64,000 bases of DNA, taken from a virus. Taxonomy: Duplodnaviria > Caudoviricetes. The stretch lies in the IMG/VR virus record IMGVR_UViG_3300006151_000005, positions 32,001 to 96,000 of that record; one strand, 5' to 3'. The position numbers were made by a program, and so were the translations under genes. The notes beneath the pieces are model-generated. The model did not search any database. It was not told the DNA's origin and worked only from the letters and a program-made list of their open reading frames with translations. Of the stretch, positions 1 to 64,000 are shown piece by piece (within the stretch, counting starts at the first letter, position 1; each line of letters begins with the position of its first letter).

Positions 1-8752: not shown

Positions 8753-10668
8753 GAGCTTACAGCGACTTTGGAATAGACATCCCGGCTGGGCGCAATAGCG
8801 GCAAGATGAAAGTTATCTGCCCCAAATGCCATGACCGACGGAAAGACAAGCGCGATAAAAGTCTTTCAGTCGATTTAGGCAAGGGCGTATGGCATTGCCA
8901 TTACTGCGGTTGGAGCGGAACTATCCATGTCGGCGAAAGGTCACATGATGCCCCCAAAAAGGAATATCGCAGACCTACGCCACGACCCATCACAACGCTG
9001 TCGCGCAAACTCGTTGAATGGTTCAATAGTCGCGGTATATCGGAATGGGTGCTTGAACGCATGAAGATTAACGAGGGTGAGCAGTTCATGCCGCAGGTCG
9101 GAAAGAAGATGAACACCGTGCAGTTCAACTACTATCTAAACGGCGAGCTTATCAACGTGAAGTATCGCACCGGCGATAAGAAATTCATGCTTGAAAGCGG
9201 CGCGGAACTGATTCCCTACAATCTTGACAGCATCGTCGGCCAAAGCGAGTGTATCATAACCGAGGGCGAAATGGACTGTCTTTCGTTCATTGAAATCGGA
9301 AAGAACAACTGCGTCAGTGTACCCAACGGCGCGAATAGCAACCTGTCATATCTTGATGACTTTATAGAGGGCTTCTTTGGTGACAAGGAAACAATCTACA
9401 TTGCCGTCGATACTGACACAAAGGGCTTATTGCTGCGCGATGAACTGATACGTCGTTTTGGTGGTGAAAGATGCCGCATTGTCACTTATGGCGATGACTG
9501 TAAGGATGCCAACGAGCATCTCCAGAAGTACGGCAAGGAAAGTCTTGAAAACTGCCTTAAAACCGCCAAAGAGGTCAAGGTTGAGGGCGTGTTCATGCTT
9601 GACGATTACGAAGAAGAGCTTGATGCCATCTATCAGAACGGTCTTCAAAAAGGCTTCATGGTAGGACATCCCAATCTTGATGCGTTGATGAGTCTTGAAA
9701 CCAAACGCCTTATGATTGTGACCGGCATACCAGGCAGCGGTAAATCGGAATTTATCGATGAGATGTGTGTTCGTCTGAATATCCTTTACGATTTCAAGGT
9801 CGGATTCTTCTCGCCCGAAAACGTGCCGATTCAGCTTCATGCCGTAAAGCTGATAGAAAAGCTATGTGGAAAGAAATTTCAAGCCATAGACAACCGGGGT
9901 GAAAACATCACTCCACAGCAATATGCTCACGCCAAAGAATACTATCGTGAAAACTTCTTTCACGTATTACCGGAAGACGGTGCAACGATAGATAATATTC
10001 TGGCAAAGGCTAAATACCTTGTACGTCGTAGGGGAATACGAATTTTTGTACTTGACCCATTTAACCGAATCGAGCATGAACAGTCAGGCGGCGAAACGGA
10101 AACCCAATACATCTCGCGTCTTCTGAATAGAATGACGGCTTTTGCCCAGCAGAACGACCTCCTTTTCATCCTTATGGCGCATCCCACCAAGATTAAAAAG
10201 GATAACGGAAATGGCGGTGTGCCTACCATGTACGACATCAGCGGCTCTGCGACATTCTTTGACAAAGCGGATTTCGGTCTTGTGGTACATCGTGAACGCG
10301 ACGAAAGCAAGAATTACACCCTTGTGCGCGTGGAAAAGGTCAAGTTCAGACACCTCGGTGCGCCGGGCGACGCTACATTCAAGTTCAACGTCATCAATGG
10401 CCGATATATCCCGTGGAAGCAAAGCGAAAGCGTAGCCGTGGATTTCAGGGCAGACATGGAGGATATGATTGTAGCCAAAGAACGGAACACTATAACGCAG
10501 CCATCCCTGCCGTCGGGACTGCCGTGGGAAGATGATGCGGATTCAATCCCATCACAGCCGCAAACGCCAGCCGGGATGAACTTCGCGCAAACGCCCATAC
10601 AGATGCAGACGGATGACCCAAACATGCCGTTTACGCCGATTGACCCCAACGAGCCATTACCTTTCTAA
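8749..10668 (+). CDS. Primase-helicase (T7 gp4/Twinkle-like)
   Basis: Zn finger CPKC...CHYC, TOPRIM ITEGEMD and DxD, SF4 helicase GIPGSGKS, LDP, MAHP, DISGSA. Confidence 0.92.
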   Translation: MRAYSDFGIDIPAGRNSGKMKVICPKCHDRRKDKRDKSLSVDLGKGVWHCHYCGWSGTIHVGERSHDAPKKEYRRPTPRPITTLSRKLVEWFNSRGISEWVLERMKINEGEQFMPQVGKKMNTVQFNYYLNGELINVKYRTGDKKFMLESGAELIPYNLDSIVGQSECIITEGEMDCLSFIEIGKNNCVSVPNGANSNLSYLDDFIEGFFGDKETIYIAVDTDTKGLLLRDELIRRFGGERCRIVTYGDDCKDANEHLQKYGKESLENCLKTAKEVKVEGVFMLDDYEEELDAIYQNGLQKGFMVGHPNLDALMSLETKRLMIVTGIPGSGKSEFIDEMCVRLNILYDFKVGFFSPENVPIQLHAVKLIEKLCGKKFQAIDNRGENITPQQYAHAKEYYRENFFHVLPEDGATIDNILAKAKYLVRRRGIRIFVLDPFNRIEHEQSGGETETQYISRLLNRMTAFAQQNDLLFILMAHPTKIKKDNGNGGVPTMYDISGSATFFDKADFGLVVHRERDESKNYTLVRVEKVKFRHLGAPGDATFKFNVINGRYIPWKQSESVAVDFRADMEDMIVAKERNTITQPSLPSGLPWEDDADSIPSQPQTPAGMNFAQTPIQMQTDDPNMPFTPIDPNEPLPF

Positions 10669-10689
10669 ACCAAGTAAATCATTATCACA

Positions 10690-11526
10690 ATGCAAAATAT
10701 AGAGCTTTATAACGACCATTTTCAGAATTGGAAGAGGTATCTGAGTTGCAAGGCGCAGCTTATTATCGCCGATGTGCCTTACAATCTCGGAATAAATGCC
10801 TACGCATCCAATCCCAAGTGGTATGTTGACGGCGACAATACCAATGGCGAAAGCGAACTCGCCGGCACACAATTCTTTGATACCGATGCCAATTTCAAGC
10901 CTGCGGAATTTATGCACTTTTGCTCAAACTTGCTTATTAAAGAACCTAAAGAGGCGGGCAAAGCACCGTGTATGATTATCTTCTGCGCCTTTGAACAGAT
11001 GATGTATTTCATTGAACTCGGAAAGCGATACGGATTCAATCACTATATCCCGTTGGTCTTTCGTAAGAACTGGTCGGCACAGGTACTCAAGTCAAACATG
11101 AAGATTGTTGGAAACTGCGAATACGGGCTGCTTCTGTACCGCGAAAAACTCCCTAAATTCAATAATGGCGGTCGTATGGTCTTTAACTGCATGGATTATC
11201 CCCGTGACACCAAGACACCTAAAATCCATCCCACGCAAAAATCCGTGCCACTGCTGGAACAACTTATCCGCATTTTCACTGACCCCGGCGACGTAGTTAT
11301 TGACCCTTGCGCCGGAAGTGGCACAACCTTGCTTGCTGCAAGAAATTGCGGTCGCCGTGCCTATGGATTTGAGATTAAGAAAGATTTTTATGCCGATGCC
11401 GTGAATCTGCTTAAAACCTATCAGTCCACGCCGTCGATGTTTGACATCGCGGAATTGATAGAGCGCGAGTCGCGCCGGGATAAAGTCAAGGCAAGTAATA
11501 AACCAGAAAGCCTATTTGCGGAATGA
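10690..11526 (+). CDS. DNA methyltransferase (N6A/N4C, beta class)
   Basis: ADVPY, HPTQKS, DPCAGSGTT motifs. Confidence 0.88.
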   Translation: MQNIELYNDHFQNWKRYLSCKAQLIIADVPYNLGINAYASNPKWYVDGDNTNGESELAGTQFFDTDANFKPAEFMHFCSNLLIKEPKEAGKAPCMIIFCAFEQMMYFIELGKRYGFNHYIPLVFRKNWSAQVLKSNMKIVGNCEYGLLLYREKLPKFNNGGRMVFNCMDYPRDTKTPKIHPTQKSVPLLEQLIRIFTDPGDVVIDPCAGSGTTLLAARNCGRRAYGFEIKKDFYADAVNLLKTYQSTPSMFDIAELIERESRRDKVKASNKPESLFAE

Positions 11527-12218
11527 CACCACGTAGCGAAATCATCCTCGGCGATAGCTTTGAGGTACTGAAATCAATGGCAGACAAAAGCGTTGACATC
11601 GCTTTATGCGATTGCCCTTACGGAATAGACATCTGCTCAAGTGGCAGACTGATGAAAGAAAAGGGTCGCGCATACAAGCCGTGGGATAAAGATGCTCCAA
11701 AAGCGGAATTTTTCACGGAGTTGCTTCGCGTAAGCAAGAACGCCATCATCTTCGGCGCAAACCATTTCATAGACCGCATACCCATCAATTCAAAGTGTTG
11801 GATTGTGTGGGATAAGGAACAGCCAGAAACATTGTCATTCGCCATGTGTGAGCTTGCCCTCACTACATTTGACAGGTCGGCAAAGATATTCAGATATAGC
11901 GCGGCGCGTCAGAGTGTAAAGGAAACACGGATACACCCCACACAAAAGCCAGTCGCCTTGTACGCATGGATATTTCAGAACTTCGCCAATCCCGGCAACT
12001 TGATTCTCGATACCCACCTCGGAAGCGGTAGTAGTCGCATTGCTGCCTATCGCATGGGCTTCGACTTCATAGGCTGCGAGATTGACCCGGAATATTACAC
12101 AGCGCAAGAGGTGCGCTTTCGCCAAGAATGTATGGGCGAACAACGTCGTGGCAATGTCGTGCTGACACAATACGAATTATTCAATAATGACCAATATGGA
12201 AAAGATAACAGTCTTTGA
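11523..12218 (+). CDS. DNA methyltransferase (N6A/N4C, beta class)
   Basis: DCPY, HPTQKP, DTHLGSGSS motifs. Confidence 0.88.
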   Translation: MTPRSEIILGDSFEVLKSMADKSVDIALCDCPYGIDICSSGRLMKEKGRAYKPWDKDAPKAEFFTELLRVSKNAIIFGANHFIDRIPINSKCWIVWDKEQPETLSFAMCELALTTFDRSAKIFRYSAARQSVKETRIHPTQKPVALYAWIFQNFANPGNLILDTHLGSGSSRIAAYRMGFDFIGCEIDPEYYTAQEVRFRQECMGEQRRGNVVLTQYELFNNDQYGKDNSL

Positions 12219-13026
12219 AGCCTTTGCCGGTTACGGCAGTCAGTCGATGGCTCTTGAACGCCTCAAGCAAGACATCGGGCTTGACTACACGGTTGTCGGA
12301 ATATCCGAAATCGATGCCACCGCAATCAAGGCTTACTATGCAGCCCGCGATGCCGAGTTGCTGTCACGTTGCCGCACAGTCGGCGATGTGGAAACCGCCA
12401 TTAGGGGGGGGTACGAGCCTCCACAGGAACTTATCGACCGATACCCGAATTATGGCGACATCTGCAAAATCAACTGGGCGAATGTGCCGGATTTCAATCT
12501 GTTCACATACAGCTTTCCTTGTACCGACATCAGCAATGCCGGCTTACAGAAAGGACTCGCCGAGGGGTCTGGCACAAGGTCATCGCTTCTTTGGGAGTGC
12601 GCAAGGGCAATCGAAACCAAATACCCCAAATACCTCTTGATGGAAAACGTCAAGGCTCTTGTAAGCGACAAATTCATGCCGGATTTCAAGCGATGGGCGA
12701 TGTATCTGGAAAGCCTCGGTTACACGAACTATTACCAAGTGCTGAACTCAAAAGATTATGGCGTACCGCAGAACCGCGAGCGTGTCTTTATGGTCAGCAT
12801 CCACGGCGAGGCTATCTACTATTTCCCCAAACCCTTCAAGTTAGACCGCCGCCTCAAGCACGTATTGGAAACGAATGTAGATGAAAGCTACTATCTGTCT
12901 GATGCTAAGATTCAGGCAATCATAGACCATTGCGAGCGTAAGCAAGCTGAGGGTTGTGGCTTCAAGCCGAACTTCCAAAACGGGGGGGTATTGCGGAACC
13001 ATCACCGGGAACTACGGACAACGTGA
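12196..13026 (+). CDS. C5 DNA cytosine methyltransferase, N-terminal catalytic part (motifs I-VIII)
   Basis: FAGYG, FPCT, MENV, PQNRERVF; lacks motifs IX-X; G8 and G7 tracts inside. Confidence 0.85.
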   Translation: MEKITVFEAFAGYGSQSMALERLKQDIGLDYTVVGISEIDATAIKAYYAARDAELLSRCRTVGDVETAIRGGYEPPQELIDRYPNYGDICKINWANVPDFNLFTYSFPCTDISNAGLQKGLAEGSGTRSSLLWECARAIETKYPKYLLMENVKALVSDKFMPDFKRWAMYLESLGYTNYYQVLNSKDYGVPQNRERVFMVSIHGEAIYYFPKPFKLDRRLKHVLETNVDESYYLSDAKIQAIIDHCERKQAEGCGFKPNFQNGGVLRNHHRELRTT

Positions 13027-13337
13027 AACCGATACCTACATCCAAGAATGACGAAGACGGCATCATTGTGGTTGGTAAAATCAACAACTCGCAAGACGGC
13101 AAAATCGTGGACGCAGACGGCATCGCGCCGACACATACGTCAGGACACGGAAACTGCCCCAAAGTGCTTGTTGAAAATACCCCCCGGACAATCTGCATAA
13201 ATTCAAAGGATGAGAATGGCAAGCAGCCAAGTATCGCGGATAGAGTTTATGACAGTAACGGAATAGCCACAGCACTGACAACCGGATGGCATCCCTACAT
13301 CATGGAATCGCAAAACAACAATTCAGAAAATGAATAA
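12954..13337 (+). CDS. C5 MTase variable-region segment (probably reached by slippage at the G7 tract)
   Basis: GKIVDADGIAPT / RVYDSNGIATALTT repeats shared with the next ORF; only a weak TTG start. Confidence 0.5.
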   Translation: MWLQAELPKRGGIAEPSPGTTDNVKPIPTSKNDEDGIIVVGKINNSQDGKIVDADGIAPTHTSGHGNCPKVLVENTPRTICINSKDENGKQPSIADRVYDSNGIATALTTGWHPYIMESQNNNSENE

Positions 13338-14505
13338 AGATAAAACCGCCCCAGAGCTTAAAATCATAGGCAATGTAATGCCGTCGGGTCACAATGTAGG
13401 TAACATCTACGACCCGGACGGAATATCGCCCACGATTATGCTCAATCACGGTTATCCGGCACTTATTCTTGAAGAAACAACCGACAACGACATGAATCAG
13501 CTTATACAGGTGGCGCAGATATACGACAAGGAAAAGAATCCTACCAACGGCAGGGTTTATGACCCCAGCGGCATCTCGCCTACGCTTACAACGCCAACAG
13601 GCGGCAACTCAATGCCCCTTATCCTCGCTATGGAACAGATACCTTTCAATACAGCCGACGAGGGATTAGCCTACACAATCACGACACGCTACGGCGCAAT
13701 GTGCGCAAGCAATCTGATTGATGGCAATTTCCCTATGACCGGCATCCTTACAATCGAAAACCCAACAGAAGAAATGAAACGCCAGATAGAAGACGGAATC
13801 CTAAACTTCGACAAAGGGCTGCCAAAAGAAGCCAACCCCAAGTCATGCGCCATGCGTGGTCGCGGCAAGGGTGCGGATTACCATCAGGAACTTGAGATTG
13901 GCGACGATGTAGCCAACGCCCTTACAACCGTCCAGAAAGACTCTATGATACTTGAGGGCGAAGACCCGTCAATCATCAGTCTTATGCCGTGGAATAGACC
14001 CGGCGGCGACGTGGGCGATGTGTCGCCGGCCATCACAACAAGCGCATGGGAGCAGAACAATTTTGTAAAGCTGCCCGACGGAGATACCCCTATGGTTATG
14101 GCTGACCCACGGAAGAATTACGGCAGATTGCAGCCATCGGCTGAATCCTCGCCCACGCTTCTCAGCACTGACTATAAATCGCCCCATCTTGTCGTGGAAC
14201 GTGGCGACGGCGAACTTGATATGTCTGACCCAGAAACGCGCATCATCAAGCGAGCCGTAGACCATGTGGCGCAGGAGTACGGAACGCAGACGCGCTTTCG
14301 CATACGCAAGCCGACCCCACGCGAGTGCTACCGCCTTATGGACGTGCCGGAAGAATATATCGACCACCTGTTAGCGTCTGGCATATCCAAATCCCAACAC
14401 TACAAACTGGCGGGAAATTCTATCGTGGTATCATGTCTTTATCACATCTTCAAGAATTTATTTACCAATGAAATCCCAGTTAATCAACAGCTATCCCTTT
14501 TCTGA
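13330..14505 (+). CDS. C5 DNA methyltransferase C-terminal part (repeated TRD-like units + motifs IX/X)
   Basis: YDPDGISPT / YDPSGISPT repeats; RKPTPRECYRLMD and YKLAGNSI. Confidence 0.8.
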   Translation: MNKDKTAPELKIIGNVMPSGHNVGNIYDPDGISPTIMLNHGYPALILEETTDNDMNQLIQVAQIYDKEKNPTNGRVYDPSGISPTLTTPTGGNSMPLILAMEQIPFNTADEGLAYTITTRYGAMCASNLIDGNFPMTGILTIENPTEEMKRQIEDGILNFDKGLPKEANPKSCAMRGRGKGADYHQELEIGDDVANALTTVQKDSMILEGEDPSIISLMPWNRPGGDVGDVSPAITTSAWEQNNFVKLPDGDTPMVMADPRKNYGRLQPSAESSPTLLSTDYKSPHLVVERGDGELDMSDPETRIIKRAVDHVAQEYGTQTRFRIRKPTPRECYRLMDVPEEYIDHLLASGISKSQHYKLAGNSIVVSCLYHIFKNLFTNEIPVNQQLSLF

Positions 14506-14506
14506 T

Positions 14507-15244
14507 ATGCTTGACGGCATAAAGCTCCCAGAATCGGTCATCGCCGAAATGGAAAAGCGAGGGATAAGTGCAAACCCCATACCCATAAAGCCGATGATTG
14601 ACACCGGCATCCACTTCAAGAAGCGCGAACCAATGCGTGAACGCGACCTGTCAACAGAAGAATTTCTCAACCTGTTCGACAAGGCCGAATCACTCAAGAT
14701 GGCGTATGTACCACACTTCATTACGCAGTGCGTAATCTACTATCTTGACTTATTTGTGGAATATGCCCGCGACTGTCGGCTTTCAGACTTCAAGAAGCAC
14801 ACCCGGTTGCTCAAGGCAATCAAAGAGGAGTATCTTGCAGCCCTACGCCATGAAATGCCGCCGCACGTCTTTGAGAAATTCCTTACACAGCGCGATGAAT
14901 ACCTTGTGTCATGCGGCGCAAATCTGAGTCTTATGTATTTCACATTCGGAAATCAGATTTTGAAGAAATATGGCCGGATAGACCACGAAGCCCTATACTG
15001 TTACGCCAACATAATCCTTGCTTTCATCAACTACGTGGAAGACTTTGACCGCAACGTCAACAAGCGTATCGCAGAAAAGCTGGGGATGCCCTGCCGTAAT
15101 CACGGAGATGCGCGTCTGACCGCCATTAAAGGCGTATGCAACGACATCATCAAACCCTACCCGCTGGAAAAGAACAATGACACCGAGCTATGCGTCGGCG
15201 TAATGGCAAACAAAGCGGTCATAATGATAAACAACATGCTATAA
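14507..15244 (+). CDS. Hypothetical protein
   Basis: Long ORF in operon; ATG just after the previous stop. Confidence 0.6.
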   Translation: MLDGIKLPESVIAEMEKRGISANPIPIKPMIDTGIHFKKREPMRERDLSTEEFLNLFDKAESLKMAYVPHFITQCVIYYLDLFVEYARDCRLSDFKKHTRLLKAIKEEYLAALRHEMPPHVFEKFLTQRDEYLVSCGANLSLMYFTFGNQILKKYGRIDHEALYCYANIILAFINYVEDFDRNVNKRIAEKLGMPCRNHGDARLTAIKGVCNDIIKPYPLEKNNDTELCVGVMANKAVIMINNML

Positions 15245-15260
15245 CAACCCTCATATCGCA

Positions 15261-16019
15261 ATGGAACAAGTAATCACTGACATCATCGACAAAAAGGCGG
15301 CGAAGCAGTTTAATAAGCTGACACCGACCAAGCGCAAGGCATACCGCGCAATGCTTTATGCAGGTGCGCAGATAACCATGAACGGCTATTCAGTAAGGGA
15401 TATAGCCGCCGAAATCGGATATTCAGAAAGCGGAACATCAAAGTTGGCGCAGAAGTGGATAGAGCTGATGCGTCAGGGCGATGTTACCGTCAATCTGATT
15501 ATAGCAGCCATTCAGAAATTGCCTAAAAACAAACGTTTTCAGCACGGAAAGGAAATCGCGCCCCATGTCAAGCTAACACCCACTGTCGTAGCGGAAGAGC
15601 CAAAGGATGAAACTCCACGGCCCACACCGGCGCAGACCCCGGCACCAACGGAAAATAAGCGAAAGGGCAAGTATGTACTCGGCTTTTTCATTACACCGGA
15701 AGACGAAATGCGCGAAAGAGCCGCCATTCGTTCATCCATCCTGTTCTTTCAGACCTACGGCAAGGGCGCAAAACCGCGTATGCACGGCGAGTATTACACG
15801 CCCGGAACGCATCAGGCAAAAGACAGTGAAGATAGCAAGAAGTGGCTACCCCTTGATACAGCAGCCCTTTACTGCGGATGCAAAGCGGAAATCATCAGCA
15901 AAGCAGGTCAAAACGGCGTGATTGAACGACGTGTCTATAAGCGCAATGCCAACCGTAACTATTATGAGTATAACATCGCTGATTTAGACAAGTTTATACG
16001 CGACAATCATCTCCTCTAA
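15261..16019 (+). CDS. Putative DNA-binding protein with two HTH-like regions
   Basis: YSVRDIAAEIGYSESGTSKL and C-terminal excisionase-like WLPLDTAALYCG. Confidence 0.55.
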   Translation: MEQVITDIIDKKAAKQFNKLTPTKRKAYRAMLYAGAQITMNGYSVRDIAAEIGYSESGTSKLAQKWIELMRQGDVTVNLIIAAIQKLPKNKRFQHGKEIAPHVKLTPTVVAEEPKDETPRPTPAQTPAPTENKRKGKYVLGFFITPEDEMRERAAIRSSILFFQTYGKGAKPRMHGEYYTPGTHQAKDSEDSKKWLPLDTAALYCGCKAEIISKAGQNGVIERRVYKRNANRNYYEYNIADLDKFIRDNHLL

Positions 16020-16097
16020 CAAAGGTAATCAACTCGCAATGTGGAAGATAGCTAAGAGCTAATAAGAGTTAAAAATCAAATTTGCCCGGCGATTTAA

Positions 16098-16129
16098 TTT
16101 GGATAATTAAAGTAAATGCTTTAACTTTG
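16098..16129 (+). promoter_or_regulatory. Bacteroidetes promoter with palindromic operator, copy 1
   Basis: TTTG...TAAAGTAAATGCTTTA/TAACTTTG. Confidence 0.7.
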
Positions 16130-16175
16130 CGACGTGGTTGTAAAAGTAAACACTTAAACAAATAAATATATCAAC

Positions 16176-16454
16176 ATGGATTTATCCTCAAATCAAGAGC
16201 CGACAACGCAGGCCACAAAGGTCTGCACAAGATGCGGCAAAGAATTGCCGGTTGACCAGTTCAGCCGTCGCAGTAGCTCGGCTGACGGGTTGCAGATGTG
16301 GTGCAAGTCGTGCCAGCGTGAATCACAACGTATCTCGCGCAGTAATCGCCAATTACCCCCCCCCCTCAATCAAGGGCGACCATGCACGAAAGCAAAATCG
16401 AAGCCTTTCAGCGTGAATACTACGAGGCTACGCTTGACCGCCTTGACGGAATAG
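16176..16454 (+). CDS. Zinc-finger protein
   Basis: KVCTRCGKELPVDQF...WCKSC; C10 tract at 16356-16365. Confidence 0.6.
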   Translation: MDLSSNQEPTTQATKVCTRCGKELPVDQFSRRSSSADGLQMWCKSCQRESQRISRSNRQLPPPLNQGRPCTKAKSKPFSVNTTRLRLTALTE

Positions 16455-16948
16455 AATTGCTTGAGCAATACTATATCGTTGAAGAAAAGGGCAAATTGCC
16501 TTTCAAAGTCGGCGACATTGTAGCCGTGGCACAAAGGTATTGCTCCATCCTTGACGAACTTGAAGACCCCCAAAATTTCTGTTGCATGGGGCATTGGGAG
16601 TCTGCAAAAGGAAAACGTGCGCATTACGCCGGCTTTCTGCATCATCCCGGCTTTATGAACAAGATGTTTGTCGATGCCGAAGAAATGCCACACCAAATCA
16701 AAATCAAAAGGGTATGGTTTGAACACCTGCAAGACATATCTAACGAGGATTGTCTGAAAGAGGGCATCGATAAATGGACTGCGCAAGGGAAACGTTACTA
16801 TGGTTTCTTTGATAACGATAAAGGCGTATTCTCGCATCATCCCACTCCACGCGATGCTTATGCCCATCTTATAGAGCGCATATCCGGCAAAGGAACTTGG
16901 GCGAGCAATCCCCTTGTTATAGCCTATGAATTTGAAAAGGTAAAGTAA
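16382..16948 (+). CDS. Hypothetical phage protein (ASCH-like C-terminus)
   Basis: FKVGDIVAV...EHLQDISNEDCLKEGI...WASNPLV pattern. Confidence 0.6.
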   Translation: MHESKIEAFQREYYEATLDRLDGIELLEQYYIVEEKGKLPFKVGDIVAVAQRYCSILDELEDPQNFCCMGHWESAKGKRAHYAGFLHHPGFMNKMFVDAEEMPHQIKIKRVWFEHLQDISNEDCLKEGIDKWTAQGKRYYGFFDNDKGVFSHHPTPRDAYAHLIERISGKGTWASNPLVIAYEFEKVK

Positions 16949-17958
16949 TGGGAAGATACACGGCAAATTGCAGATGTGGCGGTGTGGTAGTCATCAGAAC
17001 CAACAACGCTTTTCGCGTACCGGAACTGCTTACAAAGCATGGATGGCGTTTAATCGACCCATACAAAAGCTCCTACGATATTAAAACCAACTGGCGATGC
17101 CCTATGTGCGCGGCAGCTTACGAAAGTCTAAAGAAAGGAAAACTGATATGAAAGAACGTGTATTTTGCGACCTTGAGGGTCTGGCAGGCGTAAGACGGCG
17201 TAAAGTCGGTGCATACGCTATTACGGAAGCCGATGCGTTGCAGATAAAGTCTATACTTGAAAGTAAACACGCTTGCACATCCGCAGGCAGTTATGGCGCA
17301 ATCAATATCTGGAAGACTGATGCCGGCGAAATTCGCGGCGAAGCCATGCAGAACCTTTGCTCCCTTGAAGTGTGCATCTTCGCCACCTACGCAAAAGCCG
17401 CAGAATGGGCGCAGAAATGGCTTGACAGGATAAACGGCAGAGATATAGTGGAAACGTCTTTTGACGAACCTAACTACGCTTTTAAGCGCGACGTGGAACG
17501 TATTATGATGGCTTCGCGTAAGAATATGCTTGATGCTTTCTGTACGGCGGTCTGCAACAACTGGCAGAACCATGACGGCAACGGCAACCCATGCCCTCGG
17601 AACTGCTGCCCTAAATTCAACAAATTCGTAGAGCTGATAAAGACCACGCCTATACGTGGACTGGAAACAACCGAAGCCAAAGAAGCTGTAAACAAATACA
17701 TCAACGACAATGAACCCAGAAAGTGAAGAAATCCGTAAAACGGCCATCAATAACCTTTTGAACGCCGACTCTTTTGTCTGCGTCACGATAAAGAACGGAA
17801 GCCTGAATATGGCAAATCTGACCAATCCGGAACGCCTCGGAATAATGCTGCTTGAAATCATGCGCAGCAATCCGGCTTTCGCCAATAGCGTCAATCTTGC
17901 TGCCCTCGCCTATGCGCAGGAACAACTACACCATAACACAAACCTAAATCAGCAATAA
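16948..17958 (+). CDS. Three coupled hypothetical proteins (16948-17151, 17148-17726, 17710-17958)
   Basis: Overlapping start/stop ORFs, some Cys-rich. Confidence 0.5.
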
Positions 17959-17980
17959 TCAGTATTTAATAAGGCTTTTG

Positions 17981-18012
17981 TTTGGTGGAATAAAAGTAAT
18001 TACTTAACTTTG
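17981..18012 (+). promoter_or_regulatory. Promoter/operator copy 2
   Basis: TTTG...AAAAGTAATTACTTAA/TAACTTTG. Confidence 0.7.
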
Positions 18013-18045
18013 CACCTATAAAGACAAACCAAAAACTTATAACAG

Positions 18046-18789
18046 TTGAAAAAGAAAATCTACATCTCCCTCCCGATAAGCGGGCGTGACCTTGAGGCAG
18101 TGAAACAACGTGCTAACTACATCAAGGAATCGGTTATTGCGGATGATTATGAGGGCGTAACGCCCTTTGACATCTGCCCGGATAGCACGTTGCCGTATTC
18201 TGAACTTATGGGGCGCGACATTGCCGGCTTAATGGAGTGTGATGGTGTCTTGTTTGATTTCGACTGGAACGAGTCAAAGGGTTGTCGCATTGAGATGGCG
18301 GTGGCTCGCAACTGCAATATCCCCGTCTATAAACTCGCCGATGAAAGGGTTGTGGAAGATGCCGACACACGGCTTTTCACAATCACACTGAATAAGCGTC
18401 AGCTTGAATTGTTATCCGAGGCATCCGACTGCCATTCACGGAATACTTGCGGCCAGTTGGATGTAGGTCTTGAAGAAGTCATTGAAAAGGCTATCACAAG
18501 AACATACAGCACCGCCGATTTTGACAAACGCCATGAAATAAGCGAAAAGGTCAAGACACTCCTGCGCGAAGTCAAATCCCTTGCGTGGAATTTAGGCCCC
18601 GGAAGCAATAAAGGCGTGAAATACGATGATGGAGCTGACATCCTTTTCGACATCCATCAGGTAATCCGTCATCACTTATGGAAGATTAAACCCGAACCGA
18701 AATATCATTATACCAATGATGCGGCAGAGGCTATAATCTTCGGAAGTCAACCGGCAATAACCATCAAGACCCTCGCAAGAAATGAATGA
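18046..18789 (+). CDS. DUF4406 (nucleoside deoxyribosyltransferase-like) domain protein
   Basis: KIYISLPISG...MGRDIAGLMECDGV...WNESKGCRIE. Confidence 0.75.
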   Translation: MKKKIYISLPISGRDLEAVKQRANYIKESVIADDYEGVTPFDICPDSTLPYSELMGRDIAGLMECDGVLFDFDWNESKGCRIEMAVARNCNIPVYKLADERVVEDADTRLFTITLNKRQLELLSEASDCHSRNTCGQLDVGLEEVIEKAITRTYSTADFDKRHEISEKVKTLLREVKSLAWNLGPGSNKGVKYDDGADILFDIHQVIRHHLWKIKPEPKYHYTNDAAEAIIFGSQPAITIKTLARNE

Positions 18790-19266
18790 CAATGTTATCG
18801 TAATCGCCGATGTCAGCTCGTCATATTTCTCGGTGGCGCGTTACAGCGGTGGCATAAAGTATAACGGAACGGTTTACATCTATTGCCGTGAACGTGATAT
18901 TCTGGTAAGAGAAGACTGGGAGAAGTTCTACCGCAAATTACCGTGGGAAACTTTCATCACGGCAGTCAAGACCGGCAAGAAACCCGAACTACCGAAAAAG
19001 CCTGCAAGGGTTAAGGCTCAGAGAAAAGAACAACCCGATAATCAACCATCATTATTTGACTAATGGACTTACTGAATCTTATACTCAAGCGGAAGAAATA
19101 CCGCATGATAACGCTGCACACGATTAACGACGAGCCGATATTCGTTGTAGAGGTGCGCGGTCTGCTATTCTGGCACGTGGTAAAGTCGTTTGAAAGCGAC
19201 GATGCCGTTTATGCGCGGAACTGCGCCGAGGAGCTTCTGGATACGCTTAACGAGGAAATCCTTTAG
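18782..19266 (+). CDS. Two hypothetical proteins (18782-19063, 19063-19266)
   Basis: Coupled ORFs. Confidence 0.5.
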
Positions 19267-19269
19267 CCG

Positions 19270-19701
19270 ATGCCACCGAAGAAAAAGAATCAGACCGTCA
19301 TCCATGAATTTGCGTGTGAAATTTTCCCACGGAAATTGTGGATAGTCAAGAAGCCGCCACATGGGTATCTGGAGAAGCATTTTCAGACCGCCGACGGCGA
19401 AAAGCTCCACGAATATGATGTTGAAGATGCAAAGGCTGTCACTTACAAGGAAATTTACAACATCGACACCGACAAGCTCGGCATCCTGATTGTCTTGCTT
19501 GAAAGCAACATCACCGTTTCGGACTGCGCCCATGAAGCTACGCACTTTGCAATGGAAATGTATGCGGCTATTGGCGAAGAAGTCAGCACCGAGCATCAGG
19601 AAGTCATGGCGTACCTTGTAGGCTACGCCACCGACTGCATCTATCAAGTAGTTACCAACAAATTCAGACCAATGTTCGATGGAAGCCGAGAAATATCCTA
19701 A
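19270..19701 (+). CDS. HExxH metallopeptidase-like phage protein
   Basis: CAHEATH...QEVMAYLVG. Confidence 0.55.
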   Translation: MPPKKKNQTVIHEFACEIFPRKLWIVKKPPHGYLEKHFQTADGEKLHEYDVEDAKAVTYKEIYNIDTDKLGILIVLLESNITVSDCAHEATHFAMEMYAAIGEEVSTEHQEVMAYLVGYATDCIYQVVTNKFRPMFDGSREIS

Positions 19702-20406
19702 TACGCAGTTGCCGACACTCGCCATACATTATCAGTTGGGCGACTGGGTACGCGAATATTCATCTATAACCGGAAAGGAATCGCCGGCGATGTATGTCGT
19801 GGCCATGTTCAAGGATGTGCTATATCTTGAAATAGACCCCGAACAGGGCGACCCCTTTGAGGTTGATTATGAAGATGTGCGGCCTATCCCACTGACCAAA
19901 GAATTTCTCGTTGAAAGGGATATTTACGGAAAGCGCATTGTCAACGATGAACACGGCATAGAGGAAACAATACCCGGTGTTGCATCCAAATGGGATTTGA
20001 ACGACTGGGTTGACATTCACAAGTATAAAGACAAGTTCATTGCCAAATACCACGGAAGAGGCGATGAGTATCTTCACGTGGTCTATCTACGCTACGTTCA
20101 CAACCTCCAGCACTTCTACCGGATGTTTGAAATCGATAAGCCTATAATCGTATGAGATGCCCGGTATGCAATGGTGTTGGAATGGTTGACAATCCGCGAT
20201 TCTACAACAGGCCATGCTGGGACGCATGGGAAAGCGGAATACCTACAAGAATACGATGCCGACACTGCGGTGGCTATGGCTTTATTATAGGCGAAATCAG
20301 CGACATCACCCCGGCACTGCAAACGGCAGTAGATGAACATCGCGGGCTGACCGCAAAGGAAACAAAGCAAATACTAACGACACTTCTTAAAGAAAATGAA
20401 TCTTAA
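19679..20406 (+). CDS. Two hypothetical proteins (19679-20155; 20152-20406 with DnaJ-type CxxCxGxG zinc finger)
   Basis: CPVCNGVG...CRHCGGYG. Confidence 0.5.
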
Positions 20407-20722
20407 CGAATATCAGGAAGCCGCCCTTAAAACGGCGATTTATCCCAACGACGGCAAGGTTAACTATCTTGCGCTTGCCATCTGTGGCGAAGCCGGAGAA
20501 TTAGCCGATAAGGTCAAGAAAATCTTGCGCGACAAGGACGGCGAATACAAGGAAGCCGACAAACACGCCCTCGCGCTGGAGCTTGGCGATATTATGTGGT
20601 ATGCCGCGAACCTGTCAAGTGTTCTCGGTTATAGTCTTTCTGAAATTGCGGAACTTAATATAGCAAAAATCGCCGGCAGAGTGGAACGTGGTACGATTCA
20701 CGGAGTCGGCGACAATAGATAA
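20396..20722 (+). CDS. MazG-like nucleotide pyrophosphohydrolase
   Basis: LNEYQ...GEAGELADKVKK...ELGDIMWY...NIAKI. Confidence 0.85.
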   Translation: MNLNEYQEAALKTAIYPNDGKVNYLALAICGEAGELADKVKKILRDKDGEYKEADKHALALELGDIMWYAANLSSVLGYSLSEIAELNIAKIAGRVERGTIHGVGDNR

Positions 20723-20727
20723 TCATC

Positions 20728-21231
20728 ATGGCTGCTGACACGACCTTATCAATAACGCAGATAGAGCTTGGACTCGCGCAATATTTCAATTTTCGGAACA
20801 ATGTAATCGTGCCTAACGTATCATGGGGCTTACTTAACCATGAAGCCGACCTGTTGATACTGAACAAAAGCGGTTATCTTACCGAAATTGAAATCAAACG
20901 AAGTTGGGCAGACTTTCTCGCAGACTTTCGGAAACGGCATACGCACGAAGACACAAAGGTATCGTGGCATTACTACGCAGTGCCGGAGTCAATCGTTGAT
21001 AAATGCCGTGAAAAACTTGCAGAAGTTGACCCCGGACACAGATGGGGTCTTATCAGCTATGCCGCGTCATGGGATGGCGAGTGCTGGCCTAAAATAGAAT
21101 CGCAACCGTCAAACATACACTATCATTGCAGTGAACGGAAATTGTATTTAGAGGAGCAATTTCAGCTTGCAAGACTTGGTGCAATGCGCACGTGGTCACT
21201 TAAAGAAAAAATCATCAAAAATGGAAAATAA
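20728..21231 (+). CDS. PD-(D/E)xK nuclease-like protein
   Basis: HEADLLIL...TEIEIKRSWADFLADF. Confidence 0.6.
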   Translation: MAADTTLSITQIELGLAQYFNFRNNVIVPNVSWGLLNHEADLLILNKSGYLTEIEIKRSWADFLADFRKRHTHEDTKVSWHYYAVPESIVDKCREKLAEVDPGHRWGLISYAASWDGECWPKIESQPSNIHYHCSERKLYLEEQFQLARLGAMRTWSLKEKIIKNGK

Positions 21232-21865
21232 ACCCAATATCATTGTCAAGAAGCATACCGGCGTGGAGCTTGTTCAGCTTGCCGCCAGTTTTACATCCGG
21301 GCATGAAAGCAAGATAACGCTTAAACGTGCCTATAAGACGGAACACTCCATAATCCGCACCCAGATATTCACTGTGGAATGTTATGGTATCCCCTTGTTC
21401 GTAAGCACCCATTTCATCCGCCATCACGTAGGCTCGCAGCCCTATCAGCTTACATGTCGCATCGACCGACCCGGCGGCGGTAATCCACATCTCAAGGAGC
21501 GCATCGCCGAAGTCAACGCCTTGCTTGCCGACGGAAAGATTGCGGAGGCTTGCGGTATTCTGGACTGGCTCGCTGATAATTCAGACCGCTACACAAAGGT
21601 CAATCTTCTGCTTTTCGCCAATGCACAAGGCTTGATAGACATGGCGAAATTACGCCTATGCACACAGGCATCGCCGGAAACACGTGAACTATTTCAGGCT
21701 ATCAAGGCGAAGATTGCGGATGTTGACCCGGATTTAGCACCTTTCCTTGTCAGGAAGTGCGTTTACCGTGGCGGTATCTGCTGTGAACAGAAATGCTGCG
21801 GCTACAACAAGACAGAACTATTCAAAAAGGAACTGGAGCATTACAAGCTGCAATTCGTAAACTGA
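21221..21865 (+). CDS. ThyX-like flavin-dependent thymidylate synthase homologue
   Basis: EHS...VSTHFIRH...NAQGLIDMAKLRLCTQASPETR...KCVYRGGIC. Confidence 0.65.
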   Translation: MENKPNIIVKKHTGVELVQLAASFTSGHESKITLKRAYKTEHSIIRTQIFTVECYGIPLFVSTHFIRHHVGSQPYQLTCRIDRPGGGNPHLKERIAEVNALLADGKIAEACGILDWLADNSDRYTKVNLLLFANAQGLIDMAKLRLCTQASPETRELFQAIKAKIADVDPDLAPFLVRKCVYRGGICCEQKCCGYNKTELFKKELEHYKLQFVN

Positions 21866-21872
21866 TGCCGTT

Positions 21873-22316
21873 ATGGAAGAAGAGGGTTTACAATACATCG
21901 AATTTCAAGATGAACTTTGTCGGCTACGCTACACAATCGCCAAATACAAGGAACACGACAAGAAGCGTAATCGGTACATGGCGCATCTTGAACGCCTGAA
22001 CGATAGATATAGGCAAAAGGTTGAAAGCCTTGAAGCACTTACGGAACGTCAGCACGAAGAAATCGACGAGCTGATGGATGCCTATGATGGCGCAAAACCT
22101 CTTATCGCCGACCGGTCACATCGCGCCTATGTTTACGAACTGGTAAAACGCGCCAACGAAGCAAGAAAATTGAAGCGGAAATGCGACAACATCGAAGAAG
22201 AAAACAAAACGCTTCACGACAAGAATAAGCGGCAGAAAGAACATATCCAGTCGCTGAAAGAAAAGATTGAAGCGTTGGAAAACGTAATCAAATCACTACA
22301 CAATGGGAAACGATAA
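21873..22316 (+). CDS. Coiled-coil hypothetical protein
   Basis: Heptad-rich ORF. Confidence 0.5.
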   Translation: MEEEGLQYIEFQDELCRLRYTIAKYKEHDKKRNRYMAHLERLNDRYRQKVESLEALTERQHEEIDELMDAYDGAKPLIADRSHRAYVYELVKRANEARKLKRKCDNIEEENKTLHDKNKRQKEHIQSLKEKIEALENVIKSLHNGKR

Positions 22317-22659
22317 ACTTATAGATTTCAGTCAGGATGTCGAATTTGCAGACTGCATCGTCAATGAAGACGTCAGCCGGTATAAGGCAATCGTGGAAAA
22401 CATGACGCAGAAATTCATCGCCAAGAACCACGACTACGGCAATTCATTCTCTGAGTCGGTACAGGAATTTGGTGCGACCTCCGGCCCGGTTATCGGCTTC
22501 GCGCCCATCATGCACAAATTCAACCGCCTCAAGAACCTTATCAAAGGCGAGCAGGCTCTCGTTGCGGACGAAACAGCGGAAGATACGTTGCTGGATATGG
22601 CCAACTACTGTATCATGTTTAAGATGGAACTTGATAAACTCAAAACGTCATGCAGTTAA
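22303..22659 (+). CDS. DUF1599 / nucleotide-modification-associated domain protein
   Basis: KNHDYGNSF...KFNRL...EDTLLDMANYCIM. Confidence 0.75.
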   Translation: MGNDKLIDFSQDVEFADCIVNEDVSRYKAIVENMTQKFIAKNHDYGNSFSESVQEFGATSGPVIGFAPIMHKFNRLKNLIKGEQALVADETAEDTLLDMANYCIMFKMELDKLKTSCS

Positions 22660-23262
22660 AAGGATTCAAGGTGTGGCTATGTGCCATAGTCTTCGCCATT
22701 ATTCAGATGATAGCAGACGTTATCAAAGCCATCTATCAGGAAAATTATGTTATTATGATTCTTGAGGGCGCAACGCTTGTATGGATGTGTTGGCTTGGCA
22801 AGTGGGCATATCGTCAAAACAAAAGGAAGAAAGCCAATGGATGAACTCAGATACATAAAGCCAATTCAGCTATTCGCGGAAGCCGAAGAAAAGCGACTAC
22901 GCGACATTATGGTTGACATCCGGGAGTATGACTCACCACAAATGGTACGCGCCCGCTTCGATATGCGGAAAAGCGAATTGAAGTTAACACCCAGAATACC
23001 TCGGTTGGCATCCGACGGCGCGGAAGAAGAATACATGAAGATTCTCAAGGAGGGCGGGCTATCCGGCTGCGAATTTGCGATTAACAACGGCATTGAGTCC
23101 ATTATGACAACCTTTGTTAAGGAACTTATCAGGCAAGGATTAGTTGTTTGCGAAATCAAGGATGCAATGTATGACCCCAAAAGAATCTGCATAGAATTGT
23201 CGGCGGTTGTAGGTGTGCCGAAGAAAGCGCGTAAGCGATTTGACATAGATGTGACGGAATAA
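22650..23262 (+). CDS. Small membrane protein (22650-22844) and hypothetical protein (22837-23262)
   Basis: Two hydrophobic helices in the first; coupled ORFs. Confidence 0.5.
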
Positions 23263-23263
23263 G

Positions 23264-23302
23264 TTAAGGGCGAATGGTTTTGATACCGACCGCCCTTAAT
23301 TC
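23264..23302. terminator. Hairpin between convergent operons
   Basis: TTAAGGGCG...CGCCCTTAA inverted repeat. Confidence 0.6.
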
Positions 23303-23317
23303 TGCGTCTATGTGGGA

Positions 23318-23752
23318 TTATAGGGTGCGCTTGCTTGGGTCTGGCTCTTCAAACTTGAGCATCATGTGGCAGAAAGTGCGTTGTGGATTTATGGAATAAA
23401 CCGACCCTTTGCCACGATAAATCAGATGGTACACGTCATCACTTTCTTGTGGGACTTGTAGCGTAATCTTGCCTTTATACATCAAGGCAAGAAAGGCGTT
23501 TTTCTTTGTGCGGAAATCAGCCGGGGTCTTGCCGGTGATAGTAAAGTCAAGTATGACATCACGCGATGCGTATTTAGGCGCATCTTCCACGACAACGCGC
23601 TTGCCGTGTTCCAGTCTTGACTCGTTTTCGATGTTTTCTTTCAGCGACAGTGGCTCGGTTAATGCGTCCAGAAAGCCCTCGCCCATGCGCACACCGTAGT
23701 CTTGATATACGGTGCTGCTTCCGTTTATTCTTAATTCGGGTAGTGTTGCCAT
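23318..23752 (-). CDS. Distal tail (Dit)-like protein
   Basis: Directly follows the tape measure gene; YGVRMGEGF...KENIENESRLEHGKRV...KFEEPDPSKR Bacteroidetes phage tail pattern. Confidence 0.6.
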   Translation of the reverse strand: MATLPELRINGSSTVYQDYGVRMGEGFLDALTEPLSLKENIENESRLEHGKRVVVEDAPKYASRDVILDFTITGKTPADFRTKKNAFLALMYKGKITLQVPQESDDVYHLIYRGKGSVYSINPQRTFCHMMLKFEEPDPSKRTL

Positions 23753-23753
23753 A

Positions 23754-26700
23754 TTAGATATTTTTCGTGTTCTTTTTGATTTCCGCTATATCAGCCTGCA
23801 TGGTCTGTATCGGCTTCACAATCGCGCCAGTATTCTCGCTGATGGTTTGCAATTCGATGTAAATCTTTGCAAGCTGACGCTCGATGTTGTCCTGATGAAC
23901 ATTGAAGCGGCTATATTCCATCGCTATCTGGAGCAATTCGTCAGTCATGTCGGCAAGCGATAATGTGTGCTGATTCTCGTTTGCACGGATAGATTCAACG
24001 GCTATCTGCAACGCCGTAAGTCTGCCCTCAATCGCATTGCCGGTGTCCTGTGACATTCCTTCAAGTGTTCGGCTTGATGACTGCTGCTCGGATGAGCCAT
24101 CCCAGCCCATAGCCTTTTTAAGATTGTTGCGGTCATTGACGGCATCGCCTACAATGTTATCCCAGTCGCGCTTCAAGCGTTCCTGCTCTGCGGCGGTAAG
24201 ACCATCTTGGTCATCCATAGCGGCGACAAAGTCTTCATACCACTGCTTGAGCTTTTCGTTGTACTTGGAGTTCATTAGGCTGTTAATAACGGCCTGTTGC
24301 ATCATCTTTTCAAAGTTGTTGGCGAAGTCCTCGCTATCGGATTCCATGTCAAGAAGCATCGACTTAAACTCGTCCTTGACGCTATCAAACGACACGTCAG
24401 TCAGCGACTCACGGAATGCGTTCTCAAGCTCTTCAAGTTCTTTGTAGTATTCGATGTATTCATCCATGAACTGCGCGGCATCCTTGTGGCCGTCATCGGC
24501 AAGACCTTTAATTTTGGCGTAAAGGTCAGGTGCGCTCTGTGCAACCTTTGCCATCTGCTCGGAAGTAAGATTCCAAAAGTCACCGGCACTGCGCACCGAC
24601 TTGCCTACGATAGCAGAAATACGCGACCAATCATCGCCGCTCATGCCCTTATTTATCTTATGGTTTGAAGACTTGTATCCTCCAACACCCAAGAAGCCAT
24701 TAGAATACGCCGCGCCGGAACGTGACATCATTTCCTGAGTATTCTTCATCGCCTTTTCTATATCGCCTTTCTGCTGCTGATATAGTGCGCCCATATCGGC
24801 AGTGGCGGCATCCCGCATTTCATCGGCAAGATTATACACGGCCTTGCGAAGTGCCTCGTTAGTAGCGGTCAAACGTTCAATGTCTTCCTCAAGATGCTTG
24901 TCGCTTTCGCCGTTACCCCACCAATCAAACCAACCGCCAAGTGTGAAGATTGATTTGAAGATGCCGAGGATGCCTTTGTAAAGGCTTTCGCCAATCTGAC
25001 GGAAAAGACCCTCCTTGAAGTTGAGTATGTTGCCGATAATGCCTGAAATAGCATTAAGGATTGAATCAAGAATCGCTGTAATAAGTGGCCCTAATCCATC
25101 TTTAAGAATATCAAGTATTTTAAGAATAGAAGCTATAAGTCCAGCTATAAGTCCAGCCTTTCCAAGACCTTTAGCCATGCTACCAACTGCTTGCGAGGCT
25201 TCGCCCACTGCATCCCCTGCTTCACTAACTACACCTGTGATTTCACTTGATAATTTATCGGCAGCGCCGGATGCCGAATCGCTAAAATCTTCAAAGGAAA
25301 GTTCAAGTTTTGTCATTGCATCCTTAATTAACTGCGGTGAGTCTTCAAGTGCGGATGCAAATGCTTCTGCGCCCTCTGCTGCGGCATCTTTAAGGTCGGT
25401 AATCGCTTTGGATGCTTCCTCAAAAGCCGATAAACCTTTCAGACCATCGATAGCACCCTTTAAGGAGTCAAATGCGTCCCAAAGGTCTGCCAACTGCGAA
25501 AAGCCGGAATTGCTCAAGAATGTATAAATTTTGCTGACCGGCTTGATGACGTTCTTTGCAGTTTGCGACAACATCATGCCGGAGCTTTTTACTGTATTCT
25601 GCGCCTGCTGTAATGCGAGGTTGGAATTTGCCACGGTTGCACCATAGTTGTTGACCGCGATAGTCGCATTTTCATAAGCCTCTTGCGCAACCCTCAACTG
25701 TTCCGGTGATGTTTCTGGATTATTGCGCACTCTTTCAAGATTCCTCTGGGCTTCCGATTGGACTTGTGTAAGGCGACTTAATTCGGCAGTAACTCGTGTA
25801 TCGTTTTCGGTAGCGATGCGTAATTCATCAAGGGCTTTCTGATAAGCCATCAATGATGAAGACAAATCTTGCCACGATTGATTAGAGCCAAGCTGCTGAC
25901 GCATACTTTCCATGGCCTCTATAACGGTTTGCTGATTCTCTGCACCGGATTGACGGAACGACTCGGTTTTTACATATTTCTGCAACTGCTCATAAAGCGG
26001 TTCAAGCTGACCGCGCATAATAACGCCAACGTTATCAAAGACAGTGTACCAGTCAATCTGATTCATTACCGCATTTGATTCAAACTGCTCTTCCTCGGCA
26101 CGTTGCTGCCGTTGCAAGGCAAGACGCTCGCCCTCGCTTTGGGCGTTTCTTATTTTTTCTGCATATTCTTCTGCGATAGCAAGTTTTTTCTGCTGAAAAG
26201 ACCCAAATTCTTTCAGATAGTCACGCATAGCAGCAAAGTCTTCCTTAAACCTTGCTTCAAGGTCAGTTGATCCATTGACATCAATCAACTGGCTCTGTGT
26301 GTCAAAGCCTATGTTGTCTTTAGCCTGTGTAAGCCAATCCTCGCGCATCTTCTTCAACTGTTCGTCGGAGAATTGTGCATAATACTGATATTCCTTGCGA
26401 CCTTTGCCACCCTTGAGCCATTCCTGCAAGGCGTTCTTTTCAAGTGTCTGCGCCTCCCTTTCGGCTTCTTTCAAAAGAGCCTGACGCTTCTTTTCGGCAG
26501 TAAATTTGATAGTGGCTATTTCCTTTTCGGAATTATCCTCCAACTGTGCGATTTCAAGCTCACGCTGATTGTTTCTTTCTTCCTGTAAAAGTTCAGCGGT
26601 TCGACGCTCCTCTTCCAACTGCATCTTACGAAGCTCGTATGCCCTTTGCTTAGGGTCATCCTTACTGCCGCCTTTCTTATTTCCTTTCTTGGATTTATCG

Positions 26701-29700
26701 CGCTTATCAAGTGCTTTAAGCTGCTGCTCGTAGTATTTATACAATGCGCTTGACTGGTCAACCTTTTGCATCTGCGAGTTGATAGACTTGCGGATTTCAG
26801 AAAATTCCTCGGTTGTTTTGGCGTTCTGAATCTGGCTTTCAAGGGCGGTCTTGATAGACTGCATAGCCTGACTCTGATTGCCTTTATTTCGGTTGTATTC
26901 GCCCACCATTAAGTCGTTTTTTAACTGACGATACAATCGCTTATCAACATCAGACATTGCACCCTCGCCCAACTGCGTACCATAACGGTCAATAAACTGC
27001 TGCAATAGTGCCGACTGCTCGGAATTAAGATGGTAGTTCTTGCCGCCCATCTTGAAATTGCTTCGTAGACGGGCGTTCCGTACAATCGCGTTATAGGCAT
27101 CCAAATCGGCTTTTGCCATCTTTGTGCCGGGAGTGATTTTGCCGTTCTTTCCATACTTGGCAAGAAGATTCTGCAAGGTCTGACGTTCTGCGCCGGTCGT
27201 ATTCAAGACCTGACCGCCCACATCACGGAGCGTAATCTTGATTTTGTCAAGTGTATTTAGTGCAATATCAAGATATTTGGTGTCAATGTAAGGCGTGGCT
27301 ACGGCGTTGTCAACGTCTTTCATCTTGTCTTCCGCTTGCGCTGCCTTAACCGACGTTTCATCCAGCGCAGTGTTGTCGGTTGTCGGCGTAGCTGACGATT
27401 CATCGACATCGCCAATCTTGCCTTCCGTTTGTTCGGCGGCTTCAAAAAGTTCATGTATGTTGATAGGGTCTGCCAAAGGTTTGACCGGTTTTGCATTGAT
27501 TTCATCAACCTCTTTCGATACCTTTGTCAGCTCCTCGGTCAATTTCTTGGAATCAAAGGTGGAATAATCAATTTCCGGCTGTGCCGCAGCCGCACGTTCA
27601 GCGGCATCCGCAGCGGCATTTGCTTGGGCTTGCGTCTTCTCGGTCAGTTTATCAAGCGTATTGGTTTTGTTAATAAGCTCGGAAACAAGTTTGGATGTAT
27701 CCTTGATGTCAAGAACATACTGCTCGGCAAATCCCATCTGTTTCGCCAGTGCCTTTGCATCCATGTTTGCGGTTTGGGCAATTTCCGTCTGCAAGCGGGC
27801 AATTTCTTGACGTGCCTTTACAGCGGCTGCGTTTTCAATCTTTTGACCATTCTCGGTATAGGTTACATTAGCGGCATATTCCTTTTCAGCATCCTCAAGG
27901 AGTTTGACCATTTCAGTAAGTTCAGCCTTTTTGTTTTCCACCGTACTTGCTATGGTGTCGGCCATAATCTTGGATACTTCGGCAGCTTCCCCGGATGAAT
28001 CGTTTTCAATGATTTCTTTCATTTCATCCTTGAAAGATGTAGTGGCGGCATCCTTTTCTTCCTGAATAGTTGCAAGACGATTGGCGGTCTGTCGTGCTTC
28101 GCCCTCTGCCAGAATCAGTTGGTTAAGCTGCGCACGGGCTTCATTTAACTGCTCAATCTTATCCTTTTCCTTGTCGATGTGGATACCGTATTCTTCCGCC
28201 ATCTTGATAAGCTCCTCTACGGCATCCTTGTGTACCCGGCTATCCTTGTTCACGGAGTTCATTACGGCGTATAGCGTATCGATGTTGTTTTTCAGCTTCA
28301 ACGTGGATTCGCCAAATCTTTCAGACATAGCGGATGATTCCTCAGCTTCGTCCTTAAACGACATAAATAGACCGATGACGGTTGTCAGGGCGGTAATTAT
28401 CATGCCGAAGGGATTGGTCATAAAAGCGACCTTGAGGCTATTCCATGCGTTCTTGCAGGCGTTGGTGGCCGCAGTCAGCGCATACTTTCCGATGGTCAAT
28501 GCTTTATCCTTTGCCGTGGCAAGTGCGGTCACGATTGTGCCGCGACTGGTTGCGGCGGTATTTACGTTTGTGGCCGCAGTATTGGCGGTGGTTGCGGTTG
28601 TTTCTCCAATGACGGCGGCTGTGGCGGTCTGTTTCTGCACGGCTTGCTGTGCGGTAATCGCGCCATTCAGTTCCTTTTCTGCTGTGTTTATACCCTCGGC
28701 TGCTGACTGCTGGGCGGTTATAGCGGAAGCCTGCTCCTCTACTGCCGCCATGTATTCTTCGGCGGCGGCTTTCTTATCGTCGGCATCGCCGGCGGCTTCT
28801 GCCATCTCCATCAGTTCTTTTGCAGACTCAACGCGCCTTTCCGCAGCTTCTACAAGTTGGTCGCTTGCGGCTTTCTGCATGTTCGCGCTTTCAAGTGCCG
28901 CCTGCTTTGTATCAACGAGTGCCTGTGCATAGTCGCGCTCATTCTGCAAGCGTTCAGCGGTATCATTCGTGATTATTCCGTTGGCATTGGAGTCGTTGAT
29001 GTCGGCATCAAGGCCACGCCCGGCTTCTTCGCGCTGGGTCTGCATGTCCTTGAGGTGCGTTTCATAGGTCTTCTGCGCCTCTTCTGCGATACGGCGTTCA
29101 TTCTCGGCGATGCGCTGCTGTTCCTGCTGCCATAAACGCCCCTGCTGGATTGAGTCGGCATACGTCTGGTCGATAGACCCTTCCTCAAGAGCCTTGCGTA
29201 TGTCATCGTCGTAACCCTCCATCATCTTGGCGTTCTGCATTTCCTGTATCTTGGCAAGTTCGGCATTGAAGCCATCCACGATGCCCTTTGAAGCGTCGAT
29301 AACGGATTGCTTGGCTGCGAAATTGGAAAGCATCACGGAGGTCTTGTAAACACCGAAAGCCGCCGCAGCGGTGGCGAGTACCGGAATGATTCTGCCGATA
29401 TTGTCAACAATAGTGGAAGCCGCGTCAATAACGCCCACAAGCGCACCCTCCATATTCTGACCCATGTCATTAAACATCAAGTCCATCGAGTCATTCAGCT
29501 TGGCGATTGCACCCGGTATGGTCTTCGATGCCGTTTCCGACATCTTGTAGTATTTGCCTCCCTCGCTTGTTGCGTCAAGAAAAGCCTGCTGAACCATCTC
29601 GGCTGAAATCTTGCCCTGCGACATTTCTCCCTTGAGCGCACCGATAGATTTGCCGGTCTTTTCGGATATGACCTGCAATGGCTGGAAGCCTGCGTTTACC

Positions 29701-30350
29701 ATCTGCATCAAGTCCTGACCCATCAGCTTGCCCGCTGCCGACATCTGCGAAAACGCAAGCGAAAGCGACTGAAAGCGGCGGGTATCGCCCATAGCAATAT
29801 CGCCGATAGCCTGCAAGTATCGCGGAACTTTGTCAGCGTCGATGCCGAAGCCGAGCATCATCTGTGCAGTGGAAACAGTAGGTGCAAATTCAAGCGGCGA
29901 TATTTTGGCAAACTCCTGTAATTCGGCGTTCAGCTTCTCGCCCTTACGCTTGCCAATCATCGTTTCGATAGATGCGTTCATCTGCTGGAACTGACCGCGT
30001 ATGCTTGTGATTTTGGTAAGGAACTCACCCAGACCATACACGCCGGCAAGACCGCCCACGGCCATCATCGGTCGCGTCAGTAAGTCCTGTATGCGGTTGA
30101 CCTCGGTAAATATTCCACTGAGGTTTTTCTTGATGCCAAATTCCATTTCCGCACCACTGCGCATTGCGGCCTGTGCAAGCTGACGATAACGCGCCGTGCT
30201 TTCGGCGAGTTTCTTGTTCAGTGCATCAATCGACGCGCCGGCCTGCCCCGGCCTAAAATTCTGAATTTGGGTCTTGGTCTTTGCGATTTCCTGTTGTAAA
30301 CGTATCAGTTCGGAGTAATCCGCATCTACGTCAAATGCTAAATATGGCAT
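23754..30350 (-). CDS. Tail tape measure protein (~2200 aa)
   Basis: Tape-measure domain (FAKISPLE...LQAIGDIAMGD...GKLMGQDLMQMVNAGFQPL), long Ala/coiled-coil helices, TM segments. Confidence 0.92.
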   Translation of the reverse strand: MPYLAFDVDADYSELIRLQQEIAKTKTQIQNFRPGQAGASIDALNKKLAESTARYRQLAQAAMRSGAEMEFGIKKNLSGIFTEVNRIQDLLTRPMMAVGGLAGVYGLGEFLTKITSIRGQFQQMNASIETMIGKRKGEKLNAELQEFAKISPLEFAPTVSTAQMMLGFGIDADKVPRYLQAIGDIAMGDTRRFQSLSLAFSQMSAAGKLMGQDLMQMVNAGFQPLQVISEKTGKSIGALKGEMSQGKISAEMVQQAFLDATSEGGKYYKMSETASKTIPGAIAKLNDSMDLMFNDMGQNMEGALVGVIDAASTIVDNIGRIIPVLATAAAAFGVYKTSVMLSNFAAKQSVIDASKGIVDGFNAELAKIQEMQNAKMMEGYDDDIRKALEEGSIDQTYADSIQQGRLWQQEQQRIAENERRIAEEAQKTYETHLKDMQTQREEAGRGLDADINDSNANGIITNDTAERLQNERDYAQALVDTKQAALESANMQKAASDQLVEAAERRVESAKELMEMAEAAGDADDKKAAAEEYMAAVEEQASAITAQQSAAEGINTAEKELNGAITAQQAVQKQTATAAVIGETTATTANTAATNVNTAATSRGTIVTALATAKDKALTIGKYALTAATNACKNAWNSLKVAFMTNPFGMIITALTTVIGLFMSFKDEAEESSAMSERFGESTLKLKNNIDTLYAVMNSVNKDSRVHKDAVEELIKMAEEYGIHIDKEKDKIEQLNEARAQLNQLILAEGEARQTANRLATIQEEKDAATTSFKDEMKEIIENDSSGEAAEVSKIMADTIASTVENKKAELTEMVKLLEDAEKEYAANVTYTENGQKIENAAAVKARQEIARLQTEIAQTANMDAKALAKQMGFAEQYVLDIKDTSKLVSELINKTNTLDKLTEKTQAQANAAADAAERAAAAQPEIDYSTFDSKKLTEELTKVSKEVDEINAKPVKPLADPINIHELFEAAEQTEGKIGDVDESSATPTTDNTALDETSVKAAQAEDKMKDVDNAVATPYIDTKYLDIALNTLDKIKITLRDVGGQVLNTTGAERQTLQNLLAKYGKNGKITPGTKMAKADLDAYNAIVRNARLRSNFKMGGKNYHLNSEQSALLQQFIDRYGTQLGEGAMSDVDKRLYRQLKNDLMVGEYNRNKGNQSQAMQSIKTALESQIQNAKTTEEFSEIRKSINSQMQKVDQSSALYKYYEQQLKALDKRDKSKKGNKKGGSKDDPKQRAYELRKMQLEEERRTAELLQEERNNQRELEIAQLEDNSEKEIATIKFTAEKKRQALLKEAEREAQTLEKNALQEWLKGGKGRKEYQYYAQFSDEQLKKMREDWLTQAKDNIGFDTQSQLIDVNGSTDLEARFKEDFAAMRDYLKEFGSFQQKKLAIAEEYAEKIRNAQSEGERLALQRQQRAEEEQFESNAVMNQIDWYTVFDNVGVIMRGQLEPLYEQLQKYVKTESFRQSGAENQQTVIEAMESMRQQLGSNQSWQDLSSSLMAYQKALDELRIATENDTRVTAELSRLTQVQSEAQRNLERVRNNPETSPEQLRVAQEAYENATIAVNNYGATVANSNLALQQAQNTVKSSGMMLSQTAKNVIKPVSKIYTFLSNSGFSQLADLWDAFDSLKGAIDGLKGLSAFEEASKAITDLKDAAAEGAEAFASALEDSPQLIKDAMTKLELSFEDFSDSASGAADKLSSEITGVVSEAGDAVGEASQAVGSMAKGLGKAGLIAGLIASILKILDILKDGLGPLITAILDSILNAISGIIGNILNFKEGLFRQIGESLYKGILGIFKSIFTLGGWFDWWGNGESDKHLEEDIERLTATNEALRKAVYNLADEMRDAATADMGALYQQQKGDIEKAMKNTQEMMSRSGAAYSNGFLGVGGYKSSNHKINKGMSGDDWSRISAIVGKSVRSAGDFWNLTSEQMAKVAQSAPDLYAKIKGLADDGHKDAAQFMDEYIEYYKELEELENAFRESLTDVSFDSVKDEFKSMLLDMESDSEDFANNFEKMMQQAVINSLMNSKYNEKLKQWYEDFVAAMDDQDGLTAAEQERLKRDWDNIVGDAVNDRNNLKKAMGWDGSSEQQSSSRTLEGMSQDTGNAIEGRLTALQIAVESIRANENQHTLSLADMTDELLQIAMEYSRFNVHQDNIERQLAKIYIELQTISENTGAIVKPIQTMQADIAEIKKNTKNI

Positions 30351-30525
30351 GGCTGTTGAGTTGTTATTTTCAATCAGCCAATTTACCATGAAAGAGGGTG
30401 TTACACATTATTTTCCGCGCACGTATAACGTACTATCAGAAAAAAGTCGTAACTTTGTGCTTTGAAAGGCTAAAGGGTGTGCGCAGAAAGGGAATGATAA
30501 ACCAAATATCACCCCTACTGCCAAG

Positions 30526-30978
30526 ATGAACGAAAGTGCAAAAATCAACATTGGAAAGGTAGCAGCGTTGAAGAAGCTGCGAGAAAAAGTGAGCGAGCTT
30601 TCCGATGTAATGAAAGAATTGGGCGAGCCGATTCTTGATGACCTTGCTCTACTACCAGCAATCTACGAAGCATACAAACGTGTGTTCCAACGTCGCGGAT
30701 GCCCGGATGAAGCCACAAGCGTCCGCAACCGCAAGAAATTTCTCATGGTCGTGTTGTATCTCTATTCGCCGAAAGCACTCGCCGGCGACAGGATGCGCAT
30801 GGGATTACGAAAAAAAGTGTCGGAATTGTTCGGCTTGACTACAAGCACCCCAATATCCGACAACTGCGCGGGTCTTATCGTGCAATATCACGCTTATGCG
30901 GATTTCAGACGCGACGTTGACCTTATTTTCCAAGAGGTTCTGAATACTCTTGAAGATAAACTCATTGTTACTGACTAA
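30526..30978 (+). CDS. Hypothetical Bacteroidetes phage protein
   Basis: RKKFLMVVLYLYSPKALAG...GLR; preceded by a TAACTTTG promoter box. Confidence 0.6.
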   Translation: MNESAKINIGKVAALKKLREKVSELSDVMKELGEPILDDLALLPAIYEAYKRVFQRRGCPDEATSVRNRKKFLMVVLYLYSPKALAGDRMRMGLRKKVSELFGLTTSTPISDNCAGLIVQYHAYADFRRDVDLIFQEVLNTLEDKLIVTD

Positions 30979-31271
30979 ATAGCGGAATACGCCGGCATCT
31001 TGATAGCATCTGCCGGATAGCCTACCATCGCTAACGCCTCGGAAAGATAAGCATCCATATTGGCGATAGCGGTGCGCCCCGACATACCCAGTCGCCAGAA
31101 GTACGACTGATATTCTTCCATGCTTTGATTAAGGTCAAGATGATACTTGTCAAAAAGTCCCTTAATGACGGCGCAATCCTCGTATCGTTCAGTGGATAAG
31201 GCGTATTGGAAAATGACGGTCAAAATCTGATTGCCGTAATCCATCAGTGCCTTTTCAAACTTATTCTCCAT
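30975..31271 (-). CDS. Hypothetical protein
   Basis: MENKFEKALMDYG..., coupled to the XRE gene. Confidence 0.55.
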   Translation of the reverse strand: MENKFEKALMDYGNQILTVIFQYALSTERYEDCAVIKGLFDKYHLDLNQSMEEYQSYFWRLGMSGRTAIANMDAYLSEALAMVGYPADAIKMPAYSAI

Positions 31272-31560
31272 CGACGGGAACAACTTTAAGCTGCGCTCCG
31301 CATTTGGGGCAAAGGAACTCGTCCGCAGGTCTTTCTTTATTCGGCGCGGTGGCACGGATAGCGTCAAGCTCTTCATCTGACAAGAGCAGACTCCATGCCG
31401 GAACACCGAGGGCTTCGGCAATCTTCACAAAGGTTTCAACTTTGGGCATCGTGCCACGGATAAGCTGATTAAGACCTACGGTGGTCATGCCCAGTCTTTC
31501 CGCAAGGTCTTTCTGCGTCACACCGGCTTCAATGATGCGCTCTCTGATTCTGTTCTCCAT
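31261..31560 (-). CDS. XRE HTH regulator with C-terminal zinc ribbon (paralogue 1)
   Basis: TQKDLAERLGMTTVGLNQLIRG...PKVETFVKIAEALGV...CPKCG. Confidence 0.85.
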   Translation of the reverse strand: MENRIRERIIEAGVTQKDLAERLGMTTVGLNQLIRGTMPKVETFVKIAEALGVPAWSLLLSDEELDAIRATAPNKERPADEFLCPKCGAQLKVVPVDGE

Positions 31561-31673
31561 TTCCTATTTTTCGGGTTAAAGTAAACTGTTTGCAAAGTTA
31601 ACAAAAGAGGAATACAATTAAAGTATTCACTATGTTAAATAGTGTTAAGACAAAGCAAAAACTTATATTGTTA

Positions 31674-31705
31674 TTTGGTGGATTAAATTATTTACTTTAA
31701 CTTTG
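31674..31705 (+). promoter_or_regulatory. Promoter/operator copy 3 (divergent from the XRE gene)
   Basis: TTTG...TAAATTATTTACTTTA/TAACTTTG; extra half-sites near 31578 and 31619. Confidence 0.7.
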
Positions 31706-31740
31706 CATCGTAATCAATAACACCAATAAAAGTAAAAGGC

Positions 31741-32076
31741 ATGAAACTGATAACAAAAGCACTTGAAAAGACCTTTGCAAAATATCCCATGTATTCGCAG
31801 GATGGCAAAGGCAACGATGCGGTAGTAATCGCAAAATTCTTTCTGCCGGGTAGCGGCTTCACATGGTACGTCACAGAAGCAGAAAAGCAGGCCAACGGCG
31901 ACTACATGTTCTTTGGCTATGTAGAGGGCTTGGATAGCGAGCTTGGCTACTTCACACTATCGCAGCTTCAAAACGTGCGCGGTCGTTTTGGCTTGCGCGT
32001 TGAACGCGACATGTATTTCAACAACGGCAAGACCACACTTGCTCAAGTGAAACGCGAAAACGAAATGGCATACTAA
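31741..32076 (+). CDS. DUF2958-like early protein
   Basis: KFFLPGSGFTWYVTE...FFGYV...ELGYFTLSQL...VERDMYF. Confidence 0.75.
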   Translation: MKLITKALEKTFAKYPMYSQDGKGNDAVVIAKFFLPGSGFTWYVTEAEKQANGDYMFFGYVEGLDSELGYFTLSQLQNVRGRFGLRVERDMYFNNGKTTLAQVKRENEMAY

Positions 32077-32142
32077 ACAACATCGACGGGCGAGCCGGTC
32101 ATTAGATGGCATGGCTTGCCCGCCCTAACACCCACAAAAGCA

Positions 32143-32708
32143 ATGATACTCAAACTTAAATATATCGGCGTTAACGACTGGAGCTATCGCGTGTATGAAG
32201 ACCAGAATGGCCGTCGCTACGGCAATATAGAATTAGAAGATAGCAACGACATTAGCGCAATCTATCTCTTGACGGCTGACTACGAAGAGCCACTTTGCCC
32301 CATAACTGACTGCAAAGATTTGGAGGCGGTTGAAATCACGCACCGCGATGGCAGTGTAAACACAATCACAATCCCCAACAAATAAAATCCGAAAGCTATG
32401 GCAACAAGTCAGGAACTACCGGAATGGATGACCGAGGCGCAGATGGATGAACTTGCTGGCATCATCGACAATATCATCGGCGAGGGCGAAGAAGCCAACG
32501 CACCGCAATGGCGAATTGACAACGAGGTCAATAAAGCCACGGCGCGGTATATCGCCAAACATCACCCCAACGATTAAGCAGCAGAACCATGAGAACGATT
32601 AAATACAATAGCTTTGAAGAGGCATTTGCCGCGATGCTTGAATTTATCGACAAGGGAATCAAGTGCAAAGGCATCGGTCTGACAACCCTCGCTGTTTGGG
32701 ATGACTGA
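32143..32708 (+). CDS. Three small hypothetical proteins (32143-32385, 32398-32577, 32589-32708)
   Basis: Consecutive ATG ORFs with A-rich leaders; the last two found manually. Confidence 0.5.
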
Positions 32709-32810
32709 CGGAAAAAGACCTATTTACGACTTTGTGTAATAGGTCGTAAGAGAACGACACCGAAATGTTTTGCGATGCGGAAATAACAGTAATTTAGCAT
32801 CGTAAAACAT

Positions 32811-32883
32811 CGCGGGTTGGAGCAGTTGGAAGCTCGCCAGTTTAACTTGCTGGAGGTCGTCGGTTCGAGTCCGACACCCGCTA
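32811..32883 (+). tRNA. Initiator-type tRNA with Val anticodon AAC
   Basis: Cloverleaf CGCGGGT/ACCCGCT+A (C1xU72 mismatch, G2:C71, C3:G70, A73); D-stem GAGC/GCTC (A11:U24); anticodon stem CCAGT/GCTGG with loop TTAACTT (AAC at 32844-32846); T-arm GTCGG-TTCGAGT-CCGAC; CCA not encoded. Confidence 0.85.
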
Positions 32884-32911
32884 CAAATAAAATCACTTAC
32901 AAACAAAATCA

Positions 32912-33283
32912 ATGAAAAAGTTAACCCTACAAATTGACAAAAAGTGCTTTCAGGCAATTCTGAAAGGCGAGCAGAAAGTCGAGCATCGGAACGTGTATCC
33001 CAATAACGCCAAGAAGTATGTCATCGAAGAAGACAAGACTGATGAAAACGGCGAAGCCATCACGGTTGTAACACCGGTTCACTACGATGCCCTCACCCTT
33101 ATCAATGGTCGCCGCAAGGATGCGCCCCGTCTGACCGTGGAGGTCGTATCGGCTGAATTTGTCGTACTGACCGACGAAGACGGCAATGATTTGACCTTTG
33201 AAGAGAATGGCGAAGTGTACTATGTTTGTCAGGTATGGTACACCCTCGGAAAGGTTCTTGAAACCGCCAACATCAACGAATAA
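32912..33283 (+). CDS. ASCH domain protein
   Basis: LTLQIDKKCFQAILKGEQKVEHR (GxKxxExR-like). Confidence 0.75.
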   Translation: MKKLTLQIDKKCFQAILKGEQKVEHRNVYPNNAKKYVIEEDKTDENGEAITVVTPVHYDALTLINGRRKDAPRLTVEVVSAEFVVLTDEDGNDLTFEENGEVYYVCQVWYTLGKVLETANINE

Positions 33284-33310
33284 TCATTAACCCTTTAACA
33301 CTATAAGTGA

Positions 33311-33511
33311 GTTAGACGTAGAATTGATAACAACTATGGCCCCCGTCGGAACATGAACGGTGCCGGTGCCGGTGGCCGACTCGTAGCCCGTCGCACCCCT
33401 GCGGGCGTAGTTGCTGGTCGTAGCCAGCTCGGAAATCGTGAACAGCGTCGCGCTGACCTCCGCGCAGCCTTTGCTGACCAAATCCGCGCCGCTGGTGGAA
33501 CAACCGGCTAA
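33311..33511 (+). CDS. Arg/Gly-rich small protein with putative GTT start
   Basis: VRRRIDNNYGPRRNMNGAGAGGRLVARR...GGTTG*; in-frame TGA immediately before GTT; fills the gap between ASCH and the PAPS-reductase-like gene. Confidence 0.65.
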   Translation, partial: VRRRIDNNYGPRRNMNGAGAGGRLVARRTPAGVVAGRSQLGNREQRRADLRAAFADQIRAAGGTTG

Positions 33512-33521
33512 ACCCTAAATC

Positions 33522-34307
33522 ATGGCAACGCAGAATGTAAACAAGTACGCAGAAACCATGTCAATAATTCGGCGTATCCGTCAACAGACGGATACTGCCG
33601 TTTTATATTATTCAGCCGGCGGAAAGGACGGCATCGCTTTGCTTGATATGTTAGCCCCGGTTTTCAAAAAGGTTATCTGCTATTACATGTGGCTCGTGCC
33701 GGGTCTTGACCATGTGAAGCCCTATCTGCAATGGGCGGTACGGAAATACCCCAACGTTGAGGTTCGCCAGATTCAGCACTATCAGCGCGACTATTACGAC
33801 CGCTTCGGATTTTTTCAGGATGGCGAGGGCGACCCAAGCATCAAGCCCCGAAAGGTAGGCGAGCTTGAGGAGGAGGTCAGACAGGAAACCGGCATCAAAT
33901 GGGCGTTCAGCGGAATGAAAGGCGTTGACGGTTACATGAAGCGTATGCGCCTTTTGACTTTCAAGAAGCGCAACGGCACATACATGACAGACAAAGGAAT
34001 GGTTTACCCCCTTGCCGTCTGGACGAACAAGGAGGTGCTTCGCTATATCGAAATGCGGAATCTTATCAAGCCTTTTGTCTATAGCCCCAAAGATGTAAGT
34101 CAGGGCTTCGGCATCGATTTGCGCTCCTTGCTTGTGCTTCGGAAACGTTTCCCCCGCGACTACGAGCGCACCATCCGCGAATTTCCCTTTTGCGAAAAAC
34201 TCATCTTCGACTATGAAAACGGCATACTGCCATACGGTCAGGAGAAAGAGGTCATGGAAATCATCAAGCGCATAGAAACCGAATCAGAAGAATCAGACGA
34301 AGTATGA
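33522..34307 (+). CDS. PAPS-reductase-like (PP-loop) protein
   Basis: YYSAGGKDG PP-loop variant, GMKGVDG...R, YPLAVWT. Confidence 0.75.
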   Translation: MATQNVNKYAETMSIIRRIRQQTDTAVLYYSAGGKDGIALLDMLAPVFKKVICYYMWLVPGLDHVKPYLQWAVRKYPNVEVRQIQHYQRDYYDRFGFFQDGEGDPSIKPRKVGELEEEVRQETGIKWAFSGMKGVDGYMKRMRLLTFKKRNGTYMTDKGMVYPLAVWTNKEVLRYIEMRNLIKPFVYSPKDVSQGFGIDLRSLLVLRKRFPRDYERTIREFPFCEKLIFDYENGILPYGQEKEVMEIIKRIETESEESDEV

Positions 34308-35188
34308 AGCCGAACAAAATCAAACAGGCAGAACAGCGCACCGTCAAGCGAAGCGAAATCAACTTTGCTTCCTATAATCCACGTACCATCAGTGACGAGG
34401 CGCGAAAAAAGCTCAAGAAAAACTTACAGACCGTCGGCCTGCTGGGTGGCGTAGTCTGGAACATACGCTCCGGCAATCTTGTATCGGGTCATCAGAAAGT
34501 CAGCATCATGGATGCCGTGAACCGGTACGACGCGGAAACGGGCGCAAATGATTACGAATTTCGTGTTGAGGTCGTTGACTTCGACGATAAGACGGAAAAA
34601 GAGCAGAACCTTTTTATGAACAACCGAGCCGTGCAGGGTACATACGACGATGATATGCTGCGCGAGCTTCTTCAAGGAATAGACTATACCAATGCCGGCT
34701 TCGACGATACCGATATGCAGCTCCTCGGTCTTGGCGATTTCGGCGACTATGATATGGGCGATATGTTCGGCGACGATGGCAACGATGCCACGGATGGCGG
34801 CGATGCTGACGAGCCGGGCGAATCGACGGAAATCAAAGACTGGTCAAAAGATAATGTCGTTGGCGAGCGTGAAGACCTTGCAATCCACGATGAAATGACA
34901 AAGGAAAGCGGCGAGAATCATAAGCTCGACCGCAGCGCGGATTTTTATCAGGATAGCGAGGCCAACCAGATAGCCCGCCACAACGAAGTGCAGAAAATCA
35001 AAGACCGCATCGCAAGTCAGAACGATGTGAACAAGGACGGCGGCATGTTGTCCTATGTTGTCATCAGCTTCAAAACTCCGAGCGAGAAAGTGCGCTTCAT
35101 GGAAGACTACGGATTTGACCCTATGGCAAAGTACATCAACGGCGAAGAATTTGTAAACAAATTGGAATTTGGCGATGATGAAGATTAA
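34304..35188 (+). CDS. ParB-like nuclease domain protein
   Basis: YNPRTI...LKKNL...VWN...NLVSGHQK; acidic C-terminus. Confidence 0.8.
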   Translation: MKPNKIKQAEQRTVKRSEINFASYNPRTISDEARKKLKKNLQTVGLLGGVVWNIRSGNLVSGHQKVSIMDAVNRYDAETGANDYEFRVEVVDFDDKTEKEQNLFMNNRAVQGTYDDDMLRELLQGIDYTNAGFDDTDMQLLGLGDFGDYDMGDMFGDDGNDATDGGDADEPGESTEIKDWSKDNVVGEREDLAIHDEMTKESGENHKLDRSADFYQDSEANQIARHNEVQKIKDRIASQNDVNKDGGMLSYVVISFKTPSEKVRFMEDYGFDPMAKYINGEEFVNKLEFGDDED

Positions 35189-35281
35189 CGCAAAAATTTA
35201 ACTTTATTCTTTAATTTAGTATTGCGCAATTAAAGAATTTTGTTTAACTTTGCATATTATACAGACACTGACAACAGAGAT

Positions 35282-35737
35282 ATGAACTACCGATTTTTAA
35301 GCAGCATAACCGACGCGGAGGTTGCGGATTTTCGCAACAGGCTCGCGGCTGAACTGGCGACACGCATGACCGGCGACGGCAAGCGTGTTATCAGTGACGA
35401 GGCCATCGGGCAGGAGGTCAACCTTAACATCTCCACGGAAGATGCGAAGAAATATCTGCAAAGCAACGACGCGGAGAATTATGACTACGCGCAGCTTGCA
35501 GACGTTATCGCGGCCAAGTACCGCACATTCAGCGATGAAGACATCATGGCCACGCGCAAGGCGATGGTCGATAAATTCATGGCTCTTGCCGATGAGTATG
35601 GCTGGGATAAAGAACAGGCACGACGCGATGCCAAAAAGGAGTTTTACGACAACCTTTCTGACGGAACTATCCTTGAACTTCTGCGCAATGGCGAGTCGAT
35701 TGAGGATTATGTCGAATATGTAAGTATTTACGACTGA
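35282..35737 (+). CDS. Hypothetical protein
   Basis: ATG after a TTG...TAACTTTG promoter (~35222-35252). Confidence 0.6.
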   Translation: MNYRFLSSITDAEVADFRNRLAAELATRMTGDGKRVISDEAIGQEVNLNISTEDAKKYLQSNDAENYDYAQLADVIAAKYRTFSDEDIMATRKAMVDKFMALADEYGWDKEQARRDAKKEFYDNLSDGTILELLRNGESIEDYVEYVSIYD

Positions 35738-35743
35738 TAGCGA

Positions 35744-36430
35744 GTTAAAAAGCCACGTAAGACAGATTATAACGCGAGAGTCACAAAGGCACTCAAGGGA
35801 AAGGGCGTACCTCACCTTGAAGAGCCGATGTACCGCGTATCCGCGTCGGCTTTTATAAAGGCTATAAGACGCGGCAAGGCATCGCAAGGCAGGAACGGCT
35901 GGATGGTTGACCTGCATAGCAAAAGCGAATACAAGCGGATGCGATGCTTTCTTACTCCGGACGGAAAGACAGGTGTAGCGATAAAACGCGATGGGGATGT
36001 AGTGTCTGTATTCTCCACCAGCGGAAAACGAGGCGCAATGGCAAAAATCATACCGTTTGCGGTCGCTAATGGTGGTCGCAAACTGGATTGTTATGCTTTC
36101 TCGGATGGCCGCAGTTCACTTCACAACATGTACGGAAGATTCGGCGCAAAGGCTCACGGCAAAATGACCTTTGACCCGCAATATAATCCTGTTTTCCAAC
36201 GCACGGCGCAGGCCAATCCCGGTATGCGCAGACCCTCTCATGTCGTGGCGATGACGCTGCCGGGCAGTCTTGCCGGTGTCATGCGGGCTTACAACGCTGA
36301 CAGGAAGATTGACCTTGGGCGCGTGAGGTCGTATAATGATTACGACAAGATGATGGATGACCGAAACGCGCATCTTGCACTACGCGGAAAGTCAAGCGGT
36401 GTCAGAGGCGCACTTGGCGGCGGTAAATAA
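35744..36430 (+). CDS. Basic protein (possible GNAT-like fold) with putative GTT start
   Basis: Frame opens TGA TAG CGA GTT AAA AAG... = VKKPRKTDYNARVTKALKGKGVPHLEEP then MYRV (track ORF 35828); no ATG/GTG/TTG in these 28 codons. Confidence 0.65.
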   Translation, partial: VKKPRKTDYNARVTKALKGKGVPHLEEPMYRVSASAFIKAIRRGKASQGRNGWMVDLHSKSEYKRMRCFLTPDGKTGVAIKRDGDVVSVFSTSGKRGAMAKIIPFAVANGGRKLDCYAFSDGRSSLHNMYGRFGAKAHGKMTFDPQYNPVFQRTAQANPGMRRPSHVVAMTLPGSLAGVMRAYNADRKIDLGRVRSYNDYDKMMDDRNAHLALRGKSSGVRGALGGGK

Positions 36431-36452
36431 CCAACCCTAACACTACAAGAAT

Positions 36453-37046
36453 ATGGCAAAGATTGAAGAAATCATCCCGTTCATCCTTTACTTTGAAGCC
36501 GGCGTAAACAAACGCTATCTTTCACTTCCTCCCGAACAGATATTTGAGCAGGCGAAAAAGACGGGCTTCGCAAATGACCCCGACGATGCCGGCGGCGCGA
36601 CCATGTGCGGTATCACGATAGCGACCTACAAGGCGTACGGCAAGCGGAAAGGCTATCCCGTACCTACGGTGTTCAGCCTGCGTAACATCACATACAAGCG
36701 TTGGCGCGACGTACTCAAGACGCTTTTCTGGGACAGATGGAAAGCCGATGAAATCAAAAGCCAAGCCCTTGCGAACAACCTCGTCGATTGGGTGTGGGCA
36801 AGCGGCGTGAACGGCATCAAGATACCGCAGAGGCTTCTCGGCGTGACACAGGACGGAATTGTCGGCCCAAAGACGATAGCCGCAGTCAACGCAGCCAACG
36901 AAGCGGAACTATTCACGAAGATTTACGAAGCCCGCATCAATTTCGTGGATGGCATCGTGCGCAGAAAGCCGAGCCAGAAGAAATTCATCAAGGGCTGGAA
37001 ACGACGCATCAACGCTATCACCCTATCCGGGCTGAAATTCACATAA
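36453..37046 (+). CDS. Endolysin, glycoside hydrolase family 108 + peptidoglycan-binding domain
   Basis: E...NDPDDAGGATMCGIT; DWVWASG; QDGIVGPKT; FIKGWKRR. Confidence 0.88.
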   Translation: MAKIEEIIPFILYFEAGVNKRYLSLPPEQIFEQAKKTGFANDPDDAGGATMCGITIATYKAYGKRKGYPVPTVFSLRNITYKRWRDVLKTLFWDRWKADEIKSQALANNLVDWVWASGVNGIKIPQRLLGVTQDGIVGPKTIAAVNAANEAELFTKIYEARINFVDGIVRRKPSQKKFIKGWKRRINAITLSGLKFT

Positions 37047-37077
37047 TGCTAAAACCGCAGAAAGGAGGTGTTCTAAA

Positions 37078-37137
37078 ATGAAATCGCGCAAATCGTGTGG
37101 AGGCAAGAAGAAGCCCGGAAAGGGCGGTAAGTGTTGA
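37078..37137 (+). CDS. 19-aa basic peptide MKSRKSCGGKKKPGKGGKC
   Basis: Preceded by a perfect SD AAAGGAGGTG (37061-37070); followed by a hairpin. Confidence 0.45.
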   Translation: MKSRKSCGGKKKPGKGGKC

Positions 37138-37155
37138 AAACCCTAAAACAACAAC

Positions 37156-37184
37156 GGTCAGTCGGAATAAACCCCGGCTGACCA
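37156..37184 (+). terminator. Stem-loop after the endolysin/peptide genes
   Basis: GGTCAGTCGG...CCGGCTGACC; no clear U-tract. Confidence 0.4.
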
Positions 37185-37205
37185 TCACCCTTAAAATACA
37201 AGATA

Positions 37206-37493
37206 GTTAGACGCAGACGTACACCATCAACAAGAACTATGGCATACTACACCGGTAGCTATGCAGACCAGAACATGATGTCACCATACGGAATGGGATA
37301 TTCTCAGTCACAGGTGGCAATCAACAATCGCGCACAGGCTCTCCGTCGTCGTGTTGGCGATATGAACGTTTCATCATCCCAACGGCAAAGGTATTACGAT
37401 ATAATAGGCCGAGCCAATGGCAATATGTTTCAGGCAATAAGAACTGCAACGGGGGGGCAAATGACCACTTCCCAATTAGGTTATGCGTGTTAG
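37206..37493 (+). CDS. Small Arg/Gln-rich protein with putative GTT start
   Basis: GTT AGA CGC AGA CGT... = VRRRRTPSTRT in frame with track ORF 37239; same GTTAGACG opening as 33311. Confidence 0.55.
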   Translation, partial: VRRRRTPSTRTMAYYTGSYADQNMMSPYGMGYSQSQVAINNRAQALRRRVGDMNVSSSQRQRYYDIIGRANGNMFQAIRTATGGQMTTSQLGYAC

Positions 37494-37553
37494 AGAACCG
37501 GTCATCTCGCCGTCACATGACGGAAATAGCAAGTTCGACTCTTGCACACGCAG
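37484..37553 (+). tRNA. tRNA-like RNA with a shrunken anticodon loop
   Basis: TGCGTGT/ACACGCA acceptor; GAGA/TCTC D-stem; CCGTC-ACAT-GACGG; GCAAG-TTCGACT-CTTGC T-arm. Confidence 0.7.
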
Positions 37554-37584
37554 CATAGAAGATTAAAATTTCATTATCACGACG

Positions 37585-38256
37585 ATGCCGAAGAAGCGAA
37601 TTAGTAGCAAAACACCGCGCAAGCCCAAAGCCACACCCTCGTTTGATTATGAGAGTGAGGAATTTTTGTCGCAGGTCGATGCACTTGCTTTTGAGGGCTT
37701 TTACAATACGGAAATTGCTGACGAACTGAACATTAGCCGATACGAATTGGAAATGGCGATTTCACAATGCGAAAAATTGCGCAACACGATAGCGTCTGCA
37801 CGCGAGCGTGCGCGTGCGCGAGGCGCAGAAATGCCATCTCCGGCTATGTTTGCAAAGGTCTGGGCGAAGTGTAACGGAAAGCGCACTCAGCTGATGAAAG
37901 AATTTGGAATCGGCTGGACGAAGCTACAATCGTGGCTGGCACAAGAACCTATTTTCGTCGATATTATGGCGGAACGCGACCTTGAATTTCTGGAACAGAT
38001 AGATGTCGCCAGTCGCATCCTTGCCTTGGGTGGCGTAAAAGGAAAAGACAATTTCGCCGGCTGGAGCAGATACCCCGATAGTTGGATGATTCGCTTTCAT
38101 CTGAATACACTCGGAAGACGCTACGGCTATGGCGAGAATCCCATACAACCGGAAGTTGAAGATGACGGTATTCCAAAAAATGTTGAGCAGGGCATCGACA
38201 TTGATAGCTGGATAAAGCAAGAAGTGGAACAGAAGAAACGGGATAAAGAAGAATGA
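37585..38256 (+). CDS. Terminase small subunit (putative)
   Basis: HTH (YNTEIADELNISR), FHLNTLGRRYGYGE; coupled to TerL. Confidence 0.7.
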   Translation: MPKKRISSKTPRKPKATPSFDYESEEFLSQVDALAFEGFYNTEIADELNISRYELEMAISQCEKLRNTIASARERARARGAEMPSPAMFAKVWAKCNGKRTQLMKEFGIGWTKLQSWLAQEPIFVDIMAERDLEFLEQIDVASRILALGGVKGKDNFAGWSRYPDSWMIRFHLNTLGRRYGYGENPIQPEVEDDGIPKNVEQGIDIDSWIKQEVEQKKRDKEE

Positions 38257-39551
38257 TTATCAACCATGAGATATATTACCCCCTCTATACTGACAAGGAA
38301 CATTTCATCATCCTTGTCACGGGTGGTCGTGGCTCTGGTAAATCATTCGGAATCGGCGGTTTCTTGGAACGCCTATCATTTGAGCTGAAACGCAAGGGTC
38401 TATCCAAAGCGGAATCAGACAAGATTGTGCATAAAATCCTCTATACGCGCTACACTATGACCAGTGCGAGCATTTCCATTATACCTGAATTTTTGGAAAA
38501 GATAGAGCTTGACGGCACGACCCGGTACTTCCATACGACCAAAACCGACATCATAAACAAGATGACCGGTAGCCGTATTATGTTCCGTGGCATCAAAACA
38601 TCATCTGGCAATCAGACCGCAAAGCTGAAATCCATCCACGGCATCACGACCTTTGTATGCGATGAGGCCGAGGAGTGGACTTCCGATAGGGAATTTGAAA
38701 CAATCGCCTTTTCAATCCGTCAGGTTGGAATCCAGAACAGGATTATCATCATTATGAACCCTACGGATAGCAACCACTTCATCTATCAGAAATACATCAA
38801 GGACACGCACAGGATAGAATACTTTGACGGAGTGCCGGTGCAGATTTCCACGCATCCTCAAGTGCTTCATATCCATACAACGTATCTTGACAATAAGGAA
38901 AATCTTTCGGAAGAATTTATCAGGTCGGCTCAAGAAATGAAAGAGCGCGACCCGGAACGCTACGGCCACATCTTCATGGGCAGATGGGCAGACGTAGCCG
39001 AGGGTGCGGTCTTCAAGAAATGGGGCATTGTCAGCGAATTTCCAAAGAACTGCAAGCATGTTGCTCGCGGTCTGGACTTCGGATATACCAACGATGTCAG
39101 CGCGTGTGTAAAATGCGGCGTAATCGGCAACGACCTTTACATCGACGAACAGATATTTGAAACCGGACTACTTTCCAAAGACCTCATAAGGAAATTAAGC
39201 GAGGATGATTCATTCGTTTACGCCGATAGTGCAGACCCGCGACTGATTGACGAAATAGCTCTCGGCGGCATAATCATCTACCCCGTGGCGAAGCCAGCCG
39301 GAAGCATCATTGCCGGTATTGAGAAGATGAAATCCTTTGACAACATCTTTGTTACGAAGCGGTCACTGAACGTGCAGGAAGAATTGCGCAACTATGTATG
39401 GGCGAAAGATAAGGATGGCAATTACATCAACATGCCGGAAGATGCCAATAACCACTCTATCGACGCAACCCGGTATTATGTGCTTGGCTGCATCCTCGGC
39501 AAGATTCTCAAGCCGAAGAAAGTCAAGAAGTCAGATTTAGGAATATTCTAA
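38253..39551 (+). CDS. terL: Terminase large subunit (PBSX family)
   Basis: GGRGSGKS, FVCDEAEE, MNP, GLDFGY, DSADP, NHSIDATRY. Confidence 0.93.
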   Translation: MIINHEIYYPLYTDKEHFIILVTGGRGSGKSFGIGGFLERLSFELKRKGLSKAESDKIVHKILYTRYTMTSASISIIPEFLEKIELDGTTRYFHTTKTDIINKMTGSRIMFRGIKTSSGNQTAKLKSIHGITTFVCDEAEEWTSDREFETIAFSIRQVGIQNRIIIIMNPTDSNHFIYQKYIKDTHRIEYFDGVPVQISTHPQVLHIHTTYLDNKENLSEEFIRSAQEMKERDPERYGHIFMGRWADVAEGAVFKKWGIVSEFPKNCKHVARGLDFGYTNDVSACVKCGVIGNDLYIDEQIFETGLLSKDLIRKLSEDDSFVYADSADPRLIDEIALGGIIIYPVAKPAGSIIAGIEKMKSFDNIFVTKRSLNVQEELRNYVWAKDKDGNYINMPEDANNHSIDATRYYVLGCILGKILKPKKVKKSDLGIF

Positions 39552-39562
39552 CAACACCAGAT

Positions 39563-41020
39563 ATGAATAACTACTTACAGCAAATCTTAACCTATTTCCG
39601 AAACCTCACGCTAAATGCGTCCGGGGTTAGCCGCGACCTGTATCAGCTTTTGCAGGATAAGGACATCAGCCGCGCATTGGATATGCTCCAGAACCGCGAT
39701 GATGAAGTTGACCAAGCAATCAAGGAGTATAATCCGCAGACGCATGACGTGATGAAACGCCCCAACAAATTCCGTAAAGGCGATGACCCCTATATCACGG
39801 AAAAGTTGCCACGCACACGCGCCCGCTACATCAACGACATCGAGCTATTCTTCTTGCTCGGCAATCCTATTGAATGGAAGAAAGAAGAGGGCGACGATGA
39901 AGCCTTTTCGCTATTCACAGATTTTCTGGAAGAGCAGCACTTCAATTCACGCATCCGTCAGGCGAAACGACTTGCCGGCGCGGAAACCGAGTCAGCCCTT
40001 ATCGCGCACATCTACCGCGATGATGATACAGGCGAGCGTCGCGTCAAGCTGAATGTATTGGCGCGTTCCAAAGGCTATCGCCTGCGCCCACTGTTCGACA
40101 CCATCGGCAACATGATCGCCTTTGCATACGGATACGTGACGAAAGAACATGGCCGCAGTATTCAGCACTGGGATTTCCAAACACCCAAAATCCTTGCTTA
40201 CTGCCGTAAGGCGCAAATCGGATGGGAAGTCGAAATCTATCCCAATCCCACCGGCAAGATAAACGTCATCTACTTTCAGCAGCCAAAGGCATGGGATGGC
40301 GCGGAAGCCCGCATCAACCGCGAGGAGATGCTTGACAGTAAGACCGGCGACACCAACAATTACTTTTCCGACCCCATCGCCGCCGCCACTGCCGACGTCA
40401 TTCAGACCATGACCGACCCCAACAAGCCCGGAAAGCTCATTCAGCTTACAGGCGAAAAGTCAAGGTTTGAGTACGTCAACCCACCGCAGGCATCGCAGAC
40501 ACGCGACGCGGAAAAATCCGACCTTTCAAAGAGCATCCTTTTTGATACCTACACCCCGGATTTTGACACCGAGGCCATGCGTGGCTTCGGCACGCTTTCC
40601 GGTGTGGCAATCCGCAACGCTTTCATTCTTGGCTACATCAAGCGCGACAACCGCAAAGAAATCTACGATGAACTTGTGGGCCGTTTCCGCAATATCGTTA
40701 TCGCCATACTTGCATACGAGCATCCCGATAAGAGAAAAGCTCTGGAGTCACTCAAAATCAAATTTGAATTTGCGGAACCATTCGCCGATGACAAGCAGGC
40801 GAAGTGGCAGTCCATCGCAAGCCTGTATCAAGCCGGTCTGATTTCGTTGGAAACCGCCGTGACCATGTTGTCGCTGACCGATGCACCAGAAGAAGAAATC
40901 GCTCGCCTCCTCGCGGCTTCCGCACAGAAGCAACAGCAGGGTCAGCAGCCTTCCGCAAACAAAGAAGACAATCCGGCACAACCCCCTGTAAATATTCCGC
41001 GAGAACCTATATCAGCATAA
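39563..41020 (+). CDS. Portal protein (SPP1 gp6-like)
   Basis: Follows TerL; FLLGNPI, NNYFSDP, LSGVAI, ISLETA...EEEIARL. Confidence 0.85.
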   Translation: MNNYLQQILTYFRNLTLNASGVSRDLYQLLQDKDISRALDMLQNRDDEVDQAIKEYNPQTHDVMKRPNKFRKGDDPYITEKLPRTRARYINDIELFFLLGNPIEWKKEEGDDEAFSLFTDFLEEQHFNSRIRQAKRLAGAETESALIAHIYRDDDTGERRVKLNVLARSKGYRLRPLFDTIGNMIAFAYGYVTKEHGRSIQHWDFQTPKILAYCRKAQIGWEVEIYPNPTGKINVIYFQQPKAWDGAEARINREEMLDSKTGDTNNYFSDPIAAATADVIQTMTDPNKPGKLIQLTGEKSRFEYVNPPQASQTRDAEKSDLSKSILFDTYTPDFDTEAMRGFGTLSGVAIRNAFILGYIKRDNRKEIYDELVGRFRNIVIAILAYEHPDKRKALESLKIKFEFAEPFADDKQAKWQSIASLYQAGLISLETAVTMLSLTDAPEEEIARLLAASAQKQQQGQQPSANKEDNPAQPPVNIPREPISA

Positions 41021-41176
41021 TATCTGCCATTGTTGTCATATCTGGATGCGTCACGTCTGAGTTAAAGGCGTGGCGCATTGTTTTACGCTATCAGCGCAAA
41101 ATCAGCGCGTTAAAGCAAACACTTTTATTAACAATAGTTAAAAGTAAGTATTTACTTTAATATTTTCGCTAAAATA

Positions 41177-41208
41177 TTTGGTGGATAAAAGTAAAAGCAT
41201 TAACTTTG
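41177..41208 (+). promoter_or_regulatory. Promoter/operator copy 4
   Basis: TTTGGTGGATAAAAGTAAAAGCATTAACTTTG. Confidence 0.7.
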
Positions 41209-41246
41209 CATCGTAATCAATAACAAACCCCAATAAGTAAGAAGTT

Positions 41247-41510
41247 ATGAAACTTAAAGACAATGGCCAAATCGCAATCGACTCGGCAGACATACTGAAA
41301 CAGAATCGCTATCGTTTTGAAATCGATACAGAAGACATCGTGATGGGCTTCGCTAAAACGATGAAAACGACAACGCGCAACGTTCAAAAAGCAATCAACA
41401 TGATTAAAAAGGTGTGCAACGACTGCGGCACTTTCATCTCGCCCAGTGTGCGCATTGTAAGCGTCAGAATGTATCAGAACAACGAACTCGTTAAATCCCT
41501 TAACGCTTAA
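41247..41510 (+). CDS. Hypothetical early protein
   Basis: First ORF after the promoter. Confidence 0.55.
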   Translation: MKLKDNGQIAIDSADILKQNRYRFEIDTEDIVMGFAKTMKTTTRNVQKAINMIKKVCNDCGTFISPSVRIVSVRMYQNNELVKSLNA

Positions 41511-41515
41511 TCAGT

Positions 41516-41740
41516 ATGGCAAGAAAACACGACTACATGCTATTAGGTCGCCTTTTGTGCGACTGCAAGTATTATCTTGGCAACGGCAATCGTAAGGCCA
41601 AACATCTATGGGCTGGCGACGAGCAAGAGCAGATAGATAAGATGCGCGAGCTATGGGATGCAATGCCGGCAGACGGCAAACCAGAATGGCTCACAAGAGA
41701 ACAGATTGACAACTACGCCAAACAGATGGGCGTTAAATGA
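41516..41740 (+). CDS. LPD11-like (large polyvalent protein-associated domain) protein
   Basis: YMLLGRLLCDCKYYLGNG...LWAG...QIDKMRELW...KPEWLT. Confidence 0.7.
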   Translation: MARKHDYMLLGRLLCDCKYYLGNGNRKAKHLWAGDEQEQIDKMRELWDAMPADGKPEWLTREQIDNYAKQMGVK

Positions 41741-41741
41741 T

Positions 41742-43197
41742 ATGGCTATGGCAAAAGCAAAATACAACCTCGTTACAACGACAAGAACAACCGCCGGCGC
41801 GGAGTCGCAGTACGTCAACCCGCTTGGCTCGGTTGAAACCGACGGAATGGAAGATGTTATCCTTGCATGGTGCATCATCGACTATTCAAATGCCCTTATG
41901 AAGAAGCTCAGGAGTGAGGGCTACAAGGTCGCCAACGTTGAAGACTATCAAGATTTTCAATGGCGCAAAATTACCCTGTCTGACGGCACGACAATGACCA
42001 TAACCACTCAAGCAGCGTAATATGTTAGCCACGGATAAGCAAATCAACTATCTGCAACAGTTAGCGGATAAGGTAGAGCGGATGCACAAGGCGCACCCCG
42101 GCGCGGTCAAGTGCAAAACCCCATACATCGACTGGCATACGGAACGACACAAGGGCGTGACAACACTGGATGCCTCAATCAGAATCAAGGCATACAAGAC
42201 CATAATCCGGGAAACCAATTTTACTTTCATGCTTCTTGGCTTCGCCCAGATGTAACCCCAAAGAATAGCGAATAATGGCAACACTTATAAAGGCAGACGG
42301 AACGCAGACCGTCGTACACCCACAAGCCGGCATCGGCAAAAAGTTTACCCTCAAAGAAATGCAGACCTTTGTTGATGGCTACGTGCAATACATCTACCTT
42401 GAAAGCGGAAAGATAGCCGTGGTCAATGAAGAGGGGCGCATCATAGGGCTTAAACCTAACGCCCGCGCAAGCCTTGTAACCGGCTACAATCTTGTTGGCG
42501 ATGTCTTAATTTGCGATAATGGCGAATTAGATTAGGTCAAGAGCAAGAAAATCACTAATTTTGCAGTACAACTAAACGAGAAAAGTACAATCATGGTAAC
42601 AATCAAGATAGAATTTGAATACGAGGGCAAGCAGCACAACCTCAAGGCGATGCTTAACAACGACCTGTCAAAGTTAAGTAAAAGTAAAAATAACAACGCC
42701 ACGGAAATTGTTGATGACTTCGGCGATGATGGGCGGTGGTCTTTGTATTTTGCCGATTTCGATGATGAGCATGATGTCGAAGTGATGATGTATCGTGATG
42801 CTGATGGCGATAAACAGCTTGAGGCTGATTATGCAATTATTTGGAACAAAGGCAATAATGGTGTCATAGAAGATGAGATTGATGTAAAATCCAGCGTTAA
42901 ACACACCTAAAGCATATCATGGAATCCGAGAATTATTACGAGGTGTTTACCAATGTCAATCATGCTGCAAGTAAGCTCTATGTGGTTGAAATGGCTTTTT
43001 CGCTTGAAGAAGCACACGAAACGCTTAAAGGCATGAAATCAAAGGTATGCGGAAAGCGACCTCGCAAATTCAAAGGTACATACGCCGATGATGAAGATGC
43101 GCCACTCGTTAACTTTGAAATTGTGCGCGTTATTGATGGCTGCGCCGAAGAAGATGCCACGTATCAGACAGATTGGTATCACGCATTACGAAAATAG
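41742..43197 (+). CDS. Five small early proteins (41742-42020, 42022-42255, 42275-42535 DUF3846-like, 42593-42910, 42919-43197)
   Basis: Closely spaced ATG ORFs; 42275 has LKEMQTFVDGY...VNEEG...N...GDVLI. Confidence 0.55.
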
Positions 43198-43255
43198 AAT
43201 TACTTGATGAAACAAAGATATTGATTACAAGCGTCTTCATACGCACTTATTGGGT

Positions 43256-43287
43256 AGCCTCGGCACTGCGCCGGGGCTTTTCTTTTG
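43256..43287 (+). terminator. Intrinsic terminator
   Basis: AGCCTCGGC-ACTGC-GCCGGGGCT followed by TTTCTTTT. Confidence 0.7.
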
Positions 43288-43346
43288 CACTGGCGTTCCG
43301 CGATTAAATTTGATGCTTATTTTTCTTGAAAAAAGTTGCTGAAAAA

Positions 43347-43378
43347 TTTGTACAATTAAAGTAATTACTTTAACTTTG
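43347..43378 (+). promoter_or_regulatory. Promoter/operator copy 5 (perfect palindrome)
   Basis: TTAAAGTAATTACTTTAA at 43356-43373 overlapping TAACTTTG. Confidence 0.75.
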
Positions 43379-43404
43379 CGGTGTAATCAATAACACCAAT
43401 ATAA

Positions 43405-44414
43405 GTGAACAGTATGGATACGACTAAAGAACTGAACGCAAGACTTGAGATAGTAAACCTCAAGGGATACAGATTCAACACGCCCAAAGGCATCTGTACG
43501 ATGCGCGGCTTCGCCTTTTACATCAAGGGCAAAGGCTTTGTTAGATTCAAGCACGACCTCCCCGGCATACCTTATGCGCCCTGTGGTGGCAGAAAGGCGT
43601 TGCTTTCAATCCTGAACAGTGGCGGCTTCGTGAACTATGACAGCTTAGAATTTACCAACCCCATCAGCGAAAACTAACACGACCATGACAACAGAACAGC
43701 GCAAAGCGATAGCTGCGGAAGCAAAGATACCATTCTGTAACGTGGCAGCTTTCAGAAATCCCGACAATGCAAAGAGTTATCTTCGGCACACGGTCAAGAT
43801 GAACATGATGATGCGCGTCAAGGGCGAATACTGGATAGTGTCGCCTGCGGAAGCTGAACGCCTCAATATACTTGGTTACGAATACGCTAAATTTTAATCG
43901 CCATGACAGCAAAGCAATCCCTTAAAAATTACATAGCCTATCTTATCGGCAAGGGTCAGAGTATCGGCTTACTTGAAGCAGTCAAGGCAGACGTACCACG
44001 CACCGACGGCATCGCCGGCACACGCGAATTTGAAATCACGGAACTTTACCGCGATGGTCGCGGTGTTTGCCACATCAGCGACGGCATCAATCGCCGCAGT
44101 GTTCACGAACTTACGGAAAGCCAGTGCAAGCATATTCTTGTTAACCTTTAATCAGCAGCATCATGGGTATATTAAGACTTAAACGAGTTCACGGAACGGA
44201 TTACGAAAATTTCAATGCCGGCTATGCGCTCTACGAGGATGAAGCCGGTCGCCAGTATAGCGGATATGTAGGTCGCGGAAACACGCCAGACCCTCGCTTC
44301 TGGGCTACACTAAATCAATATTGGGAACGTGACCTCAGTATCTTCACACGCGAATATTGCGAATATCAGGGCATCGACCACCAACAGTACACGCAGATTG
44401 AAATCATCGCCTAA
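43405..44414 (+). CDS. Four small early proteins (43405-43677, 43685-43897, 43903-44151, 44163-44414)
   Basis: Closely spaced ORFs after the promoter. Confidence 0.55.
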
Positions 44415-44563
44415 CAATCTCGCCATCAGTGAAAAGTGGAAGCCGACGGCTCTAATCGGCTTATAATAGGCATGTAGCTACGTTTGCCGGGATTTGAATA
44501 GCAAAAGTTAAAGCATTTACTTTGTTAAATAATCTTAAATAAAAGTATTTTCTTATATTATTA

Positions 44564-44595
44564 TTTGGTAGATTAAAGTATTTACTATAACTTTG
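44564..44595 (+). promoter_or_regulatory. Promoter/operator copy 6
   Basis: TTTG...TAAAGTATTTACTATA/TAACTTTG. Confidence 0.7.
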
Positions 44596-44621
44596 TAACC
44601 GTAATCAAAACCCAATAAGAT

Positions 44622-47057
44622 ATGAAGACTACAAACAACCCCTACAAGATTGAACATGTCAGCGATTTTGGCATGGCCTATTATCAGGTAGTGCGCAAGC
44701 GCGATGAAGCCATTCTCTACGCCAATAGCAACATTGACAACATCGCCTCTTTCATTCTTGACGAGGGCATCGACGTGGCCGGCTTTGACGCAGTGCCAGA
44801 ATTTGCAAACAATCACGTTTTCTAAATATGAACGACCATGAACGCTACAATAGAACTTATACAGGAGCCCACCCCAAGGGGCGAATACAAGCCGACAACG
44901 CTTGACGAGCAAAAGGCTAAAGCTGACATTCTCGTTACGGCGATTGACAGCCACTATGAAATCGTGGTAAAGAACCCAAGTATAAAGCTCAAGGGGCGCG
45001 GCATAAAGCGCAGCAAGTATATCGGCAACATCTTCTATGTGACCGAGCACGTCTATGAACAGCTATGCAAAGAATACAACGTAATGTGTGACTTCTAAAT
45101 CATCCCGGCTATGACATCAAAAGAGAAGATATACGTGCAAATCCTTGAAACACGGAACGCGATAGACGAGCTGAACGGCAAAGAGCCACGCTACGACATC
45201 GACAAGTGCCTACGCACCAACTATGCGCAGACGCACACAAGGGCAGAACTTAACGCAGAACTGGGCATCGCCCAATCGTGCCTACGGAACGACCGGAGCA
45301 AAAAGGCGATTGAAAAATGGTACGGAACACCCGCCGGCATCGCCTACCGCGAAGAGCGCGAGGCCAAAATCAAGAACCTACGGCGCGAAGTCTTGAATAC
45401 CCACCGCGATACTACAAGCGACGTGCATCGCTTCATTTATCAGCATCTCGGCAAGCAGTGGCGTGTGCGCGTCATCGGCGAAAGAGCCATGACGATAGAA
45501 CTACTTAATAAGGACGGAAAGAGCCAATTCGGTTACGACATCGAGCTTTACTACGGTCACGAAACACGCGACCCGGATAAGTTTGAAATCAGTTGCTCAA
45601 GTGTCGGCGGCTACGACCCCACACAGGACTCAAGCAGACTTGACTATTTCATAGGCCTGACCACGCTTTCAAAGTATGACGTGGCCACGGAACTAAAAAG
45701 CCTCTTGAAGTCTTTCTCGGATTATTGCTACCGACAGGGCAATGAAATCTACCGACTTGAAAACGAACTTGAAAACCCACCTTACAATGGCTAAAAAGAA
45801 AGAACCGGTATTATGCTACTTTCATTTCATGTATAACCAGTGGAATGAACAGACGGCACAAAAGGTATTTGCAGACGCTTCGTGCGGCTGGGAGTACCTA
45901 TGGCAGAAGTGGATGCGTTTCTGCGATGAATACGGCTACTACGGTGCGATAATGATGTATTACACCGAGGGTCTTGACTACGGACTACAAGAAAAATTAT
46001 CAACAGCAGCATACGAGTACTACAATGACAAATAAAACCAACTTACCACCCATCGACCTCAAGCAATTTGAGGCCGACACACGGTTTGACATTCGCGACG
46101 CGATGCCCGAACTTGCCGTGTTCACAATCTTATGGCATAACATGGGCTACGGAACCGACCCCGTAGGAGTCGCCGAAACTACAAAGGCGCACATGCTGAC
46201 GCTGCCCTTTGTCTTCGCAATACGCGACCGACTGCGCGAAGACGGCAGATGGCCGGAAGCGCACAACCTTGAGAACTGTGGCATCCTTACGTCGATACTG
46301 ATGCTCAAGGCCGCGAAGATTGAACCGGTAAAGCTGAAAGAAATGCGCGACACAATCTCGCGTGAGGCAATCGCCCATAGATTCTTTTAACGCCCATGTT
46401 CAACGAATTTCAAACCATAAAGACGCTTGCGGAAGTAAGGGCTTTCGCAAGCTATCTTTACTTTGACCTTTCGACCACGTTTCATCCTGACAATGATTTT
46501 GCGGAATACGTGACCCAAGACGGTAATCCGGCGTTTACGCCAATCCGCGCATCCCGGCTTAACGAGCGCATGTCCGAATGTCGTGAGGTCTGCGAGGCTT
46601 TCGGTGTCGACGTTTGCGACTTCATGGATGTTGCCGGCATCTATTTTGAAGCCATCGCATCCGGGCAAGATGTAGAACAGGCAAGAAACGCCGCTTATTT
46701 CGCGTCTGACGGCTCGGAATAGGTCAAAACGATAAGATGTACCACTCGCACGTCAAACGCCGTTTATTGCGCTTCTTTCGCGCTGATACGGCTATTTTAT
46801 CCCGTCGCCCACATACGACATAACGATAACCGCAACAAAAAACCGACATAGATATGACATTAGATAAATTTCAGCAGCAATCAATTGCCCACGTCAAATG
46901 GGGCTGGACTGGCGACTACGCCGCGCACTTGTTAAGCCGGTTCAATGACCGCAAGGAATGTAGCAAGATATTCAGCCGTTGCCGACTGGTCGCATATCGC
47001 AACTGCATTTCAATCGGTGATGCCCGTCATCATCTGATAAGTGCCGGCAAGATTTGA
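44622..47057 (+). CDS. Seven small early proteins (44622-44825, 44838-45098, 45111-45794, 45787-46035, 46025-46390, 46396-46722, 46854-47057)
   Basis: Consecutive same-strand ORFs of unknown function. Confidence 0.55.
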
Positions 47058-47564
47058 AACGCCTGAACAAAGACGGAAAAAGTGACGTTATATTTCTTTC
47101 ATTCTTTCATTCTTTATTATACTCTCTATATTCTTTATTCTTGTTTATGGCTGTAAAACCCGATTTAAGTAAAATAGCACCTTTGGAACGCGCTGATTAT
47201 TAAGGTGTTGAACGGATATTTTGCTGGCGGCTTGTTGGCTATTGGATGTTTCTTTGATGGCTGGCGTGTTTAAGTAAACATAGCCTACTGCACTGAAAAT
47301 AAAAGAGTTTGTCGATGTATTTTGTTGGTCATTGACTCCGATTTACTTAATAAGGTTTATTAAGTAAAAACGCACAAAAATCGCGGAAAAATCGCCTTGA
47401 TGGTTGTCTGATGTTGCTTTGATGGCTATTTGTTGGCTATAAAATTAAGTAATTTGTTATAATATGCTGATATACAGATTAAAACAAATATATTTTGTTG
47501 GCTGAAAAAATGCGCCGAGTTATGTCGTAACCGGCGCATCGTGATTTTGCTGAAATATAAGGAT

Positions 47565-48185
47565 TTACGGCTTTCGTTTCCCAAGGATAAACGAATGGTA
47601 GTCACCGAACTTCCGGCGCACGATATACGCTCCTTTTTCAAGTCGTTCCCATCCAGCTTTCACATCTTTGATGTCGATTCCGAGCGCCTTTGATACCATG
47701 ATGTCAGTTACACAGAAAGGCGCGTCACCGGCTGATTTTATTCCATTCCGAAGATAGGCGTATATCGCTACATCGTAGGCGGTTAACGAGATATTCGGAA
47801 TGGGTAACACCTTGCCATCGGCAAGCTCTTGGCGCATCTGGTCGGCCAGTCGTTTTGACTCCGCGAATACGGATTCAAGGCTTTCAACCGGTCGATGCGC
47901 CTGCTGACGTTCAAGTTCCATCCAGCGCAACACAAGTCGCGCACGAGATTCATCGTTGAACTTGGTGGCGATGTAGAGGCACTCTTCTTTCGTTAGATTG
48001 TAGCAAGGGAGGACGCGCCCGGTTGGGTCGGTGTATTCACTAAGCGTAAAATTGCGCCCAGTAACCTTATACCACGCTTCTTCCATTTTGCGGATTGAAC
48101 GCATCAGGTCTTTATGACGTTTCTCCGCTACTTCTGCAATTAAGAGCGATGTCATTGTGGGTTGTTGAATTGGTAATGTTTCCAT
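47565..48185 (-). CDS. Rha-family phage regulatory protein with C-terminal winged-helix-like domain
   Basis: MTSLLIAEVAEKRHKDLMRSIR...NFTLSEYTD...PCYNLTKEECLYIATKFNDESRARLVLRW. Confidence 0.85.
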   Translation of the reverse strand: METLPIQQPTMTSLLIAEVAEKRHKDLMRSIRKMEEAWYKVTGRNFTLSEYTDPTGRVLPCYNLTKEECLYIATKFNDESRARLVLRWMELERQQAHRPVESLESVFAESKRLADQMRQELADGKVLPIPNISLTAYDVAIYAYLRNGIKSAGDAPFCVTDIMVSKALGIDIKDVKAGWERLEKGAYIVRRKFGDYHSFILGKRKP

Positions 48186-48234
48186 TTGTTGTCGGTTTGT
48201 GGACGACCCATGTTTCAGAGTCGCCCGGATTAAT

Positions 48235-48498
48235 TTAAGCTGCGGCTACTGATTCTATCAGTTCCGTATCTATAGCTGCGAATGGTACGTCAATTTCATT
48301 GCCGTCCTCATCGCACGTCCATACATTGTAGCTGAATATCTCAAGAGTGGGTTTGTTCTGCGCGTACACGGATACGGTGATGTCATTACCGACCTCTATC
48401 GTGAGGTTGAAATATCCATGCACAACCGGGTTGAGGGCGGCCACGGCTGCGGCTACGGCAAGCGATGCCGTTTTTGAGTCGAATTTGATTGCTTGCAT
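48235..48498 (-). CDS. Hypothetical protein
   Basis: ORF within the minus-strand operon. Confidence 0.5.
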   Translation of the reverse strand: MQAIKFDSKTASLAVAAAVAALNPVVHGYFNLTIEVGNDITVSVYAQNKPTLEIFSYNVWTCDEDGNEIDVPFAAIDTELIESVAAA

Positions 48499-48526
48499 AG
48501 TCTTTGATTTTATGGGGTTGATGTTG

Positions 48527-48856
48527 TTATACAATTTTCACAAGATTGCACTTCTTGAAAGAGCGAAATTCCTGTTTGTCGGTGTCGAAGTACACCTGAA
48601 CGGTTTCGTTGGCTCTGCGGCCTGTGCCTTGCGTTTCTGGCAGACGGTGAGGGTCAAGTGTGCCAAGCGCTTGTCTTAACGTGCCGTCGATTTTCTGAAA
48701 GAAGAATTGCACGATACCGCCACGCATAGCCTTTGTTACTTTGGCGTTGAGCCATGCTACCTTGAGGGCTTCTGCCATCGTGTAACCGTTACGTCTGACG
48801 AACATCCACGCGGTCTGCATGATTTGTCGCAATTTTGATTTTCTATCGTTGCTCAT
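48527..48856 (-). CDS. DUF2693 / WYL_2 SH3-fold protein
   Basis: IMQTAW...ALKVAW...FQKIDGTLRQALGTL...YFDTDKQEFRSF. Confidence 0.75.
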   Translation of the reverse strand: MSNDRKSKLRQIMQTAWMFVRRNGYTMAEALKVAWLNAKVTKAMRGGIVQFFFQKIDGTLRQALGTLDPHRLPETQGTGRRANETVQVYFDTDKQEFRSFKKCNLVKIV

Positions 48857-48900
48857 ATTCTTGGTCTTTAATTGTTGTTTAACTTTGATGATGCAAAGAT

Positions 48901-49068
48901 ATAGGATAAAATCTATATCTCAAAATAAATTATAGGGTAAATTCTATTTCTTAACAAAGATTAACAATAGGTTAAACTCTATGCTTTAATTAAAAATATA
49001 GAATATAAGTTGTGAGTTTAATTATTTCTTCTTAACTTTGCGCCGTAAAATTATAGAACAAACCCTAT
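48901..49068. promoter_or_regulatory. Divergent promoter region with four ATAG-N8-CTAT operators
   Basis: 48901 ATAGGATAAAATCTAT, 48932 ATAGGGTAAATTCTAT, 48967 ATAGGTTAAACTCTAT, 49053 ATAGAACAAACCCTAT. Confidence 0.7.
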
Positions 49069-49336
49069 GGATATAAAACAAAAAATCAAAATGCAGGGCT
49101 TCACCATTAGTGAAGTCGCATCAAAGATGCCAAATGGCAATGGCGGATTAGGGATAAGCCAACCATCCCTGTCGGCTATTATCAACGGAAATCCCACGGT
49201 CAATAAGTTGAAAGACATCGCCGACATAATTGGACTTACCTTATCTGAACTTGTTTCAGAAGATGATGGAATGAATATGATAGCGGCTTGCCCTCATTGT
49301 GGAAAGCCAATAACAATCAAAACTACAATAGAATGA
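49067..49336 (+). CDS. XRE HTH regulator with zinc ribbon (paralogue 2)
   Basis: ISQPSLSAIINGNPTVNKLKDIADIIG...CPHCG. Confidence 0.82.
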   Translation: MDIKQKIKMQGFTISEVASKMPNGNGGLGISQPSLSAIINGNPTVNKLKDIADIIGLTLSELVSEDDGMNMIAACPHCGKPITIKTTIE

Positions 49337-50055
49337 AACATTTACTTAAACCAGCAATCATCCTTGTTTTGGGAATGATTGTCTTATATCTCCAATCATG
49401 CGACCGACCTAATCAAGTTGATAATACGCTATTTGGGTTTCGTTTTGGGCAAACACAAATGGAGGTTGATAGCGTTGCGTCTAATAGAGGTTTCCGAAAA
49501 CTTGCATGGGTCAATTCCACCGGTTATGAGGGACGACTTGATACGCTTGGTGTTAGATGGATGCAGATAGAAGCAAGGTTTGAAAAAGATTCTCTCTGTT
49601 CCATTGCACTACTCGCGCATAAGGATTCGGAAGATGATGGTCGTGTTTTCGAGAGTAAGATTAACGATGTGCTGGAAAACCATTTTCATGTATTCGGAAA
49701 GCGGTTAGAGCAAGAACCGTATGAAGAATATGGAGCATGGATTTTTGGCAATTACGTTGTTTCGTTTATCCCCAAAGGAGAATATTTTGCAGTTTTGCAA
49801 ATATGCCCATATTCCAAAGATAATGCTAAAACGGCAAGGCTTGAATACATCGACTATAAAATAGACGAGAACTTAAAGAAGCTCGCTAACGCTATGGCTG
49901 GTTATATTAAGGCAAGAGAAAGTGGTCAATCTACCATGAGGGAAGTTTATGTGGATGATGTACGCTCTGCAAATGGTTTTCTAAATAAACATTACGACCT
50001 TATGACCCCCAGACAAAAGGAACTCTTTGACAAACTAAGGAATATTACTTATTGA
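49333..50055 (+). CDS. Putative lipoprotein
   Basis: Signal peptide MKHLLKPAIILVLGMIVLYLQSC; lower GC than flanks. Confidence 0.65.
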   Translation: MKHLLKPAIILVLGMIVLYLQSCDRPNQVDNTLFGFRFGQTQMEVDSVASNRGFRKLAWVNSTGYEGRLDTLGVRWMQIEARFEKDSLCSIALLAHKDSEDDGRVFESKINDVLENHFHVFGKRLEQEPYEEYGAWIFGNYVVSFIPKGEYFAVLQICPYSKDNAKTARLEYIDYKIDENLKKLANAMAGYIKARESGQSTMREVYVDDVRSANGFLNKHYDLMTPRQKELFDKLRNITY

Positions 50056-50076
50056 TTTATTTGGAATAAGCAAATA

Positions 50077-50115
50077 AGCGCATCAGTCATCACGACCGGT
50101 GCGCTTTCTTTGTTT
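50077..50115 (+). terminator. Intrinsic terminator
   Basis: AGCGCATCAGTC...GACCGGTGCGCT followed by TTCTTTGTTT. Confidence 0.6.
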
Positions 50116-50175
50116 ATAAAAAAGGCGACACGCCTCTCAGCGCATCGCCACAGGAAAGGGTGTGTGAAAAAGGGG

Positions 50176-51456
50176 TCATTGTTGTTTGATTTCAGCAGTC
50201 ACGCCGTCAGTGCCGGTCACGTCTGCCGGATTAATCGCTTTCGCGGAATCGGGATTTTCAACAGCCATCGACAATTCTAAATCGCAGAAGCCTTTGCAAG
50301 CTCCGCGATAGCCGTTGAAAAATTCAATGGCGGTCATGCGTCGCTTGTTCGGCATCTGCAATTCAAGCACGGAAATAAGCTCGTCGCCACAGGCGATGTA
50401 TAACTTGCGGTCTTGCCAGAACAACTCGCCGGGTGCATGATAGCCACGCGGTATGCCGGTCTTTTCCGTCTTGAATATCTTGACGCTTATTGCCTGCTTT
50501 CCAAGCATTGCCAGCGAAGTCCATGCCGATGGGATGGGCGTAAGTGCGCGTATGAAGTCATAGACGTAATTGGCAGGCTTGAGCCACGGAATGATGCAGT
50601 CCTTTCGGTGTAGCTTCGGCGCGTAGCAGGGCTGGATGAAGTCGCAGATAAGCTCCGATTGTGGGATGGGTCTGCAAGAATGGGCTATGCGCTGAATTGC
50701 ATCGTCCATCATTTCCGCACCGGCTATGCGCAATTTGATGTGAACGTCTTCCGCGTTGTCATCCTCATCGATGCCGATGGCGAGATTGTTGATGATGCCG
50801 CCAGTATCGATTTTGTCTTCAAGCATGAACGTAGTCACGCCGGTCATGCTGTTACCGTCCTTGATAGCGGATGCGATGGTGGAAGCACCGCGATACATGG
50901 GCAGCATGGACGAATGGAGATTGATTGTTCCCCACTTCGGAATGGTGTATAGCGCACGTGGCAGTATTCTGAACTCCACCACTACGCCAAGCGTAGCATG
51001 AAGATTGTGGATGTGCCGCAGAAACCTGTTGGAGTCGAGCTTCCGTGGCTGAAAAACAAGGATACCCATAGACTCTGCATAGACCTTGACCGCAGACTTG
51101 CGCACGACCTTTCCGCGACCGAAGGGCTTATCCTCCATCGTTACCACGGCGGCGACATCATAGCCGCGCTCTACAAGTATCTTGAGGGTTGGTAGGGCGA
51201 ACTGTCCGTTTCCGAAAAACACGATGCGGATGCCCTTCCGTTCTACCGGCTTGGACGAGTCGTATTCCGGATAGGCTACGATTTCCGTTTCATCAGCAGC
51301 CGTGTAACCGCCATTACGCAGACGCACCAAGTATGAGCCATCTTCTACCGGGTATAGAATCTGACCCTGACTTAGTATTCCTTTGTCTTCATTCGCGCAT
51401 AACAGGCTTGATGGAACTTGTACCGATTGCCCTACGCGATAGATGGGCGTTTTCAT
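50176..51456 (-). CDS. fmt: Methionyl-tRNA formyltransferase with ~75-aa N-terminal extension
   Basis: IVFFGNGQFA, VVTMEDKPFGRG, FQP, INLHSSMLPMYRGA, GVTTF...IDTG, YAPKL, IRALTPIPSAW, LQMPNKRRM: both Fmt domains; ATGA-coupled to the XRE gene. Confidence 0.9.
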   Translation of the reverse strand: MKTPIYRVGQSVQVPSSLLCANEDKGILSQGQILYPVEDGSYLVRLRNGGYTAADETEIVAYPEYDSSKPVERKGIRIVFFGNGQFALPTLKILVERGYDVAAVVTMEDKPFGRGKVVRKSAVKVYAESMGILVFQPRKLDSNRFLRHIHNLHATLGVVVEFRILPRALYTIPKWGTINLHSSMLPMYRGASTIASAIKDGNSMTGVTTFMLEDKIDTGGIINNLAIGIDEDDNAEDVHIKLRIAGAEMMDDAIQRIAHSCRPIPQSELICDFIQPCYAPKLHRKDCIIPWLKPANYVYDFIRALTPIPSAWTSLAMLGKQAISVKIFKTEKTGIPRGYHAPGELFWQDRKLYIACGDELISVLELQMPNKRRMTAIEFFNGYRGACKGFCDLELSMAVENPDSAKAINPADVTGTDGVTAEIKQQ

Positions 51457-51722
51457 CGCGGTGTGGCTGTCTTGATGTCGATGCGCGAGCCGCACTGGGG
51501 GCAGATGATTGTCGCCGGGTTGGGCGCAAGGTAATCCGTGAAAAGCGAAGCCACGGGTACGTCAAGGGCTTCCGCAATCTTCTCAAGTGTTGAAATGTTC
51601 GGATTGTTCTTTTCGTTCACGATGCCGCCGAGTGTCTGCGGCGTGATTTCCATCTTGTCCGCAAGCTGTTTGAGGGTCATCCCCTTTGAAGCAACGATTG
51701 CTTTAATTCTGAACTTTGACAT
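51453..51722 (-). CDS. XRE HTH regulator with zinc ribbon (paralogue 3)
   Basis: TLKQLADKMEITPQTLG...PNISTLEKIAEALDV...CPQCG. Confidence 0.85.
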   Translation of the reverse strand: MSKFRIKAIVASKGMTLKQLADKMEITPQTLGGIVNEKNNPNISTLEKIAEALDVPVASLFTDYLAPNPATIICPQCGSRIDIKTATPR

Positions 51723-51911
51723 AATAAGTATTTTACTGATTGGGTTGTTTTGGGCTATTTTCTGCAAAGTTACTGTTCCGTAGGCTTATAAAACGTGCGC
51801 CAACTGCAAATAATTGCTAAATACTGATTGAAATAATAGTAAATACTTGCATGGTAAATAATATTAGTGTATCTTTGCATCGGTCAAATTAAAGACGACC
51901 ACCTTAAAACA

Positions 51912-52232
51912 ATGAACCAAGCAGAGAACGCCATAGAAGAGGATTTTGACGATTACGCATACGATAGCAACTACGACCTTTACGATAGTCTGGATTGCGA
52001 AGACGTGCGCGATATGACCGACCGACCCTCGCGTTTCGTTCAACGCCACATCTTGCCCGGTCTGCACCCCTTGATTGAAGAAATAAGGGCTAACAACGGC
52101 GCGGCGAAGATGGGCGAAGAATTAAGATGCCCTATGTGCGGAAGAAAGTTTGTCAAGAAGTCTTATCAACAGAAATTCTGCACAAATGACTGCAAGGTCA
52201 AATACCACAACAAACGACAGGTATGGTACTGA
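51912..52232 (+). CDS. Zinc-finger protein with acidic N-terminus
   Basis: CPMCGRKF...QKFCTNDC. Confidence 0.6.
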   Translation: MNQAENAIEEDFDDYAYDSNYDLYDSLDCEDVRDMTDRPSRFVQRHILPGLHPLIEEIRANNGAAKMGEELRCPMCGRKFVKKSYQQKFCTNDCKVKYHNKRQVWY

Positions 52233-52900
52233 CACAAAGAGTAAATACCCCGCTTTTCGGGGAGGCGCAGATGTTCAGCGAGCAAGTATCTACCGCCGGC
52301 ATACGCAATGCTGTGATGGATGGGCGTGTTATGCGCGTCCTGCCACACGCGGAATGGATGAAGTTTTCATGGGCTGAAATCCGCACGTTGCTTCACGAAA
52401 CCGCCACTTATGTTGTGCCGACCGAGGAGCTTATAGACTACCTTGACGAGCTTATCGGCGAAGAAAAGGCGATTGAGATTTGCGCCGGCAACGGATATAT
52501 CGGAAGCAATCTTGACATAATGATGACCGATAACTATCAGCAGCGGGATGACAAGATGACAGTAATGATGTACGACCTTATGAGGCAACCGCGCATCAAA
52601 TATCCCGGCTCGGTCTTGAAGATGGAAGCAAGTCAAGCAGTACGTCGCATGAAGCCGCACACCGTTATTGGATGCTATGCCACGCATAAATGGCGCGATG
52701 ATGTTCAGAACGGAAACGATAAAGGCGTTGACTTTGCCGACGTGTTCGCACACATTCATCGCCTTGTGCTTGTGGGTCACAAAGAAACACACAAGTATAA
52801 TCCGATGATGGAATTGCCGCATAAGGAAATTGAATTACCCGGCTTGCTTACAAGAGCTGCCGACCAGTCATTAAACCGAATATTCATCTGGGAACACTGA
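52223..52900 (+). CDS. Hypothetical protein with SAM-binding-like motif
   Basis: AIEICAGNGYIG. Confidence 0.5.
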   Translation: MVLTQRVNTPLFGEAQMFSEQVSTAGIRNAVMDGRVMRVLPHAEWMKFSWAEIRTLLHETATYVVPTEELIDYLDELIGEEKAIEICAGNGYIGSNLDIMMTDNYQQRDDKMTVMMYDLMRQPRIKYPGSVLKMEASQAVRRMKPHTVIGCYATHKWRDDVQNGNDKGVDFADVFAHIHRLVLVGHKETHKYNPMMELPHKEIELPGLLTRAADQSLNRIFIWEH

Positions 52901-52901
52901 T

Positions 52902-53614
52902 ATGGAAACAGCAATAAACAAAATCACGCCGACAATAGAGCAAATGCGCCACTTGCAATCGCTTGGCGACAAGTGCGACGACGCAAGCATGGTCTATCAT
53001 CCGGTATCTGCACATTCTGAAATCTTCAAGTTGGAGGTTGGGAATGTGGAACACAAACGCGAGTTTTGGAACAATCCCAAGCGCATAGCATTGGTGGGCG
53101 AGGATTTTTACAATCGGATGCACGGGCGTGACGTGCCGGCATACACCGCCGATGACCTTATGACGAAATTGCCGGAATCAATTCTTATCAACGGCATCTG
53201 GCATCGCCTTTTCATAGGCAATAAACATGAAGACGGTTTGCGCGTCTTCGCGGCATCTTATTCTTTCAGAGATGATAGCGGAAGATTTGTAGCTGCGCGT
53301 CAGGACACCGAATGGGAGTCAACAATCTTTATTCAGTTGCTCTATGCCGTCTATCTGTGGTGCGTAGAAAACAAACATATCAATCTTACGGAAAAATGAC
53401 TATCGAAGAAGTCTTTACACTGATAAGCCGCATCGCATTTATTTGCTGTCAAGGCTGTCTGATTGCCTTTTGGATAATGCTATGGCGGCAAAACAGGGCG
53501 CGGAAGAAGCACGAAGAAGGATACGAGCGTGACTTGAAAGCCTTGCAGAATCTTTCTGGCGAGGAATACTGGAAAGCCTACGGCGAATTTAAGCAAAAGT
53601 ACATCAAAAAATAA
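52902..53614 (+). CDS. Hypothetical protein (52902-53399) and small membrane protein (53396-53614)
   Basis: Coupled ORFs. Confidence 0.5.
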
Positions 53615-53618
53615 TGAC

Positions 53619-54188
53619 ATGAAATTACTGTTTTTCGATTTAGAAACAGCCGGTACGATGGTCAACAAGCACGGAATACACCAAATATCCGGCTTCATCG
53701 TTATCGACGGCGAAATCAAGGAGAAATTCAATCTCCATGTTCGCCCCAATCCACAGGCGCAGATAGACCCCGTCGCATTAGAGGTGGCAGGCGTGACGGA
53801 AGCGCAAGTCAAGGCTTACCCTCCGATGGAGCAGGTGTATGCCGGTTTCGTGGATATACTATCCAAGTATGCCGACCGCTACAACAAGAAAGATAAATTC
53901 TTTCTCGTCGGCTATAACAACGCATCATTCGACAATCAGTTTCTCCGTGCGTGGTTCATTCAGAACGGCGATAAATACTTCGGCTCATGGTTTTGGGCTA
54001 ACAGTATAGACGTGATGGTAATGGCGACACCTTACCTTGCAGAACGTCGCGCCGAGATGGAAAACTTCAAACAGGGCACAGTCGCCAAGACCCTCGGTAT
54101 AGTCGTGGAAGATGACAAGCTGCACGATGCCCTCTACGACATCGAAATCTGCAAAGCTATCTACGACAAGGTTTGCGGAAAGTATTAA
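53619..54188 (+). CDS. DEDDh 3'-5' exonuclease (DnaQ-like)
   Basis: FFDLET, GYNNASFD, HDALYD. Confidence 0.88.
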   Translation: MKLLFFDLETAGTMVNKHGIHQISGFIVIDGEIKEKFNLHVRPNPQAQIDPVALEVAGVTEAQVKAYPPMEQVYAGFVDILSKYADRYNKKDKFFLVGYNNASFDNQFLRAWFIQNGDKYFGSWFWANSIDVMVMATPYLAERRAEMENFKQGTVAKTLGIVVEDDKLHDALYDIEICKAIYDKVCGKY

Positions 54189-54207
54189 CCATTAACCATC
54201 ATATCAA

Positions 54208-54990
54208 ATGAGAATCAAGAAGCAAAAGTCGTTCAAGAACGGTACGGTGTACTGCCTTGAGCTGGAGGACGGAATGTTAGTAGAAACAACCGACACCTTT
54301 CTGCCATTCTACACCAAAGACGCAATCGGTCGCAAGCAGAATTTTCTTGACAACAGTCAGCTCGGCAGTCGTGCGGAACGCTGGATGATAGGCGTATCCA
54401 CGATGAGCGGATGCCCGGTTCACTGCAAATTCTGCGCAACCGGCAACATGAAGCGTTGGCGCAATCTTACGGCTGACGAAATTGTCGGTCAGGTGGAATT
54501 TGCCATCGCACAGGCAGGATTCAACCCGGCAGATGCCCGCGAGTTCAAAATCAACTACACGCGCATGGGTGAGCCTTTCTTGAACATCGACGCAGTTAAA
54601 GAAGCCATTGCCCGCATCACGGAAAAATATCCGAACACACATCACTACGTTTCAACCATCGGCATCGCCGGCAGCGATTTCTCTTTTGTCAAGGGGAACG
54701 TGACGCTCCAGATAAGTCTGCATAGCTTTGACGATGACAAGCGTAACTGGCTTATCCCTTACCCCAAGAAGATGACCATCGAAGAGCTGGGGCGCATACG
54801 CACGGAAAGCAACCTTAAAACGACCATCAACCTTACACTCGTTGACGAGTCGGATTTCGATGCTGAAAAGCCGGCGAAGTATTTTGACAAGGATTATTTC
54901 TTTGTCAAGCTATCGCCCATCAATCCCAACAGCATATCGGAAAAGAACAATCTCGGTAACGGTGTTATCGAGGGCGTGAACATTGTATAA
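54208..54990 (+). CDS. RlmN/Cfr-like radical SAM protein, C-terminally truncated
   Basis: VET, VSTMSGCPVHCKFCATG, RNLTADEIVGQV, MGEPFLN, VSTIG, LQISLHS, R..LIP. Confidence 0.8.
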   Translation: MRIKKQKSFKNGTVYCLELEDGMLVETTDTFLPFYTKDAIGRKQNFLDNSQLGSRAERWMIGVSTMSGCPVHCKFCATGNMKRWRNLTADEIVGQVEFAIAQAGFNPADAREFKINYTRMGEPFLNIDAVKEAIARITEKYPNTHHYVSTIGIAGSDFSFVKGNVTLQISLHSFDDDKRNWLIPYPKKMTIEELGRIRTESNLKTTINLTLVDESDFDAEKPAKYFDKDYFFVKLSPINPNSISEKNNLGNGVIEGVNIV

Positions 54991-55010
54991 CCACTTAACA
55001 CAACAACCAC

Positions 55011-55130
55011 ATGGAAGCAATCAAGAAACAGCTTGAATCTATGGGTTACGATTATGCAGTCGCTATCGCAACCAAGTCGGAAATTGAAAACGGAGCCGCC
55101 TGCGGACAACTCGCAATCATCACTGACTAA
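55011..55130 (+). CDS. 39-aa peptide carrying the RlmN C-terminal AACGQL motif
   Basis: MEAIKKQLESMGYDYAVAIATKSEIENGAACGQLAIITD*; own ATG and A/C-rich leader; different frame from the upstream gene. Confidence 0.75.
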   Translation: MEAIKKQLESMGYDYAVAIATKSEIENGAACGQLAIITD

Positions 55131-55142
55131 TCCCGGCAACCC

Positions 55143-55180
55143 GGCGGCTTGAGGAGTGCTTCGGTATTCTTCAAGTCGCC
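55143..55180 (+). other. Long hairpin closing the radical SAM/peptide pair
   Basis: GGCGGCTTGAGGAGTGC-TTCG-GTATTCTTCAAGTCGCC with G:U pairs. Confidence 0.6.
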
Positions 55181-55195
55181 ATTACCCTTGAAACA

Positions 55196-57257
55196 ATGGA
55201 AAAATTTCTACTGGCACTCCCGATATTAGGCATGGTTGTCGTTGTGGGCATCCCACTATGGGCATACGTGTCTTTCAAAGCATACAAGCGGAAGCTGCGC
55301 CGCTTCTATGACGAAATCAAGATTGGCGACCGCTATCAGTTCACAATACCGCCGTTGCATCCGTTTGACGAAGCCCATGTTTACAAGGCGACCATTATAG
55401 GCAAGGCGTTAGCCGGTGGAAAATCCTCGTGGGTACAATATCGCTACGATGACGGCTCGGTGTCGCAAGATGAATTAGGCGAGTTTTTTGACGTGGCATG
55501 AAGCAATAACCGATTAAAACTTTGAACAATGGAAAGAGATGAAAGCAAGACAACTCGGCATGAGTCTTTTGGTATAATCAAAGCCCATCGTATTGTAGGT
55601 CATTCTGGCTTCATGTATGGCTCTGATGTGAAATTGGATAGCTTCATCCAAATTGAAATTACCAAAAACTCAAGCGTGGAATATGACCGAGTATTGGGCC
55701 GCAGAACCTATTCGTCAAACAAGATGGAAGATTCGGTTGTCGCCATCAAGATGACACCGGCGCAATTCGCGGAGTTTATTACAACACTGAATATTGGTAA
55801 CGGTACACCTTGCACCATAGAAGAAATAGGCGGCGAGCGAATAGACCAGTTTAAGGAAGAAATTCAGGGTCGTGTTGATTACGAAATAGAGAAGCTGCGC
55901 AAATCCCTTAAAGAACATCGCAGGCAATTCAATAGGGCGAAAGAGGCAATCATACCCCTTATCGATAAGCTCCCCAAGAAACGCCAAGAAGTTATTTTAA
56001 GCATCATTGAAAGTGTAGCTACCAGTGTATGCTCAAATACGCCTTTTTATCTTGATACGCTTACGGAGGTCGTGGAAGAAGTTACGGCAACCGCCAAAAC
56101 CGAAATCGCAAGTTTTATCGGTGTGGCGCAGAACATCGCCACGCTACCTCAGAATAGGGCTGGCGTAGATACATCTAAATTACTCCCGGAAACATCTCAT
56201 GAATGATAACGTAAAGCTCACTGCGGAACAAATCCGCAAGATGAAACACGCCATCGGCTTCGCTCCGGCAAAGGCTAAGAAAGGATGCTACAAAGCATAT
56301 CGCAACTACTTTGTTTCAAGGAACGATGATGCAGACTGGGATGGTATTGTTGCCGCCGGTCTTGCAGTCAAGCGTAAGGATATTTTCTACGAGCTGAATG
56401 TGGTGTATCATCTTAACGCCAAAGGTATTGAGTTTCTATCAGAAATTACGGACATCAAAATAACAGAAGCAGAATGACATACGAAGCAATCATGTACGGC
56501 ATCAAGTGCAATCGCTGTCAACAAATCTACGAAGATAGCGAGGGTGCGAATCTTGCCGTCGATAGACATGGCAACTTGGAAGAAAGCGCACAAGAAGATG
56601 GGTGGTACGTCAACGGTGATAGGCACTATTGCCCCAACTGCTACACCATAAACGAAAACGATGAGGTCGTAACAAAGCCCCTTATTGACTACTATTTCTT
56701 CAAATTCAAGAATGTATTGCAGATGCTTACCGGTCGGCAATACACTTTCTCTGAAACGGAAACCCTCTTTGTACTGAAAAGCAACTATTGCTACAAGCGT
56801 CTGAATGAAGCGCAGTCATTGATATTGCGCGACATAATCCCTGATTTTGTGGTCGATTATAGAACACCGGAAAGGGTAAAGGGTAAACGCTACGAAACCG
56901 AAACCATCCGCATCCCCAAAGATTTTAAGCACAAGTAAAATGGAGGTATTGGATAGACACCAACTTTTAGAGCTTCAAGCTCTGGGCTATAAGCCGGTAA
57001 AGAAGCCTAATATTACCCTTGAAGATATACTGTGCGTACTGCCATCGGAACTTGACAAGGACGGCTATCATAGCAACCTCACCCTGACTGCCCCGGACAC
57101 GCACCACATAGAGCGATGGGTCTGCGGCTATCATAGCTACAACGTGAAAAAGATGGCGCACTGGTACTACGAAGCTGAAACCCCGCTTGATGCCGCGTAT
57201 GCGCTATTAAAGGGGTTCATTATGCGATACGGAACTGAACAATTAAACGAGATATAA
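55196..57257 (+). CDS. Five hypothetical proteins (55196-55501, 55529-56206, 56199-56477, 56474-56938, 56940-57257)
   Basis: Coupled same-strand ORFs. Confidence 0.55.
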
Positions 57258-57258
57258 T

Positions 57259-58053
57259 ATGCTTATCCAAATCACTAACCGATGCCAAGAGGGATGCCGG
57301 CACTGCCTGCAAAACTCCCTGCCAGACGGCCCGCACATGACGGAAGCGATGTTTAAGCGCACCCTTGCTTTCGGTAAGTTTCTGCGCTGCATGACCTACG
57401 TGATGAGCGGCGGCGAGCCTACGGAACATCCGCAGTTCTATGATTTCTGCAAGATACTGAACAACTTCATCAGCAAGAATGGCAACAAGGCCGCTTTTAC
57501 TGTCGTATCTAACGGAATGTGGTATCCCGAACAAGCTGAAACGATGCGGAAGCTGGCTCGCCTTGAACACTATGCAGGGATGCAGGTCTATACCAATCAG
57601 CAGTGGTATAAGGACTACGATTTCATTATAGCGCATAAGAAAGACTTGGAAGCCATTGAAAAGGTTACGGTTGATACCGAGTCATTACAGATGCAAGACC
57701 TCGGCAGGGCGCGATTTAACGAAGACGCGCAGCTTGAAGTGGCGAAAAATCCCTATCACATGTCATGTCTTAACGGTCATCTTATCTTCAAGCAAGTATC
57801 GCCTATGCGCCGACTTGAGGGGATGTTCATAAACGGAACGATGTGCAAGCCCCTTGTCGATTTCAGAGGCAACGTCCATCTATCGGAGTCGTGCCTATGC
57901 CCGTCATTCGGAAACGTTGATACCGACATGCACATGGATATATTTCGCAATCTGCAAGAAGCGACCCCATGCCTCAAGTGTGCCGGCGGTAGAAAGTACA
58001 TGGAATCAACAGCCCCAGACATTGTGCGGGCTAAAAACATCATCGGGGTATGA
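57259..58053 (+). CDS. Radical SAM protein with Cys-rich C-terminus
   Basis: ITNRCQEGCRHC, SGGEPTEHP, SNG, C-terminal cysteines. Confidence 0.85.
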   Translation: MLIQITNRCQEGCRHCLQNSLPDGPHMTEAMFKRTLAFGKFLRCMTYVMSGGEPTEHPQFYDFCKILNNFISKNGNKAAFTVVSNGMWYPEQAETMRKLARLEHYAGMQVYTNQQWYKDYDFIIAHKKDLEAIEKVTVDTESLQMQDLGRARFNEDAQLEVAKNPYHMSCLNGHLIFKQVSPMRRLEGMFINGTMCKPLVDFRGNVHLSESCLCPSFGNVDTDMHMDIFRNLQEATPCLKCAGGRKYMESTAPDIVRAKNIIGV

Positions 58054-58762
58054 GTAAGACAATTTATCAGGAACGCGGAATAGATGTGCTTGACGATAGG
58101 CGAATCCTATTGACCATCTGCCCCAAGTGTAAGCATGAAAACTATGCGCTTAATGTAAACTCCGGCATCTGTACGTGGTGTGGCTACAACGCCCACGAAG
58201 ATGCGGAACTGAAAAAGCGAGCAATCAATCACAAAGAAGACAACGAATAATGGAAGCAATAACCGAAAAGGATGTAGAAATCATCGACCAGTGGTATAAG
58301 GATGCTCCCAAGCAGACCATTGAAACACTGCCGGATTTTATGAATCATGTTCTGAACGACTATTACCACGACTACGGAACGATTTGCAAAGTCATCGGCG
58401 CGTGCGCAATCGCAGCAGCGTGGGCGGCTAACGCAAGTCCGGGTTCTCGTGGTGGCATAACGGGTTTTCAGGCCGGCGCAGTAATGTGGGAGTTCATTAG
58501 ACACTGGAACCGCACAGGGAACAAGACCGGGATGTGCCTTATCGACTACGATGATATGCTATATCCGCAATACGAGAATAGATTTGCCAAGACCATCACA
58601 AAAGGTCTGATGGAAAGCCTTATCGAAGAGGCGAAGAAGCACATCGCCGAACACGAAAGCAACCCCAAATCAATGGTACATCCGGAGGTTCTTGCGCATT
58701 GGAAGAAAATCGCGCAAGGCATCCCTCCTTTCGGATACAAGGTCGTAGATGAAAAATTCTGA
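58050..58762 (+). CDS. Zinc-ribbon protein (58050-58250) and hypothetical protein (58250-58762)
   Basis: CPKC...CTWC; coupled ORFs. Confidence 0.55.
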
Positions 58763-58781
58763 CTTAATATCATAAAACAAA

Positions 58782-59961
58782 ATGAAATTTACCATCAACA
58801 GTAAGGCTCTTTTGAGCCGTCTGGTTGCCGCCGGCAAAGCCGTAAGCAACCGACCCACGATTTCCATTCTGGGCAATTTCATGTTCGCCCTTGATGGGAA
58901 GACCGTCACAATCACCGCATCCGATACCGACAACGTGGTAATATCGCGCATTGAAGCCAACGATGCCGAGGGTGCTGGTAGTGTCTGCATCGATGCAAAG
59001 CGCGTCACGGAACTGCTCAAGGCAATGCCGGATTGCCCCGTGGTGTTTGACATCAACGATTCAACCCACGCAACCATCATCCGCTACACCAACGGAAAAT
59101 ACAATCTGTCTGGTCTGCCCACCATAGACTATCCCATTGGCGAGGCTGACGAAACGGAAGTCAAGGGCGTATTCACAATGCCAGCTTCGCAGATTCTCAA
59201 GGCACTGGATGTTGTCGGCTTCGCTACATCCAACGATGAACTCCGCCCCATGCTGAACGGAGTGTATTGGGATATTACGGAAGATGCCGTTACATTCGTG
59301 GCAACCGACACCCATGTACTTGCAAAGTATCGTAGTACGCAGACCGCCCCCGGCAAGGTCATGAGCTTCAATCTGCCCAGTAAGTCAATCGCGCTTATCC
59401 GTGCGTTCATCGGAAAGCAGAGCGACATAAAGCTGACGGTCAGCGAAAGATTCGTCATCTTTGAGGGTAGCGACTTCAAGGTGCGCTCTACGCTTTATAA
59501 TGGAATGTACCCGAACTACAACCGCGTTATTCCCGTCAATCAGCCCATCTCTATCACGGTTGACCGCATGGACTTCGCTAACGCTATCACACGTGTTGCC
59601 ATCTGCGCTGACGCACAGACACCGGTGCTTCGCCTCAAGATTGCAGACGGAAAGATTGACATCGTGGCGCAGGACATCAGCTTCAACATCGGCGGCGAGG
59701 AGAAAGTTACGTGCGACTACGGACATCAGCTTCAACATCGGCGGCGAGGAGAAAGTGACGTGCGACTACAACGGAACACCGCTTGAAATCGGATTCAGTT
59801 CAATCTACCTCAAGGGCGTACTTAACGCGATGAACACGCAGAACGTCGTGATAAAGCTGGCGGAGGCAAGCCGACCCGGATTGTTCCTACCCGCTGAAAA
59901 CGACGAATACGACGAACTTACGCTTTTGTGTATGCCCATAAATATCCAGCAAACGACTTAA
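58782..59961 (+). pseudogene. dnaN: DNA polymerase III beta clamp, frameshifted by a 49-bp tandem duplication
   Basis: MKFTIN...PTISILGN...RPMLNGV...VATDTHVLA...YPNYNRVIP; C-terminus (IGFSSIYL...LCMPI) is in another frame after the duplication 59672-59769. Confidence 0.85.
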
Positions 59962-60381
59962 TGGGAAAAGAAAGAGGCGATTTAGCCGTAGGCAGAAAGT
60001 TCAATTTCAGAAACCATCACATCTATGCTTGTCAACATGGGATTGATACCCAAGAGATGCTTAAACAGGTTATAAAGCAGGAAAAGGAATGGTGCGAAAG
60101 GAGCATATTCCTTGCAATTCAGCTCCATAATCTGATTGAATATGACGTAGAGGTGGATGATAATTATGAAGTGACTATTCATGCACGGCTTCGGGGCGTT
60201 GTGCCGCCCGAAAAGATGGAAGATGTAAGACGCCAGTCTAATGAAGAAAGCAATAAATAAAATCAAAGACATCCTATTTGGGATTTTCGCAATTATCGTC
60301 TGTCTTATTCTTGCCGTCGTGCTTTGGCTGACGGGAGATAAGATGGATGATGATTACGACCCGTGGGATTGCTATCAGTAA
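59961..60381 (+). CDS. Hypothetical protein (59961-60260) and small membrane peptide (60241-60381)
   Basis: Coupled ORFs; second found manually. Confidence 0.45.
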
Positions 60382-60384
60382 GCT

Positions 60385-60840
60385 ATGCAGAGAATCATTA
60401 AATTTCGCGGAAAATCCGTTGCTGACGGTACATGGGTCTATGGCGACTTAATCCACATGAAAGGACGCAAGGTTGCGATATGGCCCACGGAAGAGAAATA
60501 CGATGGTGGCGCGATTGAGGTTATACCCGCTTCGGTGGGTCAGTACACCAATTCACGCGACTGCCTCAAGAAAGAAATCTACGAGGGTGACATTGTGCGC
60601 CAGAAATGGGAAACCACAGTGATAGATGAACACGATGACGCATATTCAGCAAAAGGAACGCAGACCGGAATTGTGGTGCTACGCACGAGGGGAGTCTGCA
60701 TGTCACCCTGCCTGAAAGAAAACGACCTTACGGAAGATGCGCTGCTGACAAAGAATGTACCTGTTACCGGGTGGCGTTCTGAAATCATCGGCAATACAAC
60801 CGACAATCCCTCACTATTTGAGGAAATCTGTAACCCTTAA
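60385..60840 (+). CDS. YopX family protein
   Basis: IKFRGK...WVYGDL...VGQYT...IYEGDIV...EIIGN. Confidence 0.85.
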   Translation: MQRIIKFRGKSVADGTWVYGDLIHMKGRKVAIWPTEEKYDGGAIEVIPASVGQYTNSRDCLKKEIYEGDIVRQKWETTVIDEHDDAYSAKGTQTGIVVLRTRGVCMSPCLKENDLTEDALLTKNVPVTGWRSEIIGNTTDNPSLFEEICNP

Positions 60841-60859
60841 CCAATTAACCCCAACTGCA

Positions 60860-61561
60860 ATGAAAAAGTACATCGGTACGAAGACGCTTAACGCCGAGCC
60901 TATGACAAAGGGCGAGGCTTATGACCGTTCTTTACTGCGTGGTGGAATAACACCCGTAGAGCGTGAAATCCTCGGCTATCATGTCGTTTATCCTGACGGC
61001 TATGAAAGCTGGTCGCCCAAAGACGTATTTGATGCGGCCTACAATGTCGCCGACACATTACTTGACCGCCTTAACATCGAATACAAAGAGCTTGACAAGA
61101 AAGCCGGCAAAATCGTTGAGTTCAGACTGACGGAAGCCTATAAGAATCTGCGCGACACCGACCGCGCCATGCTTGATGTTCAGTTCGACACCATGATTAG
61201 CTATCTGAGCATCCTCGGTTGTCGCTCTACATCAGTGGAAACAGGTCAGGGCGGCTTCTGCGGTCTTGACTTCGGCACGGCAATCCATCTCCTTGAACGT
61301 GGATACGTCATCCGTCGCAGCGGATGGAACGGCAAGGATATTGTCGTGTTCAAGCAAGTGCCGTCAAGCATCAAGAGCGACATCATTCCCAACATGCAAT
61401 CCCTGCCCCTCAAGGCTAAAGAACTTATCATGGCCGGAAACAAGCGTATAGACTACACCTCGCAGTGTCTTATCTATAACACGAAGACTGGTCGCGCCGA
61501 TAGTTGGGTTCCATCTATCAGCGACGTGTTCGCCCATGACTGGGAGCTTGTAGCCGACTAA
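60860..61561 (+). CDS. DUF2829 domain protein
   Basis: MKKYIGTK...GYHVVYPDGYESWSPKDVF; FGTAI...RRSGWNGK...WVPSISDVFAHDW. Confidence 0.75.
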   Translation: MKKYIGTKTLNAEPMTKGEAYDRSLLRGGITPVEREILGYHVVYPDGYESWSPKDVFDAAYNVADTLLDRLNIEYKELDKKAGKIVEFRLTEAYKNLRDTDRAMLDVQFDTMISYLSILGCRSTSVETGQGGFCGLDFGTAIHLLERGYVIRRSGWNGKDIVVFKQVPSSIKSDIIPNMQSLPLKAKELIMAGNKRIDYTSQCLIYNTKTGRADSWVPSISDVFAHDWELVAD

Positions 61562-61659
61562 TCAATCATCCTATCTACCACGTGTAGAAAAGGAAACGGC
61601 GGCGTAGGCCGCGACAAGTCTGCGCCGCCTGCTTTTACCAATCACTAACATCACAAGAA

Positions 61660-62528
61660 ATGAGCAAGCAAGAACTTATAGAAGCATTGGAAAGTATGCC
61701 CGACGATGCCGTACTCTTTGTGGATGGCGGCTTTTACAATCTGGTTGAGGTCAGCAATGTAAAATACGACCCGTCGCAGAATATTATCGTCATCGAATAA
61801 AGTTATGACCGAGGAAGAAAAACGCGAGGCTTACGTCCGTACGGTGTTTGCCGGAAATGATGGCGACGTGTTCACGCGAAGCGACCTCCGCGCCTACATT
61901 GAAGAAGCATGGTCTGCCGGCTATGATGAGGGTGCGCGTGATTTTGGCGACACGGTAACGAATTATCCATTTCCATTAAGCGTATGGCCAACGCCCCTTT
62001 CCCGTTTTCAAGCCGATAAGCTGGCTAAAGAATTTGAAGCCCTTGACGAGATATGCAAGGACAGCGGATGTCGGGATGCGCTTATAAAAACGCTTTTTGA
62101 AGAAGCGGAAAAACAAGCCGAAGCGTTTATGCCACGTGACCTTATCGGCTCGGTTGAATACTTCGGCGACAAGTTAAAACTATTAAGACTGAAATCAAAT
62201 GAACGAACAGACGGAAAACAGCAAAGCAACTCTTAAAGACTGGCTAACATTCATCATCTTCACAATAGTAATCCTTTCATTAGGTATCATAGCCGGTTTT
62301 TCAGCGGGAAGAAAACACCCGGCAGCATCGGTTAAGGATGAATGGCTGTCAGATGTGCGCAAGGAGGTTAATCTCTTGGAGTCATCTTTCAAGGAAGCGG
62401 AAGAAGAATATCAGTTTGGCATCGAACTGCGCGACTCCATCATTACCGCCATGAAGCGCGAAATCAGAAAAGGCGACAACGCCGAAGTTCCTATTAAAGT
62501 AAACATCAACATCTATGAAGACGAATAA
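61660..62528 (+). CDS. Three hypothetical proteins (61660-61800, 61805-62236, 62199-62528 with TM helix)
   Basis: Consecutive ORFs. Confidence 0.5.
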
Positions 62529-63105
62529 ATATCGCGGTAAATGCTTGCAAACCCATGAGTGGGTTTACGGCTCGCTTATCCAAGGAAAAGTGGACGATGG
62601 AACGATTCTATCATTTATCGTTCCCGGTTTGCCATGCGCACAAGAATCCAATGATTTCTGGACTACAAAAATGTATCCGGTAGATACGAAAACAGTAGGA
62701 CAATTTACGGGCGTATTCGATGTAAAAGGTACACCCATCTACGAGAATGATTTGGTTTTGGCAGCAGAGGATTTATCCGGAAGTATTATTCAATGGGGTT
62801 TATGCGAGGTCTTTTATTTCTGCGAAGATAAGGATGACCCAACTGGCGATGTTGGCTTTTGGTTGGAAGTTGGTTATCCATCGGGCTATCGATATAATCA
62901 ACTATCGGCTTACAAATTGAATTACCATCGCGTTGTTGGAAACATTCACGACGATGACCATCTTTTTCATCAAGATTTTATAGATGTTTATGGCAAATGT
63001 ATATTCTACCTCGGCGATTGGTGGGCAAGCGAGAATGATGATAGCGACCATAAGCTCCAAAAGCATCTTAAAGAACTTAAACAAAAGAATCGGAAAAACA
63101 AATGA
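62515..63105 (+). CDS. YopX family protein
   Basis: KYRGK...WVYGSL...TVGQFTG...IYENDLV...VVGNIHD. Confidence 0.8.
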   Translation: MKTNKYRGKCLQTHEWVYGSLIQGKVDDGTILSFIVPGLPCAQESNDFWTTKMYPVDTKTVGQFTGVFDVKGTPIYENDLVLAAEDLSGSIIQWGLCEVFYFCEDKDDPTGDVGFWLEVGYPSGYRYNQLSAYKLNYHRVVGNIHDDDHLFHQDFIDVYGKCIFYLGDWWASENDDSDHKLQKHLKELKQKNRKNK

Positions 63106-63717
63106 TAGCAAATAAAGACCTTGTAAGTGGTGATTACGTCAATCTTGATGCTGCTATTGCCTTGAGTAAGGTTGGCTATGACGTGCCGACGCATACTCAT
63201 TACACCGGATATAAGGGTTACGGAAGCGTCAGCCTTACATCCAACACTGAAAAGCTGACAGGTGTAGGCAGTATGGTTGATAGACCCATCTTGCAAAAGG
63301 CGGTGGAATGGCTGCGCGAGCGTCGCAACATCTGCCTACGCATCAACTACGTCATGCAGACGCGCAAGTGGTTTTTCGACTACCTGAATATGAAAGATGG
63401 GAGCTATGACGATAGCACATCCACCTACGATGACACAACGGGCTATTACGATAGTTACAACGATGCCGTCAACGCCGGAATAGTTGCCATCTGCGAACAC
63501 ATCAAGGACAATGAAGATACGACAGGCGAAGAAAATCCTATTGGGTAAGAATACATCCCGCGACTGCTACCGCCGTACGCGCCCCGCCTATGAACGCGAA
63601 GACGGCACTATGGTATTTCCATCATGGCATGACATTCCACGGATAGCAAGGGTGAACAAACGACTACTCAGATACATTAACCGATTAAGCAATGAAGACA
63701 AAGAAAAACTTCTTTAA
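63102..63717 (+). CDS. Two hypothetical proteins (63102-63548, 63511-63717)
   Basis: Overlapping ORFs. Confidence 0.5.
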
Positions 63718-64000
63718 GGGTAAATCCTTATACCGACCCACCGGCAAGGCTGGCGAATATTCCGCTTGGGCTTGCAACTTCTATACCGGGTGTTCAAATA
63801 ACTGTTCATAATGCTACTGCAAGCGTGGCGTTATGAGCCATGTATGGAGCGAAGAGCCGATGTTTAAAAAATGCTTCAAGGACAACGACCATGCCATAGC
63901 GGTGTTTGAAAAGGAAATGCTCGCAAACATCGACGAACTGCGTAAGACGGGCATCTTTTTCAGCTTCACTACCGACCCCATGATACCCGGCAAGACGCTT
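63692..64000 (+). pseudogene. Radical SAM protein (partial) with an in-frame TAA in the CxxxCxxC motif
   Basis: MKTKKNFFKGKSLYRPTGKAGEYSAWACNFYTGCSNNCS*CYCKRG...FFSFTTDP; TAA at 63809-63811. Confidence 0.6.

Follow-up and report, generated by a model that had tools for sequence, protein, structure and literature searches.

Can a bacteriophage own a start codon? The question is raised by a gene for a tRNA with the body of an initiator and an anticodon for valine, which lies in the window (the whole stretch of viral DNA analysed, 64,000 nucleotides long) close to three open reading frames (ORFs) that open at GTT. To our knowledge, all natural translation systems have one initiator tRNA, which reads AUG or near-cognates of it, and in the literature only engineered counterparts were found for an initiator tRNA reading Val codons. 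From the comparison of related prophage sequences, we consider it very probable that a second, phage-encoded initiator tRNA with a Val anticodon starts phage genes at GUU.

Anatomy of the tRNA

The gene at 32811-32883 on the + strand is called as tRNA-Val(AAC) by ARAGORN (32811-32884), and scores 48.6 bits with the Rfam model RF00005 (32811-32883), for which the gathering score is 29. A residue-by-residue reading of the sequence gives C1xU72, G2:C71, C3:G70, A11:U24 and A73 as the marks of its acceptor and D stems; together, these confirm the initiator-derived body with an AAC anticodon that the initial annotation had described. CCA is not encoded in the gene. The anticodon loop reads U32 U33 A34 A35 C36 U37 U38, on a stem of C27:G43, C28:G42, A29:U41, G30:C40 and U31.G39. 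The tRNA therefore lacks the three consecutive G:C pairs (29:41, 30:40, 31:39) that mark a tRNA-fMet, and the earlier observation that G30:C40 is the only one left is borne out by its neighbours, A29:U41 and U31.G39. Nor is the anticodon the CAU of tRNA-fMet, being AAC in the window and GAC or TAC in relatives. The features of an elongator tRNA-Val are also missing, as the Watson-Crick 1:72 pair, purine 37 and Y11:R24 are replaced by a 1x72 mismatch, U37 and A11:U24. A mismatch at 1:72 disfavours EF-Tu, as in E. coli tRNA-fMet, and decoding tRNAs very rarely have a pyrimidine at position 37. The ValRS identity set consists of A35, C36 and A73, all of which are present and invariant across the family to which the tRNA belongs.

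Conservation in Bacteroidales prophages and origin

This family is large, structurally conserved and found in Bacteroidales prophages, with GAC, AAC or TAC as the anticodon. A tRNA of the same type occurs in 84 loci (47 viral contigs, 5 related phage records, 31 bacterial genomes and the window), and lies upstream of TerL in 81 of them; since the loci are phylogenetically related, such counts overstate the number of independent events. In an alignment of the 31 distinct members, 99.7% of the cells at paired positions are paired, and compensatory changes are seen in 13 of 20 pairs. The 1:72 combination is C.A, C.U, C.C or U.C and never Watson-Crick. G2:C71 is found in 30/31 members, the remaining one having a compensated A:U, and C3:G70 likewise in 30/31; A11:U24 is present in all 31, A73 is as constant, and U37 and U38 are invariant. 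C30:G40 occurs in 21 of the 31, all with a GAC anticodon, and the window tRNA keeps G30:C40.

The tRNA-fMet of the hosts (Muribaculaceae and Bacteroides; L183, L184 and L182) has the same acceptor stem, CGCGGG..CCCGC-N-A, with the 1x72 mismatch, G2:C71, C3:G70 and A73, and its A11:U24, D arm and T arm are nearly identical in the phage tRNA. The two differ in the anticodon arm, where the host tRNA has CAU, all three G:C pairs and A37 A38, whereas the phage tRNA has NAC, has lost the pairs and carries U37 U38. When a covariance model of the phage family was run on three host genomes, the initiator tRNA(CAU) came top with 75-77 bits, ahead of one further CAU tRNA (68.8 bits) and the other tRNAs (≤59 bits). 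Nucleotide 72 of the phage tRNA is also that of the host initiator in 3/3 hosts (U, C and A). The phage gene is best explained as a descendant of a Bacteroidales tRNA-fMet. Retention of the determinants for methionyl-tRNA formyltransferase (Fmt), together with a nucleotide 72 that tracks the host, suggests that the acceptor end is under selection to be recognised by an enzyme that reads it.

Genes that open at valine codons

The initial annotation reported GTT openings at 33311, 35744 and 37206, each followed by an in-frame ATG, and all were found in place with the contexts described, the ATGs lying 14, 28 and 11 codons downstream. At the collected loci, protein conservation of the homologues begins exactly at the Val codon, as had been predicted for genuine starts.

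ORF1 (33311-33511, + strand) encodes a very basic protein of 66 aa (VRRRIDNNYGPRRNMNGAGAGGRLVA...), and its GTT comes right after TGA in the context TGA GTT AGA CGT AGA (33308-33322). Conservation starts at the Val codon in about 50 loci. This first codon, directly preceded by TGA, AGA or CGA, differs with the tRNA: loci with AAC have GTT, those with GAC have GTC, and the TAC locus L009 has GTA. The residues upstream of the ATG vary by synonymous or conservative changes (VRRRI, VARRIN, VQRRIN). The ATG itself is conserved, with its Met inside the conserved motif GPRRNMNGAG, and in L009 there is no ATG anywhere in the ORF.

ORF2 (35744-36430, + strand; 228 aa, function not assigned) opens in the context TAG CGA GTT AAA AAG (35738-35752), and at the protein level its + strand shows stronger conservation than the ORF that overlaps it on the - strand. 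Its homologue in L024, which has a GAC tRNA, opens with TGA GTC, and that in the AAC locus L008 with AGA GTT; in both, the first ATG is codon 54 (counted from GTT in L008, where its open-frame index is 56), and falls inside a conserved motif. In public collections ORF1 and ORF2 are present only from internal Met codons, the sole copy of ORF2 in the ESM Atlas being one such case. Comparative evidence supports GTT as the start of both.

ORF3 (37206-37493, + strand; 95 aa, basic, VRRRRTPSTRTMAYY...) probably also starts at GTT, in the context ATA GTT AGA CGC AGA (37203-37217), and is the weakest case of the three because its ATG 11 codons downstream is conserved. Its homologues open with AGA GTC or TGA GTC AGA AGA AGA in the GAC loci L029 and L130 (VRRRISDRTMSY), and with GTT in the AAC locus L116 (VRRKRTPSNRTMAFY).

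Two further GTT-start genes lie outside the span first annotated, and encode the major capsid protein and a phrog_38535 protein. In the capsid ORF the first ATG is codon 93, with GTG or TTG at codon 21, and PHROG/Pfam capsid homology starts at residue 58-60 of the GTT-start ORF. Distant capsid homologues, in L095-L100, carry ATG in the column that holds the GTT (VKQSFYFDY vs MEKSFYFEY). The phrog_38535 family has ATG in 38 homologues, distant ones here too, and GTT in 5, in the same alignment column, and position 2 of the PHROG profile aligns to residue 2 of the GTT-start protein. In both families the residues after this column are conserved. At least five phage genes, including that of the major capsid protein, are thus supported by these alignments as starting at GUU. 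The idea of a private gene set translated from GUU is supported, but not its confinement to the packaging region, as the major capsid gene lies 33 kb away.

Start codon, anticodon and preceding context

The pattern recurs across ~150 related loci, with a start codon that fits the anticodon. In AAC loci GA-GTT is seen 39 times, and the 3 instances of GTC have the look of out-of-frame artefacts. The counts in GAC loci are 86 for GTC and 53 for GTT, same gene families included, and the single TAC phage has a GTA start. At one locus (L147) the tRNA is a G34-to-A34 variant of the GAC-type body, and the start there is GTT. Of the covariation foreseen in the initial annotation, the matching of GTT with AAC, GTC with GAC and GTA with TAC was recovered, but strict pairing was not: the start codon fits the anticodon as a matter of compatibility rather than of Watson-Crick pairing, and GAC phages also use GTT (G:U wobble).

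The dinucleotide GA precedes 30/31 validated Val-codon starts and 41/48 V[RK][RK][RK] starts, but only 4/64 ATG genes of this genome. It could form base pairs with U37 and U38, which are invariant in the tRNA, and so extend the codon-anticodon contact to a helix of 4-5 bp, and the start signal is probably longer than a codon. Position 37 of the initiator is known to pair with mRNA position -1 (PMC10018350), and base 37 is complementary to the base before the start codon here as well, U37 going with an invariant A at -1. In E. coli, A37 pairs with U(-1), to modest effect; in the phage the polarity is swapped, conservation is near-absolute and a second pair, U38.G(-2), is predicted to be possible.

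The phage formyltransferase

The ORF at 50176-51456 on the - strand encodes a homologue of methionyl-tRNA formyltransferase, 426 aa long, in which the N-terminus is extended by 75 aa. The protein contains Formyl_trans_N (PF00551, 99 bits) and Formyl_trans_C (PF02911, 64.5 bits), passes TIGR00460 fmt marginally (202.8 bits vs a cut-off of 201.5), and aligns full-length to E. coli Fmt (1FMT/2FMT), so that its description as a complete enzyme proved sound. Against 1FMT/2FMT it keeps the catalytic Asn-x-His (INLHSS/INVHGS) and Asp (IDTGG/LDTGD), and also the GRGK stretch (GRGK/GRGK) of the basic insertion loop (Arg42 region), by which Fmt reads the acceptor end of the tRNA. The proposed co-occurrence of tRNA and fmt held within the AAC clade (6/6 records), but failed in the GAC type, where fmt is absent from 3/3 complete or nearly complete genomes. 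The system therefore does not require a phage Fmt, which is an accessory of the AAC clade.

Proposed mechanism and alternatives

We propose that the phage tRNA has retained the initiator marks (1x72 mismatch, G2:C71, C3:G70 and A11:U24) while its anticodon turned to AAC. Host ValRS is predicted from A35, C36 and A73 to charge it with valine; the charged tRNA would be formylated by the host Fmt, and in the AAC clade by the phage enzyme too; and IF2 would bring it to GUU codons in the P site of the 30S subunit. At least five genes without a usable AUG would start in this way, namely those of the three small or basic terminase-side proteins, the major capsid protein and the phrog_38535 protein. 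Bacteroidota largely do without a Shine-Dalgarno sequence, and the helix of GA with U37-U38 may replace both this sequence and the G:C pairs that the anticodon stem has lost. A likely consequence is that translation of the structural genes with GUU starts depends entirely on the presence of the phage tRNA. The arrangement might serve as a timing switch or as an escape from attack on tRNA-fMet, the purposes suggested in the initial annotation. In its fullest form the proposal is of a complete, orthogonal initiation channel in Bacteroidales prophages, made up of a second, (formyl-)Val initiator tRNA and a start signal of five nucleotides, GA-GUY, which would be read by N34-A35-C36-U37-U38 and stand in for the Shine-Dalgarno sequence and the 3-GC checkpoint. 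Key structural genes, that of the capsid among them, would have moved from AUG to this channel and be untranslatable in a lysogen or in a cell without the phage tRNA, which would amount to a translational lock and a private code for starts; to this we would give roughly even chances.

Some observations speak against initiation by the phage tRNA. The AAC tRNA lacks the three anticodon-stem G:C pairs, which in E. coli license the step from 30S to 70S, G30 being essential (PMC5389676). U37 is a pyrimidine, ORF1 and ORF3 have conserved in-frame ATGs downstream, and the link with Fmt is specific to one clade.

Initiation at GUY could also proceed other than by formyl-valine, through unformylated Val, mischarging with Met, or a non-standard route that bypasses IF3 and the 3-GC checkpoint and in which the helix of GA-GUY with U38U37-C36A35N34 does the selecting. 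The missing 3-GC feature, the very strong conservation of the GA context and the complete GAC-type phages without their own fmt would all fit this, as would the N-termini made with an engineered i-tRNA(AAC), a mixture of Val, fVal and some Met (10.1101/2021.05.25.445580). We regard it as rather unlikely, since all known acceptor-stem determinants for Fmt are conserved, nucleotide 72 follows the host initiator and the AAC clade has recruited an fmt gene.

That the tRNA is an ordinary elongator tRNA-Val (a codon supplement, a nuclease-resistant replacement or a decoy), with GUY starts read inefficiently by host fMet-tRNA(CAU) as near-cognates, appears very improbable. Some phage tRNAs are documented to escape the anticodon nucleases of the host through altered anticodon loops (PMC10264068), and there are rare GUC starts that the normal initiator reads, as in Streptomyces sigR (PMC5472188); a GUU-start reporter in E. 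coli without the engineered tRNA also gave a Met N-terminus (10.1101/2021.05.25.445580). However, the third start-codon base tracks base 34 of the phage tRNA (AAC with GTT only, GAC with GTC/GTT, TAC with GTA), which reading by CAU does not predict. The 1x72 mismatch, A11:U24 and G2:C71/C3:G70 are kept family-wide, with nucleotide 72 following the host initiator, and synthesis of the most abundant virion protein would hang on a start of very low strength. The phage genome uses the Val codons evenly (GTT 390, GTC 470, GTA 388, GTG 394), and thus shows no need for supplementation.

It is hardly credible that the true starts are the downstream ATGs (TTG/GTG in the capsid gene) and the upstream GA-GTY-AGA-type sequence an RNA or DNA regulatory element. 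In favour, the ATGs 14 (ORF1) and 11 (ORF3) codons downstream are conserved, the capsid ORF has GTG or TTG at codon 21, and one nucleotide motif, AGTTAGACGYAGA ... AACTATGGC, is common to the sites at 33311 and 37206 and occurs nowhere else in the genome. Against it, what is conserved upstream of the ATGs is the amino-acid sequence, ORF1 of L009 has no ATG, the first ATG of ORF2 homologues is at codon 54 in a conserved motif, and the ATG of capsid and phrog_38535 homologues sits exactly in the GTT column, with PHROG position 2 on residue 2.

Relation to known systems

The proposed initiation at GUU by the phage tRNA has a close parallel in the laboratory. An E. coli initiator given the anticodon AAC starts at GUU with Val and formyl-Val (10.1101/2021.05.25.445580). 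Like the phage tRNA, this i-tRNA(AAC) combines an initiator body with a Val anticodon, and its start is at the complementary Val codon. Earlier GAC/GUC initiator mutants reportedly came from the Schulman and RajBhandary laboratories. The engineered tRNAs keep the three G:C pairs, A37 and reliance on Shine-Dalgarno, whereas the phage family is natural and conserved; its anticodon arm has been remodelled, its start codons follow a GA rule of context, and there are viral genes dedicated to it. It looks like a natural, virus-owned start codon of a kind otherwise known only from laboratory designs. Gut phages also encode suppressor tRNAs that go with stop-codon recoding. These are alike in changing how a codon is read in some of the phage genes, most of them late, but alter the meaning of stop codons in elongation, while here the change would be in which codon can start.

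If true, a virus would possess a second initiator tRNA that has an amino acid and a start codon to itself, the first such case in nature, and start-codon reassignment would join the known kinds of genetic-code variation. The family would also be a natural test of which features an initiator requires, since it lacks the 3-GC pairs, carries U37 and has a codon context that is extended, and could offer synthetic biology a ready-made orthogonal initiation pair in Bacteroidales. GUU starts would explain why gene callers shorten or miss these genes; the capsid gene would lose 92 residues.

The phage is temperate, a prophage of mouse-gut Muribaculaceae, and is carried by two cultured isolates, Muribaculaceae Isolate-036 and Lepagella muris NM04_E33. 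The AAC module of a further locus (L066) resembles that of the window, and may have been transferred as a unit.

The phage and its hosts

The virus record totals 105.5 kb, and the window is bases 32001-96000 of that single record. It encodes a large terminase (TerL; 38253-39551), a portal of the SPP1 type (39563-41020) and an endolysin (36453-37046), with a PAPS-reductase-like and a ParB-like protein among its further products; a gene for peptide deformylase was not found in the genome, and megablast against GenBank phages gave no match. A terminase 99% identical sits in the chromosome of Muribaculaceae bacterium Isolate-036, that of Lepagella muris NM04_E33 is 88% identical, and relatives at 50-73% identity belong to prophages of Bacteroides, Phocaeicola, Parabacteroides, Prevotella, Paludibacteraceae and others. 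Since these matches lie within a chromosome and prophages, the element is a temperate phage of mouse-gut Muribaculaceae and a member of a very widespread group of Bacteroidales prophages.

An initiator tRNA body with a valine anticodon

Both ARAGORN and Rfam call the tRNA at 32811-32883 (+), and its sequence carries the initiator marks listed in the initial annotation (C1 opposite U72, G2:C71, C3:G70, A11:U24 and A73) together with the anticodon AAC. The loss in the anticodon stem described there is also confirmed, with G30:C40 alone remaining of the three initiator G:C pairs. The anticodon loop reads UU-AAC-UU, so that position 37 is a pyrimidine, which is very unusual for a tRNA.

Relatives were gathered by TerL homology, with inspection of the region 5' of the terminase. 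Of 80 viral loci, 52 have a tRNA of the same type 3-5 kb upstream of TerL, and 31 of the 65 bacterial genomes have one too; its anticodon is GAC (most), AAC or TAC. An alignment of 31 distinct family members shows no variation at A11, A35, C36, U37, U38 or A73 and no Watson-Crick pair at 1:72, 99.7% of cloverleaf cells are paired, and 13 of the 20 cloverleaf pairs have changed on both sides; judged by its sequence, the phage tRNA is functional and under selection, and no remnant. C30:G40 is found in 21 of the 31 members, all with a GAC anticodon. In E. coli the three G:C pairs license the 30S-to-70S transition, for which G30 is essential (PMC5389676); unlike the E. coli initiator, the phage tRNA lacks this feature. 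Full-text literature searches returned engineered anticodon-altered initiator tRNAs only, and a natural case was not found.

When the family covariance model was run on three host genomes, the prophage copy scored highest (88-97 bits) and the host initiator tRNA(CAU) next (75-77 bits), followed by a further CAU tRNA in Isolate-036 (68.8 bits), with every other host tRNA at or below 59 bits. When it is aligned with the initiators of the hosts, essentially all differences of the phage tRNA fall in the anticodon arm. Nucleotide 72 (window 32883) is the same in phage tRNA and host initiator in all three hosts, being U in Isolate-036 (L183), C in Lepagella muris (L184) and A in Bacteroides mediterraneensis (L182), a match which suggests either that the host methionyl-tRNA formyltransferase (Fmt) or some other factor reading the acceptor end exerts selection, or that the gene was captured from the host repeatedly.

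The further tRNA(CAU) of Isolate-036 (L186:1500-1572 (-), on contig C55) has an A1xC72 mismatch and an anticodon arm of the phage type (U31.G39, loop UU-CAU-UU). It is flanked by unidentified ORFs only, and the one overlapping the tRNA start has 27 codons ahead of its first ATG. Phage-type initiators with U37 and U38 may also exist with a normal anticodon.

The phage formyltransferase

The Fmt homologue at 50176-51456 (-) is full length, as had been claimed, with a 75-aa N-terminal extension, and alignment to 1FMT/2FMT retains the catalytic N-x-H, the Asp and the GRGK loop. Its proposed partnership with the tRNA in an alternative initiation code stood in part: phage fmt accompanies the tRNA in 6/6 tested AAC-clade records, and three GAC-type genomes that have the tRNA and are complete or nearly so lack it. 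By this distribution phage Fmt is accessory, and the GAC-type genomes rule it out as an obligatory partner of the tRNA. Valine is reported to be inefficiently handled by formyltransferase and deformylase in an engineered initiator system (10.1101/2021.05.25.445580), and the phage enzyme may raise formylation of Val-tRNA. Alongside initiation with formylated Val-tRNA, we keep open a reading in which the phage tRNA acts without formylation or via a modified checkpoint.

Anticodon and start codon

ORF1 (33311-33511 (+)), placed at a GTT start in the initial annotation, has GTT as its first codon wherever the anticodon is AAC and GTC wherever it is GAC; the syntenic ORF of the sole TAC locus (L009) opens TGA GTA and is without any ATG. 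GA-preceded leader Val codons were also counted on the coding strand of the tRNA-to-TerL interval, with the minus strand as control. AAC loci gave GTT 39, GTC 3, GTA 5 and GTG 0, and GAC loci GTT 53, GTC 86, GTA 29 and GTG 8, locus counts that are inflated by shared ancestry; the opposite strand gave background counts only. The covariation of anticodon and start codon is borne out, as the counts match the prediction from base 34 (A34 to U; G34 to C or U; U34 to A). Within GAC loci the same gene families are found with GTC or with GTT. If the GUU and GUC starts were read by the host initiator, there would be no explanation for the way the third base of the start codon tracks base 34 of the phage tRNA.

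The three GTC cases in AAC loci were rejected as real starts, being Cys-rich, out-of-frame ORFs in CC-GTC context, and in GAC loci most of the GA-GTA cases fall at Val codons inside ORF1. A first-codon count over all stop-to-stop ORFs was uninformative, swamped by out-of-frame ORFs, and family alignments and the interval counts were used instead.

In one relative (L147) the tRNA body is of the GAC type apart from a G34-to-A34 change, and the start is GTT; GTT may have preceded the anticodon change, because a GAC relative also has GTT in that gene. AAC falls at two places on a quick TerL tree. The tRNA-ORF1 module of locus L066, similar to that of the window, may have moved as a unit, and its AAC was therefore not counted as independent.

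Sequence context of the valine starts

GA precedes 30 of 31 validated Val starts, with A at -1 in all 31, and 41 of 48 V[RK][RK][RK]-type starts picked without a context filter; it precedes 4 of the 64 ATG genes of this genome. In the phrog_38535 family GA stands before the GTT members and varied dinucleotides before the ATG members. Experiments in E. coli, among them compensatory A37 mutants, support a fourth pair formed by initiator position 37 with mRNA position -1 (PMC10018350). Because U37 and U38 are invariant in the phage tRNA family, we infer possible pairing of A(-1) with U37 and a possible wobble pair of G(-2) with U38.

Genes that open at valine

The GTT start of ORF1 is supported by tblastn alignments to ~50 loci that begin at residue 1, with TGA, AGA or CGA directly before the codon. 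The Met likely picked by a gene caller falls within the conserved motif GPRRNMNGAG, and read-through from the upstream gene is ruled out by three intervening in-frame stops. For ORF2 (35744-36430, GTT) the homologue in L024, a locus with a GAC tRNA, opens TGA GTC and has no ATG until codon 54, and that in L008 (AAC) opens AGA GTT. ORF3 (37206-37493) probably starts at GTT as well, its homologues in GAC loci opening AGA GTC AGA AGA AGA; this is the weaker case because of a conserved ATG 11 codons downstream.

A whole-genome scan for Val starts added two cases outside the span of the initial annotation. The major capsid gene, just past the window (genome 97961-99049; L081:1961-3049), opens TGA GTT and reaches its first ATG at codon 93, and its capsid-family homology starts at residue 58-60. 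Homologues of 40-64% identity have ATG in the exact GTT column (VKQSFYFDYAQKYFP vs MEKSFYFEYAQKFFP). ATG-start capsid genes also occur in phages carrying the tRNA, and GTT use in the capsid is therefore clade-specific and not diagnostic. The phrog_38535 gene (genome 20981-21232; L082:8981-9232) opens AGA GTT, and ATG first occurs at codon 26; residue 2 aligned to PHROG profile position 2, and the start column of relatives aligned from residue 1 holds ATG in 38 and GTT in 5. A start at the downstream ATG leaves unexplained both the ORFs without ATG and the two families in which ATG and GTT share a column.

TGA GTT at 56432 was a sixth candidate and was rejected, since its ATG at 56474 and the upstream stop overlap as ATGA and the PHROG alignment begins at residue 15.

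ESM Atlas copies of ORF1 and ORF2 begin at residues 15 and 54, read as Met, so standard gene calling truncates both, and would cut up to 92 residues from the capsid protein. The Atlas search found no function for ORF1 or ORF2.

In most loci the tRNA-TerL interval holds 2-5 paralogous small, very basic proteins per phage, all with a Val start. They are 50-100 aa long, with the N-terminus V-R-R-K/R and often the C-terminus G-L-S-G-G (e.g. the related loci L130:3675-6488 and L137:4079-6167), and may be packaged DNA-binding proteins. In a Muribaculum prophage with an AAC tRNA, a ParB-like gene (L143:5086-5847) opens GA GTT (VNSTALSKYIKSE), and in relatives an ATG lies a few codons further on (..MELSKYIKSE). 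Different clades have moved different genes onto a Val start.

Other elements

A second tRNA-like cloverleaf (37484-37554 (+)) overlaps the ORF3 stop codon and has good acceptor, D and T arms. Its "anticodon" hairpin has a loop of just 4-6 nt (CCGTC-ACAT-GACGG), and in three related loci (L001, L005 and L008) the stem is kept and the loop varies (CACATG, CACAAG, CATCAG). Rfam gave no match here even at E<=1; the element may serve as a processing signal for RNase P/Z or as a decoy.

Between the endolysin gene and ORF3 lies a mini-ORF of 19 codons (37079-37138 (+); MKSRKSCGGKKKPGKGGKC), after a strong Shine-Dalgarno-like AGGAGGT, and in relatives L091, L093 and L095 a similar GGAGG stands 5' of the start of the capsid gene. 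Such sequences are odd for Bacteroidales. Promoter-like repeats of the Bacteroidota TAnnTTTG type were seen by eye in the record. One long repeat (..TTTAATT..AAAGTAA.n.CTTTAACTTTGC) holds the Bacteroidota -7 box TAnnTTTG and occurs in many copies on both strands (window 16067-16126, 31702, 35203-35249, 43375, 44506 and 48884).

Follow-up and report, generated by a model that had tools for sequence, protein, structure and literature searches.

A phage initiator-type tRNA with a valine anticodon and a candidate five-nucleotide start signal that its loop may read

Gut phages encode suppressor tRNAs that recode stop codons in their late genes. At the step of initiation, Hollerer & Jeschek (NAR 2023) assayed tRNAfMet carrying A37, A37G or A37U against ~45,000 leaders in E. 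coli, and expression rose when the base at −1 was complementary to position 37, G.U wobble included (PMC10018350). A compensatory −1:37 test in chloroplasts was made by Esposito et al. (2003), as cited in that paper (PMC10018350). The Jaschke group reported that an engineered i-tRNA(AAC) initiates at GUU and gives valine and formyl-valine N-termini, and that its formylation and deformylation are both inefficient, with formylation appearing as a bottleneck (bioRxiv 10.1101/2021.05.25.445580). Among the three G:C pairs of the initiator anticodon stem, G30:C40 was found by Shetty et al. to be the essential one in E. coli (PMC5389676). A literature search of limited coverage returned no natural phage initiator tRNA with a valine anticodon.

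Here we describe a phage tRNA gene that has an initiator body and the valine anticodon AAC, together with the GTT-starting genes around it. The analysed stretch of 64,000 nucleotides (the window) comprises bases 32001-96000 of a 105.5-kb IMG/VR phage record, and megablast gave no match to the window region among GenBank phages. The features discussed below are collected in Table 1.

Table 1. Positions of the features, with the anticodon loops and starts used for comparison. Coordinates are those of the window unless a phage is named.
Feature	Position	Strand	Basis or detail
Phage tRNA, initiator body, valine anticodon AAC	32811..32883	+	ARAGORN; Rfam RF00005, 48.6 bits; sequence reading
Anticodon loop U32 U33 A34 A35 C36 U37 U38 (TTAACTT)	32842..32848	+	Sequence reading
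Anticodon AAC	32844-32846	+	ARAGORN; sequence reading
U37 U38, proposed partners of mRNA −1 A and −2 G	32847..32848	+	Complementary to GA before GUY starts
GA-GTT-AG, start of 66-aa arginine-rich protein (GTT 33311)	33309..33315	+	In-frame TGA immediately upstream; orthologs
GA-GTT-AA, start of 228-aa protein (GTT 35744)	35742..35748	+	Frame opens one codon upstream
TA-GTT-AG, probable start of 95-aa protein (GTT 37206)	37204..37210	+	First codons resemble those at 33311
TGA-GTT, start of capsid gene	65961 (beyond window)		Pfam Phage_cap_E
GA-GTT-GA, start of tail gene	68775 (beyond window)		
GA-GTT-AA, sixth GTT start	−11019 (outside window)		
Methionyl-tRNA formyltransferase-type (Fmt) gene	50176..51456	−	Pfam Formyl_trans_N 3.3e-28, Formyl_trans_C 1e-17
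G018, AG-GTT, candidate start	2814 (G018)		ggagagatagcAG GTT; frame opens one codon upstream
G018, GG-GTT, candidate start	8130 (G018)		aaggagctcttGG GTT
G018, TG-GTT, candidate start	11841 (G018)		aaggagtatTG GTT; ambiguous, TTG directly upstream
G018, AG-GTT, candidate start of prohead protease-capsid fusion	27887 (gene 27887-30128; G018)		ggagaggagaaaAG GTT
Loop of family B			CC-AAC-GG
Loop of G016			UU-GAC-GA (G37 A38)
Loop of G017			CC-AAC-AC (A37 C38)
Loop of G018			AU-AAC-CU (C37 U38); all three canonical G:C pairs

The tRNA gene and its relatives

Initiator tRNAs lack a Watson-Crick 1:72 pair, and the acceptor stem here (CGCGGGU/ACCCGCU) begins with a C1xU72 mismatch followed by G2:C71 and C3:G70; relatives carry C1xC72 or C1xA72, none of them paired. 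The D stem (GAGC/GCUC) gives A11:U24, the purine 11:pyrimidine 24 arrangement of initiators, and we take the D-arm, variable loop and T-arm to be close to those of bacterial tRNAfMet. The anticodon stem (C27-G43, C28-G42, A29-U41, G30-C40, U31.G39) keeps the middle G30:C40 alone out of the three initiator pairs at 29:41, 30:40 and 31:39, and the anticodon is AAC rather than CAU. Measured against an elongator tRNA-Val, the molecule has the expected A35, C36 and A73, and it has C1xU72 and U37 where a paired 1:72 and a purine 37 would be expected. A35 and C36 are the main identity elements for valyl-tRNA synthetase, with A73 in addition, as established in E. coli; A73 is the discriminator base here, and the tRNA is most likely charged with valine. 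The first-pass annotation had placed the loop UUAACUU, with U at both 37 and 38, at the coordinates given in Table 1, and reading of the sequence, within a tRNA that both ARAGORN and Rfam call, agrees with it to the base.

The family was delimited by pattern searches. With the loop left free, an initiator-type D-arm together with AAC was found in 24 viral contigs; 13 of these are close relatives of the window, in which the anticodon stem-loop is identical, T-stem changes are compensatory and position 72 is U or C, a mismatch every time. A sister tRNA with anticodon GAC (loop UU-GAC-UU, U31.G39) occurs in some of the relatives whose capsid gene starts with ATG, and relatives with the GAC anticodon have C30:G40. 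A pattern of the loop UU-NAC-UU plus T-arm matched at least 100 IMG/VR viral contigs and 37 contigs of GTDB genomes, nearly all of the latter Bacteroidales (Bacteroides, Parabacteroides, Prevotella, Muribaculaceae); this pattern itself fixed the loop, and the loop-free search shows invariance solely for the 13 AAC-family contigs. Stems covary among the UU-NAC-UU tRNAs. The Bacteroidales bias of these contigs is in keeping with hosts that rely little on Shine-Dalgarno signals.

Four further loop types with a base other than U at position 37 were found by pattern search among initiator-bodied tRNAs with RAC anticodons (Table 1). Family B consists of ~50-kb phages with an A1xC72 mismatch and the loop C32 C33 AAC G37 G38 (members L002, L008, L013-L018, L020, L023 and L025, and G001-G003, i.e., L047-L055), with CU-AAC-AG in the variants L190 and L208. 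In G018 the AAC initiator tRNA combines C37 with three G:C pairs and U1xU72, and its gene lies 35 nt downstream of the protease-capsid gene. Initiator-bodied tRNA(AAC) genes with C37 were also seen on soil and sediment metagenome contigs (L189, L193, L194, L196, L197, L200, L201, L203, L204, L206 and L210), with the loops UU-AAC-CC, UC-AAC-CU, CC-AAC-CU and UC-AAC-CA; a pyrimidine at position 37 thus recurs in this class outside the Bacteroidales phages.

The window phage also encodes an Fmt-type protein, which likely formylates the charged tRNA. About 75 extra N-terminal residues precede its Formyl_trans_N domain, and the start of the gene overlaps the stop of an HTH_3 (Cro/C1-type) gene at 51453-51722 (−).

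GTT and GTC start codons and their match to the anticodon

Orthologs of the 66-aa protein adjoin the tRNA gene at 88 loci, 70 with a GAC tRNA and 18 with an AAC tRNA. The gene starts with GTC at 68 of the 70 GAC loci and with GTT at 15 of the 18 AAC loci, the other three using an upstream ATG, so that start codon and anticodon agree (GTC with GAC, GTT with AAC) in 83/88. This tracking of the anticodon by the start codon of a small basic-protein gene is strong comparative evidence that the tRNAs read such starts. The capsid gene gives a second comparison. Its frame has no ATG for 92 codons, all of which score strongly as coding; the first aligned codon is GTT in 12 of 18 related viral capsid loci (VKQSFYFDY), and exactly the same codon is ATG in the six more distant ones (MEKSFYFEY). 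At 35744 the next canonical start is 28 codons downstream, and an ortholog of 40% identity keeps GA-GTT-AA (leader tgtaGA). The weakest of the six GTT starts is 37206, where an ATG follows 11 codons downstream and a search for a diverged ortholog found none; its first four codons, GTT AGA CGC AGA, are close to the GTT AGA CGT AGA of 33311.

On this comparative sequence evidence we regard the GTT starts as real. With GTT standing in for ATG in the capsid gene and the codon-anticodon match across the 66-aa protein loci, use at start codons is seen comparatively, and the tRNA very probably serves as an initiator for GUU. The GUU-started genes are most likely a handful of late or structural ones, namely those for the major capsid protein, the major tail protein and small basic proteins. 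GTT-ATG tandems were considered as evidence of dual starts and rejected, being common across these genomes and set in varied contexts.

Several other sequence features were noted around these genes. The GTT starts 33311 and 68775 share a leader motif, TTAACCC(T/C)TTAACAC, placed 10-15 nt before them (window 33287-33301, and L026 4745-4760, corresponding to window 68745-68760). Similar sequences precede further GTT starts and recur in relatives (ctaacccctaat, ccaccctttaaaac), and the motif may function as a late promoter or as an element of the leader. Two more GAGTTAA sites on the + strand, at 16066-16072 and 41059-41065, lie just past the ends of genes (15261-16019 and 39563-41020) and open frames of only 9 and 26 codons; they could be chance occurrences or short leader peptides. 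Right after the GTT-start gene at 37206-37493, at 37484-37554 (+), ARAGORN reports a 71-nt 'tRNA-???' whose anticodon consists of two bases (ca), and the call recurs at the same relative position in the related loci L005 and L009; Rfam at the gathering score gave no match for 37484-37554.

The context of the starts and how it may be read

The two bases before the GTT starts are strongly biased. Positions −2/−1 are GA in five of the six GTT starts of the genome and TA in the sixth, compared with GA in 7 of 142 ATG genes (4.9%; A at −1, 36%; G at −2, 12%), an enrichment with a binomial P of 1.7e-6. An A at −1 thus stands opposite U37 in 6/6 GTT-start genes; A(−1) is complementary to U37 by Watson-Crick pairing and G(−2) to U38 by wobble. 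The first-pass annotation had quoted the contexts of 33311 (GA-GTT-AG), 35744 (GA-GTT-AA) and 37206 (TA-GTT-AG), which read as it gave them, and had made its proposal depend on conservation of the −1 base among homologous starts. Such conservation was found: the small-protein gene has 29 distinct contexts, 28 of them with A at −1 and 28 with G at −2, and 12/12 GTT-starting capsid orthologs have A at −1. GA persists where the flanks have diverged, both in capsid leaders (...tatctGA, ...aatcaGA, ...taaatcaGA) and in tail leaders (acacGA, aaacGA, taacGA), and ATG-starting orthologs have CG, TA, AG, AA, CT or TT at −2/−1 instead. Positions −5 to −3 (GCT) of the small-protein gene are conserved as well, and part of the conservation there may be inherited rather than selected. 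With good confidence, we consider that GA contributes functionally to the start signal. Elsewhere in the genome GAGTT shows no depletion (58 sites observed versus 45 expected, + strand), which makes the pentamer look necessary yet insufficient for initiation. A search for genome-wide avoidance of in-frame NGA-GTT gave no specific signal, depletion being no stronger than for NGA-GTC, NGA-GTA or NGA-GTG.

We propose that the start signal is GAGUY and that it is read by tRNA positions 34-38 of the phage valine-type GUU initiator, and we put the probability of this reading at roughly 0.55. For GAGUU, G(+1) would pair with C36, the two U's with A35 and A34, A(−1) with U37 and G(−2) with U38. This added pairing would strengthen the weak helix that a non-AUG codon forms with a tRNA that has no purine-37 stack and lacks two of the three initiator G:C pairs, and it would set the start GUUs apart from ~400 internal valine GUU codons in Bacteroidales hosts with little Shine-Dalgarno use. 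The step on which this turns, that GA acts through pairing with U37 and U38, we give even odds or marginally better.

An independent lineage bears on that step. G018 (L184/L185; IMGVR_UViG_3300031576_000166) is a 39-kb soil phage of 54% GC, unrelated to the window phage, with four candidate GTT starts (Table 1), each preceded by a Shine-Dalgarno-like motif. At 27887, 13 homologs of 36-45% identity are conserved well upstream of the first canonical in-frame start, so the protein needs a start upstream of that codon; the JGI gene call for this protease-capsid protein is 68 residues short. At 2814 a canonical start follows only after another 35 codons, and the N-terminus resembles a signal peptide. 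The base at −1 is G in 4/4 candidate GTT starts and in 4/28 ATG genes, and the −2 bases, opposite U38, are A, G, A and T. G(−1) opposite C37 is the compensatory change that the pairing model predicts: one change, from U37/A to C37/G, in a single independent lineage with four sites, one of them ambiguous. IMG/VR relatives of the protease-capsid protein were limited to the contig itself. A truncated homolog, P0014, was considered as a further case of this type and rejected, as it starts at TTG and has no tRNA nearby. On the C37 soil and metagenome contigs (L189-L210), scans for Shine-Dalgarno motifs plus GTT and for GC3 periodicity gave noise, the contigs being too short or GC-rich.

The explanation that competes best, though we think it unlikely, accepts GA as a genuine part of the start signal and has it act other than through tRNA pairing, by stacking of purines on the first codon-anticodon pair, ribosomal E-site contacts or a phage factor; U37 and U38 could then serve to avoid position-37 modification enzymes, to evade host anticodon-loop nucleases or to bar the tRNA from elongation. 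The −2 position speaks for it and against pairing alone, since pairing with U38 should admit A(−2) just as readily as G, and the base is almost always G. Purines occupy −1 in both the U37 and the C37 lineages, so stacking fits there too; what stacking does not predict, and Watson-Crick pairing does, is that −1 goes from A to G as 37 goes from U to C. Another point in its favour comes from G017 (L181), an A37 lineage, whose one credible GTT start, at 12116, appears to be that of the small terminase subunit (Sf6_terminase/HTH): a conserved GRP..TPE motif is encoded ahead of every canonical start in that gene. The context there is CA at −2/−1 opposite A37 C38, without complementarity, at this single site; initiators with a purine at 37 may be able to do without the additional pair. 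Phage tRNAs with altered anticodon loops that escape host nucleases (PMC10264068) also suit this explanation, and −1:37 pairing shown experimentally for tRNAfMet variants counts against it (PMC10018350).

The remaining purine-37 phages were searched as well, and three purine-37 lineages gave no usable GTY starts. In family B no GTT start emerged from ORF maps, a 3-periodic Markov coding score, frame scans and genome comparison; a search for CCGTTGG or CTGTTAG sites gave no complementary start, and in all genes of any size an ATG stands close to where the frame opens. In G016 (GAC, G37 A38) no convincing GTY start was found.

That GA is a functionless inheritance, with U37 and U38 neutral or degenerate, is improbable. 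Many of the contigs are close relatives, and the GCTGA block upstream of the small-protein gene is conserved whole, as shared descent would have it. Against this, six different genes of one genome share the context (P ~2e-6), GA outlasts the turnover of neighbouring bases and a fall to 40% protein identity, and it is lost whenever the start is ATG; the UU-NAC-UU loop, which the search pattern fixed, also recurs with covarying stems in at least 100 viral and 37 genome contigs.

The bases after the start codon behave differently from those before it. In the 29 contexts of the small-protein gene, +4 is G in 16, A in 8 and C in 5, and +5 is C in 14, A in 9 and G in 6; capsid orthologs have AA, AA and AC. 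ATG genes of the same genome have purines at 80% of +4 and 59% of +5 positions. Four U's flank the anticodon, so any purine counts as a 'pair' and ~10% of ordinary starts would score 7/7. In canonical tRNA loops U33 forms the U-turn. The full version in the first-pass annotation, in which all seven loop nucleotides pair, U33 with +4 and U32 with +5 included, is therefore very improbable: the three window starts it cited do carry A(+4) followed by a purine, but orthologous starts vary at both positions, the purine frequencies equal those of the ATG background, and U33 is committed to the U-turn and not free to pair. A is moreover enriched at position 4 of coding sequences in bacteria generally (PMC5850271). 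Judged from these alignments, +4 and +5 lie outside the start signal, which is a five-nucleotide and not a seven-nucleotide word.

Of the proposed complementarity between the loop and the whole GUU context, then, the 5' half (−1 and −2) stands and the 3' half falls. The broader idea that extended pairing marks the start GUUs keeps the conservation and specificity of GA (28/29 contexts; 5/6 versus 7/142 starts) on its side and loses the +4/+5 part, and pairing itself is what we infer from these patterns. More tentatively, at a little under even odds, the Bacteroidales phages and, independently, at least one soil phage may each run a private initiation code in which positions 34-38 of a valine-type, pyrimidine-37 initiator pair without a gap with a start word of 4-5 nt (GAGUY with U37U38, RGGUU with C37U38), helped by a phage Fmt and orthogonal to the host's AUG and tRNAfMet.

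Comparison with known initiation and recoding systems

Compared with canonical tRNAfMet, the phage tRNA shares the 1:72 mismatch, A11:U24, A73, G30:C40 and a near-identical D-arm, variable loop and T-arm; it differs in having AAC instead of CAU, U37 instead of A, and one of the three G:C pairs. Position 72 is A in canonical tRNAfMet and U or C in the phage tRNAs.

The engineered i-tRNA(AAC) resembles the phage tRNA in its initiator body, AAC anticodon and GUU starts. It keeps the tRNAfMet loop (A37) and three G:C pairs, whereas the phage tRNA has U37 U38, U31.G39, G30:C40 only and a fixed GA before its starts. Formylation appears as a bottleneck in the engineered system, and the phage brings its own Fmt. 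The phage loop, the GA context and the formyltransferase are leads for improving orthogonal i-tRNA(AAC)/GUU systems. GUY starts would also help to annotate phage genes truncated by gene callers, such as the G018 protease-capsid gene in the JGI call.

The −1:37 pairing described for tRNAfMet is alike in that the base preceding the start codon is complementary to position 37. There A37 pairs with U(−1), engineered variants were used and the effect is a modest, statistical one; on the phage side a pyrimidine occupies position 37, the context hardly varies, −2/38 is matched as well, the codon is GUY and the gene is a natural phage one. Such −1:37 pairing has long been debated and was lately backed statistically by engineered tRNAs, and here nature appears to depend on it. 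With a near-invariant context tied to a pyrimidine 37, almost never seen in tRNAs, clean mutants of large effect are feasible. The proposed reading suggests how a ribosome without Shine-Dalgarno guidance could tell a start GUU from hundreds of internal valine codons; if it is true, a few late genes would carry a natural start signal of five nucleotides that puts their initiation under phage control.

The gut-phage suppressor tRNAs offer the remaining parallel, as in both cases a phage tRNA gives a private codon reading in late or structural genes. The suppressors act in elongation at stop codons, and the phage AAC tRNA would act at initiation, on a sense codon.

Follow-up and report, generated by a model that had tools for sequence, protein, structure and literature searches.

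A conserved phage gene pair of the RlmN/Cfr lineage carries its methyl-carrier cysteine on a separate small peptide and probably encodes a two-subunit radical SAM enzyme

The window, i.e. the whole stretch of 64,000 nucleotides analysed here, is part of a 105.5-kb virus record, that of a gut phage, and contains a two-gene cassette that is followed by a hairpin (Table 1). The first gene encodes a protein with RlmN motifs, the core, whose stop codon precedes the cysteine loop, and the second gene encodes a small peptide that carries this loop. The 260-aa protein without the C-terminal segment, the separate 39-aa ORF with its own ATG 20 nt downstream in another frame and the long UUCG hairpin behind it had all been described in a first-pass annotation, and all three were found as described. 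The core frame is closed at 54988-54990 and the peptide frame has a stop codon at 54996-54998; since the stop of the peptide frame comes after that of the core, no single indel can fuse the two frames. The region 55125-55200 folds with a minimum free energy of -29.8 kcal/mol (z-score of -3.6 versus shuffled sequences), and the hairpin in it was not flagged in a scan for consensus terminators because it has no U-tract. Strong hairpins of unrelated sequence stand right after the peptide ORF in most related loci as well, and the hairpin probably marks the transcript end of the two-gene cassette.

Table 1. Positions of the cassette and its features in the window
Feature	Position	Strand	Remark
Core subunit	54208..54990	+	260-aa RlmN/Cfr-like radical SAM protein; C-terminal end ...EGVNIV, then stop
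Family-specific insert, residues 33-58, PFYTKDAIGRKQNFLDNSQLGSRAER	54304..54381	+	directly before the position of RlmN C118
Gly62 codon	54391..54393	+	position of RlmN C118 / Cfr C105; alignments to 6fz6, 4pl1, 3rf9, 9p0p
CPVHCKFC	54412..54435	+	CX3CX2C motif (C69, C73, C76), [4Fe-4S] cluster binding
Spacer	54991..55010	+	20 nt between core TAA and peptide ATG; frame changes
Peptide subunit, 39 aa, MEAIKKQLESMGYDYAVAIATKSEIENGAACGQLAIITD	55011..55130	+	own ATG; carries ENGAACGQL
Cys31 codon of the peptide	55101..55103	+	equivalent of RlmN C355 / Cfr C338
Hairpin, cUUCGg tetraloop	55143..55180	+	17-bp stem

RlmN and Cfr are the textbook cases of methylation via a protein-bound methylene radical, for which both enzymes need two cysteines. 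RlmN is the C2-methyl synthase of A2503 in 23S rRNA and of A37 in tRNA, while Cfr is the C8-methyltransferase of A2503 in 23S rRNA. The core of the phage pair has a radical SAM domain as its sole Pfam domain (PF04055, E 2.4e-9), and its best NCBIfam matches are the RlmN and Cfr models (E 4.9e-22 to 1e-13), among which the RlmN model TIGR00048 is matched over positions 81-266 of 355 (E 4.9e-22). The curated family cut-offs are missed, with 78 versus 290 bits for TIGR00048, 50 versus 550 for TIGR04432 and 54 versus 530 for NF000424. Sequence matches of the core in the PDB were RlmN and Cfr only, and the fold search of its AF2 (AlphaFold) model (pLDDT 87.7) against the PDB returned RlmN or Cfr in all of the top 11 places (TMq 0.59-0.66, E down to 3.7e-12); the predicted fold is of the RlmN/Cfr type, i.e. 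a barrel with a beta extension. The N-terminal HhH2 domain, which binds RNA in RlmN and Cfr (10.64898/2026.02.27.707579), is missing, as the match to TIGR00048 begins at position 81 and the protein itself begins at the beta extension. Among diverse family members, the cluster motif has C73 and C76 without exception and C69 in nearly all. The 26-residue insert is likewise conserved across the family, with T36 and N45 nearly invariant, and in the model of the core without the peptide it is poorly predicted (pLDDT 59-66). The pI of the core spans 5.7 to 9.1 in the family, and its net charge gives nothing clear on a nucleic-acid substrate.

In class A enzymes the second cysteine stands seven residues before the cluster motif. 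HMMER alignments place the core sequence ERWMIGVS opposite DRTTVCVS of RlmN (6fz6) and DRATLAVS of the C118A mutant (4pl1), and thereby bear out the glycine that the first-pass annotation had read at the site of the resolving cysteine of RlmN. The exchange is conserved in the homologues: every family member has Gly or Ala at this position, and among 20 diverse members Gly occurs 19 times and Ala once. A substitute resolving cysteine was sought in the core; its conserved cysteines are the three cluster ligands only, and Cys16 is missing from the Moorella and Pectobacterium versions. Within the close family, no further conserved cysteine could thus take the resolving role.

The peptide can be traced to the same lineage. 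A profile of 17 peptide versions aligned with the C-terminus of RlmN-like proteins with an hhalign probability of 81% (E 1.3e-5) and with ACGQL in register, and by this alignment the peptide corresponds to the part of RlmN that comprises the last helix, the beta-7 strand and the loop with the methyl-carrier cysteine. The (A/G)(A/G)CGQL loop of class A methylases is hence present, though on a separate 39-aa product. For the peptide core, of which 32 distinct nucleotide versions were compared, mean pS was 0.75, which is near saturation, and pN was 0.09, so that the ORF is a coding gene under strong purifying selection. Its invariant residues include G12, Y13, D14, A16, V17, A18, A20, T21, E24, E26, N27, G28, A29, A30, C31 and Q33, and Cys31 is present in every peptide version, be it from the phages of Moorella, Pectobacterium and Yersinia or from the fused forms mentioned below. 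Taken together, it is strongly supported that the core contains the [4Fe-4S]/SAM barrel and that the peptide is the homologue of the C-terminal segment of RlmN.

The spacers between the two genes are 11, 17, 19 or 20 nt long in other loci, with a frame offset of 2 (69 loci) or 1 (8 loci). In the Moorella phage, a Shine-Dalgarno-like sequence, AAAGGAAG, lies upstream of the peptide ATG; in the Yersinia phage, AAGGTGG lies upstream of an internal ATG of the annotated peptide ORF, which is probably the true start there. Own start codon, varying spacer and frame, Shine-Dalgarno-like sites and purifying selection strongly support that the peptide is translated independently of the core.

The split layout is common to many unrelated phages. 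Homologues of the core comprise 2053 matches among 5.8 billion proteins, and those listed are nearly all 260-261 aa long; the longer ones inspected are extended at the N-terminus only, and every one ends with EGVN(L/I)(V/I), a shared terminus by which the homologues of the close family are not single fused proteins. In the 85 sources first examined (84 loci plus the window), a small peptide ORF with its own ATG was present in all, and core and peptide were the only genes common to all of them. Our survey was then based on 159 viral loci with 71 distinct core genes, and the peptide gene was kept in 70 of these 71 distinct loci; the exception is L170, where the core is truncated and the peptide gene missing. 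It was called adjacent to the core in 46 distinct loci, to which L136, missed by the search pattern, has to be added, whereas it lies about 1.2 kb downstream of the core in 22 of the 71 and about 0.4 kb downstream in one. In the 22 loci, the genes of core and peptide are separated by those of another radical SAM protein and of a small class I methyltransferase. The same split and the same Gly are found in cultured phages, namely the crAss-like Bacteroides phage Kehishuvirus 'tikkala', which is the closest cultured relative of the core (69.5% identity), Moorella phage MTATph1 (45%) as well as Pectobacterium phage Arno18 and Yersinia phage P778 (36%), the latter two with an extra gene of about 90 aa between core and peptide. 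Conservation in 70 of 71 distinct viral loci and in these cultured phages means that the split is not a local lesion.

The complex of core and peptide was modelled with cluster and SAM included and with three controls. The median score was 0.63 compared to 0.01 for the best of the three controls, and the score mark applied is reached by 58 of 80 solved complexes and by 2 of 110 mismatched pairs. The runs share at least 80% of their contacts, and the pLDDT of the partner is at least 70. In the model, peptide residues 13-18 pair with the core strand 231-236, and the remaining peptide touches core residues 75-81 beside the cluster motif and residues 39-47 of the insert; the peptide is thus predicted to dock as the strand that is missing in comparison to RlmN. 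This is the arrangement expected from RlmN, and it shows resemblance and no proof of binding, as the pass of the model may come from likeness to solved RlmN structures.

Relatives of the split pair exist in which both parts form one chain. P0181 and P0245 (347 and 337 aa) have the cysteine segment fused at the C-terminus in the normal order, and P0126 (315 aa) has it at the N-terminus in permuted order. In a tree of a 197-residue core of 48 proteins, made by a quick search and with two-cysteine RlmN/Cfr-like sequences chosen as root, all proteins without a C118-type cysteine fall into one clade (SH-aLRT 97). Its members are the split family, P0181/P0245 and two further families, of which 'SNCGQ' is fused and 'KIGVS' has proteins that stop directly behind the beta-7 strand. 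P0126 branches within the split family (SH-aLRT 98), which makes it a secondary re-fusion. These natural fusions suggest that the C-terminal segment behaves as a part of the enzyme. Since the clade includes fused members, the loss of C118 is old, i.e. older than the split and not tied to it.

The SNCGQ family is cellular and occurs in at least 562 species (one genome scanned per species); all 80 SNCGQ loci kept carry titles of bacterial or archaeal MAGs or isolates, and many phyla are represented. The gene follows one for a thioredoxin-reductase-fold flavoprotein in 67 of the 80 loci, and in 50 of the 80 a gene for an isochorismatase-family cysteine hydrolase precedes that of the flavoprotein, the operon genes commonly overlapping by 4 nt. 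A role of the flavoprotein as thiol-disulfide partner was rejected, since CxxC is absent from all 67 copies; it looks like an electron donor rather than a resolving thiol, and the operon looks like one of small-molecule metabolism. Hydrolase and flavoprotein of this operon were not found in the phage loci.

Among known systems, RlmN (TIGR00048; PDB 3RF9/3RFA, 4PL1, 5HR6/5HR7, 6FZ6) is the best match of the core in sequence and fold. RlmN and the phage pair have in common the radical SAM barrel with CX3CX2C, the beta-sheet extension before the barrel, the motifs GEP, STxG and SLH(S/A), the LSP/LIP-xNP strand and the AACGQL cysteine loop. However, in the phages this loop is a separate gene product and C118 is changed to Gly, the HhH2 domain is missing, the 26-residue insert is added before the C118 position, and the core scores far below the family cut-off. 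Cfr (TIGR04432; PDB 9P0P) has the same class A architecture and mechanism as RlmN and is matched by the core at E 1e-13 to 1e-14; the phage version differs from it in the same features as from RlmN, i.e. the separate loop, the Gly, the missing HhH2 domain and the insert. In addition, Ser151 and Ser153 of Cfr, which hold the phosphate of U2504 (10.64898/2026.02.27.707579), are opposite Lys and Asn of the phage core in our own alignment mapping. Nothing suggests a role of the phage pair in antibiotic resistance. The SNCGQ proteins (approximately 300-320 aa, e.g. P0210) share with the phage core the missing N-terminal domain and the membership in the clade without C118, and apart from the three cluster ligands and the cysteine of CGQ no cysteine is conserved in them, but they are single-chain cellular proteins encoded in the hydrolase/flavoprotein operon. 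Short phage enzymes such as the 319-aa protein of Stenotrophomonas phage ANB28 resemble the pair in being phage-borne, in the short N-terminus and in belonging to the RlmN lineage, yet they are single chains with both cysteines (VICCS, GGGCGQL). In ANB28, the gene is located within a cluster of tRNA genes, and its product would fit an ordinary role of the tRNA m2A37 type. A split or C118-less RlmN-like enzyme was not described in the literature that we searched, and the split pair is apparently a real, conserved and undescribed variant of the RlmN/Cfr class.

The reading that we favour, and which we hold to be rather probable, is that the two genes of the conserved cassette specify the subunits of one radical SAM enzyme from the RlmN/Cfr (class A) lineage, and that the adduct is most likely resolved in another way than in RlmN. 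The fused relatives and the old loss of C118 make it most likely that the peptide is a subunit of the enzyme. From the model and from homology, its strand YDYAVA would add beside the core strand FVKLSP and thereby bring the loop with Cys31 above the active site, at the place of C355 in RlmN. By analogy with the chemistry of RlmN, one SAM would then methylate Cys31, a second SAM would give rise to the 5'-deoxyadenosyl radical that converts the methyl group into a methylene radical, and this radical would add to an sp2 carbon of an adenine-like ring. In the known enzymes, the methylene radical of the methylated cysteine adds to adenine, and C118 is the general base that removes the ring proton and triggers fragmentation of the cross-link (PMC9692996; 10.64898/2026.02.27.707579). 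Class A methylases are defined by their two cysteines, and the C118A/S mutants of RlmN as well as the C105A/S mutants of Cfr stall as covalent RNA adducts (PMC9692996; 10.64898/2026.02.27.707579), so that turnover without the C118 residue is an assumption. As the whole clade, fused members included, is without this cysteine, the adduct is most likely resolved by another base or route than that of RlmN and would not be a dead end. Another group could assume the role of the general base, and the clade-wide absence of C118 would most simply be explained by another base, another resolution of the adduct or a substrate for which C118 is not needed. A role of the peptide as subunit and nothing else offers no reason for the long retention of the split.

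The gene neighbourhood gives leads only with regard to the target. In the window, a DnaQ-type exonuclease is encoded upstream and a sliding clamp downstream of the cassette, and the usual neighbours elsewhere are also genes for replication and recombination, i.e. for a helicase, an AAA_24-domain protein, homologues of NinB and NinG, and exonucleases. Loosely, such neighbours hint at DNA metabolism in most phages and at NAD salvage in one, the distant member L097. There, genes of the nicotinamidase, NAPRTase and NMN/NaMN adenylyltransferase type directly precede the cassette on the same strand, and a NUDIX/NrtR-type gene is close by. A tblastn search with the NAD genes of L097 across approximately 170 loci recovered only a NUDIX homologue, located about 1.9 kb upstream of the cassette in three loci of one phage lineage. 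Furthermore, a protein with a Tad2-like (Thoeris anti-defence) domain is encoded 5.6 kb downstream in the window. A general linkage of the cassette to tRNA genes was rejected: such genes flank it in L001-L003 and occur at a distance of 1-2 kb in L069, but ARAGORN found them in only 2 of 38 loci (L001-L003 counted as one) and none in the other 36, and Rfam gave one weak tRNA match (L036). Further radical SAM genes lie nearby in some cases, e.g. at 57259-58053 in the window and in L088; a conserved second radical SAM partner was nevertheless rejected, since the extra proteins in the window, L079 and L088 are unrelated beyond the superfamily.

These leads bear on the possibility that the two-piece enzyme acts on a small adenine or pyridine nucleotide, such as NAD or an immune signal derived from NAD or ATP, and thereby serves the phage in counter-defence. 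The NAD-salvage-type and NUDIX/NrtR-type genes at L097, the NUDIX homologues in the three loci and the Tad2-like protein would be in line with such a target, as would the absence of the N-terminal domain for macromolecule binding and the cellular sister operon, which with its cysteine hydrolase and flavoprotein looks like small-molecule metabolism. However, NAD genes stand beside the cassette in only 1 of approximately 170 loci while the usual neighbours belong to replication and recombination, and the nicotinamidase of L097 shares only about 24% identity with the hydrolase encoded in the cellular operon. We therefore consider a small-nucleotide target unlikely.

The first-pass annotation had gone further and proposed a peptide-nucleic acid ligase, in which the methylene bridge that links Cys31 to an adenine of tRNA, rRNA or DNA stays intact and each peptide is used once. 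The observations behind this proposal, namely the split and the Gly, are real and conserved. Gly or Ala stands at the C118 position family-wide without another conserved cysteine, the C118 and C105 mutants of RlmN and Cfr form stable cross-links (PMC9692996; 10.64898/2026.02.27.707579), a cysteine on a small separate peptide would be cheap in stoichiometric use, and the split is conserved across phyla of hosts. The inference drawn from them is weakened because fused relatives exist, because the loss of C118 is older than the split and because C118 acts as a general base that may be replaced. Single-chain relatives without C118 exist, among them the cellular family known from at least 562 species, and an unbroken bond would lock up their entire enzyme; in P0126, a member of the split clade, peptide and core have even become one chain again. 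Moreover, the RNA-binding N-terminal domain of RlmN and Cfr is missing, and no nuclease, protease or repair gene was found to be consistently linked to the cassette. A permanent ligase is thus less likely than a subunit with a differently finished reaction, and we regard it as distinctly improbable. The same low expectation applies to the broader idea that the peptide is a consumable co-substrate, which during infection would become joined through the methylene group to an adenine or similar ring of a nucleic acid, NAD or an immune signal.

A RiPP-like system, in which the small peptide is the substrate and the modified peptide the product, had been suggested as well. A short acidic peptide beside a radical SAM enzyme does resemble RiPP clusters, and the additional radical SAM protein and class I methyltransferase between core and peptide in 22 of 71 distinct loci, together with the further radical SAM genes near the cassette in the window and in L088, might be seen in this light. 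But RlmN itself has the homologue of the peptide in its C-terminal strand and cysteine loop, the segment is fused to the enzyme in relatives, a leader-core organisation as in RiPP precursors is absent from the peptide, and the extra radical SAM proteins are mutually non-homologous and absent from most loci. The suggestion is accordingly disfavoured, and we think it very unlikely to hold. A local lesion or assembly error that broke an ordinary fused gene in this genome, for which only the single-chain nature of RlmN and Cfr speaks, can be ruled out with near certainty by the two stops in the wrong order, by the recurrence of the same terminus and separate ATG in the cultured phages and in almost every homologue listed or read, and by the purifying selection on the peptide.

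In this large phage family and its cellular sister family, the methyl-carrier cysteine was kept while the second cysteine is gone, and in the phages the kept cysteine sits on a detachable 39-residue peptide. If product release indeed goes another way, the accepted mechanism would have to be revised, and if covalent peptide adducts form, they would represent a new kind of modification. The presence of the cassette in cultured phages, i.e. the crAss-like Bacteroides phage and the Pectobacterium, Yersinia and Moorella phages, makes experiments feasible. The cassette is common in phages of the human gut, crAss-like ones included, and the identity of its target would show what such phages change in the infected cell.

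The separation of the RlmN/Cfr-like core gene from the gene of its cysteine-loop peptide is organized in different ways among the comparison loci (L-numbers; coordinates in the table below). In one gut-phage lineage, genes for a radical SAM protein and a class I methyltransferase are inserted between core and peptide, as at L079 and also in 22 of the 71 distinct viral loci (e.g. L104-L109). In Pectobacterium phage Arno18, a member of the Ounavirinae, and in its relative, Yersinia phage P778, core and peptide are separated by a conserved gene of approximately 90 codons. Its product has a GGY(D/E)V motif, which recalls the GYDY of the peptide, and contains a single conserved cysteine. Furthermore, at L097 the core and a 69-aa peptide ORF directly follow genes of the NAD type.

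A natural, permuted fusion was found in protein P0126, in which the AACGQL-type segment (SSACGQL) is placed N-terminal to the core and joined to it by a linker of approximately 20 residues. The next gene at this locus also encodes a radical SAM protein. In contrast to the split family, Stenotrophomonas phage ANB28 encodes a single-chain RlmN-like protein with both catalytic cysteines, and this gene is situated within a phage tRNA gene cluster. L170 is the only locus with an abnormal core end (…HLGYDKRRITK) and without a detected peptide ORF, and its core is probably a decayed copy.

Features discussed in this part and their coordinates
Feature	Location	Strand	Details
tRNA	window 37484-37554	+	71 nt; ARAGORN; 'anticodon' two bases (ca), undetermined
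Second radical SAM protein	window 57259-58053	+	264 aa; CX3CX2C motif, residues 8-15
Tad2-like (Thoeris anti-defence 2) domain protein	window 60755-61558	+	268 aa; E 1.4e-15
tRNA-like genes	L001:3753-3884; L001:4929-5009; L036:3949-4135
Inserted genes	L079:3780-4968		second radical SAM protein (255 aa); small class I SAM methyltransferase (148 aa)
~90-aa intervening gene	L086:3379-3657; L094:3378-3650		Arno18 and P778 loci
P0126	L088:44-991
ANB28 RlmN-like gene	L093:2995-3954		319 aa
NAD-type genes with the split core and peptide ORF	L097:1616-7070		phage-like contig; NUDIX/NrtR, nicotinamidase, NAPRTase, adenylyltransferase-type
Abnormal core	L170:7935-8771
SNCGQ example locus	L178:488-3010

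Some prophage-like loci have unusual tRNA-like genes on the flanks of the cassette. Two of these genes are Rfam tRNA matches that reach 132 and 187 nt through internal insertions, and one has an anticodon loop of 8 nt (ARAGORN 'catc'). In the window itself, the Tad2-like protein also contains a crAss001_48-related domain. The second radical SAM protein of the window is Cys-rich in its C-terminal half and has its best, though weak, matches among SPASM-type maturases; it is unrelated to the additional radical SAM genes at L079 and L088.

Among cellular relatives, at least 562 species carry the SNCGQ family, whose RlmN-like proteins are fused, lack C118 and have a length of about 300-320 aa; none of the curated family models covers this family. 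All 80 SNCGQ loci kept (L180-L259) belong to bacterial or archaeal MAGs or isolates. Moreover, the family is part of a conserved operon, in which its partners are an isochorismatase-family cysteine hydrolase and a thioredoxin-reductase-fold flavoprotein lacking the CxxC motif.
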